From IMG/VR virus record IMGVR_UViG_3300034157_000065, positions 128,831-192,830 of that record: a DNA stretch of 64,000 nucleotides. One strand, given 5' to 3'. The stretch is from a virus (lineage: Duplodnaviria; Caudoviricetes). Position 1 is the stretch's first letter; the number at the start of each line of letters is the position of its first letter. Shown in pieces: positions 1 through 64,000 of this stretch. The notes beneath the pieces are model-generated. The model was not told the DNA's origin, searched no databases, and worked only from the letters and a program-made list of their open reading frames with translations. Both the position numbers and the translations under genes were made by a program.

Positions 1-1
1 T

Positions 2-181
2 GCTGGTCAGCTTGTTTTTTATATGACTGCTGAACAACGCCAAGCTGTCTTTGCTCATATTGAAACGTTGTTTGATAAAGACGCCATTGCTTGTATGAAG
101 GCTGATGCTCAGCAGATTGTTGAAATGCGTGCAGATATGGATCGTCGTCTTGCGGAAATGGACGCAAAAACCGCAGTATAA
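2..181 (+). CDS. 3' end of hypothetical protein (truncated by window edge)
   Basis: Open frame AGQLVFYMTAEQ...MDAKTAV ending at TAA 179-181. Confidence 0.6.
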   Translation, partial: AGQLVFYMTAEQRQAVFAHIETLFDKDAIACMKADAQQIVEMRADMDRRLAEMDAKTAV

Positions 182-196
182 GCTACACCTTTTTAT

Positions 197-270
197 TGCC
201 GAATAATCTAGATGAATCAGGTAACTGTGTAATCTATGATGTCGTAGGCTAGATCCTACTTCGGCGGCCA
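197..270 (+). tRNA. Degenerate tRNA-like element or pseudo-tRNA, anticodon not assignable
   Basis: Acceptor stem TGCCGAA/TTCGGCG plus G-CCA end; T-stem GTAGG/CCTAC with non-canonical 6-nt loop CTAGAT; poor anticodon arm. Confidence 0.5.
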
Positions 271-273
271 GAT

Positions 274-386
274 TTGCTGTAGGCTCTTGTAGCCTGTCCG
301 ACCGGGTTGTGACCGGGCAGAACCAGACGGTTCCCGCTTTCGGGTGGAGTCGATAAGGCATAGGTAATCGGTTCCTATTGCAGCAA
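274..386 (+). ncRNA. Structured RNA, Y-RNA-like
   Basis: Closing stem TTGCTGTA/TGCAGCAA; inner helix GCCTGTC-C-GAC/GTCGATAAGGC with a bulged C as in Ro-binding stems; internal hairpins. Confidence 0.45.
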
Positions 387-478
387 TGAAATTATTAACA
401 TTATTGAGAGAATATTATGCCTACATACGAGAGAATCTGGACACGATTATAAAATGTTAGCCCTAGGAGGGTCAAGTT

Positions 479-649
479 ATGTCCAGAAGTGTAAAAGGTA
501 GTAAAGGTGGTGGTTATGAATATTGGTCTAAAAGACCTATGTGCTATTCTTCTCCCGGTCGTTGGGCCAAACAGAAGTGCCATCGCATTGAAAGACAGCA
601 AGACAAAGATTTGATTAGATCTGAACTTAAAGATTGTCACGATCTTTAA
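479..649 (+). CDS. Small basic protein, 56 aa (MSRSVKGSKGGGYEYWSKRP...DCHDL); not in ORF track
   Basis: AGGAGG at 465-470, ATG 479, TAA 647-649. Confidence 0.7.
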   Translation: MSRSVKGSKGGGYEYWSKRPMCYSSPGRWAKQKCHRIERQQDKDLIRSELKDCHDL

Positions 650-662
650 TCGTTCAAACAGA

Positions 663-803
663 GCAAGACCTGCATTAAGCGAAGACTGGCAGCTTGATAC
701 GGGAATTATACCGGCCCAGCGGTTTAGCAGAGCGATAGGAGTAATCCTTGACCGTAGAAGCAGTGATAATCGGTGACTTGGTGGTGGAAATAGATTAACC
801 ACT
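663..803 (+). ncRNA. Putative structured ncRNA
   Basis: GC-richer non-coding stretch with nested stems CTGC/GCAG, TAAGC/GTTTA, CTGG/CCAG, CGG/CCG and an AGGA-GTAA-TCCT GNRA hairpin, just before a terminator. Confidence 0.45.
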
Positions 804-810
804 TTAGTAT

Positions 811-840
811 AAAAAAAAGACTTCTTCGGAAGTCTTTTTT
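811..840. terminator. Bidirectional intrinsic terminator
   Basis: A8-GACTTC-TTCG-GAAGTC-T6 between convergent units. Confidence 0.85.
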
Positions 841-846
841 GTTTCT

Positions 847-1479
847 TTACATTTTAAATTTTCTCTTGTTTTCACTTTTTGGCTTTGGTGTCTCTCTGTT
901 GGCTAACAGGTTAATCCACTGAGTGTCTTCCCGGCCTTGTTTATCAGCCCCATGATACAATTTCACGTCACCAAACAATTTCGAATCTTCAAGTATTTTT
1001 GATAATTCTGGTATGGTGTAGTAGCTGAAAAATCTTCCTTTTGGATCACTTGATTCACCTTCACCACTTTTGAAGCTGGCATAAATCTTTCCACCTTCCT
1101 TCATACTGTCAGCAATTTTCAATAATGTAGTTTTTAATTCTTCTTTGTTCAAATGAAGTAACGAAGCCATACACCACACACCATCAAATTCACCCTTCCA
1201 GTTTATTTCTGAGAAGTCTTTGTGTTCAACCTTTACACCAGAATTGCTTTTTGCTATTTCAACTAGTTCTTTGGAAGCATCCATGCCTTGCACATTGAAG
1301 CCAAGATTTTTGAAAGCAATTAAATCACGTCCTGAACCGCAACCCGCATCTAAGATCTTTGCATCAGCAGGCATATTCTTGGTAAATTCCTTGTGCAGAT
1401 CGGATATGTCCAAGTTGATAGTGCTTTGAGCATACTCATCAGCATTCTTATTGTAGTAATCTATTGTCTCTTTATTCAT
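847..1479 (-). CDS. Class I SAM-dependent methyltransferase
   Basis: Motif I ILDAGCGSGRD; FDGVWCMASLLHL; basic C-terminal tail. Confidence 0.9.
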   Translation of the reverse strand: MNKETIDYYNKNADEYAQSTINLDISDLHKEFTKNMPADAKILDAGCGSGRDLIAFKNLGFNVQGMDASKELVEIAKSNSGVKVEHKDFSEINWKGEFDGVWCMASLLHLNKEELKTTLLKIADSMKEGGKIYASFKSGEGESSDPKGRFFSYYTIPELSKILEDSKLFGDVKLYHGADKQGREDTQWINLLANRETPKPKSENKRKFKM

Positions 1480-1586
1480 AATTATCTGTCTTGTTGATTA
1501 TTTACATTGTATCACATTTTTTTGTTGTTTAAAGTTGTGAGAAGTGCTATAATCTACGCATACAAACACACAAAGGTGCTTTAACC

Positions 1587-1853
1587 ATGAAAAGTGAACG
1601 AGTTTCGGTTGATAACTATGTAGTTCGCTTCTACACTTCCGTAGAGGACGCACGAGATGCTGCAAAATACGACCACATGCAAGTGTGCCAGTATGGTCAG
1701 GATAAACGTTTTGTTATCACCCCAGACAAAGATGTTGAACACCCAGAATTGATTGATACCACGGGCGTCATTTTCAGCCAACGTTCGCAAGAAAATGATG
1801 GTCAGGTAAAGCTTTGGATGACTGAGTTTGTCGCTGAACTCACTGTTGTCTAA
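1587..1853 (+). CDS. Hypothetical protein
   Basis: TG-TATAAT promoter and AAGG RBS upstream; terminator downstream. Confidence 0.7.
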   Translation: MKSERVSVDNYVVRFYTSVEDARDAAKYDHMQVCQYGQDKRFVITPDKDVEHPELIDTTGVIFSQRSQENDGQVKLWMTEFVAELTVV

Positions 1854-2013
1854 GTAAGACCCGCTGGGGAGCGGCAGTAAGACCATTAGGAGCTGTTGTA
1901 AGAACCTCGCACATGAGAATGTCCGGGGTTTTTTGTTACCTATAAATAAGTAATGACATTTAAAAATACCTTTGATATACTGCAACCACACTAATGTATT
2001 CGGAGTAACTAAC

Positions 2014-2235
2014 ATGACCAGCAAACTTAACAAAAAAATTGATGAAGAAATGGCAACCTTTATGGCTAAGATGGAAGCGGGATTCACGCCGGACGCTGCT
2101 TTCAAAGCAGTGCTTCGTAGACTTCTTAAAGAGCAAGATCGGGATACTCGCCATGCGTGTGCCGAAGCTGTTCTGCAGACTTATAGCACAGGTGAAGCTC
2201 ATGATGCTTGTATAAATTGCAATACATTTGATTGA
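2014..2235 (+). CDS. Hypothetical protein
   Basis: GGAG RBS before ATG 2014; terminator ~2265-2291. Confidence 0.7.
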   Translation: MTSKLNKKIDEEMATFMAKMEAGFTPDAAFKAVLRRLLKEQDRDTRHACAEAVLQTYSTGEAHDACINCNTFD

Positions 2236-2352
2236 TATAAGCACACAAGATAATGTCTAGATTAAAAGAGCCGACGAAAGGCTCTTTTTTTCGTTTAGCC
2301 CTTTTATTTGTTAGTATTTGATATATAATAGTTGCAAACTAAGGAGTGTATT

Positions 2353-3036
2353 ATGTTTAAATTAATGGCGGTTCTTTTCTCGGGATTATTCCTTACTGGT
2401 TGTGCCGTTCATGACATCGGTAAAACATTGGACAGAAAGAAAGATAACTATTCCATTCTTGAAACTGTTTATGAGCCACAAAATAATTTGAACTATGTCA
2501 GGTTTGAAAGTCGTAAAACAGATGGAACAGACACCTATTTTACTGTTTCCAGTGGCGTTCAGTGGAACGATGATTATGTGGTCGCATTAAAAACGACTGA
2601 AAGCGAAAATGATAAATTTGCCTGTCTTGATGCATGTGGGGTTGTCTTTATCAAGAAACATAAAACAGCACCCGTGCCTGAATGGCGTCACCGTGTCAGT
2701 AACGAGCCTGTTATTCTGTTAGGGGCTTCTGATGAAGTTGATGATACTTTCGTCTTTAAATCAATGGATATCGATGTTTCGGCTATCAGTGCTGACATTA
2801 CACCTTATCCAGTTTATGCTGTTCCCACACCGATTGTTGAGAATAATGCAGAAGGTGGCCCTGTTTATGGAACGGATGGTAAAGTGATTGGTATTATTTC
2901 TGGATTCGTTAACACTGTTGATGATACAGGTGAACGATTGACGTATCTAGATGGTTTTGACTCAGGTTATTTCGCTTTGTATATTCCATACAGTGAATTG
3001 ATTCGAGCGTGGGATTTAGTCAAACCTGTTAAATGA
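2353..3036 (+). CDS. Lipoprotein, trypsin-like fold, catalytically degenerate
   Basis: Lipobox LTGC; aligns with 58575..59177 (QWNxDY, C-x3-C-x-x-V-F-x-K, GGPVY) but lacks catalytic His and Ser. Confidence 0.7.
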   Translation: MFKLMAVLFSGLFLTGCAVHDIGKTLDRKKDNYSILETVYEPQNNLNYVRFESRKTDGTDTYFTVSSGVQWNDDYVVALKTTESENDKFACLDACGVVFIKKHKTAPVPEWRHRVSNEPVILLGASDEVDDTFVFKSMDIDVSAISADITPYPVYAVPTPIVENNAEGGPVYGTDGKVIGIISGFVNTVDDTGERLTYLDGFDSGYFALYIPYSELIRAWDLVKPVK

Positions 3037-3097
3037 TTAATCTGTATTTATTAAAGGACTATCAAGTCCTTTTTTATTGCCTGAATTTTGTTTTTTA

Positions 3098-3126
3098 TTT
3101 ACTTATTGAGTGCTTTATGGTATGAT
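3098..3126 (+). promoter_or_regulatory. sigma70-type promoter (representative of many in the window)
   Basis: TTTACT-N17-TATGAT with extended TG. Confidence 0.6.
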
Positions 3127-3157
3127 AAGCCATCTAAATCACTAGGTAATCGAGCAA

Positions 3158-3742
3158 ATGAACCCAATTCCATCCGATATCTACAAATCCATGATTCTTA
3201 GCAATCCTTCCATTCATAAGTGGCGTATGGATTGTTTGTTTACTATTTTCTTTGATTCGAAATCACCCTTTTCGTTCTCAGCAGATGGTCATATCGTGCC
3301 AGCCTTTGATTTGAAACCGAATAAAGCCATGAACCATGATCCTAAACCTTATGCGAAAACCTTGAAGGGTTCGAAGCTGTCTAAAAAAGAAATTTCCATT
3401 CGCAAAGAGTATGAACAAAAGCTTTGTCTTTTTATTGAAGCTAACATTGATGAGATTTCAAAATCTCCGGCTCATTTCAATGAACGTCATCGAAGCTATG
3501 ATAACAACTATCCAGCAATCGTTATTACAAAAGACTCACTGTTTTTCAATTTGCCTAAAAAGGTTGCCCCTGTTTGGATTGAAGAACTAAAATTCATTGC
3601 TCAAAATGGTTCGGCAGCGTTGTGGAAAGAGTTTTGTGGTGAGTATGGTGCGACTGATGATGACACTATTTGGACAAGTCAAGAAGCTCATGATCTGCAC
3701 CGGAAAATTTGGTCGATTGTTAAACAACTTGAGAAGGCATAA
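3158..3742 (+). CDS. Hypothetical protein (paralog of 3748..4386)
   Basis: Shared SMIxxNxSI...R...L...FF and FxEx(N/H)IDE motifs. Confidence 0.75.
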   Translation: MNPIPSDIYKSMILSNPSIHKWRMDCLFTIFFDSKSPFSFSADGHIVPAFDLKPNKAMNHDPKPYAKTLKGSKLSKKEISIRKEYEQKLCLFIEANIDEISKSPAHFNERHRSYDNNYPAIVITKDSLFFNLPKKVAPVWIEELKFIAQNGSAALWKEFCGEYGATDDDTIWTSQEAHDLHRKIWSIVKQLEKA

Positions 3743-3747
3743 TTAAT

Positions 3748-4386
3748 ATGACAACTGTACATGATTGTGTTAAAGATTCTATGATTAACTATAATTCAAT
3801 TTTTTCCACTCGTTGGCATGTGCTTAAGCATGTATTCTTTTGTATTGGGACAGGCTATCAGTGGTCTGGCGATAGTATCTATTGCACCGCTCAAAGCTCT
3901 GACCGACGTTGGAAGGCAAGTCGCAAAGCACCACTTTCGGTTCGTGATTTCATGGTTTTTTTTGATGAACAAGAAAGTAAACGAAAAAATAATAAAAATT
4001 ATCCATTTCAAAAAGATGATGCTGTTGTTGCTTTGAATCGTAAATTTCTGGCATTTCATGCTAGTTTCTTGGTTGAGCATATAGATGAATTGGTTGACAA
4101 CCAGATTGCTATCACTGATGATGATTTGCCTAAAAAAATTCACATTGATGGAGGCAATAGTTTGTTTTGGAATCCGCCAGAACAAATGGCAAAAGATTGG
4201 CGAGACGCTTTGGTCGATACCGGTACCATTATGTTGGAGCTTATCAAAAACCATTATGCTAATGGTGATGACAGTGATACGGCTGTTTGGTCTTGCAAAG
4301 TGACCAAGAAAACTTACTTTCAAATGAAAGAACATGTTGAACTGGTCAAAACAAAAAAATATAAAGCTAAAAAGAAAAAAGCTTAA
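3748..4386 (+). CDS. Hypothetical protein (paralog of 3158..3742)
   Basis: Co-oriented tandem ORF followed by terminator. Confidence 0.75.
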   Translation: MTTVHDCVKDSMINYNSIFSTRWHVLKHVFFCIGTGYQWSGDSIYCTAQSSDRRWKASRKAPLSVRDFMVFFDEQESKRKNNKNYPFQKDDAVVALNRKFLAFHASFLVEHIDELVDNQIAITDDDLPKKIHIDGGNSLFWNPPEQMAKDWRDALVDTGTIMLELIKNHYANGDDSDTAVWSCKVTKKTYFQMKEHVELVKTKKYKAKKKKA

Positions 4387-4546
4387 TCATTGAATATTAA
4401 AGGACTGCAAAGTCCTTTTTTGTTGCTTATTTTTTAGTTTTTAAAAAAGAGTGAGATAAATTTAAACTATCCCATTAATACTTGATAGTTGATGAATTGA
4501 TGTGGTAGTATACAGTCTACTTTTTAACTTATTAGGAGCAATCATA

Positions 4547-4759
4547 ATGCATACAAAACTTAAAGAATTTGAAGAAGTATCTGACCGTTTTCGAGTGTTG
4601 GAACTTGAAATTTTAAAAGACATTCAAGCTACTGGTAAAAATAAAGGCTATAACTGGCCGCTCCATTCCATTTCTAACCTGTTCATTGGTAAAGATTATG
4701 TGACTTTTAAAATGAACGGTGTTCCGAAACGATTGGATATTCAAGAAATCTATCCATAA
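4547..4759 (+). CDS. Hypothetical protein
   Basis: AGGAG RBS before ATG 4547. Confidence 0.65.
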   Translation: MHTKLKEFEEVSDRFRVLELEILKDIQATGKNKGYNWPLHSISNLFIGKDYVTFKMNGVPKRLDIQEIYP

Positions 4760-4871
4760 GGCGTTTAATTTTTTTAAACAAGCCCATTGGCATTCACCAG
4801 TGGGTTTTTTGTTGCTTAAATTAAAGCAATAGCGTATAATTCAGTCTACTAAAACCAATGAGGTTACTCCA

Positions 4872-5408
4872 ATGAAAACCAGTCTTCGCCTTCTTCTGTC
4901 TGTTTTGGCTATTACATCGACAATGGCTCTTGCAGATGAACCTGTTGAAAAAGAACTGAGCCTTGAAAAATTTAGCTATCATGGCGTTGGTTTTAAAGAC
5001 AGCAAAACAGATCTTGTTGCCAAACTTTTTGAATGCAATGCCATGTCTTGCAAACGTAAAGAAAAAGACACCAATATTGATGTTGTGTTTACAGATGATA
5101 GAATTCAAATTATTGATGCGAGAACTCGCTATAACAACCGCATTGACTGCACCGTTAATCAGCGTGAAATTAAAAAGTTTTTGACGGACACCTATAATTT
5201 TGAATATGTGAATCAAGATAGCACTTTCTTGGGCATGAATATGACCAGTAATGATGTGGGTGGCAATATCAAAACCACAGATGGATCAATTTTTGTTAAC
5301 GTTTCTTGCATGAACGACTCTAAAATCAATATGGGGTATGTGAATACTCGTTTTAATCTCAAAGACATTTCAGCTCAGAGTTTCAAGGACGCTTTCAAAT
5401 ATGAATAA
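4872..5408 (+). CDS. Exported hypothetical protein
   Basis: Sec signal peptide ending ALA-D; GAGG RBS. Confidence 0.75.
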   Translation: MKTSLRLLLSVLAITSTMALADEPVEKELSLEKFSYHGVGFKDSKTDLVAKLFECNAMSCKRKEKDTNIDVVFTDDRIQIIDARTRYNNRIDCTVNQREIKKFLTDTYNFEYVNQDSTFLGMNMTSNDVGGNIKTTDGSIFVNVSCMNDSKINMGYVNTRFNLKDISAQSFKDAFKYE

Positions 5409-5940
5409 GATCACTAGCAATGGTTCAGTGCATCATCTTATTGATTTGAAATCAAGGGAGGCTATGCACCTTTACTACGGTTTAAAGAACAGGTTTGAAT
5501 ATACTGTTGAGAACCGTGAAGAAGTCGTCAAAACCATTGCTGATGATATTCGTGACTTTGTATTGCAATATGACTTTGTGGTATACCCAGAAAGCAGTGC
5601 TTCGTTTATCAGTGATGTGTTGTATAAGATTGATATTCCAACGTATCAAGTGGTCAAAAACTCTATTGAGAACGTCAGAGTATTTTCAAACACACTTAAC
5701 CTGCAGAAGAAAGAACGCGAAAGCCATGAAGAACGTTTTGCATTGATGGGGCCAAAGTTCAAAATCAACCAGATGAAGTCAACTCAACGTGTTAAATACG
5801 AAGCCGTTATTTTTGATAAACTTGACTTACCAAAAGGTCGAGGGCTTATTGTAGATGACAGCCATTTCTCAGGCACTACATACCGAGCGTTGGCAACTGT
5901 TACTGGCATTACCGATTTCTTGGCTATTTTTTCAAAATAA
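5401..5940 (+). CDS. Phosphoribosyltransferase-fold protein
   Basis: GLIVDDSHFSGTT resembles the type I PRTase PRPP-binding loop; VYPESS loop. Confidence 0.6.
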   Translation: MNKITSNGSVHHLIDLKSREAMHLYYGLKNRFEYTVENREEVVKTIADDIRDFVLQYDFVVYPESSASFISDVLYKIDIPTYQVVKNSIENVRVFSNTLNLQKKERESHEERFALMGPKFKINQMKSTQRVKYEAVIFDKLDLPKGRGLIVDDSHFSGTTYRALATVTGITDFLAIFSK

Positions 5941-6081
5941 ATTGTCTTAAACCAACAAGAGATCTCCAGAACTCTTTTTTATTTAATACCGCTACACTCT
6001 GCTAACAGTTAATTAACCTCTATTTGACAGCATTTTTAAGTGGTGGTAGCATGATAGCAATATAACATTAGAAGTATAACT

Positions 6082-6678
6082 ATGAACAAGTTATTATGTA
6101 TACCAGCTTTGTTTGTTTTAATGACAGCAACACCAGTTAACGCCGATTACAGAATGGTAGTTGGTTTAGAACAAAACTCTGGTGGTGGACTTGCTAATGA
6201 TTCTATTGTGTTCAAAAATGGCATTACACCACCCGATGGCAATACACCTACTAATGATTACTCTATGTTTGGTAGTTATGAAACAGTAGCCAGATCTATT
6301 GTCAACAATCCAAATCCAAATGTTAAAGTGACTTATGATGATGTTAAAGAGATCTTTAATGCTGGATATGATCTTAATGAATATAAAAAATTACAAGATT
6401 TTGGTTACGGATTAGGATTACTTGAAGCTTTTGTTTTTGGAACGAGTCTTCATTTGAACAACCTGATTGAATTACATAATGAAGGTTATCAGTTAGATCG
6501 ATTAGGACAAGCGGCTTATTATCTCCAAAATATATACGATATGCCATTTGATGCGGGTATTGCTAAAATAACAACCTCGTATAAAGCTAGTTGTTGGAAT
6601 ACACTGGATGAAGCCTTCATGCTTATTGATATTTCTGAATGGGACAATTATGCTTCACAACAAAATTGCTTAAAATAA
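6082..6678 (+). CDS. Exported protein, (E/D)YR N-terminal family
   Basis: Signal peptide then ADYRMVVGL...SIVF. Confidence 0.7.
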   Translation: MNKLLCIPALFVLMTATPVNADYRMVVGLEQNSGGGLANDSIVFKNGITPPDGNTPTNDYSMFGSYETVARSIVNNPNPNVKVTYDDVKEIFNAGYDLNEYKKLQDFGYGLGLLEAFVFGTSLHLNNLIELHNEGYQLDRLGQAAYYLQNIYDMPFDAGIAKITTSYKASCWNTLDEAFMLIDISEWDNYASQQNCLK

Positions 6679-6735
6679 ATTGAATCTAGTCAGTTGGTTG
6701 TGATATAATAAGGCCACACACAGAGGATAAATATC

Positions 6736-6882
6736 ATGTTGAAATGTCTGTTTGGTTTGAATTGTAACTTTGTTTATTTTAAAGACGCCATTGTGGGTGG
6801 TGGACTTGATGGGAGTGTTGTCATGTCAGTTTACAAATGCACAGTTTGTAACAGAGAGAAAAATCAAGAATATTCTCGTTAA
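6736..6882 (+). CDS. Small Cys-rich (Zn-ribbon-like) protein, 48 aa; not in ORF track
   Basis: GAGGA RBS; MLKCLFGLNC...YKCTVCNREK; promoter upstream and terminator downstream. Confidence 0.6.
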   Translation: MLKCLFGLNCNFVYFKDAIVGGGLDGSVVMSVYKCTVCNREKNQEYSR

Positions 6883-6888
6883 CATTAA

Positions 6889-6910
6889 AAAAGGTAGCCT
6901 AGGCTACCTT
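6889..6910. terminator. Bidirectional terminator (near-identical to 29669-29691)
   Basis: AAGGTAGCC-T-AGGCTACCTT hairpin between convergent genes. Confidence 0.75.
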
Positions 6911-6921
6911 ATTCGTTTAAC

Positions 6922-7224
6922 TTATTCTTTCTTCATGTCTTCGACATTATCTTGGAGATATGTCTGTTTTCTGCTGGCTTTTAATTCATCCCATTTTTTA
7001 TTCTGGTCTGCATTTAATACGCCTTGTATGTCTTTGTCTTCTGCGAGACGATGTTTTTCATGTATGTCTCTAAGCTGAGTTTTTTGACTTTCTGTCAACT
7101 TTAAATCTTGATAATACTTACCAAAGAATCCTTCAAACCAGTTGTCACTTGTGCTTGGTCCAGCGAAAGCAACTGATGATGTAAGTAGTGCAGCTCCCAT
7201 AATAGCGATGAGTGATTTGTTCAT
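6922..7224 (-). CDS. Spy/CpxP-like LTXXQ periplasmic protein
   Basis: Signal peptide AFA-G; LKLTESQK and VLNADQ motifs; AGGAGG RBS. Confidence 0.65.
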   Translation of the reverse strand: MNKSLIAIMGAALLTSSVAFAGPSTSDNWFEGFFGKYYQDLKLTESQKTQLRDIHEKHRLAEDKDIQGVLNADQNKKWDELKASRKQTYLQDNVEDMKKE

Positions 7225-7394
7225 AAACAACCTCCTAATTATTGGTCTAACTAATATTATCATAGAAAAACAAAAAGTCAATAGTAATCATTCGCATTTA
7301 TGCTGTTCTATTTCCTATCTCAGAGGCAAAAATGTTGAACTTTTCCTTGTTTTTTGGTATAATACAAACACTCAACAAATTGGAGATAAATATT

Positions 7395-7718
7395 ATGGTT
7401 AGCTTCTTGAAATACGCTTTCACCATCAAACCAGAATTCGTTCCCGAATTGAAAGAATCCTTTAAAGAATTTGAATGGTTGGAGAATTTTATCTCTGTAG
7501 AAGATTCTGGTGCGGTTACGCTTTTTGATCTTGCTGATGGTCAAACAGAAGATGCGATTACTCAGGTGATGGGTTCGTTGTCACCAGAAGGTGTTGCTAG
7601 TATCTCTTGTGACATCATTGCTTGTGAAATGAATGAGGTGGTTCGTTGCCGTGTTAAAGATGGTCAAGTTGTGAAACAGTATGCTTGCGACTTCGTTTGG
7701 AGTGCAACTCCTGCATAA
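7395..7718 (+). CDS. Hypothetical protein
   Basis: GGAG RBS, promoter and terminator. Confidence 0.7.
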   Translation: MVSFLKYAFTIKPEFVPELKESFKEFEWLENFISVEDSGAVTLFDLADGQTEDAITQVMGSLSPEGVASISCDIIACEMNEVVRCRVKDGQVVKQYACDFVWSATPA

Positions 7719-7825
7719 TTAGTCTACTCAATCAAATAAACCGTCATTCAGGCGGTTTTTTTCTTTCTTATGGTTGAAAAACTCAAAAGTTATGATAATT
7801 TATTCATTTCAAATGAGGATTTTTT

Positions 7826-8188
7826 ATGGCTTTAATTTTATACAGCAATGGTGAAGCTTCCTTCATCAAAAAAAACATTAACCCAGAATATTTTGAAGAC
7901 GATGGTAGGTTAAATCTTGTATTCCTTCAAGCGACTCTTGAAGCAGAAGATATCAACACAATCTTTATAGATGACCCTGAGACTGTTCTAACCATCGGTG
8001 AAGGGGATATGGAAGGCCATTATACGATGTTTCTTTTTGACAATGAAGCCGACTTCAAATTCCTGCCTGTTAATCAGTTCATGACCGATATAGCATTGCA
8101 AGTGGGCATGATTCCACCTGACACTGATATTAAAGGCACCGTTATCTGTTTAGAAATTGATGAACTGGGCATTCCATTACCTTTATAA
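7826..8188 (+). CDS. Acidic hypothetical protein, DUF3846-like (paralog of 8258..8602)
   Basis: LQ...DNEA...LPVN..T.IA...IxGxV pattern. Confidence 0.6.
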   Translation: MALILYSNGEASFIKKNINPEYFEDDGRLNLVFLQATLEAEDINTIFIDDPETVLTIGEGDMEGHYTMFLFDNEADFKFLPVNQFMTDIALQVGMIPPDTDIKGTVICLEIDELGIPLPL

Positions 8189-8257
8189 TTTGACTAGCAT
8201 TTGTTGAATTTACATTATGTTATGTTATTATTTAAGTAACAACATGGAGTTGAACCA

Positions 8258-8602
8258 ATGGCTTTAGTCATTTTTGAAGACGGCACAGCAAATAGTGCAA
8301 ACGCAGTAGAACAACCAGAATTTTACGATGAGCTTGGCAGACCTAATCAAATGTTCATGCAAAGTGTTTTAGAAACATCAAACATTGGTGCATTATTTTT
8401 CGAAGATCCAGAAGCTGTTATTCATTATCATGGAGTCGCTTACTCATTATTGCTGATTGATAATGATGCAGAAGAAAAAGGTTTAAGAGTTAATAAGTTT
8501 GCTACTGAGATAGCTGTACGACTAGGATTAATCACATCAGATGAAGTTATATTAGGTTCAGTTATGTTTGTAGCAGTTACAGAATTAGGTCCAATGGAAT
8601 AA
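8258..8602 (+). CDS. Acidic hypothetical protein, DUF3846-like
   Basis: Clear paralog of 7826..8188. Confidence 0.6.
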   Translation: MALVIFEDGTANSANAVEQPEFYDELGRPNQMFMQSVLETSNIGALFFEDPEAVIHYHGVAYSLLLIDNDAEEKGLRVNKFATEIAVRLGLITSDEVILGSVMFVAVTELGPME

Positions 8603-8617
8603 TTTTTTTAATAGGAG

Positions 8618-8878
8618 ATGTATATGAGTGTGTTTAAAATTGAAGCAGATGGTAAGATGCATGTGTTTAATTTAGTAAAGTTTAATATGTATGACAATCG
8701 TGGAAATGGATATGTTTTACATACCGATAATTCAGAACAGTTGGCTGTCTTATCTGTGGGACAAAATATTGACAAATTAGATATTCAGGAAGGAGCTGGA
8801 CAAGTTGCCAGAAACCTTATGGTAAAAGAGATAAATGATAAAACATTGACACTTGTACACCACTACGTTGTAAAATAA
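8618..8878 (+). CDS. Hypothetical protein
   Basis: AGGAG RBS; terminator ~8895-8922. Confidence 0.65.
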   Translation: MYMSVFKIEADGKMHVFNLVKFNMYDNRGNGYVLHTDNSEQLAVLSVGQNIDKLDIQEGAGQVARNLMVKEINDKTLTLVHHYVVK

Positions 8879-8996
8879 TAACAATAAATATATAAAAAAA
8901 AAGGCCATGTGGTCTTTTTTTTGTTTAGTTTACCTCTAAAATTGACATTTAAAAGATTCACATTATAATACTTGTATAAAACTAATGTAAAACATT

Positions 8997-9545
8997 ATGA
9001 ACAGTAAAATATTTTTATTTGTCCTCGTTGGTATTTTACCGATGTCTTCGTTTGCGGAGTATCGAATGAATGTTAAATTTTCTGACCCTAGCTCTATTTC
9101 TTTCGGAACAGTCTCCAATCCCGGTGAAGACACTCCTGAAGAACCAACCGAACCAACAGATACTTGTCCTACTAATATGCCAATGCCCACATTTGCGAGT
9201 GGATATCCATCTATTCAAAAAACGGTGAATTCAGTTTCCTATAGCGTTCAAATAACTGCAGCCGGTGGTTATTCAACCTATGCAGAAGTCGCGGCTGGTC
9301 AAGCTACTGGAACGCCTCGTTTTGTTAAAATGTTGATGACACAAATTTCTGGTAACTCGTATCCCGCGAACGGCGGTCTTTATGCTGGCACACTTCAAGC
9401 TTGGGTGATTAACTCAGGTCAGTCTTTGAATGTTACCATGATTCCTATAGTCTTTGATAACAGTGATGGTAGTGTTTGTGCCACTGGAACACCTTTTCAG
9501 TTAGTGAGTAAAACATATGCTCAACTCTATTCGGAAGCTCCTTAA
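8997..9545 (+). CDS. Exported protein, (E/D)YR N-terminal family
   Basis: Signal peptide SFA-EYRMNVKF...SISF; Pro/Glu/Thr linker; beta-rich C-domain with 2 Cys. Confidence 0.75.
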   Translation: MNSKIFLFVLVGILPMSSFAEYRMNVKFSDPSSISFGTVSNPGEDTPEEPTEPTDTCPTNMPMPTFASGYPSIQKTVNSVSYSVQITAAGGYSTYAEVAAGQATGTPRFVKMLMTQISGNSYPANGGLYAGTLQAWVINSGQSLNVTMIPIVFDNSDGSVCATGTPFQLVSKTYAQLYSEAP

Positions 9546-9657
9546 TTTAAATGATTACATTTAAGAACCTTTCAAGGTTCTTTTTTGTTAATTCATAGAC
9601 TTTTATTTTAGTGTATGTTATAATTCAGTCACCATACACAGCCAGAGAACTTTTAAA

Positions 9658-9996
9658 ATGATGGATCTTATGCTTAGTTTCGACCAACAACGTACACGTT
9701 TTGAACGTCATCATAAGAAAATATCACCTATTGCTTGTGATTATACTTGGGCTGACAATGGTTTTTCTGATGTCCATATTAATGCCACTTTTCTGGGGTG
9801 GATGATGGCTGTTCAGGCACATAGAGATGATGAAGTTAAGCTCTCTTACACTCACAATTATGGTTGGAGGTTTGAGTATCTAGCGACTGGTTTTTCTGTG
9901 ACTTGTCCTTTATTTTTCTATACCTATTCGACATTGGATCAGGCTATTGAATGGGGTAAAGAACAAGGTCTTGTCATTACTGAAATTGAAGATTAA
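9658..9996 (+). CDS. Hypothetical protein
   Basis: Promoter-ORF-terminator unit. Confidence 0.65.
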   Translation: MMDLMLSFDQQRTRFERHHKKISPIACDYTWADNGFSDVHINATFLGWMMAVQAHRDDEVKLSYTHNYGWRFEYLATGFSVTCPLFFYTYSTLDQAIEWGKEQGLVITEIED

Positions 9997-10052
9997 TAGC
10001 TTACTCTCAACGTAGATAACAAAAAACCCGGCTATTGCTGGGTTTTTCTTTT

Positions 10053-10562
10053 CTATTTAATGTTCCATTTCTCTCTGCAAACATGCCTTATTCTTTCAAT
10101 TTCATCTAAGAACCATTGATAATCAGTGGCTAGGTAGATCTTGTATTTACCGTTCTTCCCATACCAGTTGAAGTGAATAAATGGTAATGTTGAATGAACC
10201 AGTAAATCGAGAAGGTCTTTGTTTTGTCTAAGCTTGCATCTCAGACCTTCTAAGAGGTCTTCAACTTCTTCGGCAGTCAATCCAGTTGTTCTTGGGTTAA
10301 TTTTGTCGAGTTCATCGCCGCGTGTTTTAGCTTCATAGCCATACAACGAACGCAATTCATCATATTGTTGACCTGTCCAAATCCAAGCCCAGTAAGACTC
10401 AAGTGATTCGAAATGTCCGTGTTTTGGATGGTTGAATGGATAGTGTGAGAAATTGCTTAATGCCTTCCCAAGTTTTGTCTTTCCTTTGGAAGCTGCATTG
10501 ATGAATAGAATGCCATCATTATCTGGCGAAATGTCTTCTTCGTGTAAAATAGTCAATGTCAT
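10053..10562 (-). CDS. Conserved phage-type protein, possibly NADAR/YbiA-like
   Basis: LSNF...F.S.E.YW...K and K..QN..L..LL..T pattern recalls NADAR; by-eye match only. Confidence 0.5.
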   Translation of the reverse strand: MTLTILHEEDISPDNDGILFINAASKGKTKLGKALSNFSHYPFNHPKHGHFESLESYWAWIWTGQQYDELRSLYGYEAKTRGDELDKINPRTTGLTAEEVEDLLEGLRCKLRQNKDLLDLLVHSTLPFIHFNWYGKNGKYKIYLATDYQWFLDEIERIRHVCREKWNIK

Positions 10563-10638
10563 TGTTAATAACTCCTAATCGCTTTACTAACAATAACACA
10601 GATTTTACTCTTTTCAATTTTGAGAGTTTGGTTCAAAC

Positions 10639-11130
10639 TTATTTTTGTGTTGTGTCTTTTTGAGTTTTCGCTTCAAACTTTTTGAATTTATTGATGGCAA
10701 CATTCATTTCATCTTCAAGTTTCTTACGATTTTGTTCATCAATGATGTGTTGATCAAGTTTTAATTTTGGTCTTTCATTGAGGTCTTGAATGCAATCGGT
10801 AATCCAAGGGATGAATACACCATGTCTGACAGCTTTAATAGCATTCCAAATGAACAACAATGTCATTGCACCTGCACCCACGCAACCCAAGGTAAACAGC
10901 ACAGTAGACGCAAGGAAGTAGAGTGGGAAAAAGAAAGCAGACTCAGCCACATAGCTGATACGGATAATGAATTGCAGCATGAAGCCAATCACCATCATTG
11001 CCATTGACAGACAAAAGATAGTGCTTTTTACTGAATTGTCTACCAACATGCATTCCGGTATTTTTGATTTCAGGTCTATACTCATTTTTCGATCCTCGTT
11101 AAATACTGCAATTGTATCAAATAGAAACAC
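10639..11130 (-). CDS. Membrane protein (2 TM)
   Basis: Two hydrophobic segments; true start probably the internal MSIDLK. Confidence 0.65.
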   Translation of the reverse strand: MFLFDTIAVFNEDRKMSIDLKSKIPECMLVDNSVKSTIFCLSMAMMVIGFMLQFIIRISYVAESAFFFPLYFLASTVLFTLGCVGAGAMTLLFIWNAIKAVRHGVFIPWITDCIQDLNERPKLKLDQHIIDEQNRKKLEDEMNVAINKFKKFEAKTQKDTTQK

Positions 11131-11156
11131 TTATTGCAATAGATTATAACAATATA

Positions 11157-11669
11157 TTATATAACTAACATGTTGGCGAGAGTCAACCTTTGATTGAAAT
11201 CAATACTGTTGAAATCATACACACCAATGACATCTAATTCTGGTAGTAAATCTCTCATGTCTTGGCCTTCTGGTTGTTTTGAACGCATGTAAATATTTAA
11301 CAAATTTTTATCAACACTCGGATAAAAATGACTGATATAGCCATTTCTATCTCTTACATAATGATAAATGACCTTAGACAGTTCCAAATGATTTTCTTTT
11401 TTTACATCAGCATAAAAAATCCATAACACATCGCCATTGAATTTGTTGTAAAAGGAAAACCTTAAACTTTTAAATTTTCCATCATCAAAAAGAGCATCAC
11501 AGTCCTTAGACATACCGTCAAAAGACAGCTTTAATTTAATGGTATTGAAATTAAGTGTTTGTTTTAAAGGCATACCATTAGCATCCTGTTCGCACAAAAC
11601 TTCAAAATAACCGGGAAGTCCCCATTTATTTTTGTCTTCGAAATCAGTGAGTGTAAATTTTTCGTACAT
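11157..11669 (-). CDS. Paralog family A (LPE..YDFxS..F..R; ends RLTLANMLVI)
   Basis: Conserved C-terminal block shared with 5 other ORFs. Confidence 0.8.
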   Translation of the reverse strand: MYEKFTLTDFEDKNKWGLPGYFEVLCEQDANGMPLKQTLNFNTIKLKLSFDGMSKDCDALFDDGKFKSLRFSFYNKFNGDVLWIFYADVKKENHLELSKVIYHYVRDRNGYISHFYPSVDKNLLNIYMRSKQPEGQDMRDLLPELDVIGVYDFNSIDFNQRLTLANMLVI

Positions 11670-12181
11670 TAGATTAATACCATATTAGCGAGGGATACTC
11701 GTTGTTTAAAAGATTCACTGGCAAAGTCATAGACTCCCGTGATGTGTAGTTCTGGCAATAGTTCTTCCATGACAGCTTGATGACCAGTATGGATTGCCAT
11801 CAGCACTTTTAGTAAATCTTCTTCTAGAATGGCTCCGAATTGGTGCTTGTCAGCCTCTTGAATGCGGCCACCTGTTTTACTGCAGCCAAATAAAGCTTTA
11901 ACGAAATTGAGTTCTTTATCAAACAATATACTGAGCTTATGTGTAAAATGTTTATTGTGAAAATAAAATTTAAGTGATTTAAATTCAAGTTCGTCAGAAA
12001 ATGTGGCAACACATAACTCAGTTAAACCATTAAATGAGAATCCTGTCTTAATATCAAGTTTTCTTATTTCTTTGTATTTGTGATTAGGCGTAATAATTTC
12101 TTTCGCCAATGCTTCAAGATTCGCCACTAATCCAGTTTTGTCGGCGTTCAGAAAATTTGAAATAACAGGAGCATTAGACAT
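11669..12181 (-). CDS. Paralog family A (ends RVSLANMVLI)
   Basis: LLPELHITGVYDFASESFKQR block; TAATG coupling to next gene. Confidence 0.8.
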   Translation of the reverse strand: MSNAPVISNFLNADKTGLVANLEALAKEIITPNHKYKEIRKLDIKTGFSFNGLTELCVATFSDELEFKSLKFYFHNKHFTHKLSILFDKELNFVKALFGCSKTGGRIQEADKHQFGAILEEDLLKVLMAIHTGHQAVMEELLPELHITGVYDFASESFKQRVSLANMVLI

Positions 12182-12384
12182 AGAGAATACCTTTTAAAAA
12201 GTAATCATTAGCATATCACATTTCAATTATTAAAATCAATCATTATCGAAATTTTGATGGATACCTCTCCTATAACAAGAATATTAATACCGTGCTCATT
12301 GATACAGCTCTATTTAAATAAGGCTTGTGGTTGATTGAGAAAAGCATTATAATGAGCCATCTTAAATTATGAAGGATAATTTCA

Positions 12385-12933
12385 ATGACGACTGCTATGA
12401 AACTTAAAAAAGATGACCTTTTCGTTGTGACCACTAACATCGCTGGTTCGGCTATCAAGGCTGGTCATATTGTCTTTGTGCATAAAGGTGGTGCTAATCC
12501 GATTATGGCACGCTTCGATGAGGTTACTAGTAAAACGGTTTCTTACAAGAAAGAAGCCACTGCACACTTCATGAAATATCTTCGTCCAGCCACAGCGGCT
12601 GACATCAAAGGCGATTTTGCTGATTGCGTCATTTTGAAGAACGATGAACATGAAACCCATCGTGGCGTTGCTTTCAATACCGTAGTAGGCATTAATAAAA
12701 AACCTGTCTTTGCTATTGCTAACACGGGTGTGGGTGGAATGACGACTGTTGAAGTTCATGATACAGTCAAAACCACTGAGATCATGGCGAAGTTTCGCCA
12801 ACTGTTGAATGCACATTCGCCTACTGGCAAAGATGACTTGGATGAGTTTGTTTACGAAGGGTTTGTGAACTTTCTTATGCATGACAGTAAAATCATGAAT
12901 GTCGAAACCTACGTTAAGCATCGTTATACCTAA
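12385..12933 (+). CDS. Hypothetical protein
   Basis: AAGGA RBS, promoter and terminator. Confidence 0.7.
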   Translation: MTTAMKLKKDDLFVVTTNIAGSAIKAGHIVFVHKGGANPIMARFDEVTSKTVSYKKEATAHFMKYLRPATAADIKGDFADCVILKNDEHETHRGVAFNTVVGINKKPVFAIANTGVGGMTTVEVHDTVKTTEIMAKFRQLLNAHSPTGKDDLDEFVYEGFVNFLMHDSKIMNVETYVKHRYT

Positions 12934-13106
12934 TAATCAACCATTTCACGAACCAAAAGAGGATGTCTAAGGATGTCCTTTTTTTTTAAAAGACATAAAT
13001 CCGTTTTAGCCACATACCATGATGTTATATTACATTATCTTAAATTTCCTTTGATCTATGTCAATAAATAGTGTATAATTTCAAATATCATTAAGGTACC
13101 TAAATT

Positions 13107-14105
13107 ATGCATAGCTTCCATTCTCATCACTCTCATGACGAACATGCCCATGACACTGTTAATGTGGCAAACCATGATCATTGTCCTAGTCTTCACATTC
13201 ATGAAATCAATAAGCAAAAAGCCAGTGGCCGCAAAAAGCTTGCCATTATTATGGGTATTACCTTTGCTTTTGCGATTGTTGAAATGATTGGGGGTTGGTT
13301 TTCTGGATCATTGGCTTTGATTTCTGACGCATTCCATATGTTAACTGACTCATCTTCATTGATGTTGGCTTTAATTATGGCAATTCTTGCCCAAAAGCCC
13401 GCTGATGATAGATATTCCTATGGACATGGCCGTTGGGAGATTATAGGGGCATTACTGAATGGTTTGTTCATGATTGCTGTGATTGTCTTCTTGGTCTATG
13501 AAGGCATTGACCGAATCCTTAATCCCAGAGCGGTTGAACCGACTACCATTATTTGGATTGCCTCTATTGGATTGGCTATCAATATCTTTGCAGCATGGTT
13601 ATTGCACTCACACAGCCACTCATTAAACACCCGAGGTGCCTTTCTCCATGTGCTTGGTGATTTACTGGGTAGCGTTGCCGCTATTGCTGCTGGTGTGATT
13701 ATTTATTTCACTGGCATGACTGTCTTTGACCCGATTATTTCTATTGTTGTGGCTCTTATTTTGGTTGTTCCTACTTACAACTTGTTGAAACAAACAGCCA
13801 GAATCATCTTAGAAGGTGTTCCAGAACATATTGATTATGTCGAAGTCGGCAAGAACTTGAATGACATCCCTAATGTTATCTCAGTGCATGACCTCCATAT
13901 TTGGTCAATGACTTCTGAACATATCTCATTGTCTGCACACGTTGAGATTTCTAGCATGAACGAATGGGAAACAGTGTTAGCTGATATTCAATTGATGTTA
14001 TCTGAGAAGTTCCAGATTAACCACATCACCTTACAGCCCGAAGTGCATAAAGAAGAATTAGAAGAAAAAGCTGACGATCATCATCACAGTCATCACGCTC
14101 ATTAA
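13107..14105 (+). CDS. Cation diffusion facilitator (ZitB/CzcD-like Zn/Co/Cd efflux)
   Basis: SLALISDAFHMLTD, YSYGHGRWE, GAFLHVLGDLLGS, VHDLHIW; His-rich termini; 6 TM. Confidence 0.95.
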   Translation: MHSFHSHHSHDEHAHDTVNVANHDHCPSLHIHEINKQKASGRKKLAIIMGITFAFAIVEMIGGWFSGSLALISDAFHMLTDSSSLMLALIMAILAQKPADDRYSYGHGRWEIIGALLNGLFMIAVIVFLVYEGIDRILNPRAVEPTTIIWIASIGLAINIFAAWLLHSHSHSLNTRGAFLHVLGDLLGSVAAIAAGVIIYFTGMTVFDPIISIVVALILVVPTYNLLKQTARIILEGVPEHIDYVEVGKNLNDIPNVISVHDLHIWSMTSEHISLSAHVEISSMNEWETVLADIQLMLSEKFQINHITLQPEVHKEELEEKADDHHHSHHAH

Positions 14106-14170
14106 ATAACGCTTTTAACTGTCCGTTGTTTGTGGTATAATCGCTGTATTATCAATAACGGACTTTTAAC

Positions 14171-14449
14171 ATGAACCTTTTGAAATACTTGTTTGACTGG
14201 AACAACCATCCCATTCGCATTCTTTATACTCTCATTCCCATTGTTATCCTTAAATTTGGCTATTTACTAGCCTATTCCGTTGCACAGATTACTGTGAATA
14301 ACGACTGGTTTTATCTGTCAGTTACCATCCTTGGTTTTATTATTCTTATTGTTTGTGTATGGCCTCTATTTCGTATTATTCGTGATAAGGAAGCCGAAAA
14401 CAAATTAAAAGAACAGCATAAAAAAGATGAAAATGATCAAAAAAATTGA
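14171..14449 (+). CDS. Small membrane protein (2 TM)
   Basis: Two hydrophobic helices and a charged tail. Confidence 0.65.
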   Translation: MNLLKYLFDWNNHPIRILYTLIPIVILKFGYLLAYSVAQITVNNDWFYLSVTILGFIILIVCVWPLFRIIRDKEAENKLKEQHKKDENDQKN

Positions 14450-14542
14450 CCTTTTTATTTTTTATTGATATACTAACAACCTCAATTAGACAGATAGACC
14501 TGTTTAAAACTTAACAGCCAGCAACATCTTGGAGTTCATTAA

Positions 14543-14875
14543 ATGACTAACGCTACTATTAAAATTGATAACAAAGAAATCTCGACTCTGGCAGCAGAAT
14601 GGCTTGATGCTATTGAAACCATTCCAAACGAAAGTATTTATTCCAAAATGAAGGTTCGTGAAGAGTCGATGAATTTGTGGAACATGTTCCGTAACAACTG
14701 TGATGTGCTGGTTAATGGCGATGTTTCCATTGTTGTGACCGAAGTTGACATCATGCAAAAATCCAAGGCGTATGCGGTGTTTGTTCACTCTTTACCAGAA
14801 AACATTCGAGAGCTGTTTAATAGTAAGTTTGAAAACTTTTGGGACGCTGTATGCACCCATATGGTTCTCAAATAA
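14543..14875 (+). CDS. Hypothetical protein
   Basis: GGAG RBS; terminator ~14888-14918. Confidence 0.7.
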   Translation: MTNATIKIDNKEISTLAAEWLDAIETIPNESIYSKMKVREESMNLWNMFRNNCDVLVNGDVSIVVTEVDIMQKSKAYAVFVHSLPENIRELFNSKFENFWDAVCTHMVLK

Positions 14876-14909
14876 AATAGAACTCGAAAAAAAAGCCTCT
14901 TCGGAGGCT

Positions 14910-15812
14910 TTATTTTTTGAAGATTAAATCTAATTGACCTTCATAATCATTGATGTTAGGCAAACCATCACAATTATAATCAGCATTGAAACTACTGCCA
15001 ATGTTTGAGAAGTATCTTCTTTCCATTACACACTCATAATCTTTTGGTGATTTGGTTGTTCTTACAATGACTACATTAGGCACATTGAGCAATGTGGTAG
15101 AATGCACACCATCCATTCTAAATTTTAAGGTTTGAGACAAGCTTTCAATAATATAGTTTTCTGGATAAACATCGTTTTCTTGACTTCTTATTGAACCATT
15201 GACTTTATAGATGTCTCTTTGTGATTTATACACGTCATCACTGTAATCAAAATCAATAGAAATGCTCAAGTTACCCATTGAGCTTGCTAATTCTGTTGTG
15301 TTTGTCAACATTGTGATATCTTTATTCTTATTCACACCTTCATATTCAATTCCATATCTTTTATGGTTTCCACTTTCTATCAAAGGTGGATTGGTATTCA
15401 ATTCAATTGATATCATGGGTACAGAGTATGATGGTTTGTTTTCGACCATCTCATAGTTTTCATTAGGTAATAACGACTTCAATGCTATACTTGTTTTTGT
15501 TTTTTCCATGTCTGATGTGATTACTCTTCTCAGTGGTGGAGTAAAACTGTTATCAATCGTATAACGTCTGCCTTGTAAAAGTTTCTGTTCCTTTTGTCTA
15601 TACAACTCAGGATCAATTTTGTCGATGGCGGTACTGAGCAATTCGTCTTCAATACCCACAAAAGATTCTTTTTTTACTGTTTCAACGGTTTCAACTGGTT
15701 TTGAATGATTGATACCTTCAATTTCAATTTCTTTCTCTTTGCTGATGCTGTAATACAAAACAGCGGCTACAATTATTACTGGTATCCATATTAACACGTC
15801 CTTCTTTGCCAT
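14910..15812 (-). CDS. N-terminally membrane-anchored hypothetical protein
   Basis: Single N-terminal TM, 300 aa. Confidence 0.75.
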   Translation of the reverse strand: MAKKDVLIWIPVIIVAAVLYYSISKEKEIEIEGINHSKPVETVETVKKESFVGIEDELLSTAIDKIDPELYRQKEQKLLQGRRYTIDNSFTPPLRRVITSDMEKTKTSIALKSLLPNENYEMVENKPSYSVPMISIELNTNPPLIESGNHKRYGIEYEGVNKNKDITMLTNTTELASSMGNLSISIDFDYSDDVYKSQRDIYKVNGSIRSQENDVYPENYIIESLSQTLKFRMDGVHSTTLLNVPNVVIVRTTKSPKDYECVMERRYFSNIGSSFNADYNCDGLPNINDYEGQLDLIFKK

Positions 15813-16115
15813 CTTAAATTCCTATATGTGCTCTTTAAATAAGACCATATATTCATTATAATGTCAATATATTATTATTTATATAAAGTCATTTTTGACC
15901 ATTATATTAGTGATTAAATGGTATGCTTTGCAATAAAACTGTCATCTTACAAATTTAACTTTTCTTATTTAATTGAGGATTAACGATAGAATTGCTTTTG
16001 ATGGTTATTAAACGATTAATTATTGAAAATATTTTTAAATTTATTTTTGTTTAATTCGTTATATATCCCATTTATTAAATTTAAAACAAAAAAAAGAGCC
16101 ATCAGGCTCTTTTCT

Positions 16116-16373
16116 TCATTGTTTTGGTATGTAAACTGGAACTGGTAATGTTTTACCATCAAAGCAACGATGTGGTCCAGCCAAATGCCAAACCTTTTCG
16201 TCATCTTGTGTTCCAATGTATTCGCAATTTTCTATCTGGAATTTCTTGTAGCTGAAGCCATATCCCGTTTTTTCTAATTTTGTGTCGCTGAAACTGCTGT
16301 CATTGATTGCGTTAGCACAACCTGTCAATAAAATACTGCCTGCGATCAAAACTCCATACATTAATTTATTCAT
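16116..16373 (-). CDS. Small lipoprotein
   Basis: Lipobox LTGC; AGGAG RBS. Confidence 0.7.
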   Translation of the reverse strand: MNKLMYGVLIAGSILLTGCANAINDSSFSDTKLEKTGYGFSYKKFQIENCEYIGTQDDEKVWHLAGPHRCFDGKTLPVPVYIPKQ

Positions 16374-16483
16374 TAAAACTCCTTTTAGTCGTTAACAACT
16401 TTATATTACAATTAAAGATTTAAGTCAACTACTAATCAAAGTTTTAATGAACAGTTTCAATGATATATTGTTAATAACAGTCT

Positions 16484-16930
16484 TTAACTAGCGAGTTTTT
16501 GAGACTTTCGAATTTCTTTCAACTTATGTTCGATTTTCCCTTTTTCAAAATTGCAGATCATGCACATGGTCTGTGTGTTGGCAATATTGTCAGCCCCACC
16601 CAAAGAACGTGCCAGAATATGGTCGTGTGTCATCAAGACTTGTTTTCCATTGGGGGCAATAGCCCAAAGGTTGAGATGATAATTCACATCACCTTCATGA
16701 CGTTCCATTGCAAAAAAGGCTCCTTTAATGCCACAGTCAACACATTCAATCCCATGCGTTGCAAAGGTGCGAAGACGCAACGAAGACAACTTCACTTGTT
16801 GACCAGAAAATTCTACACGTTTGGCTTTACCCTTGTGTTCAGGATCAAGAGGGCGTTCGTTGTATTCTTTGATAGCGTTAAGGGTTTCTTCCAGTTCGCA
16901 TTTTTTCAGTCGTAGATAATTAGTGGACAT
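16484..16930 (-). CDS. HNH endonuclease domain protein
   Basis: CVDC...THDHILARSLGGADNIANTQTMCMICNFEKG. Confidence 0.85.
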   Translation of the reverse strand: MSTNYLRLKKCELEETLNAIKEYNERPLDPEHKGKAKRVEFSGQQVKLSSLRLRTFATHGIECVDCGIKGAFFAMERHEGDVNYHLNLWAIAPNGKQVLMTHDHILARSLGGADNIANTQTMCMICNFEKGKIEHKLKEIRKSQKLAS

Positions 16931-17028
16931 GAGATAATTCCTTACATTTGTTCAATTTAAACAATTATAACAAAAAACTGACCGTAAAGCCAGTGATTAA
17001 TAAACAAAAAATCGCCATTAGGCGACTT

Positions 17029-17376
17029 TTAAGGTTTTGCTGGTTTCCATCTTGGATTTATATCTTCAAGCTTACTTTCAGTGATAGTTTTAGGTTTGTA
17101 AGACTCAGTGATGAATACACCCATTTCTTTACCATCAAGTTTGTAATTAGTTTTGTTCGCCACTTTTTCAGCGTCAACTTTGTATTCTTGTCCTCTGAAC
17201 TCAACTCTTGCAGCAACTACTGGACTTTTTTCATCGTATTTAAAGCCTTCGATTTTTACTTTACCTACCTCGATAGCCCCTGTTTGAAGGTCAACCAAGC
17301 ATTCTTTCTGGATGTTTTTGCCATCTGCTCTTGTTTCAACAAATGAAGCCTTCTTTTTAACGTCAGTCTCTTTCAT
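17029..17376 (-). CDS. Hypothetical protein with basic/Pro C-terminal tail
   Basis: ORF with own promoter and terminator; ends NPRWKPAKP. Confidence 0.65.
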   Translation of the reverse strand: MKETDVKKKASFVETRADGKNIQKECLVDLQTGAIEVGKVKIEGFKYDEKSPVVAARVEFRGQEYKVDAEKVANKTNYKLDGKEMGVFITESYKPKTITESKLEDINPRWKPAKP

Positions 17377-17492
17377 TTTTCAATCTCTTGTTTTTTATCA
17401 TTATAGCATATTTAAAATATTCCTCAAATCACCTTGCCGATTTTTTACGTTTCTGTTATAATCCATTCATTAAATCACATGAGGCTTTACCC

Positions 17493-17981
17493 ATGAATAC
17501 TGTACGTCTCGAAGTCGTTGTTAACGCCTTTCAAAACACTCCTGATTTTGATACCAAAGATAGTGATAATTTAGCCATTATCTTGGATTCAGTTTCACGC
17601 AAGAATTTCTCTGGGGCTGCTTATAGCTTGAAAAGTCTATCGTCTGGTCAGTTCTTCTATCCAGAAGAATATCGCGTTCAAATTGCTTTTTGTAAAGCGA
17701 TTAAGCTTGAATTGATGGCTCTTGGTAAAGAACATTACCATGAAGAAATTGCTAAACGCATTGATTTTCTTTTCAATAGCACCTATTTCAAACCTGATAT
17801 GGCTATTCTTCTACCAGCACTCAGCTATGACAATAAAAAAGTGTTGAATGTTGAAAAACTTGAAGAAGCTGTTGCCTTTTATGACAACCGTAAAGAAGAG
17901 TTTGATCCTGTTATTTCTCGTATTCTTCAAGAAATTGATCTTAATCATAACTTGATGAAAAATTATTTGAAGGATGTCTAA
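17493..17981 (+). CDS. Hypothetical protein (possible distant paralog of 36702..37184)
   Basis: GAGG RBS before ATG 17493. Confidence 0.7.
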   Translation: MNTVRLEVVVNAFQNTPDFDTKDSDNLAIILDSVSRKNFSGAAYSLKSLSSGQFFYPEEYRVQIAFCKAIKLELMALGKEHYHEEIAKRIDFLFNSTYFKPDMAILLPALSYDNKKVLNVEKLEEAVAFYDNRKEEFDPVISRILQEIDLNHNLMKNYLKDV

Positions 17982-18432
17982 TATGGATATCACCACACAA
18001 AAACTTAAAGCACAACATCTCAAGAGTTTCAACGAAGCTCTTGTGATTGCTGAATCTATTGCAAAAGAACGAACGGCAAACATTTGTTTTTATGCAGGAT
18101 CTAATCGGGTTGAAATGAATCGGATGATTGCAGCCAACAATGCGGAATGTTCAAAGTTTAATGCGGTCTACGGAAAATTCTTTGACCATTTTGAAGCTCA
18201 GTTTCTGGATGATGTTGATATTGAACCGTTTACACAAGACGACATTAAAAACATGGAACAGTTGTTTCAGATTAAAATTGATTCCATGAATAAAGCTAAA
18301 GATGACTTAATGCGTTACAGCACTGACAACATGGTTTCTTTCAGTGTCTCCACAGAAGTCAGTCGAATTACATTTGTGTTTAAAGACATTGTTGATATTA
18401 TTAAAGAACATTACATGGCAAAACATGAATAA
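17974..18432 (+). CDS. Hypothetical protein
   Basis: Overlap-coupled operon member. Confidence 0.7.
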   Translation: MSNMDITTQKLKAQHLKSFNEALVIAESIAKERTANICFYAGSNRVEMNRMIAANNAECSKFNAVYGKFFDHFEAQFLDDVDIEPFTQDDIKNMEQLFQIKIDSMNKAKDDLMRYSTDNMVSFSVSTEVSRITFVFKDIVDIIKEHYMAKHE

Positions 18433-18973
18433 AAATATTGAAAAAATAAAAAGACAGATGAATAAACCCCTAGCAAGCAATGGTGTGTCCCTTGTTCGCT
18501 GGGGTGGTTTAACGATGGTTCGCCAGAAAGGCAACTATGGTCGAGACACATTCCATGCCGCACCAGAACGCTATGGGTTTTATGCTTTCTTATTTCCATT
18601 CATCGACTTATTTCTTATCAGTTCCACTAAAAAAACTGAGTTTAATGCCGGAGTTCGAAAAGAATTTCATGCTATCGGTGGTGTTATCTGGACGCATATT
18701 AAACCTGATGACGCTTCTATGATTCTGGATGTTCATGGCGATTGGTTTAAAGTGGATGTGTCTAACCTGAACAAAATGGTTCAGAAGGCGTTTGCGGTTG
18801 AAAGCTCAGTTGTTCAATCTGATTACTTCTTTGAAAATCATGAAACCAGAACCCCTTGGAAGTGTTATCAAGGCAAAGAATTAAAGGTTCAAAGGGTCAA
18901 TGCTTATGGTGGTTATGGCCGTATGACTGACAATTTGGAGGTTTTTGTTTGCCGAGATACCAAAATTTCTTAA
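18425..18973 (+). CDS. Hypothetical protein
   Basis: Coupled start at 18425; RWGGL...FHAAPERYGFYAF. Confidence 0.7.
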   Translation: MNKNIEKIKRQMNKPLASNGVSLVRWGGLTMVRQKGNYGRDTFHAAPERYGFYAFLFPFIDLFLISSTKKTEFNAGVRKEFHAIGGVIWTHIKPDDASMILDVHGDWFKVDVSNLNKMVQKAFAVESSVVQSDYFFENHETRTPWKCYQGKELKVQRVNAYGGYGRMTDNLEVFVCRDTKIS

Positions 18974-19060
18974 TTTTTTCTAGAAAATTGATGAAGGCTC
19001 TTGTCTGTTTATAGTTTTTTTGCTATACTACACTCAATCAAACAGAAAAGAGAGTTTATC

Positions 19061-19369
19061 ATGAACCGTCTAAATATTTTTGAAATACCACTCTTTGATA
19101 ATCCAACTCCACAGCCGGTTCAGTATCTTGAAGTTCGTGTTCAGTTTAAGGACACTAACTTTATTGAGACGGTAAACTTTCAAAGCCTTAATGTTTTCAA
19201 GTTTGTGGCAGATGATGTGACTGTTCTTCGTTGGAAGCATATTTCCGAACTTGATGACTCGAAGGAAATTGAAGGCGAAGGCACTAGTTTTGAAACAATG
19301 AGCAACTACTTCTCTCAACTGGAAGCTGATGCTCTTAAAGCTGAGAAAGCTAAAAAAAATAAACGCTAA
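19061..19369 (+). CDS. Hypothetical protein
   Basis: Promoter and purine-rich RBS before ATG 19061. Confidence 0.65.
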   Translation: MNRLNIFEIPLFDNPTPQPVQYLEVRVQFKDTNFIETVNFQSLNVFKFVADDVTVLRWKHISELDDSKEIEGEGTSFETMSNYFSQLEADALKAEKAKKNKR

Positions 19370-19382
19370 GAAGGAATATATT

Positions 19383-19577
19383 ATGACGCCAGAACAACGT
19401 ATCCTGCATGGTCAACGTGAAAGCGACGATGATGGCTTTACTTATGTAGCCGGTAAGCACAAGGCTGGTCGTGTTAAACGCACTCGTAACCGTAACTCTA
19501 CTGCTCGCAATATGCGTAATGACAAGCGTTCTGTTAAAGCTGCTGAAATGAAACGCATGTTGAAAGAGTCCTTCTAA
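19383..19577 (+). CDS. Small very basic protein
   Basis: AAGGA RBS; Arg/Lys-rich; terminator after. Confidence 0.7.
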   Translation: MTPEQRILHGQRESDDDGFTYVAGKHKAGRVKRTRNRNSTARNMRNDKRSVKAAEMKRMLKESF

Positions 19578-19636
19578 ATACAAGGCTTTCGGGCCTTGTT
19601 CTTTTCCCATTATTATTTTATTGAGGATTCATCTAT

Positions 19637-20146
19637 ATGTCAAAAACTATCGCGTTTACTGAAATCCCTGTCGAATCTAAAAAAGTTAGATCCTTCAGAC
19701 TATCTGATATTAAAGTGATTTCAGAAACTGACCGTGCTGATATTGAACAATTGGCCGCTGTTAAAGTCAACGAACCTTTTTTTGCGGTTGTGGAAGGTGA
19801 TAGACATTACATTTACTCTTTCTCCAAGGTTTTTGAGGGGATCAAAAAAGAACATGAGAACTTGAAAGAACGTAAATTTACAATGATTCTGTTCTGTGTT
19901 GTTAGTCTGATTGTCGCTATTGGATCTCTTCTTTTTTTAAAGTTTAATGGTCATTCTGTAACTCCTGATATGTTAGGTTACGCTGCTTTTTTTATTTTCT
20001 TTGTCTGCTTGTGGGATTTGATTACAACACGCTATACAAAAATGATTAATATTCTTAATGACAAGAAGACCTATGTGTTAACGGAAAGTCAGGATTATCT
20101 ACAACAACTCAAAGAAGAAGCTCAAAAACCAGTACTCATTATCTAG
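19637..20146 (+). CDS. 2-TM membrane protein (paralog of 20208..20729)
   Basis: Shared YIYSFxK and QDY...KEE..KPV motifs. Confidence 0.75.
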   Translation: MSKTIAFTEIPVESKKVRSFRLSDIKVISETDRADIEQLAAVKVNEPFFAVVEGDRHYIYSFSKVFEGIKKEHENLKERKFTMILFCVVSLIVAIGSLLFLKFNGHSVTPDMLGYAAFFIFFVCLWDLITTRYTKMINILNDKKTYVLTESQDYLQQLKEEAQKPVLII

Positions 20147-20207
20147 CAGATGTGTTAAAATAGCTTAAATGTTTAGCAATTCCATCTATTCTTTGAGGCT
20201 TAAATTT

Positions 20208-20729
20208 ATGAAAAATATTACCGAATTGTCTATTGAACAAGTTATTCCAGAACCAACGCCAGAAATTCATTCGTTTGTTGGTTACAACATTCAGTTGCTC
20301 GGGGAGCTAGATCGTGAACGCTATGCTGACTTGGAAAATTTGGATGACAAAGAACCTTTGCTTTCTGTTTCTAATGGTAAACGCAATTATATTTATTCTT
20401 TCACGAAGGCTGTGAAAGTCATTGAAAAAGAAATACTATCATTAGAAAATAATTTTATTAGTTCAATCGGCATGGCTGTTTGTTCTTTTATGCTTTTCGT
20501 TGGTGTTTGTGCAATGCTCTTATCCGCAAGTAGGGTTCCAGAATTCGCACCAATGTTTGGAGTCGGATTTGGAGGACTGACTGTTTATTCAATCATTCAT
20601 TTGATTAGGTTTAAACATCTTAAAAAAATTAAAGAACTTAAAAACAAAAAAACTGCAATTTTTACTTATGGTCAAGATTACATTAAAACGAAGAAAGAAG
20701 AATACAAAAAGCCAGTGGTTGTCGTTTGA
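20208..20729 (+). CDS. 2-TM membrane protein (paralog of 19637..20146)
   Basis: Same shared motifs; GAGG RBS. Confidence 0.75.
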   Translation: MKNITELSIEQVIPEPTPEIHSFVGYNIQLLGELDRERYADLENLDDKEPLLSVSNGKRNYIYSFTKAVKVIEKEILSLENNFISSIGMAVCSFMLFVGVCAMLLSASRVPEFAPMFGVGFGGLTVYSIIHLIRFKHLKKIKELKNKKTAIFTYGQDYIKTKKEEYKKPVVVV

Positions 20730-20863
20730 TTTTATTGCTTAATTTTTAAGCCACTTCGGCGGCTTTTTTATTGACTATTTTTTTTTAAATGGAGAATGTT
20801 ATATCTTTGTGGTTGATTTTTTTGTTGTTTTCTGTTAGACTTAATAATCATCGGAGCCATTTT

Positions 20864-22354
20864 ATGTCAAAAATCACTACTGAAGATTGTAAATCATTCC
20901 TTTTGGTCGCCTATCCAGATAAAAAAAACGTCGAATGGAAGCGAATTCGTAAATTTAAAGATGAAAATGGTGATAGCTGTCGAGAATTTTCACATTCGGA
21001 TGGCTCTCATATATCTTTAGTTGAAAAAAATGGTCAATTATCCGTTATAACTACCATCTCAAGGACATTTGATAAAAAAAAATCTGTTACAACCACTGAT
21101 AAAACATCAAATACTACAATAGCTACCAGTAATGAACAAGATAAAATTAATTGTAAAAAAGCCGTATTTACAATGTTTGATGACAATAACAAGAAAGCGG
21201 CTAAACGATTAGTGAATGCTTTCGTAAAACCAAAAGAAGACCCAGTTGAACCAGATTCGAGTTCGAAAGGATTTCAAGCGATTCCCAACCTTATGTATTT
21301 CTCTTTCCTTGAAGATGCCAATCCAGATGAATCCGAATATTTGGAAGAAATTGCTGCAGAGATGAATTTTAAGGCTCCAATGAGAGAGATTGCTGTCTTT
21401 TTTATGCCCAGCACCGTTAAATCATTTTGTGACCATATTTCACCTTTGATAGAATCTTTTCTGACACTTCCACTGTATGAAGTCGAAGAGATGTCTTTTA
21501 AAATTAATGATTGTGATACACCCCTAAGCGTTGCCGATGTATTTGAACAATTGAGCAAGGAAGGCTTTGTTTATAATCCAGATGGTTGTGCTTTGAGATC
21601 TTTATTTGAACAATATAGCTTTATCAATATTGAACCCATTGTTGATCCTAATGACAGAACTGCTGAATATAAAAAAGACTTTCTTTCTGCACTGAAAAAA
21701 GATGACGTTAATAAAATGAAAGCATTAATTGATTCAGGAATGCCACTTAATTTTAAAGTAGGTGGTCAATCTCTATTAGGTAAAACCATGCATGAAAATA
21801 AACTGGAATGTTTTAAGTACCTTTTACCACTCTATTCCAACACGGCTAATACCGGAAATGGTGCTGTTGATCAGGTTTGGGACAATGCTTGGTGGCCTAA
21901 TGATTGTTCTCGTTACTTTATGGAGAATGCTTTTTATGATTTTACACGTTCCAATAAAAATGCACATCGTCATTTAGTGGTGACATTAGTTCATCATACT
22001 TCATATTTCGACAGAATGGAGAAGATAGTCAATCTAGAATTTTTCTCAGTGGCTTGTCTCGAAGCTACATTAACTCATGACAGGGCGTATCATGTTTTTA
22101 AAGATTTTGTCAAAAAAGCAATAAATGAATATCCGTCCAGTGTGTCAACCAGTAAAGAGTTGTTGGAGAGACTTGAATATGGCTTTATCATTCCACCTAT
22201 TTTAGAGCTTTTAGCTGGCAGTTCTTGCACCTTTGACAATAAGACTGTCTTTGAAGTTGTTCAGGCTAAAATTGATGAAATCGGCCATGATCCAAAAGGA
22301 TATCGGGATAAGATTGAAATCTATAAAGCATTCTTGAAGAAGCATGGTCGTTAA
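20864..22354 (+). CDS. Large hypothetical protein with ankyrin-like segment
   Basis: ALKKDDVNKMKALIDSGMPLN...LLGKTMHENKLECFKYLL. Confidence 0.65.
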   Translation: MSKITTEDCKSFLLVAYPDKKNVEWKRIRKFKDENGDSCREFSHSDGSHISLVEKNGQLSVITTISRTFDKKKSVTTTDKTSNTTIATSNEQDKINCKKAVFTMFDDNNKKAAKRLVNAFVKPKEDPVEPDSSSKGFQAIPNLMYFSFLEDANPDESEYLEEIAAEMNFKAPMREIAVFFMPSTVKSFCDHISPLIESFLTLPLYEVEEMSFKINDCDTPLSVADVFEQLSKEGFVYNPDGCALRSLFEQYSFINIEPIVDPNDRTAEYKKDFLSALKKDDVNKMKALIDSGMPLNFKVGGQSLLGKTMHENKLECFKYLLPLYSNTANTGNGAVDQVWDNAWWPNDCSRYFMENAFYDFTRSNKNAHRHLVVTLVHHTSYFDRMEKIVNLEFFSVACLEATLTHDRAYHVFKDFVKKAINEYPSSVSTSKELLERLEYGFIIPPILELLAGSSCTFDNKTVFEVVQAKIDEIGHDPKGYRDKIEIYKAFLKKHGR

Positions 22355-22446
22355 TTGTAGTGTTTTTTATTAAAACCACTTCGGTGGTTTTTTTATGCCA
22401 CAAAAAAGCCCCACCGTTGTGAGGCTTTCTGTTTTAGGTGACTTGA

Positions 22447-23163
22447 TTAAAGGAAGTGAGCAGAACTTTTTGGAGTCAGCTCATAACCATAGGATTTCAA
22501 AAACTGCTTATCGAATGCAATGATTTTATCGCGGGTTTCAGCGAAATGTTCAGGCTCTTCAATTTTGTTGGCTGGTATTGCCGTTGCACTGAAGATGTTG
22601 CCATACAGTTCAACCAGTGCCATTTGATTCGCATCAATGGTACCGATCATGTGAATAGGTGTTGGGTCGATTTTTTGTTCCCAACCAATAATATCAGTTT
22701 GACCGTTAACCAATCCAGACATCGAATCAATGGCTGCTACCATCAGAGCAAAAGCATTTTCTGGCATAGAGCTTGTTTCGTCTGTCATGTAACCGAACAG
22801 TGACACCTTTTCACCCTCGTTGGGCACCAGAGTCACTTTCTTATGAGATTTTGCGACACTACCATAACGGTATTTGCGATAACCAGCGATCATGTTCTTA
22901 TAAGCATTGGTTGGTTTTCCGTCACGATGATCTTGAAAGATTTCCAAATAAGCAGGAATATTCTTCATCATCTTGTTGGTCACACCCAAACAAACGTGAT
23001 CAGAAGAGTGGTGATAGTTAGACACGATAATTTTGTCAGTTAGGTTGTAGTTCTTAGGCACTCGCTCAGCATCATGCAGACCAAGACGGTATTGTTCTTG
23101 AAACAATGGAATATTATTACGGTCAATGTCGTGACGGATGGCGATAAGAACTTGATTACCCAT
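22447..23163 (-). CDS. Hypothetical protein
   Basis: GGAG RBS; 238 aa. Confidence 0.75.
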   Translation of the reverse strand: MGNQVLIAIRHDIDRNNIPLFQEQYRLGLHDAERVPKNYNLTDKIIVSNYHHSSDHVCLGVTNKMMKNIPAYLEIFQDHRDGKPTNAYKNMIAGYRKYRYGSVAKSHKKVTLVPNEGEKVSLFGYMTDETSSMPENAFALMVAAIDSMSGLVNGQTDIIGWEQKIDPTPIHMIGTIDANQMALVELYGNIFSATAIPANKIEEPEHFAETRDKIIAFDKQFLKSYGYELTPKSSAHFL

Positions 23164-23315
23164 TTTTGTATCTCCGTTGGTTTTGATGTGCTTATTATAA
23201 GTGATTTCAAGAATGTTGTACAGCCATTTTTACGCTATTTTATTTGTCTTTTATTTTCAATGCCAATGTGATATACTTGGCTTTCAATGTTAATTCTTTA
23301 ATATAGGATATTCAT

Positions 23316-23972
23316 ATGTTTGACAACAAGGCCATACTCAATGTCACTGAATATATTCAAGAACATCAAGCTTCTTTTCAAACGGTTAAAGATCAGTTAC
23401 ATAACAAAATATTGGATGCTTTTAAACGAGTTGAAGATTATTTTGATGTCATACTTCAATTTAACTTTAATGATAATAAAAATGTTGTTTTTAATTTTTT
23501 TGAAATCGAATTCACGAAATATGAATCATCCAGTTTTTGTGGCTTTGTTGCAACATCTGTTCACGATACTATTTCTTGTGATGTGGGGTATTTTCCATTT
23601 TCAATCACCCCTACAAATACAGCTTTTTCTTTAAAGTTTAATTCTGACTTTGAGTTGAGTTCCGTGATAATTTCATCCAGAAATTTCAGTATGTTAAAAC
23701 CAACGTCATCTGCCAATCGACTTGATCTTGTTTTTGATGATAATTTTAAATTAAAAGAAATATCACGTACATTTCAAAATGAAGTTATTTTAAAGAAAAC
23801 TGAATCGAATTTATCTTCCTATGAAGAAGAGTTGAAACTTTTTCAAATCAGTGAAAGCAATATAAATAATTTCATTGATTATCTTCCTGAATTCTATATT
23901 CCAGCAGCTTATGATTTTAATAGCATTGATTTTAAAGATAGAATGTCTGTGTATGATATGAGTTGTCTATAA
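23316..23972 (+). CDS. Paralog family A (ends RMSVYDMSCL)
   Basis: LPEFYIPAAYDFNSIDFKDR. Confidence 0.8.
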   Translation: MFDNKAILNVTEYIQEHQASFQTVKDQLHNKILDAFKRVEDYFDVILQFNFNDNKNVVFNFFEIEFTKYESSSFCGFVATSVHDTISCDVGYFPFSITPTNTAFSLKFNSDFELSSVIISSRNFSMLKPTSSANRLDLVFDDNFKLKEISRTFQNEVILKKTESNLSSYEEELKLFQISESNINNFIDYLPEFYIPAAYDFNSIDFKDRMSVYDMSCL

Positions 23973-23984
23973 AGGTGTATTAAT

Positions 23985-24689
23985 ATGCTAACTGTTACGA
24001 AAACTGACATCAAAGATCAAGAACTTATGAAAAAGTTCTTGATGCCACCAGACTATTCATCTTATGACCAGTTCATTGATCACTGCCTCAATGAGATTAC
24101 TATAAAAGTTCAATCTATCATGGATGACCTTAGTATTAAAATGAACGCTCGATTAAAGTTTGGCTCGCATTCAATTTTAGATGGACTTAATGATTTTCTT
24201 GTCATCGCTTTAATGAAAATCTGTTTTAAAAAAGAAGTTGTTGATGAACAGACTTTTTGTACTGCCACTTTCAATGGAATTTTGTCATTTGAATGTGGAA
24301 CATTTGATTTCAAATTTAATCAATCCTATTCTTATTTCCATGTCATAGTTAATGAAGAACTCAAATTAACTGCTTTCGAATATTCATCTGTCGTCTATGA
24401 CAATCAAAATGTTAACAAGCGAGTTAACTTAAAATTCGATCAGGATGCGAACCTTACTGAATATTTATATAAAGTGGACTCTACTTTTTTTGGATGGTCT
24501 GTTGAACGTTTAAAGAGTAAAGACATGTTGTGTACTTATGATGATGAATTGTTTCTACATAATTCAATTGCTCACCGAACAGCCCTGATGGATGAACTAT
24601 TTCCAGAATTGTCTGTAATGGGTGTCTATGATTTTTCGTCACCTGAATTTAAACGTAAACTAACTTTATTTGAAATGTCATTGATTTAA
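23985..24689 (+). CDS. Paralog family A (ends KLTLFEMSLI)
   Basis: FPELSVMGVYDFSSPEFKR. Confidence 0.8.
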   Translation: MLTVTKTDIKDQELMKKFLMPPDYSSYDQFIDHCLNEITIKVQSIMDDLSIKMNARLKFGSHSILDGLNDFLVIALMKICFKKEVVDEQTFCTATFNGILSFECGTFDFKFNQSYSYFHVIVNEELKLTAFEYSSVVYDNQNVNKRVNLKFDQDANLTEYLYKVDSTFFGWSVERLKSKDMLCTYDDELFLHNSIAHRTALMDELFPELSVMGVYDFSSPEFKRKLTLFEMSLI

Positions 24690-24800
24690 CTTTTAAATAT
24701 TATTGACGAAATATGCTATCGGGGTATGATTTTAAGATGGAAGACTTTTCATCTAGAGGCGTGTCTTCTCAATACTTACTTTTTAAATTAAGGAAAAATT

Positions 24801-25436
24801 ATGACAACTAACACACCTATGACTGAACTTGCATGTTATATCCAATCAAAAAAGACTGATATTAAAGAAAAAATATATAATTCTATTTTAAAGATAGAGC
24901 AGCACTTCAATATTAAACTAGATTATGATGTAACAGACCTTGGTAATGATATTATTATTAAAGGTGTTGAAGAACATTCGTTTACTGTCTCTAAATGGTT
25001 TCAATCAAAACTGAAACCTGATCATCTTTTAAAGTTTAACTGCAAAGGATTTCCTTTTACGCTTCCACAGAGTAGCAAATCTATTTTTTTTATTATTTTC
25101 AATGACGATTTCAGTATTAAAAAAGCTCAATTTAGAACCGCCTTTATTAATAATGGTGATGTCGTATGGTTAAAACTCTATTTTAATAACCTACTTATGC
25201 TAGAACATATCGAAAACACTTATCTTCCAAGGCTTGGTGGTAAAAATATTGTTGTTATTAAATCTTCTGATATGCTTTGTCCTTTTGATGATGAAGTAGT
25301 TTTGTTTAAATTAGCTCATAACAGAAATGAAGAAGTTAAAGAACTGTTGCCAGAATACTACATCCCATCTGCTTATGATTTTAATTCCGTAGAATTTACA
25401 GATCGTCTGAAAGTGTATAGCATGTTGACACTTTAA
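24801..25436 (+). CDS. Paralog family A (ends RLKVYSMLTL)
   Basis: LLPEYYIPSAYDFNSVEFTDR. Confidence 0.8.
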   Translation: MTTNTPMTELACYIQSKKTDIKEKIYNSILKIEQHFNIKLDYDVTDLGNDIIIKGVEEHSFTVSKWFQSKLKPDHLLKFNCKGFPFTLPQSSKSIFFIIFNDDFSIKKAQFRTAFINNGDVVWLKLYFNNLLMLEHIENTYLPRLGGKNIVVIKSSDMLCPFDDEVVLFKLAHNRNEEVKELLPEYYIPSAYDFNSVEFTDRLKVYSMLTL

Positions 25437-25496
25437 TATTGACTATTTTTCCTAGGTGTTATACAATAACGAGCTACTTCAACCACGAGGTGATCT

Positions 25497-26051
25497 ATGT
25501 CAGAAGAATCCATTAAAGTTTATTTCAGTGCTGATCAATACAACTCAATCGAAGAATTTAAAAAAGATGTGCTCGTTAACTTCACCACAATTTTCACCGA
25601 ATTGTCAGCTATTTTTAATGTCGATAGCCATATTGATGTGGACAATTTCAAACCTTTATTTAAGACTGAGACAGTTTATAAAGTCACTCATCACATTTCA
25701 AGTAAATCCATTAACTATGTGCTTATTTTAAATAAATCAAACTTCAAGTTGAAAGAGAACATCTTTGTAGGTGATCTTCAGCTCAAAGATATTACTTTGA
25801 ACCAACAATTTGAACTCGATCATATTAATCTGCACTATTTCTTGTCTGATGTTCGTGTTAAACCACATGTTTTTGAGTTAATAAAAATTAAGCACTCCAT
25901 AAAAGAACAAGATAATGATATTCGAGTGCAATATGGCATGGACAGTTCGAATAATGATAAAATCATGATTAATGGCCCTTTGAAAGAAGCTGTCGATCAG
26001 GCTTTTAGTATGTTTAAACGACTTAAAAATACTGCAGTTATAGTAGACTGA
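25497..26051 (+). CDS. Hypothetical protein
   Basis: GAGGTGA RBS. Confidence 0.7.
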   Translation: MSEESIKVYFSADQYNSIEEFKKDVLVNFTTIFTELSAIFNVDSHIDVDNFKPLFKTETVYKVTHHISSKSINYVLILNKSNFKLKENIFVGDLQLKDITLNQQFELDHINLHYFLSDVRVKPHVFELIKIKHSIKEQDNDIRVQYGMDSSNNDKIMINGPLKEAVDQAFSMFKRLKNTAVIVD

Positions 26052-26165
26052 TTTTATGTTGTATTAAAAGAAGGGCATAAAATGCCCTTTTTGTTTAAAT
26101 TAACCAAACTTTGAAAAATATTTTAATGTGTTATGATATATGGATATATAACTAAGAGTACTATT

Positions 26166-26846
26166 ATGAACCACAAGCTAGTTACCATGAATAAATTTGT
26201 AGAAACTGCAACCGCATTAAAAAGTGATTTATTGAATTTAAACAGAGATGTCAGCTTAGAAGAATTTAAACAAACTTTTCATAAATTTGGTTTAGTTGTT
26301 GATGACGGTCAGTATGAGCTTTTCAATATGTATCACAAAGTAAGCATGTTTCCTATGATGGCAGAAGGTATGGTTGTTAACACGATAACCATTAGTGATG
26401 GTCATTATAACAACCTTAACACACCACCAGAACTACTCAGCTTTCAACCTATTACTGATGGTTCTTCTTCTTCTGTATTGAAAGAAGACATTTTAAAAAG
26501 ATTGGAAGTATATCAAGTTGATTTTAAAGACATCAAGAAAATACCAAAAGAAAGTGTTATGGGGAAAATGAAAGACAATATGTTTGTAGAAGCTTATGAG
26601 GCAGTTCAAAAGGATCTTTCTAAGTTGTTTAATAAACATGGTGTAACCACTAACTACGAAGCTAACAAAGGTATCATTAAAGCTGCTAAACAGATTGACA
26701 AGTTCCCAATAGCTACTTCTGTTAGCGTTAATAACCTTGTGTCTCGCAGAATTCAAGAAGGTCTTTTACTTGAAACACAAGTGGCTAAAAACAATATCAA
26801 GCCAAGTGATCCTAGTAATAAAAATAAAGGCGTATTCATTGCTTAA
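26166..26846 (+). CDS. Hypothetical protein
   Basis: Long ORF with promoter and terminator. Confidence 0.7.
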   Translation: MNHKLVTMNKFVETATALKSDLLNLNRDVSLEEFKQTFHKFGLVVDDGQYELFNMYHKVSMFPMMAEGMVVNTITISDGHYNNLNTPPELLSFQPITDGSSSSVLKEDILKRLEVYQVDFKDIKKIPKESVMGKMKDNMFVEAYEAVQKDLSKLFNKHGVTTNYEANKGIIKAAKQIDKFPIATSVSVNNLVSRRIQEGLLLETQVAKNNIKPSDPSNKNKGVFIA

Positions 26847-26942
26847 CAATACAGTCCATTTCGATGGGCTTTTTTGTATCCTTGAAATTTGAGTAAACTT
26901 ATATTATAATGATAACTACTTAATTAACCATCGGAAACAAAA

Positions 26943-27185
26943 ATGCACACTCGCAATACGCTTCATTTGAATGACCAGCAACTTGATCTTATCGAAAACA
27001 TCCTTTCTACAACACAACTTGATATTACTGATGATTTCGTTGTTGAACTCCTTGTCAATGAAGGTATTATGCGTTATCCAGCCGAACAAGTTATCCAATA
27101 CCGTAAGTTCTATCTTAGTCAGGAACTTAATGGATCTCCTACACCACTTCGTCATGGTCGAATAGGATCTAACCAAGCAGCTTGA
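26943..27185 (+). CDS. Hypothetical protein
   Basis: Promoter-ORF-terminator unit. Confidence 0.6.
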   Translation: MHTRNTLHLNDQQLDLIENILSTTQLDITDDFVVELLVNEGIMRYPAEQVIQYRKFYLSQELNGSPTPLRHGRIGSNQAA

Positions 27186-27335
27186 ACAAGAATCTTTTAT
27201 AATCCTCACATATGTGGGGATTTTCTTTTCTTTAATGTTTGTTTATTATTAATGCTTATTATTTCAAGGTTTATTATTGAAAAAAGTATTTTTAGTGTTA
27301 TCGTGAAAATAAGCAAACGTAACTATTATAATATT

Positions 27336-27917
27336 ATGGATCAATTAGCAGAGTTATTTACAAAGCAAACCTATCAAGAAGATGGCATTACACAAGGACA
27401 AGTAATTAGTCTTGCCAAACATCACAAAAAAACACATTCACAAATCATACTCAGTCTTTCTAAAATTGAAGGCTTAAATTTGGTCGAGTCCATTGATTCT
27501 TTTGCAAAAAGAAAAATAAATACAAGAAATCAAGAAGGCTACCTTTTCAAAGACGGGTCTGTTCTGGTAAAATCCAATGGTAGCTTTGTTGCTTTCACCA
27601 TTGATGAAAGTTCTTTATGGTTAAGAGGACTTGGCACACAGCCCTTCGATCTTGCGGCAGTTAACGCTGGTGCAGCCTTTACCCTTCGATCTGGTGTGGC
27701 GTTTTCAATCGTTGAAATTGATATTTCAAAAAATTTACCATTAACAATAAAGCTTGATAATGATCAATCTATCATTGCATACAAAAAAGATGGTAAATCA
27801 GATAATTATCAGTTCCCCGCTTATGATTTACTTCTTGTCACTCCAACCGAGACTATCTTCCCTACTGGTGGTGTGAATAAAAGAAACACGAATATTTTAT
27901 CAATGCTGTTGAAATAA
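27336..27917 (+). CDS. Hypothetical protein
   Basis: Long ORF. Confidence 0.65.
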   Translation: MDQLAELFTKQTYQEDGITQGQVISLAKHHKKTHSQIILSLSKIEGLNLVESIDSFAKRKINTRNQEGYLFKDGSVLVKSNGSFVAFTIDESSLWLRGLGTQPFDLAAVNAGAAFTLRSGVAFSIVEIDISKNLPLTIKLDNDQSIIAYKKDGKSDNYQFPAYDLLLVTPTETIFPTGGVNKRNTNILSMLLK

Positions 27918-27953
27918 GTAACACTTCATGCTATAATTGAGAAAAATTCGGAG

Positions 27954-28316
27954 ATGATCATGTTAAAGACGCTAAGTAGACTGTTCAGCACAGAAAAACG
28001 TGTGCTCGCTGTTGTTTTCAATGATGGTAAAGTATTAATTTTCAATGATAAGAACTTGGAACGCGGTTCTCATCTATCCACTTATGTTACCGATGACCTC
28101 AAAATCATTGGAAATGAAGCTGATGGTGTCCAGTCAGCCAAGATTGATTACTATGACGGTATGATTGCTATGCCAGCCCAAACATTGTATTCAATTCCTT
28201 ACGACCAAGAGAAACGTCCAGATACTTCACCAACACTGCCTAAATCAGTGCGAAATGCAGTATGGAACTTTCTGGAAGGTGCAGAAGATAAAGTTCAAAT
28301 AAAAATGGCGTCCTAG
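27954..28316 (+). CDS. Hypothetical protein
   Basis: GGAG RBS; terminator overlapping stop. Confidence 0.7.
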   Translation: MIMLKTLSRLFSTEKRVLAVVFNDGKVLIFNDKNLERGSHLSTYVTDDLKIIGNEADGVQSAKIDYYDGMIAMPAQTLYSIPYDQEKRPDTSPTLPKSVRNAVWNFLEGAEDKVQIKMAS

Positions 28317-28389
28317 TGGCGTCTTTTTTATTGCCTAAATTTGGCAATTTTGTTATAATACACCCACATAAACCACAGAGTTAATCAGC

Positions 28390-28809
28390 ATGATTATCTA
28401 CCATTGGACAACGGTTAAACAAGCACTCAAAGCACTTCAAACGAATAAACTCGAAAAACGCCATTGGGGTCACTTCATTCCCGAAGATGGTTCCATTGTG
28501 AAAGGCACAAGCTGGTCTGGTGAGCATTCTAAATGGCAGTGTGACCATCAAGTATGCTTTATGCTTGACGCTTCAAAAATCAGTAATGAAAAATATCATA
28601 TCAATGGCAACCAAACCTATCTCAGAACTCAGGGAATGATCAATAAAGACTTTGATCCACATGCTTGGCAGCATGAAAGCGATGTTCCAGACGAATGCTT
28701 TGTAGTTGGTGATATTGTATCGCTCAAAAAAAGCCTAATCGGCATGTGTTTTGCGGATGGTGTTCCAATGTCTATCAAGAACGAAGTTCAGGCCGCATTT
28801 GGCATTTAA
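28390..28809 (+). CDS. Hypothetical protein
   Basis: Promoter TTGGCA/TATAAT region; N-terminal YHWT motif. Confidence 0.7.
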   Translation: MIIYHWTTVKQALKALQTNKLEKRHWGHFIPEDGSIVKGTSWSGEHSKWQCDHQVCFMLDASKISNEKYHINGNQTYLRTQGMINKDFDPHAWQHESDVPDECFVVGDIVSLKKSLIGMCFADGVPMSIKNEVQAAFGI

Positions 28810-28873
28810 ACCTTGTTTGCGTGGTCATTCTTTGGTATAATAACTTACTTTCAAAGAGCTTAGGAGCTTTTAC

Positions 28874-29401
28874 ATGCCAACTAAATACATTCGTCATCAA
28901 GATCGCTTTGTTGTGTTTCACGAAAAGATTGTTCATAGTGACATGGCCCATCGTCTTTTCGGTCGTGACAAGTTGATTCATGGTGCAGGCTTTATTAAGC
29001 TTTTTCTTGATGAAGACAAAATTCAAGCGAAGTGCGAGGGTAAGAGCGAATCATTGCGTGTAGGCACTCGACGTGATGACCACACTCATATCCTGAATGC
29101 CATCGGTGTTGAGAACAATGATGAAGTGGAACATGCTAAATACGTTATCTGGCGTGGTAAGGCTGTTGTCTTCTCTAACGAGTTGGAACACAAAGCTGTT
29201 GCAGAAGCCGCTTTCTTGGGCAGCTCGGATTGTGAGAGTGCTGGTTTCATCAAGTTCATCTTTACAGCGGCTGGTAAAGTCAAAGTCCACTGTTACGGTG
29301 AAAGCATGAGCCTTGGTGTATCTGCTCAGAAAGGTGATGATAAAACGATTGCCGATCTGATGGACATTCCTCAAGCTAGCCTTCATGTAAGCTCACGGTG
29401 A
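28874..29401 (+). CDS. Protein made of two tandem ~80-aa repeats
   Basis: KY(I/V)...VVF...H...A...AGFIK...C.G(K/E)S.SL.V occurs twice. Confidence 0.75.
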   Translation: MPTKYIRHQDRFVVFHEKIVHSDMAHRLFGRDKLIHGAGFIKLFLDEDKIQAKCEGKSESLRVGTRRDDHTHILNAIGVENNDEVEHAKYVIWRGKAVVFSNELEHKAVAEAAFLGSSDCESAGFIKFIFTAAGKVKVHCYGESMSLGVSAQKGDDKTIADLMDIPQASLHVSSR

Positions 29402-29431
29402 TTTGGTAGTATTTAATACGGAGTTTTGACG

Positions 29432-29647
29432 ATGAGTAAGCCACTGAATAAGAATGTGCAGTTTGTAAAGGTTAAGCAAGAAGGTGTTGGTGTTGACATT
29501 CCTTACCGTGTGAAGACGTTTGGTGATAAAGAATGTGTGGTTATCATTGACAAGAAAGCGACCACGTTGAGTAATGAAAGCATTTATCAGGATATGGACT
29601 GCTATAAAGCGGATCAACAAGTAAAACTTCAGAAGTTTAAAAAGTAA
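29432..29647 (+). CDS. Hypothetical protein
   Basis: GGAG RBS; followed by bidirectional terminator. Confidence 0.6.
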   Translation: MSKPLNKNVQFVKVKQEGVGVDIPYRVKTFGDKECVVIIDKKATTLSNESIYQDMDCYKADQQVKLQKFKK

Positions 29648-29710
29648 TCAGTGATTGAAGAGAACAAGAAAGGTAGCCGAGGCTACCTTTTCTACTTTCA
29701 AAAACTTTTC

Positions 29711-30313
29711 TTACCAGTATTGCTTACCAGTAATCATCGAATAGATTATAAGTGGAATTCCAATAACCACTATCCCAACAATCGCGATTGGTGCAACAAC
29801 AACAACACCAAAAATAAATAAAGCGATGCCTTTAAATAAATCAATAACGTCATCCATATTTTCTTGTGCTGTTGCACTTAAAGGCTCAACTTCAATTGTG
29901 TATCGAAAGCCTTTGATATTTTCTCTATTATAAGCACCTTCGCAAGTCTTTGTAACTATCATATAATCTTTATTATTTAAAATTTCATATTTTTTTTGAC
30001 CTTTAAATGGGCCTAGTTTTTCTATCAATATATTAGCTTCTGTCGATAAATCTTTCCAACACATTTCTTCATCTAAATATAATTTACTTGTCTTCATTAC
30101 AGAACTTATATTATTATTTTTTTTAACATAAATTCTCAATTCTGAATCGTCTTCAAATTTTTTATAGTTCATGCCAATCTGTAATGGTTCATCCATTTCT
30201 TGTTTATAGACAGGTATATCTTTTTTAGGGGAACTGCTGCACCCTATTAAACTTATTATTGTTAATGCCACAGTAGTCATCTTAAATCCATTTTTTATTA
30301 TTTTAAAGTTCAT
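29711..30313 (-). CDS. Lipoprotein with C-terminal TM hairpin (AT-rich island)
   Basis: Lipobox LIGC; hydrophobic C-terminus. Confidence 0.75.
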   Translation of the reverse strand: MNFKIIKNGFKMTTVALTIISLIGCSSSPKKDIPVYKQEMDEPLQIGMNYKKFEDDSELRIYVKKNNNISSVMKTSKLYLDEEMCWKDLSTEANILIEKLGPFKGQKKYEILNNKDYMIVTKTCEGAYNRENIKGFRYTIEVEPLSATAQENMDDVIDLFKGIALFIFGVVVVAPIAIVGIVVIGIPLIIYSMITGKQYW

Positions 30314-31094
30314 TAAAAAAATCCATTATTTACTTATATATATTATTATATAGCATACAATAATACTTATAGCAACTTAATAAAAAAGCCAACTTATGAT
30401 TGGCTTATTATTTTTATACTTTAAGATTTAGAACAAACTTTTAATTAGATAAACTGGAAACAGTATTATAAATCCAACTATGATAAATGGAAAGGCTATT
30501 GTCATTCCAAGAGCACGACCTATTTTACTCATAGTTGAGGGTTTGCCACTAGATTTATCAAAATTCTCTACTTTAATTTCATAGTTGTATATTTTTTGTT
30601 CTTTTTCTTCAATTGTAGATGTTTTATCAAGCATTTCTTTATTTATCTGGCATCCCGTCTTGGTTATTTTAAAATCAACTGTTTCAGTGTAAGACAAAGA
30701 TTCACTGTTGTAGATATCTTGTAGTTTTGATTCCTTTAATACTGTTTTAACAGTTTCTTTGTAATCAGTTTCAGCATTAGTTTTACAATCTTCCTGATTA
30801 TAGAAAGCACTAACTTTCTTTATCATTACAATTTCATTTTTTGAGTTCTTTCTATATTCAAAGTTGTCACCATTTTTATTCACGTCAGTTAAGTTGACAA
30901 CTTCTTCCTTTTTATCATTCATTTTTTTATCGTAAACTACGATTTGTGGTTTACCAGCACAACCAACTATACTCATTATTGTTAATGCCACAGTAGTCAT
31001 CTTAAATCCATTTTTTATGCTTTTAAAGTTCATTAAAAACTCCAATGTTATCTTATATATACTATTATATAGCATACGATAATACTTATAGCAA
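30255..31094. repeat. ~120-bp imperfect direct repeat (30255-30375 and 30975-31094) covering promoter, RBS and signal peptide
   Basis: ATTATTGTTAATGCCACAGTAGTCATCTTAAATCCATTTTTTAT...ATAATACTTATAGCAA in both copies. Confidence 0.9.
30428..31033 (-). CDS. Lipoprotein with C-terminal TM (AT-rich island)
   Basis: MNFKSIKNGFKMTTVALTIMSIVGC, near-identical N-terminus to 29711..30313. Confidence 0.75.
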   Translation of the reverse strand: MNFKSIKNGFKMTTVALTIMSIVGCAGKPQIVVYDKKMNDKKEEVVNLTDVNKNGDNFEYRKNSKNEIVMIKKVSAFYNQEDCKTNAETDYKETVKTVLKESKLQDIYNSESLSYTETVDFKITKTGCQINKEMLDKTSTIEEKEQKIYNYEIKVENFDKSSGKPSTMSKIGRALGMTIAFPFIIVGFIILFPVYLIKSLF

Positions 31095-31171
31095 ACTCAC
31101 AAAAAAACAACACTTATTGTTTTATATGATATTAATTTATTTTTTTTATTTTCCAATGTTTTAAATTTATC

Positions 31172-31834
31172 TTATATATTAGCTAATAATAAAAACGGTG
31201 AAAGTAGTATTCCACCAACCACCATAGCAACGCCTACAAAATAATAAGGTAATGACGCTTTCCAAGATTCTATTTTGTATAAAAATTTATCAATGTAGCT
31301 GGCTTCAGCAATAATTTCATAACCGTATGTATTGGTCATAGTTTTATAACATTCATTTTCAACGATAGAAAAGCTATTGTTTATGTTATTTATTTGTTTT
31401 AATGTATCATCGTAATTATTTTTACACTGTTCTAGATTTTCATTTTCGTAATGATATTTCAGTTTAACTATATTTCCAGCCAATGTATCAGTTGTTATAG
31501 TTTTTGAGTTTTTATGATAGTCATAAGAATTGAAACCAATGGAACTGTTGAATCTATTACCGTTACCTTCTCCCGCAGTAGTCCCAACATGGACAAAAAA
31601 ATTAAAAGTTAACATCCATATTAATATTGCTATTTTTGTTTTTTTAAAAGATGAAAAGAAACTGTCTAAAAAAATTACAAATGGTCTTAATGTAAATCGG
31701 TAAATATTGTATATTATCTTTACACATACAAATTCAAATACATTATAAAAAAAATCCCATAATTCTAATCTATCTAATGATTTACCAACATCAGCAGTTA
31801 GTATCTCTTTTATTTTATTTATTATTTTTTTCAT
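31172..31834 (-). CDS. Membrane protein (AT-rich island; paralog of 31879..32532)
   Basis: MKKIINKIK, IIYNIYRFTL, YEIIAEA; C-terminal TM. Confidence 0.75.
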   Translation of the reverse strand: MKKIINKIKEILTADVGKSLDRLELWDFFYNVFEFVCVKIIYNIYRFTLRPFVIFLDSFFSSFKKTKIAILIWMLTFNFFVHVGTTAGEGNGNRFNSSIGFNSYDYHKNSKTITTDTLAGNIVKLKYHYENENLEQCKNNYDDTLKQINNINNSFSIVENECYKTMTNTYGYEIIAEASYIDKFLYKIESWKASLPYYFVGVAMVVGGILLSPFLLLANI

Positions 31835-31878
31835 GACTTAATACTCATTTTAGGTTTAGTTTAGTTTATTTTTTTATT

Positions 31879-32532
31879 TTACTTATTAGCTAAGTATAGT
31901 AATGGTGAAATAATAATAGTTCCAATAACAATAGCCAATCCACCAAAATAATATGAAACTGATTTTATCAATGATCCAATTCCGTAAATAAATGTGTAAA
32001 AATAATTAGCTTCGGCTATTATTTCATAATTGTAATAATTATTGTTTGGTTTAAGGCTACACTTATTACTTTTTATGCTAAGATTTCTATATTTTTTTTC
32101 AATATAGCTTAATGATTTTTCATATTCAATTTTACATCCTTCCAAACTAGAAGTTTGGTAATAGTGTTTTATTTTAATCATTTCGTCGGCTAATTTCTCT
32201 TCTGATATAATCTTTGAGTCTTTTTCATAATTGTAAGAACTAAACCCAGTTTCGCCATTAAATCCCAGAGAAAAAGAATCCCCTATAGTATAAAAAAAAT
32301 TAAAACTCAGCATCCATATTATTATGGCTATTTTTGTTTTTCTATACGATGTAAAGAAAGTAGTTATTAATGTAATCAATGGTTCTAATGTAAATCTGTA
32401 TATATTATAAATAATTTTGTTACATATAAATTCTACTACATTTAAAAATATTTCACCTAATTTTAGTTTGTTTATTAGAGGTTCTACATCATAGTTTAAT
32501 ATTTTTTTTATTTTATTAATTATTTTTTTCAT
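31879..32532 (-). CDS. Membrane protein (AT-rich island)
   Basis: Paralog of 31172..31834. Confidence 0.75.
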   Translation of the reverse strand: MKKIINKIKKILNYDVEPLINKLKLGEIFLNVVEFICNKIIYNIYRFTLEPLITLITTFFTSYRKTKIAIIIWMLSFNFFYTIGDSFSLGFNGETGFSSYNYEKDSKIISEEKLADEMIKIKHYYQTSSLEGCKIEYEKSLSYIEKKYRNLSIKSNKCSLKPNNNYYNYEIIAEANYFYTFIYGIGSLIKSVSYYFGGLAIVIGTIIISPLLYLANK

Positions 32533-32579
32533 GGTTTTAAACTCATTTTATGTTTATTATTCATTTTCTCTAATAGCTC

Positions 32580-33137
32580 TTACAGAAAAGAAACAATTAG
32601 ATAATTAATTAAAAAAAATGGAGACATTATTATTATAATAAGCAATGAAAAAATGTATGCAACAATTTTAAAAAAGGATTCTAATTTATATGATAAGTTA
32701 TCCGTAAATCCAACTTCTGCTGTAATTTGATAACTATATACTTTTATCGCATCTTTCTTTTCTTTGCATAATGCTCTTTTAAGTGAAAGATGTGCTTCTT
32801 TATTGACTTCTATGTATTTAGGCATATCTTCAAAAGTCTTATTACATGTGTTTATATCTTTAATGTCTTTGTAACTAAGTGTTTTACTACAAGTTCCGTC
32901 TGTAATCTTCATATCTTTGTATTCTATTTTAAATTTTTCAAGTGCTACTGCTTTTTTTGCTTGACATTGTTCTAAATTTATATCTTCATCGTATATTTTT
33001 ACTTTAACTATATTATCAAAAATTTTTTCTATTTTCGTTATAGGATGCTGTTCTTCTTTATTAGATTCGTTTTCAAGCGTATTCCCAACAGTTGTAAAAA
33101 AACTTATAGCTAATATAACGTATATCATTTTCTTCAT
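32580..33137 (-). CDS. Membrane-anchored protein (AT-rich island, same family)
   Basis: NLEQC, YQITAE, YKLES; C-terminal TM with SPF. Confidence 0.7.
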   Translation of the reverse strand: MKKMIYVILAISFFTTVGNTLENESNKEEQHPITKIEKIFDNIVKVKIYDEDINLEQCQAKKAVALEKFKIEYKDMKITDGTCSKTLSYKDIKDINTCNKTFEDMPKYIEVNKEAHLSLKRALCKEKKDAIKVYSYQITAEVGFTDNLSYKLESFFKIVAYIFSLLIIIIMSPFFLINYLIVSFL

Positions 33138-34108
33138 GGCTTAATACTCATTTTAGGTTTAATTTTGTTTTCCACTGTTGTAATTATTTCAATTACTGTT
33201 TCTGGGATTGGTTTGATATTTAATTTCTCCAACAATTTAACTGTGTAATAAGCATCATTACCACTGTTATGCATTTCTTTTTTCGTATGGTCAATTTCAA
33301 ATTCTGTTAACATTTCTTGAAGTGGCTTCTGTTTGCCATAGAAAATTTGAGTATCTAATATGTTCAGTTGTGGATAATCGCTTATCCATATGCTATGAAC
33401 TCCAAATAATCTTAAGTCTTCCTTATGAGCATGAAATAAAACATAGTCCGCGACAGCTAGTTGTTTCTTAATAATTTCAGCCATTTGGTCTAACGTGATT
33501 ACTCCTGTTTGTCCAAATCTAAACCTTCGTTGCAAACTGCTATCACTCTTGCTTTCATAGGCAGTATCAATTAAGTAGTGTTTTGATATGAGGTTATCGC
33601 CTTGTTTAATCGTCATGCCCATTTCAGTAATCAAATCTCGCTTGTTAGAGAATTCAAAATCTATGGAAACGATACGTTTTGATTCAATGTCATCTGGTAT
33701 GGTATTGATGAGTTTCTTTTTTATCGCCGTTTTGGTCATGGACATTTTTTGATCCAATCTTACACCACCGACTTCTTTCATTTTAGTTGATATAGCTTTT
33801 CTTACATCGCCTATACATGAAACTTTGAACGCTTCCATTTCTTTATAGATTTCTGGATTCGCCATGCCTACTCGTTTGGTTTTGAACCCTCTTTCTAATT
33901 TTAAAGCAGCTAGTAGGTTTATCTTTTCAAAGTCATCTTGGGAAATATGGATTTCATCTGTACCTTTTGGTAAGTAGACATTTTCAACATTTAAAATATT
34001 AAAGATATTTACGTCACTGTAGAAATCGTTAATTTGTTTTTTAGACTTTGGATTCTTGGTTGTATTTCCTAATGATTTTCGTATTTTATTGGTGCTGTAA
34101 TAGTTCAT
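33134..34108 (-). CDS. DEDDh 3'-5' exonuclease (Gfd2/YDR514C-like RNase H fold)
   Basis: SIDFEF, FHAHKEDL, LDTQ, HNSGNDAYYT. Confidence 0.75.
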   Translation of the reverse strand: MNYYSTNKIRKSLGNTTKNPKSKKQINDFYSDVNIFNILNVENVYLPKGTDEIHISQDDFEKINLLAALKLERGFKTKRVGMANPEIYKEMEAFKVSCIGDVRKAISTKMKEVGGVRLDQKMSMTKTAIKKKLINTIPDDIESKRIVSIDFEFSNKRDLITEMGMTIKQGDNLISKHYLIDTAYESKSDSSLQRRFRFGQTGVITLDQMAEIIKKQLAVADYVLFHAHKEDLRLFGVHSIWISDYPQLNILDTQIFYGKQKPLQEMLTEFEIDHTKKEMHNSGNDAYYTVKLLEKLNIKPIPETVIEIITTVENKIKPKMSIKP

Positions 34109-34248
34109 GATAAGTTATGTGTGTATTTGTTTATTCCATTTTACCATTAAACTTAAAGAAGAAAAGTTGCGGATATTTTTTCACATTTAATTCTTGCATT
34201 TATTCTCATTATTTATTATAATAATTTAATTATTTTTAGGAGTTCATC

Positions 34249-35244
34249 ATGTCAAAGATCTTAACTGGCGATAGGCCAACAGGTTCACTTCACCTTGGGC
34301 ATTTCGTAGGGTCATTGCGAAACCGAGTAGAACTGCAGCATCTGCACCAGCAAACGATCTTGATTGCTGATAATCAGGCGTTGACTGACAACATGGGTAA
34401 TCCAACCAAAGTGCGTGATAACGTCATTGAAGTCGCCAAAGACTATCTGGCTTGTGGTATTGATCCGAACAAGACTACGATTTGTGTTCAATCACACCTC
34501 CCAGCGATTGCAGAACTTACCTTGCTGTATCTAAACCTTGTCACTGTCTCTCGCTTAGAACGGAATCCTACCATTCGTGATGAGATTAAAGCTAAAAACT
34601 TCGAACGCAGCATTCCAGCAGGTTTCTTAGCCTATCCCGTTGCACAAGCGGCAGACATTACAGCGTTCAAAGCTGACCTTGTTCCAGTCGGTGAAGACCA
34701 GCTTCCGTTGATTGAGCAGGCGAATGAGATTGTCCACAAGCTTAACTCCCAGATAGGTTTTGAGATTGTTCCTACAATCAAAGCTCTTACCTCGACAGTA
34801 GGAAGACTTCCAAGCCTCGATGGTAAGTCTAAAATGAGCAAATCGCTCGGTAATACCATTAATCTATACGCAAGCATGAAAGACATTCAAAAGGCCGTCA
34901 ATTTGATGTTTACGGACAGCAACCACTTGAAGGTTGAAGATCCCGGCCAAGTAGAAGGTAACGTAGTGTTCACTTATCTTGATGCTTTCGATCCTGATGT
35001 GGATGAGGTGGCGAACCTTAAAGAGTTCTATCAACGTGGCGGGTTAGGTGATGGTACATTGAAAAAGCGTCTGGTTGGTGTTTTAGAAACGGTCATTGCT
35101 CCTATCAGAGAGAAACGTCTCTTGTTGAATAACCAGCATGATTTTGTGCTTGATGTGTTGAAGCAGGGGACAATGAAAGCCCTAACAGAAACGAACCAGA
35201 ACGTCAATGAAATTAAGGACGCTTTTGGGTTTTTCAAGTTCTAA
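34249..35244 (+). CDS. trpS: Tryptophanyl-tRNA synthetase
   Basis: TGDRPTGSLHLGH, YPVAQAADI, VPVGEDQ, KMSKS. Confidence 0.97.
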   Translation: MSKILTGDRPTGSLHLGHFVGSLRNRVELQHLHQQTILIADNQALTDNMGNPTKVRDNVIEVAKDYLACGIDPNKTTICVQSHLPAIAELTLLYLNLVTVSRLERNPTIRDEIKAKNFERSIPAGFLAYPVAQAADITAFKADLVPVGEDQLPLIEQANEIVHKLNSQIGFEIVPTIKALTSTVGRLPSLDGKSKMSKSLGNTINLYASMKDIQKAVNLMFTDSNHLKVEDPGQVEGNVVFTYLDAFDPDVDEVANLKEFYQRGGLGDGTLKKRLVGVLETVIAPIREKRLLLNNQHDFVLDVLKQGTMKALTETNQNVNEIKDAFGFFKF

Positions 35245-35273
35245 AATATTTTCAAAAATAGTGAAAAAAGTGC

Positions 35274-35302
35274 TTGCCACATGGACCGGTTTTCGGTATT
35301 AT
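35274..35302 (+). promoter_or_regulatory. sigma70 promoter with A-rich UP-like element driving the repeat/minigene transcript
   Basis: TTGCCA-N17-TATTAT preceded by A-tracts. Confidence 0.65.
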
Positions 35303-35357
35303 AGACACATCAAGACGAGAACAAGAACCCTAACGAAAACAACCAGTTATACTAATC

Positions 35358-35665
35358 AAGTGCCCGAGGTGAACTACCGATGGAGTAAGTAATCAAATTA
35401 GAGAATGAGACTATTTAATATGATGATACTAGCTTTAAAATAAACATTAACCACTTGATAATTAGTTAAGTGCTCGAGGTGAACTAGGAATGCCGTAATA
35501 CACTAAAATTAGATAATTAAATTGATGATATAATATTAGAGTATAACAAACACATAAACATTCACTTTAAAATTGTTTAAAATGAAGTGCTCGGAGGTGA
35601 GCTGCCCATGCCGTAGTCAACAACTATTAGATAATTAAACTTATTATAGATGATGATATTAGAAT
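35358..35665 (+). repeat. Three ~110-120-nt imperfect repeats starting at 35358, 35468 and 35585
   Basis: AAGTGCYCG(G)AGGTGARCT-N4-ATG-NNG-TAR...ATTAGAKAAT...ATAYTAG. Confidence 0.9.
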
Positions 35666-35704
35666 GGAAATGAATCAAGCGGTGCGGTTTTTTTAAGTGG
35701 CAAT

Positions 35705-35766
35705 TTAACGCCCTCCACCAACTGATTAAAGCAACTTAACGCCCTCCACCAACTGATTAAAGCAAC
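35705..35766 (+). repeat. Perfect 31-bp tandem repeat x2
   Basis: TTAACGCCCTCCACCAACTGATTAAAGCAAC at 35705 and 35736. Confidence 0.95.
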
Positions 35767-35770
35767 ACGA

Positions 35771-35799
35771 AAAAGACCTAGAAATAGGTCTTTTTTTTT
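35771..35799 (+). terminator. Intrinsic terminator
   Basis: AAAAGACCTA-GAAA-TAGGTC-T9 (sister of 36604-36630). Confidence 0.9.
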
Positions 35800-35906
35800 G
35801 CGTTCATATAGTAAAAAGTTCTTGCATTATATTTAAAAGTATGATCCTCTCTTTACTTTTTGTATTTTTATAGTATGATGTTGAAGACCAACAGTAAGGA
35901 GGACGT

Positions 35907-36191
35907 ATGAATAAAAATACAGTTCCGATTGCTCTGGCGGCTTTATTGCCTGTTGCTTATGGAGTTAGAAGACTCATTAAAAATAAAGCAACTGAACAGA
36001 CTGAAATGAATCAACTTCTCGGAGATCATTTCAAGGATGAATACAAAAATTTGAAATTGACCTCCCACCAAAGAAAAGAGATTTATTCAGTTCTTAAGAA
36101 TAAAGCTGCTGACGCCAATCATGACATTAAACACATACTTAATGATACACAACTTAGTCTATACGAAAAAATTCGTAATAAACTTCACTAA
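35907..36191 (+). CDS. Spy/CpxP-like LTXXQ protein, membrane-anchored
   Basis: YKNLKLTSHQR and ILNDTQ align with 6922..7224; AAGGAGG RBS. Confidence 0.6.
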   Translation: MNKNTVPIALAALLPVAYGVRRLIKNKATEQTEMNQLLGDHFKDEYKNLKLTSHQRKEIYSVLKNKAADANHDIKHILNDTQLSLYEKIRNKLH

Positions 36192-36246
36192 GTATCAAAT
36201 AAAACATGAAACAAATTTAACTAAATTAACTTTGGAGGCTATACTT

Positions 36247-36588
36247 ATGAAAAAATTACTAATTACTACTGCACTTACATCATTAATGGCTCTATCCGCT
36301 AGCTCTTTTGCAGCAGACACTTCAGGTGCTATGTCTGGGGCGACTGATGGTATGAAGAATACCACGTCCGAAATGAAAGGACACATGGGTGCTAAAATGA
36401 TGAAAGGCAAGATGGAAGCTGATGCGGCTAGACTCAATCTAACAGCCGATCAGAAAACAAAAATTGATGGTTTAATGAAAGAGAGCAAAATGAAACTTGA
36501 TACCGACATCAAAGCTGTTTTAGATGACAAACAAAAAGTGGAATTTGATAAAATTCAAGCTGAGAATAAAGCAGCTTGGGCAAAATAA
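36247..36588 (+). CDS. Spy/CpxP-like LTXXQ periplasmic protein
   Basis: Signal peptide SFA-A; Met/Gly-rich N-region; LNLTADQK and VLDDKQK. Confidence 0.7.
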   Translation: MKKLLITTALTSLMALSASSFAADTSGAMSGATDGMKNTTSEMKGHMGAKMMKGKMEADAARLNLTADQKTKIDGLMKESKMKLDTDIKAVLDDKQKVEFDKIQAENKAAWAK

Positions 36589-36701
36589 TCCTCACTTATA
36601 TATAAAAGACCTAGTGATAGGTCTTTTTTTGATCTTAAATAACGTTGTTTTTTGTGCTTGTTTTTGGTATACTAGGCTTCTCAATTTTATGGAGTTAGAT
36701 C

Positions 36702-37184
36702 ATGAATCAACTAGTTGCTCTACTGCACACATTGGAATCTATGAAGCTACATGTTAGATCTAAAATGACTTCAATGGATGATATTAAAATTTTGATTGCT
36801 ACTGATAGTTACAATCTAGCGGCTCACCACCTTCGCCAGAATATTCAAGATCATGGTTTTCCTGAAAATGACCATTGTAGTCAAATTTTGAAGATGATTC
36901 ACAATATTGTCATTGATAAAGGCATTGCCTATAAAGAAGAATATTTCGATAGTCTTTTTGAACTTATTCGCTCTAACTCTGAGTTGGCACCTATTCTCAA
37001 ATATCATGAATTCAAAGAACATGGCTATAAGCTGGCCGAACCTGAGCATTATGAAAAATTTGTTAAAATGAGCCGTAGCCTTAATAACAAAGCATTCAAA
37101 AACAAAGAGTTGATTATTTTCTTTTGTGCCAAAATTCTTGAAACTCATGATGAAATTATTCGGTTAAAGGCTAATTACTTTTGA
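36702..37184 (+). CDS. Hypothetical protein
   Basis: GGAG RBS. Confidence 0.7.
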   Translation: MNQLVALLHTLESMKLHVRSKMTSMDDIKILIATDSYNLAAHHLRQNIQDHGFPENDHCSQILKMIHNIVIDKGIAYKEEYFDSLFELIRSNSELAPILKYHEFKEHGYKLAEPEHYEKFVKMSRSLNNKAFKNKELIIFFCAKILETHDEIIRLKANYF

Positions 37185-37840
37185 GCACTTTAACTGATAT
37201 CAGTGAAGCTAATTCAGTTAATGACTATTATACTGCTCGCATTAACACGCTTAAAGAAAACTTGTTAAAAAATATAGTCATTATTAACAATAAATTTAAT
37301 ATTAATCTTACTGTTGATATTGAAGTTAAAGACAATACCATTATTATTAATGGTAATGAAGACTTCTCTTTTGTCATTTATAAATGGTTTAAGTTAGGTA
37401 AAAAAGGAAGTTCGTCATACAGTGCGGTCATCAAATTAGACTGTCCGACATTTCCTTTCTATCCTTATCAGGCTGTCAATGCCACTTTTTCTCTTTGTGT
37501 GGATGATGATTTCAATATTTGCTCGGCAATTTACAAAGGTTTATTCAATGTTTCAGGAATAAAATCAAGTTTTGTCTTAAATTTTGATAAAAATCTTAAT
37601 TTTGAAAGAATTGTTGCACAGTCAATAGGTCTGAAAACTAAACAATCCTATTCAATTGACAAAGAAAATGGACGCTTGTGTTCTTTAAGCGATGAAAGTT
37701 TATTGTTTAAATTTTACCTACATCAGAATAAAGAAGAAGTAAAAGAAATGTTGCCGGAATGCTTCGTTCCATCAGCATATGATTTTAACTCGGTTGATTT
37801 CAAAGATCGTCTGAAATTGTTTGATATGGTCATTTGTTGA
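37181..37840 (+). CDS. Paralog family A (ends RLKLFDMVIC)
   Basis: MLPECFVPSAYDFNSVDFKDR; closest to 24801..25436. Confidence 0.8.
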   Translation: MSTLTDISEANSVNDYYTARINTLKENLLKNIVIINNKFNINLTVDIEVKDNTIIINGNEDFSFVIYKWFKLGKKGSSSYSAVIKLDCPTFPFYPYQAVNATFSLCVDDDFNICSAIYKGLFNVSGIKSSFVLNFDKNLNFERIVAQSIGLKTKQSYSIDKENGRLCSLSDESLLFKFYLHQNKEEVKEMLPECFVPSAYDFNSVDFKDRLKLFDMVIC

Positions 37841-37937
37841 AAATTTTTAAAAAAGTCTTGCAATAACTTCTAAATCTAGGTATCATGACCACCTTAAATC
37901 GAATAAAGTAAATTAATTAACTAGAAGGAGTCTGCCC

Positions 37938-37952
37938 ATGTCTATTCTTTAA
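37938..37952 (+). other. uORF/minigene MSIL*
   Basis: AAGGAG-N7-ATG TCT ATT CTT TAA after promoter TTGCAA-N17-TATCAT. Confidence 0.5.
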
Positions 37953-37973
37953 ACTTAATAGAGGTTATTAATT

Positions 37974-38309
37974 ATGAGTAGAACAATACGCCGCAAAAAC
38001 GATAAATCAAAATACAATTTCGTCAAAACTTTCTTGCTGGATGAGAGTGATTTGGGCGAAAATGGATTGGTCGAGTGGAATTGGAACAAAGGTTTCATCG
38101 GATTGACATTAGAACAAGCTAACAAGAAAAAAACGCAGTGGTTCCACTCCTGCAGCGGCCCACGCTTCGATTACTGCCCCGGCAAAGCTTACCGTCAGGA
38201 ATACCGGGCGAAAAGCAAGCAGCAACTCAGGGAGCAATTGAACACCCTCGATGACTACGAAGCCGTAGCTATCGACAAGCTCTGCAACGATTGGCGTTAC
38301 TGGATGTGA
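37974..38309 (+). CDS. Basic hypothetical protein (MSRTIRRK...)
   Basis: GAGG RBS; terminator after. Confidence 0.75.
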   Translation: MSRTIRRKNDKSKYNFVKTFLLDESDLGENGLVEWNWNKGFIGLTLEQANKKKTQWFHSCSGPRFDYCPGKAYRQEYRAKSKQQLREQLNTLDDYEAVAIDKLCNDWRYWM

Positions 38310-38361
38310 TTAAAACTAAGACCTTTTTCGAAAGGTCTTTTTTATTTTCAAGGAATTGAAT

Positions 38362-38763
38362 ATGAAAAAAATTACTGTATTTCGTTTGGAAAATATCAAT
38401 AAACTCGGGCCATTCAGAGGTGGTCATAGGAATGAAGCTAACCTATTGAAAGGTCATTTCGGCATTCGTAATTGTCTGATTGACTGCGAAATCATGAAGC
38501 CCCGGATGTTTAAAAAATTTGCTAAGAATGGTTGGCGGTGTGCTTGGAGTGTGGAAGAGGACTTCGATAACTGGCTTAATGACCATGCTGCTTATTTTGA
38601 ATCATTAGGCTATTTTAAAGTGGCTTATGATGTGTCTCAATACAAACTGTGTGCTGACCAAAAGCTTTTTTATTTTGATGAAAAAATAGATGATTATGTC
38701 TATTCTGATGTTGTAGGTCATCAAGTTTTTTTTAATCCTGAAAATGCTGTTAAGTTGAAGTAG
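38362..38763 (+). CDS. Hypothetical protein
   Basis: AAGGA RBS; VFRLE...GPF motif. Confidence 0.7.
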   Translation: MKKITVFRLENINKLGPFRGGHRNEANLLKGHFGIRNCLIDCEIMKPRMFKKFAKNGWRCAWSVEEDFDNWLNDHAAYFESLGYFKVAYDVSQYKLCADQKLFYFDEKIDDYVYSDVVGHQVFFNPENAVKLK

Positions 38764-38829
38764 CAACCATTTTTTATTTGACAAATATATTTAAAGGTAT
38801 ATTTGTACGATCAAACATCGGAGAGATTT

Positions 38830-38976
38830 ATGATTTTGAATTTCTTTCTTCATGCGAAACATCATCGCACATTTAAATTCATTCTCGCTTTTATTGGAAC
38901 GTTTACACTAATTGCTTGTTCATTATTATTTTTGACACTTATACTGGAAATCATCTTAGTCTTTCTTCCTTCTTAA
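38830..38976 (+). CDS. Small single-TM protein, 48 aa; not in ORF track
   Basis: GGAGAG RBS; hydrophobic C-half; TTGACA promoter upstream. Confidence 0.55.
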   Translation: MILNFFLHAKHHRTFKFILAFIGTFTLIACSLLFLTLILEIILVFLPS

Positions 38977-38979
38977 CGC

Positions 38980-39127
38980 TTGACCTACTAGTTTGTTTTC
39001 TCTATACTATTGGTGTTGAAAACAAATATATATAAGGAGGACTTATGAGTGGAGATGCGTCTTAAATCATAGCTACATTTATACTTGTTAACTGGCACTG
39101 AATGGTTTTCCATTCGGTGTTTTTCTT
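38980..39127 (+). promoter_or_regulatory. frr leader: promoter, uORF MSGDAS* (39045-39065) and terminator hairpin (39095-39127)
   Basis: TTGACC-N17-TATACT; TAAGGAGG-N4-ATG; GCACTGAATGG-TTTT-CCATTCGGTGT-TTTTCTT. Confidence 0.65.
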
Positions 39128-48810: not shown

Positions 48811-49629
48811 ATGTTAGAACGCATATTTAAAGCAAAAGATGATTTCGATAAGGCCACTCTGTTAAAAGTTTCTGTTGATGATTATAAACCTAAGATCACT
48901 TTCTTTACAGGATCTGGCATTTCTCAGGAGAGCGGTTTAGAAACATTCAGGGCGGATGATGGATTGTGGAGTAATCATCGTGTGGATGAAGTTGCAACGG
49001 CTCACGCTCTGCAAAAAGACTTTAAAAAGGTTAACAACTTTTTTAATGATAGACGTAAAGAAGTCATGGCCGCTCAACCTAATCGTTCTCATGAGATATT
49101 GAAAGAACTTGAAAAGTATTTCCATGTCGTTGTTGTCACTCAGAACGTTGATGACTTGCATGAGCGTGCTGGCAGTTCGTCTATTTATCATTTGCATGGA
49201 GAAATCATGCGTTCAAGACCAGTTGGCAATGCCAAAGTATTCTATGACCAAAAGAAAGACATTAAACTGGGTGATAAGTGTATGTTGACCAAGGCTCAAA
49301 TTAGACCGCATATTGTTTTGTTTGATGAAATGTTAGATGACAGTATTCTGTCTGACGCCAGAAGGCATATTAGAGAGTCTGATGTGTTTGTCGTGGTCGG
49401 TAGCAGTCTTCAAGTTGAACCCGCCGCTTCATTGGTGGTAGAAGGCTTTGGTCTGCGAGATTTTATATTGGTTGACCCAAGCACCGTCTTTATGAAATAC
49501 AATGCTAATTATGTTCATGTGAAAGAAAAAGCGTCTGTTGGTTTGGAAATGATGTTACCTCAGTTGATTATTAAGGCTGACCAGTTGCAAACTCAGTTTA
49601 AAGAAAACAAAGAAAGATTGAAAGCATAG
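48811..49629 (+). CDS. cobB: Sir2-family NAD-dependent protein deacylase (CobB-like)
   Basis: TGSGISQESGLETFR, TQNVDDLHERAG, HLHG, RPHIVLFDE, VGSSLQVEPAA. Confidence 0.9.
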   Translation: MLERIFKAKDDFDKATLLKVSVDDYKPKITFFTGSGISQESGLETFRADDGLWSNHRVDEVATAHALQKDFKKVNNFFNDRRKEVMAAQPNRSHEILKELEKYFHVVVVTQNVDDLHERAGSSSIYHLHGEIMRSRPVGNAKVFYDQKKDIKLGDKCMLTKAQIRPHIVLFDEMLDDSILSDARRHIRESDVFVVVGSSLQVEPAASLVVEGFGLRDFILVDPSTVFMKYNANYVHVKEKASVGLEMMLPQLIIKADQLQTQFKENKERLKA

Positions 49630-49683
49630 TGCATTATGTGCTATACTTGCGGTTATCTATATTGATTCCTTGAAGGATTTAAA

Positions 49684-50463
49684 ATGACAAGCATTTATGA
49701 AAAACTTTTAACCTTACATAATAATGAAGCTCTCGATGACACATCGAATGCCTTTGTTGTTTCAAATTTAATAGGGTTATTGAAAGCTTCATGTGGCATT
49801 GATTTGTCGGAGCAAGCAGATCCTTTTGTTTATAGCGATTTCAGTGTTATGAATGATGGTTATTTTGAATTATCTTATAATTTCAAATATGGCATTGCTT
49901 ATCTATCCACAATTCCAGTAGAACATAACTTAAAGGTGTCGTTTTCTTTTTCTAATGAGATTCAAGAGACTTTATATAAGAATACTGTTTGTTATTTAGA
50001 TGTCGATTATAATATGACATTCGAAAAATCATTATTGAACAGGGTTTTTGAATTCTCAAAAACAATACTTAATCAATCTAAACTAAGCTCTGACTGGTCT
50101 GTGTTACTTGTAAATACCACCGTTAATAGCGACTTAACCACTGTTAACCATTTTTCATATCAAAACAATGCTTCCTATTCGAACTCATCAGATGATATAG
50201 AAGACTTAATGAATCATGGATTACCGGCTTGTTATATGAATTATGTTAAAGAGTTTGATGAACTATTCTTTACTTTTTTAAAATTTCAATCAACTAAACC
50301 ACACGTATTTTATGAAGTATTCCCAGAATATCCAAGTTATCTTGATATTATATCGTCCATTGACTATCTCATTAAAAATTTAGAAATGTTCTCTCAACAA
50401 TACAGTGATGATAAGATATTCCTTAAAAGTAAAATAGCATTAATTGAAATGAGGCTTATTTAA
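49684..50463 (+). CDS. Paralog family B, member 12
   Basis: FPEYPSY; ends SKIALIEMRLI. Confidence 0.85.
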   Translation: MTSIYEKLLTLHNNEALDDTSNAFVVSNLIGLLKASCGIDLSEQADPFVYSDFSVMNDGYFELSYNFKYGIAYLSTIPVEHNLKVSFSFSNEIQETLYKNTVCYLDVDYNMTFEKSLLNRVFEFSKTILNQSKLSSDWSVLLVNTTVNSDLTTVNHFSYQNNASYSNSSDDIEDLMNHGLPACYMNYVKEFDELFFTFLKFQSTKPHVFYEVFPEYPSYLDIISSIDYLIKNLEMFSQQYSDDKIFLKSKIALIEMRLI

Positions 50464-50464
50464 C

Positions 50465-51274
50465 ATGGTTACTATTTATGAAGAGTTTCTTAAAAGAAAA
50501 TCAACCAAAAGATTAGGTAAAGAATTGACTTCAATTATGAATGAGAAGTTAACTCAACTTTTAAAGGATACCTGTAACATTGATTTAAGCGGAACAGATA
50601 GCCCCTTTTCACAGTGGCACTTTATTGATTTACATGATCTTCATCCACACCCTAGATTTACCGTTTTTAATGATGGTGTCATGGATGTTAATTTTCATTT
50701 CAAAAATGGTTCGGCTACGATTATGCTCTATCCTAAAAGAAAAGTGTTAACGGTTGCTTTTCATTTTAATAAGCTCGGTTGTGATTTAATGTTTCCCTAT
50801 GATTCAAAATCCTGTTTTGTTACTGTCGATCATGACATGAACTTTATAGAAGCCCAGTTTAGAATAAATTTTTGTTTATTTAAATCAACTATAGATAAAA
50901 CCGATTCTAGTCGAACATCCAGTATGGTGTCTATTCAAGTTAATCATGACAACCAAGGAGATGTTAAAACACAGTTTATTTATGGCAATAATTTATATGC
51001 TACTTTGTTAAAATACCTTTCTGTACATGGATTAAGTCCAGCATTCTTTAACTCAGATGAGTCGTTTAATCTTATTCTTTCTAGATTTATGAAAGTAAAT
51101 ACTGAACACCCTGATATGTTTTACGATGAGTTTAAAGAGTACATCAGTTATCAAGAACTCATGAGTTCGGTTAATTCAATGGTTTATTTTTTAAATATGT
51201 TTGCTGAGCAATATAATAATGATTTATATTTATTAACGTCACGATTGATGTTAATTGAAATGAGGAATATTTAA
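50465..51274 (+). CDS. Paralog family B, member 13
   Basis: VDHDMNFIEAQF; ends SRLMLIEMRNI. Confidence 0.85.
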   Translation: MVTIYEEFLKRKSTKRLGKELTSIMNEKLTQLLKDTCNIDLSGTDSPFSQWHFIDLHDLHPHPRFTVFNDGVMDVNFHFKNGSATIMLYPKRKVLTVAFHFNKLGCDLMFPYDSKSCFVTVDHDMNFIEAQFRINFCLFKSTIDKTDSSRTSSMVSIQVNHDNQGDVKTQFIYGNNLYATLLKYLSVHGLSPAFFNSDESFNLILSRFMKVNTEHPDMFYDEFKEYISYQELMSSVNSMVYFLNMFAEQYNNDLYLLTSRLMLIEMRNI

Positions 51275-52017
51275 TGAACACCATTCATGATTCATTGATG
51301 AAATTACAATACTTGGATAACCTTGATATTGGTTCATTATTTTATCCAAAATTTATTTTTTTACTCAAACAAGTATTTGACATTGATTTGACTAATGAAA
51401 CCAATCCATTTCAGGAAGTTTCTCAAATGATTGGTGATAATATTGATATTTGCTATCTATTTAAATATGGCAGCATTCTTGTATCCACTCACAAAGAAAA
51501 CACTGATATTAATGTATATGTCACTATTACTGATAGTAGTCTTAGTGATAAAATGCCCTACAAATCTACATCTTGCAGTTTAAAACTTGATCATAACATG
51601 AATTTTATACAGGCATCCTTTGATATTAGTCTGGAATTTACACGCTCATACAATAATGAGTATAGTCTACTACAAATCAAGACTGTATTAAATCAATCAT
51701 CGCGTATTGTTAAAACATTTACTTATTCGAACAAAACAATGTATTCAGTTTCAAAAGATTTGAGATCTTTTGGACTTAGTTCCAACTTTTTTACAGTCAA
51801 TAAAGAATTTGATGATTGCTTAATCAACTTCTTAACGTGCTGTTCAGAGACACCAAAACAATTCTATGATGAATTTCCAGAATATCCTAACTATGATAAG
51901 TTGATATCAACGGTGGAAGGCACTGTACAATTATTGTCTATCTTTAACAAACAATATACAGATGACAAGGATTTATTGAAATCACGATTGTTATTGACTG
52001 CCATGTGTTTGATTTGA
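51274..52017 (+). CDS. Paralog family B, member 14
   Basis: LDHNMNFIQASF, FPEYPNY; ends SRLLLTAMCLI. Confidence 0.85.
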   Translation: MNTIHDSLMKLQYLDNLDIGSLFYPKFIFLLKQVFDIDLTNETNPFQEVSQMIGDNIDICYLFKYGSILVSTHKENTDINVYVTITDSSLSDKMPYKSTSCSLKLDHNMNFIQASFDISLEFTRSYNNEYSLLQIKTVLNQSSRIVKTFTYSNKTMYSVSKDLRSFGLSSNFFTVNKEFDDCLINFLTCCSETPKQFYDEFPEYPNYDKLISTVEGTVQLLSIFNKQYTDDKDLLKSRLLLTAMCLI

Positions 52018-52094
52018 TGTTGACTTCTATTTGTTTCCATCTAATATTATAATTACATATTTTTTATCAGGTAGAAAACAATATAAAAAATACA

Positions 52095-52125
52095 AAACCC
52101 CTTCCGTCAGGGCGGGGTAGTTCAT
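52095..52125 (+). mobile_element. Isolated IS200/IS605-family right-end-like hairpin remnant
   Basis: AAACCCCTTCCGTCAGGGCGGGGTAGTTCA, a GC-rich hairpin in AT-rich DNA resembling IS605/tnpB element ends; no transposase nearby. Confidence 0.5.
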
Positions 52126-52139
52126 AAAGAGTAAATTGA

Positions 52140-52586
52140 ATGAAACTTATTGATATTATGAGAAGCAACGAATATAAAAAAATATTAACTACATCATTTG
52201 ATATGGGTGATCAAATTACATTCACAGATGATTTTCCACCTGATTATTTTGAAATATTAAGAACGCTTGTTGATACCGATACTATTTATGATAATGCATT
52301 CACCTCAATAAAAATAGCTCAAAATGCTGAATTTTGTTTTGTTCTTGAAGACAGATACATTGGTGTTTTTCAGAATAAGTACATTATTTCTTTTAATAAA
52401 GGCCCAGCAGGATTTGATTTTATTGGCGATAACATTTCGAACTGGATCGATCATTTTTGGCATTCATCTGTTGATGATAATGTAGATTTTAAATTGAAAT
52501 GCTATCAACAATTTAATACACCTATTACTAAATATGATGAATGGGATACTTCTTATGTGCCATTAATTGAGGCTCTTTTTAAATAG
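52140..52586 (+). CDS. Hypothetical protein (ends YVPLIEALFK)
   Basis: 148-aa ORF. Confidence 0.7.
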   Translation: MKLIDIMRSNEYKKILTTSFDMGDQITFTDDFPPDYFEILRTLVDTDTIYDNAFTSIKIAQNAEFCFVLEDRYIGVFQNKYIISFNKGPAGFDFIGDNISNWIDHFWHSSVDDNVDFKLKCYQQFNTPITKYDEWDTSYVPLIEALFK

Positions 52587-52648
52587 TTAATAGTTTTGAC
52601 ATTTCGGTGATAATTTGATAGAATCCTTAGATTATTAAGGAGTCTACC

Positions 52649-53752
52649 TTGTTTAATTTCTTCAAAAAATTCCGACAAAAAAATAAACTACGTGGTTTCT
52701 CGTGTGGAGCCATCTCTGTTAATGTGTCGCAAGTTGAAATTGAATTTGGTAGAAATATTACCTATACCTGTTCTTTTTTTGATTACATCATTTCTTTTGA
52801 CTACAATGATTATAAGGGTGTCATTAATCAATTAGGTGTGAGCACCATCTCTTACAAAAACACCGTTATCTGCAAAGAGCACCACAATTTAACAATCAGT
52901 GGCTTAACACCAGAAGATTATTTAAAAAAGTATTTTCAAAAAGCAATTGATTATTCTCAGCAATTAGACGTAAATCATTTGAATATCGTTTTGCCATTTT
53001 TTGAAACCAAAGCCTTTAATTATACTAAAAGTCTTGAAATAGGATTAGAATATTCTTATCCACATGGATGTATTTACAATGTAGCCTTAATGCAGGAAGA
53101 CGCCACTTATAACGCCTATCTTAATAGCCATTGTAATAAAGGATGGACTAAATTTAATATTGTCACTTATAATGACACTGTATTTGATTGTTTATACACC
53201 AATGAGTTTGGTTATCTTTTAAGACAAAATCAATTACAAATCTCTCAAATCAACACAATATCAATTCAGATTAGTTATCTAATTGATGAGAGTAAACTCA
53301 ATCTGAGCACTTTCGACCGTGGCTCTGATAAAGTTTTCTTTAATGTTGATAAAAAGACCGCTTTATTATACCGAGTCATTGTTTCTCAAAAAGAGTACCA
53401 CGGCTCTCATATGGACGAGGTTGATGAATTGTATAACTACACTTCATTGCATCTATTCTGGGTGGTTGATTTTGAACATAAAACTACTAATCTTAGTATT
53501 TTTGAGTATGCGTATGATGACAATACATTCATTAAAGAACACACTCATTCAATGGAAACTAGGTTTATAGGTGAAATGCTTGATTTAGCTTATTATGAAG
53601 AATTTTTCAATAAAACAGTTGATAAGTTAATTCACTGTTATTATCCTAGTAGAAAGCTTATTGAACTTTTGGATAGTGCAATAGATCTCGATGGTTTTGA
53701 TGGTACGCTGACAGAAGAACAATACCACTTGTTTAAAATGATGACTATTTGA
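52649..53752 (+). CDS. Paralog family C (ends LTEEQYHLFKMMTI)
   Basis: Paralog of 53830..54867 (LHxFWxVxF, ETRFI); AGGAG RBS with TTG start. Confidence 0.8.
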   Translation: MFNFFKKFRQKNKLRGFSCGAISVNVSQVEIEFGRNITYTCSFFDYIISFDYNDYKGVINQLGVSTISYKNTVICKEHHNLTISGLTPEDYLKKYFQKAIDYSQQLDVNHLNIVLPFFETKAFNYTKSLEIGLEYSYPHGCIYNVALMQEDATYNAYLNSHCNKGWTKFNIVTYNDTVFDCLYTNEFGYLLRQNQLQISQINTISIQISYLIDESKLNLSTFDRGSDKVFFNVDKKTALLYRVIVSQKEYHGSHMDEVDELYNYTSLHLFWVVDFEHKTTNLSIFEYAYDDNTFIKEHTHSMETRFIGEMLDLAYYEEFFNKTVDKLIHCYYPSRKLIELLDSAIDLDGFDGTLTEEQYHLFKMMTI

Positions 53753-53829
53753 TAACAATTAACCTATTCAGTTCATTTTGACATTGTTCTTTATTTTGAT
53801 AAGCTTTTTGAATTGATAAGGAGTTTATC

Positions 53830-54867
53830 TTGTTTAATCCATTTAATTTTCTAAAAAAAAATAAGAATACCTCTTTTAAAGTGAATGGTGTTCGTGTTTC
53901 TGTGTTAGTCACGCCTTCTATTTCATGTCAGCATATCAAATACGTTGCTTATTTTGGTGGTTTTGAAATCGTTTTTGAGTATTATGACTACTTGTATATA
54001 ATTAACAAAATAGGCCGTTGTCAGATACTATTAAACAATGTGGTTATTCATCAAGAACCGTATAATATCACCTTATCTAAACTCGACCCTAATAAATATA
54101 TAAAACTTTGTTTTAAAAGACTAATTCACCATGTCAAACAACTAAATTATTTTAAGTTGGCGAAGATTACCCCCATTTTTCAGTGTGATATTTTTAACTA
54201 TATAAGTAGTCTTGCAATCTATAAAATTAATAAATTTAGAAATGTTGATATTTATTATCTATCACTAACTCAGAAAAATGATGTTGAGATTCCATATAGA
54301 CTTCGATATAACGCTAGGGATTTAAATAATATTGAAGTTGTTGCTTTTTCTGGCACACCTTTTTGTCATTTGATGTCTCATGATAACCTTTCTTCTAAAT
54401 TCATTGATGCTAGCAACGCTATTTATGATAATAACCGTATTAGAAACCATCCAGCAAAGTATGCGTCTTTCAAACTTGGAAATAATTTTAAGAACTCTTA
54501 CTATAATCCAACTTTAAATGAAGCTCTTGTTTATTTTATTTTTCAACACTCTTTATGTTATTCCAGTAATAAGATTGTTTTACATTTTTTCTGGCATGTT
54601 TCCTTTTCTAAAAAAAATGTTCAGTTGGTTACATTTATTTTTGATGATGAGAAATTCATGGGTGAATTTAATGAACCTATAGAAACTAGATTTATTGATG
54701 ATGATATTGATCTTGATTATTATAAGAACTTTCTTGAAATTTATATTGAAAAATTATTACTCATTTACTTTCCAACTCAGGCACTGGCTGACTTTCTGAG
54801 TATTCCAGATTTTAATGGTCGATTAACCGAAGACCAATACAGTGTTTTCTCGATGTATAGTATTTAA
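53830..54867 (+). CDS. Paralog family C (ends LTEDQYSVFSMYSI)
   Basis: Paralog of 52649..53752. Confidence 0.8.
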   Translation: MFNPFNFLKKNKNTSFKVNGVRVSVLVTPSISCQHIKYVAYFGGFEIVFEYYDYLYIINKIGRCQILLNNVVIHQEPYNITLSKLDPNKYIKLCFKRLIHHVKQLNYFKLAKITPIFQCDIFNYISSLAIYKINKFRNVDIYYLSLTQKNDVEIPYRLRYNARDLNNIEVVAFSGTPFCHLMSHDNLSSKFIDASNAIYDNNRIRNHPAKYASFKLGNNFKNSYYNPTLNEALVYFIFQHSLCYSSNKIVLHFFWHVSFSKKNVQLVTFIFDDEKFMGEFNEPIETRFIDDDIDLDYYKNFLEIYIEKLLLIYFPTQALADFLSIPDFNGRLTEDQYSVFSMYSI

Positions 54868-54949
54868 AAATTTCTTTAATTTAATTTATTTTTTAATATT
54901 ATATGTTAATATGTACTTAATACTTATTAAAATTAAGGAGTCATAAGTA

Positions 54950-55330
54950 ATGCCTGCAAAACATTTATCGTCCAGCTATTCAATAGAAGTGACCATCCCC
55001 CAGTTTACGGAAGTTGACAATCGTGATAAAGCGGGTGCTCATATTCATGTTCGTTGGTTTGGCCTTAGTACGTTACTTGAAGAGACACTTGATTTTTATA
55101 ATATCCAATACAATATCCATTTTGGTTCCACTATCTTTTTTCATGTGCTGGTTGAAGACCAATCCAACATTGAATTTGCAGAAGAGGTTATTCTTCAATA
55201 TGCCAACAATGTTCCTTTATCTGACATTCTTGAATACATTGACGCAAAAATTGGTGTAAAAGAAAATTGTATCTCTCGCCTCGTTGCTGAAAATGAGTTT
55301 TTGTTTGGTTTGAACGAAACCTTTGATTAA
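54950..55330 (+). CDS. Hypothetical protein
   Basis: AAGGAG RBS. Confidence 0.7.
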   Translation: MPAKHLSSSYSIEVTIPQFTEVDNRDKAGAHIHVRWFGLSTLLEETLDFYNIQYNIHFGSTIFFHVLVEDQSNIEFAEEVILQYANNVPLSDILEYIDAKIGVKENCISRLVAENEFLFGLNETFD

Positions 55331-55346
55331 GCGTATCCAGTAATTC

Positions 55347-55545
55347 TTTACAAAATCCTACGATCTTGCTATAATAGTGGCATGGAACCAACGACCCACA
55401 ATTGGGTGGACAATCGTCTCCTAGGCTGTAACTGCCTGCCGTTCTCAATTTGGTAAAAATTATGTTTCAAAGGCTTTCCCACCTTATGCACTCTAATCAG
55501 TCGCATACAAAAGGTAACGAGAACAACTGACCACACATGCACACT
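55347..55545 (+). promoter_or_regulatory. Promoter plus long structured 5' leader
   Basis: TTTACA-N17-TATAAT followed by ~180 nt of nested hairpins before ATG 55564. Confidence 0.45.
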
Positions 55546-55563
55546 ACTTATTGGAGATCTATT

Positions 55564-55950
55564 ATGTTCTATAACTACGCTCAGTTCAAAAAAGCAACCA
55601 AAATTCTGCTTGAAGAGATGAAAGCTGAAACCTTCAAGCTGTCTGGGTTACGTCTGCGTCTTGTTCAATTGATGGGGTTCAGCACGGTTGAAGCGTATGA
55701 AGCTACGTTTAATCGTGAAGCTCCAAAGACGATTACAGTTATCACTATTGCACCTCAAATGAATGTTTTCAAGAAAGATTTTATGGCTAATGATGAAGGG
55801 CATAAGAAGGCAGAAGCCTATTTTGTTGAAAAGATCCTTGAAATTGAACCAGACATGGATCAAAGTGAGATTGAATGCTTTCTTGATGATGGCTTCTACG
55901 CCAAAGGCCATACGGAATATCAGTTCCATATCGTTCATAACGACGATTAA
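55564..55950 (+). CDS. Hypothetical protein
   Basis: GGAG RBS; terminator after. Confidence 0.7.
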   Translation: MFYNYAQFKKATKILLEEMKAETFKLSGLRLRLVQLMGFSTVEAYEATFNREAPKTITVITIAPQMNVFKKDFMANDEGHKKAEAYFVEKILEIEPDMDQSEIECFLDDGFYAKGHTEYQFHIVHNDD

Positions 55951-56015
55951 TTAACTTCGTCACACAAACGTTTCAAATCAAAAAGAACTGCCTTAAAACA
56001 GTTCTTTTTTTCTTT

Positions 56016-57071
56016 CTAGATAACCATTGCTTCAATGAGTAGTAGTTCATTTCCTTCAAGATCACCTTCTAGCTTAAATCCAAACTCTTCTCTGGTTTCT
56101 TCGCTAACGCATTCTTTGCACAATATATTGAGATACCATGACAAAGCTTCTGGATAGTTCTGTAACACTCTTTTCATTCTGGTATACATTAAGAAGTCGG
56201 ATGTCATCTTATCGTCTTTCATTAATATTATTTTTTGAAAGTTTGAACCACTTCTGATCAGTCTATCAACTGATATGTTTGTCATGTCCGCTTGTGTTAA
56301 GTTTTTGAAAATGACCATATTGTATTCATCATCTTCCATTGACAAAGCTGCCTTGATGTAAAAGAACGATTTATTATTAAAACTCAGCTCAAGAATACAT
56401 TTTTTTTGACGAGAATCATGTTCAACCTCTGTCAACCAACAGGACTTTACAGGAAGAAAACTAATACCAGTATTTTCGAAATTTAGTTGCTCAATATAGG
56501 TTTCTTCTCTTTTGTAGACTGTTGTTCCAATGACTTTAAGATTTTTTGTTTCTAGCGTCACATTTCCTTCATAATTAACAATCTTGTAAACAGATTCTAA
56601 TGATGGATTGAGTTTTATTTCAAAACAACTGTTGTCATATTTATCATCAAAACCACGTATTTTCATTTTTTTGTAAAGATAACTAGCTATTTTGAGCAGT
56701 TCATCTTGGTTATGTTGTTTATATTCTTCAACAATATGATTAAATTTTGGCATTAAATCCAATATACTGTTGTATTGATCGAATACTGTATTCTTTTCTG
56801 ATTCATAGGCTTTTTTATAGACAATAATATTCTCAACAAACAAGGATTGAATAATTTTTTCTCGATTAATAAAGAGGTATTCAACCATTTGGTTCTGGTG
56901 ATTTCTTTTGAACGATTTTAGGTGCCCTATTTTTCTATAGTCGGGACGAACCAGTCCCATTAGGATAAGATCAGGATCTTCGAAAAAATCATGTTCAATC
57001 GTTTCATACCCCAAATCATCAAGGGTTAAAATTTTAGGCTTAGCAAACACCTCGAAAATAAATTGAAGCAT
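56016..57071 (-). CDS. Hypothetical protein (ends LLLIEAMVI)
   Basis: GAGGTG RBS before ATG 57071. Confidence 0.75.
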   Translation of the reverse strand: MLQFIFEVFAKPKILTLDDLGYETIEHDFFEDPDLILMGLVRPDYRKIGHLKSFKRNHQNQMVEYLFINREKIIQSLFVENIIVYKKAYESEKNTVFDQYNSILDLMPKFNHIVEEYKQHNQDELLKIASYLYKKMKIRGFDDKYDNSCFEIKLNPSLESVYKIVNYEGNVTLETKNLKVIGTTVYKREETYIEQLNFENTGISFLPVKSCWLTEVEHDSRQKKCILELSFNNKSFFYIKAALSMEDDEYNMVIFKNLTQADMTNISVDRLIRSGSNFQKIILMKDDKMTSDFLMYTRMKRVLQNYPEALSWYLNILCKECVSEETREEFGFKLEGDLEGNELLLIEAMVI

Positions 57072-57228
57072 GTACACCTCTTGAAAAATTAATGGAAATA
57101 AGTTAACCGAAGTATAGCAAAAATCCGAACTAATATCTATACCCATTGTGTTTTTTTGTTTGTTGACAATCCTTTGTTTTCTTGTAATAATACTGGCTTA
57201 TTCCAAAACAGTCCAAAAGGTAGTCCCT

Positions 57229-57582
57229 ATGATTCTGAATAAATATGAGTTGGCCCAAGCGGGTGATAAGATCTCGTTTCAAGTGCTTGTTAAAATGAAA
57301 GAAAGCTCTAATTATCAGCAAGGAAAGATTTATGATGGCACGGTTATTAAGCGTTACGAATCTGCCACTGATGTAGCCTTTGTTGGTGATGATGGTTCTA
57401 TTGTTGAAATAACAGTTGACCATAAGTATGGTGCCGAAAGTATTGAATTAATTATCAGTGATGAGGATTTTGAAAAACGCAAAGATGAATGGCTTGAAAA
57501 GGCTATTGAAGTCGCTAAAATCAATGCAGAAGAAGCGTTCGCTAAACAAGTTAACTATCTCAAATCTGTTTCGTTCCGATAA
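57229..57582 (+). CDS. Hypothetical protein
   Basis: TTGACA promoter; AAGG RBS. Confidence 0.65.
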   Translation: MILNKYELAQAGDKISFQVLVKMKESSNYQQGKIYDGTVIKRYESATDVAFVGDDGSIVEITVDHKYGAESIELIISDEDFEKRKDEWLEKAIEVAKINAEEAFAKQVNYLKSVSFR

Positions 57583-57657
57583 TTGATATAGTGGTTGACC
57601 TCATTTTGTCATTTTGGTATAATCAAGTTGTCAAAATAATTTAATGAGGTCATCACC

Positions 57658-58032
57658 ATGCCTTCCAAAATTACGGTACATCCTGTTTACAGTAGCAAGA
57701 AAGAAGCCGAAATTGTTAAATTATGCAAATATCATTTTATTGACCGATTGAACTTCTCTGGTGTTCAATATGATGCCATCTCTTTTGTTTCATCTGTCCT
57801 CAACGAAGCCATTAAACGCTTGGATACGAAACAATCCACTGCTGTTGAATTGTCAGACGCTTGCAAACCCAAATCTTTTGACATTTCAACCATTGAAAAA
57901 CATGCCCATGAATTTCTTCACCACTTGCGGGAACGTCAAATCTCTATGATGTTGATTGAATACATCCATAACCTTGTTAATTCGGCTATTGAAGCACTCG
58001 ACAAATGCCTTAGTCATTCAATTAAATCTTGA
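57658..58032 (+). CDS. Hypothetical protein
   Basis: GAGGT RBS; TTGACC/TATAAT promoter. Confidence 0.7.
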   Translation: MPSKITVHPVYSSKKEAEIVKLCKYHFIDRLNFSGVQYDAISFVSSVLNEAIKRLDTKQSTAVELSDACKPKSFDISTIEKHAHEFLHHLRERQISMMLIEYIHNLVNSAIEALDKCLSHSIKS

Positions 58033-58081
58033 ATAAAAACGCTTCATTGTGTATACTCCAATACCTTTGGAGAGTATTTTC

Positions 58082-58498
58082 ATGTCAGGTAAAACTAGGT
58101 TCTACAATAGGCAAGTGGCTGAAAGCTTGTCTATACCTCATAACATCATCAGTATTGGCGAAAATGGCGATGGCTGGAAGCTTAATAGCTGTCATACCAA
58201 CGTTATTCGCTTGCTGTTTGATGATATTCAAGAATACCTTGAAGAAAAATACACTTTATTCGCCGTTGAGCAGGCACAGGCTATTATTAAATGGCTTCAA
58301 GCCATTCCAGATGATTCTCTGGTTATTGTGCATTGCGAGGGTGGTGTAGCCCGCTCAGCCGCTGTGGTTAAGTTCATGATAGATAAGCTAGGTTACGAAT
58401 TTGAACCAGATCGCTATTGTAAAGGTGACTATTCATTGATGAATGTGTTTGTTTATGATCTGCTTGTTAAGCATTATGAAATGAACAAAAATCTTTAA
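58082..58498 (+). CDS. Protein-tyrosine/dual-specificity phosphatase-like
   Basis: VHCEGGVARSAAV (CX5R P-loop); IISI and LFDDI motifs. Confidence 0.8.
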   Translation: MSGKTRFYNRQVAESLSIPHNIISIGENGDGWKLNSCHTNVIRLLFDDIQEYLEEKYTLFAVEQAQAIIKWLQAIPDDSLVIVHCEGGVARSAAVVKFMIDKLGYEFEPDRYCKGDYSLMNVFVYDLLVKHYEMNKNL

Positions 58499-58574
58499 TT
58501 TTGATAGTGATACTATAGACAAAAAGACTGTTTTTTGTTATCATAGTGCCACTACTCACTAAGGATACTAAAAT

Positions 58575-59177
58575 ATGTTCAAAGGTCTTATTGCTCTCGT
58601 TGTGCTATCTATTTCTATGGTTGGATGTGCAACACAAGAATATTCTAATATGGGTAGTTTGACAGAAAGCATTAAAAAAAATGGAAAAGTCTATGAAGCT
58701 AATGCAAGCTTTATTCAGTGGAATGAAGACTATGCTGTAACTGCAAGGCATGTCACTATTGTTAAGAACCCTGATTTTGTTTGCAGTTCTGGTTGCGACA
58801 TGGTATTTTTCAAACATAAAGCTGAAAACTTTAATTCATCACAAAAATGGAGAAATGCCGAATTTGGTGAATCCATTAAAGCAGTTGGCAACAACATCAA
58901 ACAATTTGTTGTTGAACGTGAAGGTAAAGTCTTGAAAGAGATTGTAAAAGACAATCCAAAAGCAGAATATTTTTACCTTGTGAATGACGCAGATACCGTG
59001 GGAGGTATGTCTGGTGGCCCAGTTTATGCGGCTAATGACAATGCTTTGATTGGTATGACTATCGGTGTATCACAAGAATCCAAAGCGGATGGTGTGAAAG
59101 AATCCCTATTTGTTCCTTATGAGATTATTCGAGTGGAATGGGAAATTTTTCAAGAAAATAAAAAACAAAACCTGTAA
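58575..59177 (+). CDS. Lipoprotein trypsin-like serine protease
   Basis: Lipobox MVGC; VTARHV (His), CDMVF (Asp), GMSGGPV (Ser). Confidence 0.85.
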   Translation: MFKGLIALVVLSISMVGCATQEYSNMGSLTESIKKNGKVYEANASFIQWNEDYAVTARHVTIVKNPDFVCSSGCDMVFFKHKAENFNSSQKWRNAEFGESIKAVGNNIKQFVVEREGKVLKEIVKDNPKAEYFYLVNDADTVGGMSGGPVYAANDNALIGMTIGVSQESKADGVKESLFVPYEIIRVEWEIFQENKKQNL

Positions 59178-59333
59178 ATAATATATTAATGACAATTAAA
59201 AAAAACTCCCTTAGAAGTTTTTTTTATTTCTCTATTAAAGTGGTTTTCTATCTCAATTTATCATAATATTCTTGATGATTTTTAAGGTTTGTGATACAAT
59301 TAACGATAATTGAAATTCTCAGGAGTCATCATT

Positions 59334-59750
59334 TTGAAAAAAGGCACCTATATTGCCAGTAGGGCAAGTTTACCAGAACGTTCGGAAGCGTGGCGAAAAC
59401 TGCGTGATGTTGATGGTTATTTGATCGTTTCTTCATGGATTGATGTGGTCACGCAACCTCTCAATGCCGATGACACCAAACCTTTGCACGCTATTTGGGA
59501 GAACATCACCCAAGAAGTGACGACTGCAGAACGAGTGATTGTCTATGCTGAACCTGATGACTTCCCGTTAAAAGGTACTCTGGTTGAAGTCGGTATGGCG
59601 TTAGCTGTTGGAACCCCTATTTACCTTGTATTGCCCGGTGTAGACATTGAAGCTGACACATTCAGGCCGATTGGTTCATGGATTAATCATCCACTGGTTT
59701 TTTTGGTTGATGATATGGCATCGGCTTTGTTTAATGCGGATAAGCTTTAA
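59334..59750 (+). CDS. Nucleoside 2-deoxyribosyltransferase-like protein
   Basis: YIAS, SSWID, GTLVEVGMALAVGTPIYLV. Confidence 0.6.
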   Translation: MKKGTYIASRASLPERSEAWRKLRDVDGYLIVSSWIDVVTQPLNADDTKPLHAIWENITQEVTTAERVIVYAEPDDFPLKGTLVEVGMALAVGTPIYLVLPGVDIEADTFRPIGSWINHPLVFLVDDMASALFNADKL

Positions 59751-59836
59751 CCATTAAAAAATACCTTAAAAATAAAAAAATATTGTATAAATTAATTTTC
59801 ATGTTAAAGTGTAATCAATAACTAAAATAAAATAAA

Positions 59837-60436
59837 ATGTATATAAAAATTTTTATAACCTCTGTATTATCATTGATAGTCGGCTCAGCTTCAGCAGAAT
59901 ATAGATTAAGTGTACCTTTAGATATTAAAAGTATAATATTTTCAAATAAAACAGTCGATCCTCCAAAAGAATATGTTGGAGAATGGATTATTATGGATAC
60001 TGTTAAGACAAGAGGTGAAACTTCTAGAAAATGTCTAGAGTGGTCTGTACCTTTGGAAGCATTTGTTAATTTAAGGGATGATGAAAGAAGACGATCTTGT
60101 GAAGATAAAACTCCGATTATTAACCAATTTATTGAACAAAACAATGCTACTCTTGAAAAAAGAAATTCTGGTGCTCCTTTTGTCAAAAATGATGTTGTCC
60201 TGACATGGGAATATGAAGACATTACATTTGATTGTAATTTAGATAGCAATTTATACTATTTTCCAGTTAATGAATTATATCAGGTTTATGTAAATGGAGA
60301 GAGAATTGACAATTTTAACAGCATGGTAAATTATCATGGAGAGAGATACATTCCATCAGAGACAGTAATAGGTTATGATGTAGACTATAATCCCATGTTT
60401 GGATTATGTAAAATGATTGTGACACCAAGAATATAA
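59837..60436 (+). CDS. Exported protein, (E/D)YR N-terminal family
   Basis: Signal peptide ASA-EYRLSVPL...SIIF. Confidence 0.7.
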   Translation: MYIKIFITSVLSLIVGSASAEYRLSVPLDIKSIIFSNKTVDPPKEYVGEWIIMDTVKTRGETSRKCLEWSVPLEAFVNLRDDERRRSCEDKTPIINQFIEQNNATLEKRNSGAPFVKNDVVLTWEYEDITFDCNLDSNLYYFPVNELYQVYVNGERIDNFNSMVNYHGERYIPSETVIGYDVDYNPMFGLCKMIVTPRI

Positions 60437-60791
60437 AAAGCAGCCTTCAGGTTGCTTTTTTGTATTCTAAATAAACATAGCATCCACAATCATCATTTCA
60501 TTTTCATTAAGATATCCAGATTCATTAAAGCCGAGAGTATTTATTGATTCTGGACTTAAGCAGTTTTTACAGAGTTCTTTTATAAACCATTTTTTTATGC
60601 TAATATCATTCATTAATTGTTATTAAAAATGATTTTTGATATATAGCAGTCTTTTTTATAATTTCTATTCATCCTCATGATTATTTTAATTATTTATTCA
60701 ATAAAAAATAAGCCCACACAACTGGTTGATTATTTATGTTTGCTTTGGTATAATAGCAGCCTATAAATGTGAATTCACAAGGTGCATAACA

Positions 60792-61391
60792 ATGAAAGCT
60801 CATGCTACTTTTCATAAAAATTCAATAAACAAGCTGAAAGCTCAAGAAATTGGTATCAATACTGCTCGATCAAGCTACAAAGAAGGTCTTTATCATCAGG
60901 GTATTATGTTTTCGTGGGATCGAGATCCCGTGATGTTGGAGATGATTCTTGAACAAATTGAATACAACTATATCAATAAACCAAGAAACTTAGATGAACT
61001 TCGTTCTATTGCGAGAGAAGCTTGTCTGACTGAGTATGCCATCCTTAAAGCAAGTCATAAGGGTGAACTTCCTATTGAAGCCTACACAGATGAAGACATG
61101 ATTTTCTTGCTAACTGAATGCTCGACAGACACTGTTAAAATTGGGTTGCCTGTCGATTTCTATCATGATTTGAAAGACCGTAAAATTAAAGACATTGATA
61201 ACACTTGGAAAGATATTTTTGTTCAAGAATACTCATTAGATAAAGTTAAGCAATATGCTCTTGACCATTTTGAAAAAAAGCTTTGGAATAAGCGTTTTAC
61301 TCCGGCTATTCAAGAAGCAGCATTGTTTGAAATCAATCAATACTGGTCACGGGTGAAAGATGTTCAAGAAGTCGTTAATTCGTATTCATAA
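60792..61391 (+). CDS. Hypothetical protein (paralog of 61669..62256)
   Basis: Shared KLxAQxxGI, FSWDxxPVxL, CLxEYAxLKA. Confidence 0.75.
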   Translation: MKAHATFHKNSINKLKAQEIGINTARSSYKEGLYHQGIMFSWDRDPVMLEMILEQIEYNYINKPRNLDELRSIAREACLTEYAILKASHKGELPIEAYTDEDMIFLLTECSTDTVKIGLPVDFYHDLKDRKIKDIDNTWKDIFVQEYSLDKVKQYALDHFEKKLWNKRFTPAIQEAALFEINQYWSRVKDVQEVVNSYS

Positions 61392-61399
61392 GTGAGTAT

Positions 61400-61660
61400 A
61401 TGATGAATAAATTAACTAAAATTGCACTTATTAGTTCCATCAGTATTGCAGCCGTCATTGCTAACGTAATGCTGTTTATTCACATCGGTGAAGTCAAGCA
61501 TCAATGGTGTATCGACAATACTAAAGAGTGTGCTAAACAGGCAGAAGATACACGGCGGTATTTGGAATCGGAAAGTAAGAAAGAATTGAATTGTGGGCCA
61601 ACTATGCCCGGTTATGATCAAGGTTGGGGCGGCTGGCGATGTAAGTATGAAGATGACTAG
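61400..61660 (+). CDS. Small membrane-anchored Cys-containing protein
   Basis: N-terminal TM; 4 Cys. Confidence 0.65.
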   Translation: MMNKLTKIALISSISIAAVIANVMLFIHIGEVKHQWCIDNTKECAKQAEDTRRYLESESKKELNCGPTMPGYDQGWGGWRCKYEDD

Positions 61661-61668
61661 GAGAGTAT

Positions 61669-62256
61669 ATGCAATCTCATTTAACAATTGATGGTAGGTC
61701 AAAAGATAAACTTACGGCTCAGCAAGTAGGTATTCGTGCGGCTCATGAAAGCTTTCAACAATCGCTTAAAACACGCTCTCCCTTGTTTTCTTGGGATGAT
61801 GAACCTGTAACGCTCTCAATCGTTCTTAATGACCTGTCCATGCATTATGCTAAAATCCCCAGTGATATATCTAGCCTTCAAGAGATTGTAAAGACATCAT
61901 GCCTTATTGAATACGCCAATCTTAAAGCACAGTATAAGAAGCCCCTTCCAGTTAGCTCATTCACTGACGATCAAATTTTCGCTTGTATTGTTGATTCAGC
62001 AACCTATGAACTATTAAAAGAACGTAAAAAATCTAATTTCTCAAAATTTTTGAAAAATTTTGGTGCTTTCGAGTCCATGAGCTTACCAGAAGTGGTTGCA
62101 CAATCTTATCCAGTAGACGATTTGAAGAAACAATCTTCTCATACATTGAATAATCTGTTTGATAAAAAAGAGGTTTCAGTAGAATTACAAGAAAAGATTA
62201 GAAAAGCAGTTGATAATTTTTGGAAAAACTTTAACATACTGCCTAACATTAAATAA
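61669..62256 (+). CDS. Hypothetical protein (paralog of 60792..61391)
   Basis: AGGAG RBS; shared motifs. Confidence 0.75.
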   Translation: MQSHLTIDGRSKDKLTAQQVGIRAAHESFQQSLKTRSPLFSWDDEPVTLSIVLNDLSMHYAKIPSDISSLQEIVKTSCLIEYANLKAQYKKPLPVSSFTDDQIFACIVDSATYELLKERKKSNFSKFLKNFGAFESMSLPEVVAQSYPVDDLKKQSSHTLNNLFDKKEVSVELQEKIRKAVDNFWKNFNILPNIK

Positions 62257-62274
62257 AACTAAAGGAGACTAAAA

Positions 62275-62514
62275 ATGACAATTGATTTCGGTTTTGATGT
62301 AGGTAATGATCCACCACCACGACATGTTAACCCTACCGTTTCTGATGATGGCTATATGGCTATTGGTGGTCAGTTGGTCTATGTTGGGGTAGCAACACAG
62401 AAGCCTCCTACGCCGTCTAAACCTTCACAGAAGACACCGGTTGATCGTAAACCCGATCCTGACGCTGGTTGGTTCTGTACGGATACTCAATGCATCTGGA
62501 TTGGTGATGACTGA
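62275..62514 (+). CDS. Small Pro-rich protein
   Basis: AAGGAG RBS; ends GWFCTDTQCIWIGDD. Confidence 0.65.
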   Translation: MTIDFGFDVGNDPPPRHVNPTVSDDGYMAIGGQLVYVGVATQKPPTPSKPSQKTPVDRKPDPDAGWFCTDTQCIWIGDD

Positions 62515-62519
62515 CCATC

Positions 62520-63260
62520 ATGATTAGTCAATCATTTAAAAATAGCATCAGCAATTCTTTAAAAGAAAATTATGGAATTGATCTTGTTAAAATTAAAAAG
62601 CTTTCGAGTAAAGGCTATTTGTATCAGGACTTTAATCTTTATGGCAAGTCTGATGGGCTTTCGCATATGCTTCGCTTGAGGATTAACTTTTGTGACGATG
62701 ATGCGGAAGATTATCGGAGATCTTTCTATATTTTCACAGATGCTCATAGCTATTTATCTTCTTGTAAAACAGTCAGAGATAAGATACATCCACTATGTAT
62801 TAATAAAGCCATTTTAGAAGTTAAGAAACTATTCTCGTTTCTTGATTCTACTTACACATATAGCTTTAATCATTTAAAAGTCAGTTTGGTTTCTGGCACT
62901 TATACCCAGATTCCCACTGGCTTAATGGTTAACACCATTCAAGGAATTGTAGAAACCACCAGTATTATTTCAGTTTATGTCTCTTTTTCTGATGATGATT
63001 TTTGTATCGTGAATATCATCGGTAATAAGATATCTGTTCGTCCATCAAATGGATATACCACCGAACCTGCTTTTCAAGGTTCATCAACGCTAGATGAAGA
63101 GGGTATTGATAGCTTTAAAGCTCGTTTTGCCAAATGTTTGTTAATCTATATCAATAAGAAACTTAATGGTCGCTATAATCATCAGGAAGATGATTACATG
63201 AGTTTAACCTATGATGAGTTGAAGCGATATTTCCTTGTATTAGAAATGGAAAAAATATGA
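62520..63260 (+). CDS. Paralog family D (ends YFLVLEMEKI)
   Basis: Paralog of 63257..64000 (LRLRINF, SGTY, RPxxGYxTExAF). Confidence 0.8.
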   Translation: MISQSFKNSISNSLKENYGIDLVKIKKLSSKGYLYQDFNLYGKSDGLSHMLRLRINFCDDDAEDYRRSFYIFTDAHSYLSSCKTVRDKIHPLCINKAILEVKKLFSFLDSTYTYSFNHLKVSLVSGTYTQIPTGLMVNTIQGIVETTSIISVYVSFSDDDFCIVNIIGNKISVRPSNGYTTEPAFQGSSTLDEEGIDSFKARFAKCLLIYINKKLNGRYNHQEDDYMSLTYDELKRYFLVLEMEKI

Positions 63261-64000
63261 TCAGTACAACTTTTGAAAATATAATTAAAAATGAATTAAG
63301 ACTACATTATGATCTTAACTTATCTGGTATAGTCGAAGTAGCGAGCCAGCTTCCTTTTTATAAAGATTTTAGACTTCGCTGTAAAGCGGATGGTTGTCTT
63401 TATTTATTGAGACTTAGAATTAATTTTCGTGATGACAATAATCAAAAAAATCAATCTTTCTCTATTTTTATCGAAGCTGTTAATAATGGTAATAACTTTT
63501 GGAATAACGTATGGAAAAAAGTTTATCCATCCACCATTGAAAAATCTCTTACAGAGGTAAGAAAAGAAATCTTCTTTGTTGATGAGCGATTTGGTTATAT
63601 GTTGGGTCATGACAAAATTTCGTTAATGTCAGGCACTTACTCTGATTCTGATTCTGATTCTGGTCTTGTTATTGAGACTCTACTTTCAATGGTTGAGACT
63701 GAAAGCTATATCTCTTATTATCAACCAGCTCGATCTATTGGGTCAGCTTATTCTTTTTGTGCCATTAAGATTAAAGATGATAAGCTTTATATTCGACCGA
63801 TTAAAGGTTATGAGACAGAAACTGCTTTCGATATCCCTATACCACTTGATAACACTGGTGTTGATATCTTTAAAGCTCAACTTTTTAAATGTTTATTGAT
63901 TTATATAAATTCAGAACAATACAATGAAGCTGATTATCTTAATTTAAATTATGAAGATATTAAAAAATACTTTCTTGTTTTGGAAATGAAAGAGATCTAA
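63257..64000 (+). CDS. Paralog family D (ends YFLVLEMKEI)
   Basis: ATGA-coupled paralog of 62520..63260. Confidence 0.8.
   Translation: MISTTFENIIKNELRLHYDLNLSGIVEVASQLPFYKDFRLRCKADGCLYLLRLRINFRDDNNQKNQSFSIFIEAVNNGNNFWNNVWKKVYPSTIEKSLTEVRKEIFFVDERFGYMLGHDKISLMSGTYSDSDSDSGLVIETLLSMVETESYISYYQPARSIGSAYSFCAIKIKDDKLYIRPIKGYETETAFDIPIPLDNTGVDIFKAQLFKCLLIYINSEQYNEADYLNLNYEDIKKYFLVLEMKEI

Follow-up and report, generated by a model that had tools for sequence, protein, structure and literature searches.

A methionine-anchored C-terminal tag borne by about one-fifth of the open reading frames of a huge-phage record

The window analysed here, a stretch of 64,000 nucleotides that forms the final 64 kb of a 192.8-kb IMG/VR record, contains several gene families whose products end in a similar short tail. 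Family A consists of six genes, two on the minus strand at 11157..11669 (tail LANMLVI) and 11669..12181 (LANMVLI), and four on the plus strand at 23316..23972 (VYDMSCL), 23985..24689 (LFEMSLI), 24801..25436 (VYSMLTL), and 37181..37840 (LFDMVIC; TTG start). The fourteen genes of family B form an array on the plus strand from 40207 to 52017, just downstream of a sigma-70-like promoter match at 40153..40181 (plus strand; 11/12 plus the TG extension, a consensus match only). These are gene 1, 40207..40941 (ILKMASF); gene 2, 40956..41738 (LLEMQAI); gene 3, 41841..42572 (LLDMQAI); gene 4, 42574..43320 (LIDMQEI); gene 5, 43322..44101 (LLDMQAI); gene 6, 44103..44855 (LLDMQAI); gene 7, 44857..45621 (LLDMQVI); gene 8, 45622..46422 (LIDMVGI), which starts at TTG 45622 or ATG 45697; gene 9, 46424..47191 (LLEMQAI); gene 10, 47193..47969 (LLDIQAI); gene 11, 47971..48729 (LLTMQTI); gene 12, 49684..50463 (LIEMRLI); gene 13, 50465..51274 (LIEMRNI); and gene 14, 51274..52017 (LTAMCLI). 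Gene 10 is a variant in which Ile replaces Met at position -4, and its orthologues in the related record G001 and on a Logan contig have the identical Met to Ile change.

Another sigma-70-like promoter match (52596..52624, plus strand; again 11/12 plus the TG extension and a consensus match only) lies upstream of the two family C genes, which are on the plus strand with TTG starts at 52649..53752 (367 aa; LFKMMTI) and 53830..54867 (345 aa; VFSMYSI). The minus-strand gene at 56016..57146 has a variant tail, LLIEAMVI, in which Met is at -3 but the acid remains at -5; its paralogues on the Logan contig end in IEALFI, VEAMFI, and VDALTI. Finally, two family D genes are present on the plus strand at 62520..63260 (VLEMEKI) and 63257..64000 (VLEMKEI), and at least two more paralogues follow downstream of the latter, past the end of the record. 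Thus, all 25 genes listed in a preliminary description of this DNA are present, with each quoted tail found in the sequence at its gene: 23 encode Met at -4, one encodes Ile there, and in one the Met is shifted by one.

That description had placed the tag at 11157-64000, a range that proved too narrow. The tag spans the entire 192.8-kb record together with six known relatives (uncultivated huge-phage fragments), which make up the seven records compared here. In the 192.8-kb record, Met is found at -4 in 59 of 289 non-overlapping ORFs (binomial P ~1e-35, given a background Met frequency of 2.5%), versus 2-14 ORFs at each of the other last-12 positions. M(-4) together with a hydrophobic last residue was observed 55 times, compared to residue shuffles in which the mean was 2.8 and the maximum 9, and the strict motif [ILVFM]2-[DE]-M-x-x-[ILVY] occurs 24 times at a terminus and once internally in 53,127 positions. 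The proposed enrichment check, run on the whole record, returned a strong excess of Met(-4). Chance origin of the Met(-4) tag is excluded; its register is locked to the free C-terminus, and it is borne by about one-fifth of the ORFs of this huge-phage record. In the six relatives, the tag is present on 10-23% of ORFs, and between one of these tag-bearing relatives and another there are only 56 reciprocal best hits. A literature search found no paper that describes the tag.

The tag is a predicted helix of 11-14 residues with the pattern N-cap [ST]-x-x-[DE], phi(-9), phi(-7), phi(-6), [DE](-5), M(-4), phi(-3), x, [I/Y/L](-1)-COOH. In a family-weighted logo, Met(-4) reaches 100% and an acid is present at -5 in 60% and at -11 in 54%; the net charge of the tail is negative, and Pro and Gly are nearly absent (1.6% vs 6.1%). 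Met at -4 was thus confirmed as the invariant feature, but the aliphatic last residue held in part: by family weight it is I in 70% and L in 9%, but Y in 16%, and some variants are polar. In natural variants, the last residue changes and Met(-4) is kept. Among 1.84 billion representatives, family B gave 68 hits, of which 57 retain Met(-4); the other 11 are mostly short fragments or long proteins matched only over short repeated stretches.

Comparisons between relatives indicate which part of these proteins is maintained. Evolution is faster in tagged than in untagged proteins (median identity 84% vs 91.5%, p = 1.4e-4), and in the tagged proteins tail identity is 90% vs 79% for the whole proteins. 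Synonymous changes are found at conserved tail positions when G000 is compared with G001. This pattern shows purifying selection at the protein level that keeps the tail as the bodies diverge quickly. The tail might instead be read as nucleic acid, serving as a recombination joint, a ribosome-binding site, or a coupling to the gene that follows. Within the family B array, the downstream gene begins 1 nt past the stop, and the last codons, ATG CAG GNN ATH TAA, overlap a Shine-Dalgarno-like AGG/GGAG of that gene. However, this overlap involves the variable positions (-3 and -2), and half of the tagged genes either end an operon or precede a gap of at least 50 nt. In addition, every synonymous codon for Ile, Leu, and Val is used where the tail has a conserved hydrophobic residue, and each of the three stop codons is found after the tag. 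A nucleotide-level signal is largely refuted by this codon diversity and is the least credible of the explanations weighed here.

The proteins that carry the tag, which are often encoded in tandem paralogue arrays, are 170-400 aa long (5th-95th percentile, 170-310 aa). A Pfam domain, that of a deaminase, was found in only one of 120 tagged proteins, whereas 52 Pfam families were matched in 120 length-matched untagged proteins. When the tails were removed, an iterative profile search sorted 229 tagged proteins into 96 groups. Families A and B, presented at first as separate, merged in this search and are therefore distant homologues; the separation of families C, D, and the 56016 gene was upheld. 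Weak links are seen among several other families as well. Comparison of families by hhalign gave a probability of at least 50% in 5 of 435 pairs, but the profiles used were shallow, and so the missing homology is weak evidence. With this reading of the profiles, the original picture of a constant tail on variable bodies stands: the tail is end-locked and selected, and it is borne by about 96 groups between which no sequence relationship is detectable.

Structure prediction, which had been suggested for the bodies of families A-D, was run for B and D. AlphaFold gave confident models for the family B protein of gene 5 (pLDDT 89.6) and the family D protein of 62520..63260 (pLDDT 85.2), and neither had a convincing fold match among solved or viral structures. 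The two models have a loose architecture in common (an N-terminal helix, two four-strand meanders, and C-terminal helices) and share some weak structural hits (e.g. 4akr, 9d2f, and 2lyx). In the family B model, the tail forms the last part of a long, unbroken helix, 226-257, while the family D tail helix, 231-245, is preceded by a loop; pLDDT for the tail helices is fairly high, 80-95. The long family B helix would also fit a role for the tail within its own protein.

Given the similar architecture of these models and the narrow size range of the carriers, the tagged proteins could be a single ultra-divergent superfamily. In that case, there would be no external reader; the family would have been massively duplicated, and the tail would be its best-conserved structural helix, packing on the protein's own N-terminal helix or sheet. 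The merging of A with B, the weak links between other families, the common order of secondary structure and hits in the models, and the high confidence of the tail helix all lean this way. Yet 96 groups are still unlinked after profile iteration, and the N-termini are heterogeneous, with hydrophobic segments on some. Furthermore, an intramolecular contact should co-vary with the body rather than fix Met at a constant distance from the carboxylate, and Met(-4) is kept even when the last residue changes. The preliminary description had itself raised the case in which every family is homologous over its full length and the tail is a structural helix buried within the protein; the homology part of this case is weakened by the profile comparisons. 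On balance, a superfamily with a structural tail is unlikely.

A conserved tail with a free carboxylate is more readily seen as a peptide that is bound by another protein, and several systems of this kind can be compared. The timing of expression and the location of the carriers bear on which is apt. Hydrophobic N-terminal segments are found in 7.9% of tagged versus 19.3% of untagged proteins. Sigma-70-like promoter matches number 120 compared to 98 +/- 10 in shuffles, and TATAAATA, the T4-type late motif, precedes none of the tagged genes. Early expression and a cytoplasmic location are both probable for the carriers, with expression timing judged from consensus promoter matches only.

One such system is cargo loading, in which the tag would direct proteins into the huge capsid for co-injection, as encapsulin cargo peptides or the T4 capsid-targeting sequence direct theirs. 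Such peptides are short and terminal, are found on unrelated cargo, and bind a phage-type shell or scaffold; those of encapsulins sit at the C-terminus of their cargo and bind a shell of the HK97 fold (PMC8346489). The tag likewise is a short terminal peptide common to unrelated proteins. A lattice would offer enough binding sites for about 100 types of client, and an injected anti-defence arsenal would suit fast-evolving orphan proteins. However, the tag has no sequence similarity to these peptides, and the T4 sequence is N-terminal and cleaved off, while the tag is C-terminal. The promoter context described above, with sigma-70-like matches before the family B array and family C and the late motif before no tagged gene, suggests non-late expression. 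In addition, capsid, portal, terminase, and prohead protease genes were not found in the records (gp23 and terminase searches gave no match in G002-G006), and so there is no linkage evidence for cargo loading, which is judged to be rather unlikely.

Alternatively, the tail may be a degron recognized by an AAA+ protease of the host or of the phage (ClpXP-, ClpAP-, Lon-, or FtsH-like), either to set the lifetime of the carriers or to turn them into suicide adaptors through which bound host targets are dragged in. Tags of the ssrA type keep a register to the free carboxylate and have a non-polar last residue. The strict register and non-polar terminus of the tag resemble these and MuA-type degrons, both read by ClpX, and a conserved host reader would explain both why the tag is kept in very divergent phages and why there is no common phage-encoded reader. 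Early, cytoplasmic carriers, if that is what they are, would also be suitable clients. Nevertheless, the known degrons of this kind are unstructured, whereas the tag forms a helix that is capped, has conserved acids at -5 and -11, and contains an invariant Met, and it has neither an LAA-like nor a basic RRKKAI-like motif. Searches of the records for ClpP and AAA proteins gave no protease linkage of the tag: no ClpP is common to the records (there is one sub-threshold hit, in G002), and AAA proteins are encoded in two records only. A degron is thus unlikely, albeit a little less so than cargo loading.

The closest look-alike in sequence comes from the sliding-clamp-binding tails of T4-family phages, which, if the tag were one, would tether its carriers to phage DNA through a gp45-like phage clamp or the host beta clamp. 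In this family, the tails of gp43, gp55, and gp33 dock in one hydrophobic pocket of gp45 (mechanism reviewed in PMC2988020). Like the tag, they are short hydrophobic-acidic C-terminal peptides on unrelated proteins. In particular, the tail of RB69 DNA polymerase (gp43) reads L(-7) F(-6) D(-5) M(-4) F(-3) followed by two residues, with Met and Asp in the same register as in the tag. The T4 tails are SLDFLFG for gp43 and SLDFLYEAND for gp55, and the phi-phi-[DE]-M-phi-x-I of the tag departs from their consensus. The element also has links to T4 in the form of a T4-type RNA ligase 1, a faint Phage_T4_Y00F match, and an S-PM2 structural-protein domain. Other observations, however, are at odds with a clamp. 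The gp55 epitope, L-[DE]-F-L-Y, is not end-locked; in 120 homologues, it is followed by 2-5 variable residues. The NAD ligase, DEDDh exonucleases, and RNA ligase that are present are untagged; a nucleic-acid domain is absent in 119 of the 120 carriers, and no polymerase, sigma factor, or co-activator, i.e. no replication or late-transcription carrier, was seen among them (119 of 120 being without any Pfam domain). T4 has a handful of clients per genome, while the tag has about 100, and that many competitors would crowd out the polymerase. No gp45, beta clamp, or PolB gene is present in any of the seven records (PF02916, phrog_223, and PF02768 matched nothing in the records searched with them), a weak argument in that the core genome is missing from these records. 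Membership of the tag in the T4-type clamp-ligand tails is not supported, and a clamp is improbable.

A C-terminal signal for export, by a type I-like or other secretion route, has also been considered. Type I secretion substrates bear uncleaved C-terminal signals, some of which finish with an acid and then hydrophobic residues, and the element encodes many secreted proteins and lipoproteins. A HlyD-like protein (HlyD_3) is encoded in G002, but in that record only, and an ABC transporter is encoded in none of the seven (no ABC_tran match). Export is therefore very improbable.

Across the seven records, then, no clamp, ClpP, PDZ, ABC exporter, capsid, or polymerase gene is held in common. PDZ_2 gave one sub-threshold match, in G003 only. 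Trypsin_2-like proteins are universal, but these are lipoproteins of about 200 aa, too short for a PDZ domain to follow the protease domain. The absence of reader candidates is weak evidence because all seven records are without phage core genes. Of the sorting or adaptor system first proposed, the constant, selected tail has been borne out; the reader was not found in these records.

Taken together, these results make it reasonably probable that the tag serves as a portable helix for docking or addressing, bound by a single conserved partner. Binding would resemble that of clamp-binding tails or cargo-loading peptides, with a hydrophobic groove of this partner accepting the Met, the aliphatic residue at the end, and two hydrophobic residues upstream, and a large, quickly diversifying set of probably early, host-directed proteins might in this way be gathered at one machine or location. 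None of the few families common to all seven records is this partner, which would thus be a host protein or be encoded in the missing core of the genome. Within the docking reading, the possible roles of the partner can be ranked. Foremost, though still tentative, is a hub, with the variable bodies serving as its adaptors or effectors; a host or phage unfoldase or protease, with the tail as a timing degron, comes next, then capsid or compartment loading, and last the sliding clamp, these three with the low standing given to each above.

The PRANC/F-box of poxvirus ankyrin proteins, with which the tag had been compared, follows a similar logic, in that variable target-binding bodies in expanded, fast-evolving families end in a constant C-terminal adaptor. 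This likeness is conceptual and does not extend to the domain itself: PRANC folds as a domain, about 40-50 residues long, and serves to recruit a ubiquitin ligase of eukaryotes, while the tag has 11-14 residues and belongs to a bacterial virus, and no F-box-type Pfam family was matched in the 120 tagged proteins.

Genes of huge phages are mostly orphans of unknown function. The finding that a tag is common, selected, and end-locked on about one-fifth of such orphans argues that these are not independent of one another but probably plug into one partner. It is conceivable, although short of probable, that this clade of huge phages runs an addressing system on the scale of the proteome, in which a single C-terminal helix, read by a hub, is borne by about 100 fast-evolving orphan effectors per genome, forming either an adaptor network that delivers host targets to one machine or a means of loading an injected arsenal. 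The partner, once found, would give about 100 dark proteins per genome a common pathway, and a 14-residue peptide provides an experimental handle that could be used in pull-downs, in reporters, and for structure prediction. The arrays would amount to a natural library of host-directed binders if the bodies are modules for binding targets; if the addressing reading is true and huge-phage lineages beyond this clade use tags as well, it would be a general and previously undescribed organizing principle of huge-phage biology.

Translation of all ORFs recovered every quoted tail at its gene, confirming that the shared C-terminal tag, a short helix with Met at the fourth position from the end (-4), is present in the six genes of family A (including 37181-37840, which has a TTG start), the 14 of family B (40207-52017), the two of family C, the register-shifted variant at 56016-57146, and the two of family D. 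Met occupies -4 in 23 of these 25 genes; one has Ile there, and another has Met at -3. The tag is thus real, although the preliminary description understated its reach, having seen just the part that lies within the window. Of the 289 non-overlapping ORFs of the whole record, 59 have Met at -4, compared with 2-14 at each other position among the last twelve (binomial P = 1e-35, given a background Met frequency of 2.5%). Residue resampling yielded a mean of 2.8 and a maximum of 9 versus 55 observed, and the strict motif occurs 24 times at a terminus versus once internally (53,127 positions). In six related IMG/VR records (152-437 kb), which were retrieved via the conserved C-terminal block of family A, 10-23% of the ORFs bear the tag. 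A search of the literature turned up no account of a tag of this kind.

With each BLAST family counted once, the logo of the tag begins with a D/N-cap at -11 (acid, 54%), followed by hydrophobic residues at -9 (70%), -7 (79%), and -6 (73%), Glu or Asp at -5 (60%), Met at -4, a hydrophobic residue at -3 (71%), any residue at -2, and Ile (70%), Tyr (16%), or Leu (9%) at -1. Many tails open with a capping box, [ST]-x-[DE]-[DE]. Within the seven records, tagged proteins exceed untagged ones in the hydrophobicity of their last 11 residues, which also carry a negative net charge and nearly lack Pro and Gly. The helical hydrophobic moment of these tails is not elevated, and consequently the hydrophobic residues are not confined to a single face of the helix. 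Judged from the residue pattern, such an arrangement would fit burial in a groove better than contact with a membrane surface.

The nearest look-alike in sequence is the clamp-binding tail of the RB69 DNA polymerase, L-F-D-M-F, which also has Met at -4. (The tails of T4 gp43 and gp55 read S-L-D-F-L-[FY], and among 120 gp55 homologues 2-5 variable residues lie beyond the epitope.) By analogy, the tag may work as a clamp ligand does, as a peptide in a groove. Membership in the clamp-ligand family is not supported: replication and transcription proteins are not among the carriers of the tag, and those nucleic-acid enzymes that are present are untagged. Neither sequence nor linkage supports a relation to cargo-loading peptides, C-degrons, or type I signals, which are analogous in function only.

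Families A-D had been counted separately. On iterative profile search A and B merge, while C, D, and the 56016 family remain separate. The main rival to a docking tag is that all carriers form one ultra-divergent superfamily in which the helix has a structural role and no other. We consider this unlikely; in the same search, 229 tagged proteins from five records stayed in 96 groups. When the bodies were compared by hhalign after the last 14 residues had been stripped, 5 of 435 family pairs reached a probability of at least 50%. Pfam returned a single domain match, a deaminase, for 120 tagged proteins from two records, versus matches to 52 families for 120 length-matched untagged proteins; Pfam and PHROGs searches of families A-D and of the record's largest proteins gave nothing useful beyond SIR2 and the phrog_2155 structural-protein domain. 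The SIR2-family gene (48811-49629, +; Pfam E = 2e-37) is untagged and lies within the B tandem array, and it occupies the same place on a related Logan contig.

Tagged proteins in this record are 170-310 aa long (5th-95th percentile; median 247), reaching about 400 aa in the relatives, and N-terminal hydrophobic segments are found in 7.9% of tagged versus 19.3% of untagged proteins. The AlphaFold models of families B and D, confident at pLDDT 89.6 and 85.2, respectively, are both alpha+beta with two four-strand meanders each. The predicted tail is the end of a long helix (226-257) in the B model and a separate helix (231-245) behind a loop in the D model. Fold searches gave no convincing match for either model: B was run with Foldseek on PDB, D with Foldseek on BFVD, and each of the two with VIA-align wide on PDB. 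The top Z scores of 6.5 and 7.2 are within the noise range, and ESM Atlas provided no usable match. Other termini in the window were observed as well. Adjacent paralogues at 19637-20146 and 20169-20729 (+) end in K-P-V-L-I-I and K-P-V-V-V-V, which may represent a second, different shared tail. Five tandem genes at 29711-33137 (-) encode proteins of 185-220 aa with strongly hydrophobic C-termini, two of which (31172-31834 and 31879-32532) have N-termini nearly identical to each other, and the protein encoded at 13107-14105 (+) has His-rich N- and C-termini with H-S-H-H-type runs.

Selection on the tail works at the protein level. Every synonymous codon is in use at the conserved positions (for Ile, ATT 76, ATA 17, and ATC 14), position -7 is written with about ten different codons, and the stop codon after the tag may be any of the three, in genomic proportions. 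Comparison with the collinear relative G001 (nucleotide identity about 88%) reveals synonymous changes at conserved tail positions (at -7, six synonymous and one non-synonymous). Tails are 90% identical between the two records and whole proteins 79%; tagged proteins have diverged more quickly than the untagged (median identity 84% vs 91.5%, p = 1.4e-4), and the tail is retained in orthologue pairs whose overall identity is only 41-52%. A family B profile run against 1.84 billion representative proteins gave only 68 matches, 57 with Met at -4; the remaining 11 are mostly short fragments or long proteins aligned only over short repeats, and include one member of full-length size whose tail has diverged. 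Tagged families also have members without the tag; most of these are near-variants, having Met with a polar last residue, Met replaced by Ile or Phe, or one to two extra residues. In the B array (40204-52017), where the next gene begins 1 nt past the preceding stop, the tail codons ATG CAG GNN ATH TAA include the Shine-Dalgarno-like AGG/GGAG of the following gene, so that one stretch is both tag and ribosome-binding site. This overlap falls on the variable codons -3 and -2; it accounts for the local preference for Q-A, though the tag as such is not explained by it.

The B array and family C are each closely preceded by a near-consensus sigma-70-like site with a TG extension (40153-40181 and 52596-52624, respectively), identified by consensus match only. 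A T4-type late motif was not found upstream of any tagged gene.

The record that holds the window (192,830 bp) carries a provirus flag in IMG/VR and a CheckV completeness of 59%; the GC content of the window is 31-39%, and its genes are short and tightly packed. Translation genes within it include a class Ib aminoacyl-tRNA synthetase (tRNA-synt_1b; 34249-35244, +) and a ribosome recycling factor (39154-39708, +). The related records have 26-35 tRNA genes, amber-reading ones included, together with T4-like content (a T4-type RNA ligase, a faint T4 Y00F match, and an S-PM2 virion-protein domain) and cellular-type genes (DnaK, NAD-dependent ligase, RRF, and a tRNA synthetase). A core-gene search asked whether the polymerase, clamp, late sigma factor, terminase, and capsid genes of the lineage bear the tag; family searches on record subsets, jointly covering all seven records, gave no match to PolB, gp45, gp55, terminase, or gp23. 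The 437-kb record G002 (L039-L060), labelled 98% complete, has a full cellular-type DnaK (E = 9e-254), an NAD-dependent ligase, an M3 peptidase, TnpB, and 26 tRNAs. Its completeness estimate looks wrong, because searches for terminase, capsid, and polymerase found no match and no ORF exceeds 800 aa under any stop-codon reassignment. (Recoding as the cause of the missing long ORFs was rejected.) Our reading is that each of the seven records represents an accessory arm of a larger huge-phage genome, which makes the '96-98% complete' labels look doubtful. A Logan contig (SRR28490295_89), followed for 58 kb beyond the end of the record, contains further tagged genes and then a metabolic island (L023:15963-20774, L024, and L025) with HMG-CoA reductase, UbiA prenyltransferase, a PPDK/rifampin-phosphotransferase-like protein, an AMP-binding enzyme, and an acetyltransferase; this 58-kb extension holds no core genes. 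That IMG/VR trimmed the record as a 'provirus' is probably due to this island.

Candidate partners that would recognize the tag were sought among genes shared by the records. ClpP, PDZ, and beta clamp proteins are not common to the seven records, nor are HlyD and ABC exporters, each of these being missing or limited to one or two records; AAA proteins occur in two records only and DnaK in G002 only. In a phylogenetic profile of untagged families across six lineages, only three are present in all six: multi-copy secreted phrog_2155-like proteins with Sec signals and a 'virion structural protein' (phrog_2155 / S-PM2) domain (22 members; for example L003:12292-14652 and L003:15778-18141, -); Trypsin_2-like lipoproteins of about 190-240 aa with a lipobox L-x-G-C (18 members; for example 2353-3036, +, and 58575-59177, +, in the window, and 118648-119214 of the whole record, L007:10651-11214, -); and a multi-copy 600-aa orphan. 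With two of the three secreted, by Sec signal or lipobox, and the third a multi-copy orphan, none is plausible as a single cytoplasmic hub. Consequently, the reader of the tag is either part of the missing core genome or a host protein. Taken together, these analyses favor, with moderate confidence, reading the tag as a docking helix that is portable, under selection, and locked to the protein end; its many carriers are orphan proteins, probably early and probably located in the cytoplasm.

Follow-up and report, generated by a model that had tools for sequence, protein, structure and literature searches.

The interval downstream of trpS in the DNA analysed here (the window, a stretch of 64,000 nucleotides) is a member of a conserved, uncatalogued family of tandem 'mini-mRNAs', carried by a group of AT-rich, giant-phage-like elements. 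We put the chances at about even that the RNA acts through the engagement of ribosomes. The reading is drawn from comparison of sequences: in relatives and metagenomes together we count 42 distinct units in about 18 arrays, all built on a strong Shine-Dalgarno (SD) sequence, a spacer of fixed length, an ATG and an early in-frame stop.

The window is the final 64 kb of a 192,830-bp IMG/VR record that is flagged 'provirus', with a completeness estimate of 59%. The element has a G+C content of ~33% and is dense with small unannotated ORFs. Two of the ten longest ORFs of the record, both outside the window, matched a PHROG virion structural protein, and the records of two relatives, G001 and G002, are 290 kb and 437 kb long with completeness estimates of 96% and 98%. 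We treat the element as giant-phage-like and AT-rich. A search for gp23, made as a check for T4-likeness, found none and gave no match in any control genome either, so that this absence carries little weight. The TrpS encoded in the window is closest to Acinetobacter-type sequences, and no tRNA or tmRNA genes were found within the 64 kb. Some 4 kb downstream of the array lies a head-to-tail series of 14 paralogous genes (40204-52017, ~250 aa each), with no Pfam match among the neighbours tested.

The first-pass annotation had described a promoter and a terminator bracketing three units of SD, seven nucleotides, ATG, one codon and stop, the second and third preceded by a hairpin; all of these were present where it had placed them, and a 31-nt tandem duplication, which it had not mentioned, was found in addition. 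The features of the locus are as follows, in window coordinates (L010 and G002 are array-bearing sequences described below).

34249-35244: trpS (Pfam tRNA-synt_1b), directly upstream of the array
35274..35302, plus strand: predicted sigma-70-type promoter, TTGCCA-17-TATTAT, its −10 element homologous to those of the array promoters of L010 and G002
35309..35351, plus strand: 5' leader, TATTATAGACACATCAAGACGAGAA..., from a putative transcription start; homologous to the leaders of L010 and G002
35352..35450, plus strand: unit 1, with AAGTGCCC, SD GAGGTGA at 35366-72, 7-nt spacer, ATG-GAG-TAA at 35380-88 and an AU-rich tail
35451..35565, plus strand: unit 2, with SD GAGGTGA at 35476-82, 7-nt spacer, ATG-CCG-TAA at 35490-98 and an AU-rich tail
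35452-56 and 35468-72, plus strand: arms of the unit 2 hairpin CACTT/AAGTG, 5' of the SD
35566..35668, plus strand: unit 3, with SD GGAGGTGA at 35593-600 (GAGGTGA at 35594-600), 7-nt spacer, ATG-CCG-TAG at 35608-16 and an AU-rich tail
35563-67 and 35585-89, plus strand: arms of the unit 3 hairpin CACTT/AAGTG, 5' of the SD
35669..35761, plus strand: 3' module, with a predicted stem-loop AAUCA/UGAUU plus GGUG/CACC
35700-30 and 35731-61, plus strand: 31-nt tandem duplication, the 3' half of the 3' module, containing CCCTCCACC / CGCCCTCCACC
35769..35805, plus strand: intrinsic terminator, with a 12-bp stem (35769-35796), a 4-nt loop and a U-run
39151-39705: frr

The units are spaced by 110 and 118 nt within a promoter-to-terminator interval of ~490 nt that is protein-less, with no ORF of at least 40 aa inside 35393-35906 on either strand. 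A 61-aa frame at 35207-35392 is probably spurious, since it begins within trpS and runs across the promoter. The repeat pattern exceeds chance: GAGGTGA-N5-9-ATG occurs just four times in the 192.8-kb record, three times in the window units and once at a gene, and the same anatomy is found in 42 units elsewhere.

The window units carry the core GTGC-YNG-AGGTGA-RC-N5-ATG and an in-frame stop within 5 codons, which together define the family; they scored 57-78 bits against the covariance model R1 and were recovered by nhmmer with E = 5e-19 to 6e-13. Arrays consist of 1-5 units, each 100-118 nt long. The record G001 holds ten units at four loci, and ten further array loci came from a pattern scan of metagenomes filtered with nhmmer. 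In G002 a cassette ~8 kb upstream of trpS closely resembles that of the window in its promoter, its leader, its three units, its 3' module and its terminator, and probably corresponds to the window element. The array of L010 likewise stands alone with its own promoter and terminator and nothing else inside. The earlier proposal of a dedicated transcription unit is thus strengthened, promoter, leader and terminator being kept as a cassette in G002 and L010. No match to the array was obtained by blastn against 50,697 GenBank phage records, and of the 59 pattern matches among 185,579 species genomes none was a family member by nhmmer. Rfam searches (the whole window at gathering score, the region with E up to 10) returned no family, but merely terminator-driven noise.

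Some arrays are found on very long metagenome contigs, larger than any known phage (L072, 1.86 Mb; L099, 0.68 Mb; L112/L146, 1.54 Mb); these contigs of 0.68-1.86 Mb may be integrated elements, misassemblies or small-genome cells. Because the units of L112 are identical to those of L010, the 290-kb 'provirus' G001 appears to be part of the 1.54-Mb contig. At one G001 locus (L260, G001:183500-184200, minus strand) a different small ORF sits at ~330-370 between two canonical units; it has its own SD, AAGAGGTG-N5-ATG, encodes MKDEHDDL and a stop (8 codons), and is followed by a structured segment and a tRNA-Arg(UCU) gene.

The position of the array differs among close relatives. The closest one, L002 (TrpS 98% identical), has the same element, but with the 31-mer in single copy. 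In L003 and L005 (TrpS 95%) the slot after trpS is occupied by an ORF of ~111 aa in place of the array. The L005 copy (5102-5437, MSNNTELNAY...) fills a slot equivalent to window 35309-35768 and is flanked by a promoter and terminator recognisably similar to those of the window; the ORF gave no Pfam match. A different sequence follows trpS in L004 (TrpS 95%), and the window terminator is also kept in relatives with other cargo in the slot. Given this alternative cargo between similar promoters and terminators, the slot after trpS behaves as an exchangeable promoter-cargo-terminator cassette. The L003 and L005 records do hold a homologous array at another place (sequences L038 and L046). It immediately precedes the promoter and leader of frr, in a slot left vacant in the window. 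The nearness of array and frr to which the first-pass annotation had pointed is therefore only partly general: it is seen in L038 and L046, but G001 and G002 have arrays and no frr.

What the units conserve is narrow. Mean column identity was only 55-60% in alignments of 12 and then 31 units, with invariant columns essentially confined to the SD and ATG, plus C12/C23 in one alignment and A18/C41/C52 in the other. The SD, the 7-nt spacer and the ATG are kept in 42/42 units, GAGGTG replacing GAGGTGA in one of them. A C two bases past G-AGGTGA is invariant, and variation is rare in the GTG that precedes the core and at position 3 of codon 2. Units found with the covariance model, where the SD and ATG letters are not demanded, share the same SD-N7-ATG anatomy. 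That SD, spacing, start and stop are the features kept, as claimed from the window alone, agrees with their being the most conserved parts of the 42 homologous units, and none of these kept the repeat while lacking the ATG or the stop, the outcome that the first-pass annotation had named as refuting its reading.

The stop follows the ATG directly in five units (SD-N7-AUG-UAA or AUG-UGA), after one sense codon in 14, after two in 22 and after four in one, and is TAA in 35/42. In frames +1 and +2 the first stop comes on average after 7.3 and 7.4 codons. When the downstream sequence was shuffled 5000 times, ORFs this short never arose, a statistic that overstates independence because the units share descent and are not independent trials. 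At the same loci, AGGTGA-N5-9-ATG frames without the GTGC prefix are mostly open for at least 30 codons, and one closes after ~15. There are 23 distinct mini-ORF sequences, and the position of the stop shifts by whole codons only. We conclude from these alignments that selection acts on the SD, the spacing, the AUG, the early in-frame stop and the final G of codon 2, and that it does not act on a peptide or on RNA structure in the units: the 23 different mini-ORFs point to brevity being conserved rather than a peptide, and whole-codon shifts of the stop together with the varied codons argue for selection for immediate termination.

These observations bear on whether the arrays could be selfish or structural repeat DNA, that is a mobile intergenic cassette or recombination module without function at the RNA level, whose RBS-like core was inherited from an ancestral gene start. 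The change of slot among close relatives (post-trpS in the window and L002, pre-frr in L038 and L046), the variation in copy number from 1 to 5 units and the HNH endonuclease gene that adjoins the L010 array would suit such an origin. We regard it as very unlikely, given that the SD, N7, ATG and early stop persist in every unit despite the low column identity, that the stop moves in whole codons and that arrays have their own promoters and terminators.

The SDs are unusually strong. GAGGUGA and the C two bases on form 7-9 bp with the 16S 3' tail GAUCACCUCCUUA, which is the usual bacterial one, assumed here, and may differ from that of the host. Against this assumed tail the units have a mean duplex energy of -12.4 kcal/mol compared to -5.2 +/- 2.9 for 236 genes of the element, 0.8% of which reach the mean of the units. 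Codon 2 ends in G in all 37 units in which it is a sense codon (CAG 24, CCG 8, GAG 2 and AAG, GTG and CGG once each). The third codon, present in 22 units, is without G bias (AAC, CAT, ATT, CAC, TAC and others). AUA or AGA as a minigene codon was seen in none of the 42 units, and two consecutive rare codons or Pro-Pro in 0/23 mini-ORF types.

We suggest that the array probably works by engaging ribosomes rather than by a product. Each unit would be a translation initiation region with an unusually strong SD, a fixed N7, an AUG and a stop after 0-4 sense codons. Ribosomes would load on every unit and make fMet, a di- or a tripeptide; termination or drop-off would then occur with the SD/anti-SD helix still in place, and the 30S subunit could re-initiate on the same unit. 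In this way the RNA may tie up ribosomes, initiator tRNA, the factors for release and recycling, and the tRNAs that read the few codons it has, and its position beside phage tRNA genes, trpS and frr would fit a phage take-over or tuning of host translation. This proposal combines the selected signals with the literature on minigenes, RRF and CreT. Synthetic minigenes inhibit more strongly the shorter they are, are re-translated without leaving the 30S subunit and sequester the tRNA of their codon (PMC2490762). RRF promotes peptidyl-tRNA drop-off, and its overexpression raises the drop-off of dipeptidyl-tRNA (PMC10192219), while CreT RNAs are natural SD plus mini-ORF RNAs that act through their translation (PMC8501985; bioRxiv 10.64898/2026.06.02.729485). 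A ribosome sink would matter only if the RNA is abundant, and since the phage needs ribosomes too, its net benefit is not obvious.

The first-pass annotation had suggested that the RNA may sequester ribosomes or deplete the tRNAs for CCG and GAG. Its premise that the element makes little use of these codons was correct (2.0 and 11.9 per 1000 codons in the element's genes, with CAG at 7.4), and its minigene reading survives insofar as the translation signals appear to be under selection. The CCG/GAG-specific part does not survive, because the codons vary: codon 2 is CAG in 24/37, five units are bare start-stops and 22 have an unbiased third codon.

A sharper version of this idea, a codon-selective sink in which host tRNAs for G-ending codons (chiefly CAG and CCG) are trapped as peptidyl-tRNA with the aid of RRF, so that host mRNAs are starved and the phage makes do with CAA/CCA/CCU and its own tRNAs for A-ending codons, strikes us as improbable. 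It would account for the G-ending second codons, set against 13.4% of all codons (and 11% of second codons) in the element's genes, a comparison that concerns the element and not its host. Of the Pro codons in these genes 7% are CCG, and CAG accounts for 26% of those for Gln. The tRNAs beside arrays read UUA, AGA, GGA and UUG, and frr adjoins the array in some relatives. The drop-off caused by RRF overexpression (PMC10192219) and the sequestration of their codon's tRNA by short minigenes (PMC2490762) also speak for it. The third codon, however, is free of G bias in 22/42 units. In published minigene work the trapped tRNA is that of the last sense codon. Moreover, the five start-stop units would trap no elongator tRNA, frr is missing from G001 and G002 although both have arrays, no Pth-related gene was found in a search for one, and the Acinetobacter-type TrpS would not point to a GC-rich host. 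Equally improbable, to our minds, is the fullest form of this idea, a tandem-minigene weapon in which NNG second codons (CAG, CCG) lock the host tRNAs for G-ending codons in short peptidyl-tRNAs and ribosomes in futile cycles, with phage RRF boosting drop-off where present, while phage genes with A/U-ending codons are read via the phage's own tRNAs; array, tRNA island, trpS and frr would then be one translation take-over module.

Arrays occur either as stand-alone cassettes, as in the window, or beside tRNA genes. Eight of them directly adjoin tRNA genes of the same strand, lying after, between or before the tRNAs, which are mostly Leu(UAA) and Arg(UCU); some are annotated as Met with anticodon CAU. 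The sequence 3' of the array varies and may be a terminator, tRNAs, an HNH gene or frr. Genes that recur within 1-2 kb of arrays encode HNH endonucleases, NUDIX (Nudt16-like) hydrolases and T4-type RNA ligase 1 (neighbours at L010 5858-6316 and 5173-5796, L152 6383-7006 and L181 1936-3084), surroundings that amount to a neighbourhood of RNA repair and turnover.

The eight arrays within tRNA gene clusters raise the alternative that ribosome loading acts in cis, shielding long untranslated tRNA or ncRNA transcripts from RNase or Rho termination or setting processing boundaries, with the translation of the cell unaffected. The short hairpin just 5' of the SD in many units recalls 5' stabilisers, and the conserved structured 3' module of the window could be a cargo. 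Stand-alone arrays with their own promoter and terminator, such as that of L010, have no cargo, though, and most of the tRNA-linked arrays lie downstream of the tRNAs, just before the terminator, where no protection from Rho is possible. A stabiliser would also require the SD, yet neither an AUG fixed at N7 nor a stop in frame. With the hairpin weakly supported as well, we consider protection in cis unlikely.

No consensus RNA structure was found across the units, and the folding of the whole transcript is not exceptional (z = -1.8 on the plus strand and -2.5 on the minus strand). In many units a hairpin with the 3' arm (A/G)AGTG precedes the core, with one clear compensatory variant, ACCC/GGGT. 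Its support is weak: pairing is seen in 67.8% of cells, with a single compensatory pair, and 40/2000 shuffles did equally well. The predicted accessibility of the RBS (unpaired 0.38-0.46 in the three window units) is no higher than the transcript average of 0.445.

The 3' module is an accessory of the window's sub-lineage. L002, L038, L046 and G002 have one copy of it, L010 and the tRNA-linked arrays none, and a scan of viral contigs for its motif gave, besides the known relatives, unrelated matches only. Its stem-loop (AAUCA/UGAUU, GGUG/CACC) is predicted in the window, L046 and G002, with the C-rich strand CGCCCUCCACC paired. We considered CCCUCCACC as a free anti-SD for the SDs of the units and rejected it, as the duplex energies were no better than those of shuffles and the motif lies in the conserved stem and becomes GUCUCCCACC in G002. 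An 18-mer of the module, TTTAACGCCCTCCACCAA, recurs in the unrelated viral contigs L057, L059, L060 and L061, inside tRNA clusters and antisense to tRNAs; it is probably a chance match or belongs to a small RNA not yet recognised.

Conservation reaches beyond the SD on its 5' side (GTGC, then C/T, N, G), into bases for which a ribosome would have no need. An RNA that mimics an RBS to act as a sponge for an RNA-binding protein, for example a translational repressor of phage or host, or a CsrA- or RegA-like factor, that recognises GUGCC-GAGGUGA...AUG, would explain this, the stops then merely blocking ribosome read-through. Arrays of 2-5 sites resemble sponge RNAs. The ToxI-like antitoxin RNAs of type III toxin-antitoxin systems and the CsrB/RsmZ sponges are likewise non-coding RNAs of tandem units that have a promoter and terminator, and decoys of this kind can be carried by phages. 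ToxI units, however, are about 36 nt (34-46) long and are followed by a toxin endoribonuclease gene, whereas the family has units of 100-118 nt and varied downstream sequence. CsrB/RsmZ sponges show GGA in hairpin loops, but the family cores (CGAGGTGA, CAGAGGTGA) are mostly without GGA, the CsrA core, which gives way to CGAGG or CAGAGG in most units, and there is no consensus hairpin. Rfam gave no Csr/Rsm match. The extended motif precedes no real gene in the 192.8-kb record, so that target mRNAs are not evident. A RegA gene was found in none of five records, in a search that is uninformative because it gave no match in any control genome. We see a protein sponge as a distinctly improbable account of the arrays.

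Ribosome engagement remains our preferred reading, and it has precedents in single minigene-like units that are already known, namely lambda bar, CreT and start-stop sites. Lambda bar minigenes (barI, barII) and synthetic minigenes of 2-8 codons resemble the window units in consisting of an SD, an AUG, one or two sense codons and a stop, and the bar minigenes and the window array are both phage-borne and without a functional peptide. Each bar minigene is a lone AUG-AUA-stop unit within a longer transcript and sequesters tRNA-Ile; in pth-defective hosts it leads to the accumulation of peptidyl-tRNA and to growth inhibition. The family is set apart from bar, as described, by arrays of 2-5 units in dedicated or tRNA transcripts and by a codon that is mostly CAG or CCG and never AUA, with some units being bare start-stops.

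CreT RNAs are small RNAs that consist of an SD, a mini-ORF and a stabilising hairpin. The family has the SD and the mini-ORF; the hairpin 5' of the SD is weakly supported in our units. CreT has one unit only, 4-10 codons long, in which rare or Pro codons follow one another; it is encoded by the host next to cas genes and repressed by CreA, and it acts by tRNA sequestration or Pro-Pro arrest (PMC8501985, bioRxiv 10.64898/2026.06.02.729485, PMC10097628). The family units, by contrast, are tandem and phage-borne, comprise 1-5 codons without consecutive rare or Pro codons and show no CRISPR context. The neighbours of the window array are trpS and small unannotated ORFs, unlike the cas-operon setting of CreTA, and in the window no CRISPR repeat family of Rfam scored at or above the gathering threshold.

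Start-stop elements, in which a stop directly follows the AUG, have their counterpart in five of the 42 units. Such sites are known in E. coli through retapamulin Ribo-seq (bioRxiv 10.1101/520783). The known ones occur singly, within a gene or a 5' UTR, whereas in the family they are repeated modules of a dedicated RNA. Tandem repeats of similar size in a tRNA operon are also seen in rtT RNA, but Rfam gave no match to the window array. The rtT RNA (Rfam RF00391) of the E. coli tyrT operon consists of tandem repeats of ~100-180 nt in the trailer of the tRNA operon and is released as a stable RNA; its repeats are not known to be built on an SD-AUG-stop core.

In the literature we found no description of conserved tandem minigene arrays in giant phages, often inside tRNA operons. 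Should the arrays act by ribosome loading, they would be a natural phage counterpart of the laboratory 'toxic minigene' and of the host CreT toxins, and a biological parallel for lambda's long-puzzling bar minigenes. Their multi-copy arrays sit among the translation genes of huge phages (tRNAs, aminoacyl-tRNA synthetase, RRF), and they would add an RNA component to the interception of host translation that has been proposed for huge phages (PMC7162821). The family is compact and sharply defined (invariant SD, N7 and AUG, with a stop within five codons), which makes it directly testable.

The leader of frr contains a uORF (window 38980-39153; L046 about 1480-1570; also L038) whose peptide is conserved: it reads MSGDAS in both the window and L038, and MSSDAS in L046. 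The first Ser is encoded by AGT in the window but by TCT in the relatives, and a codon switch with the peptide kept argues for selection on the uORF peptide or its translation. A hairpin and U-tract 3' of this uORF are likewise conserved.
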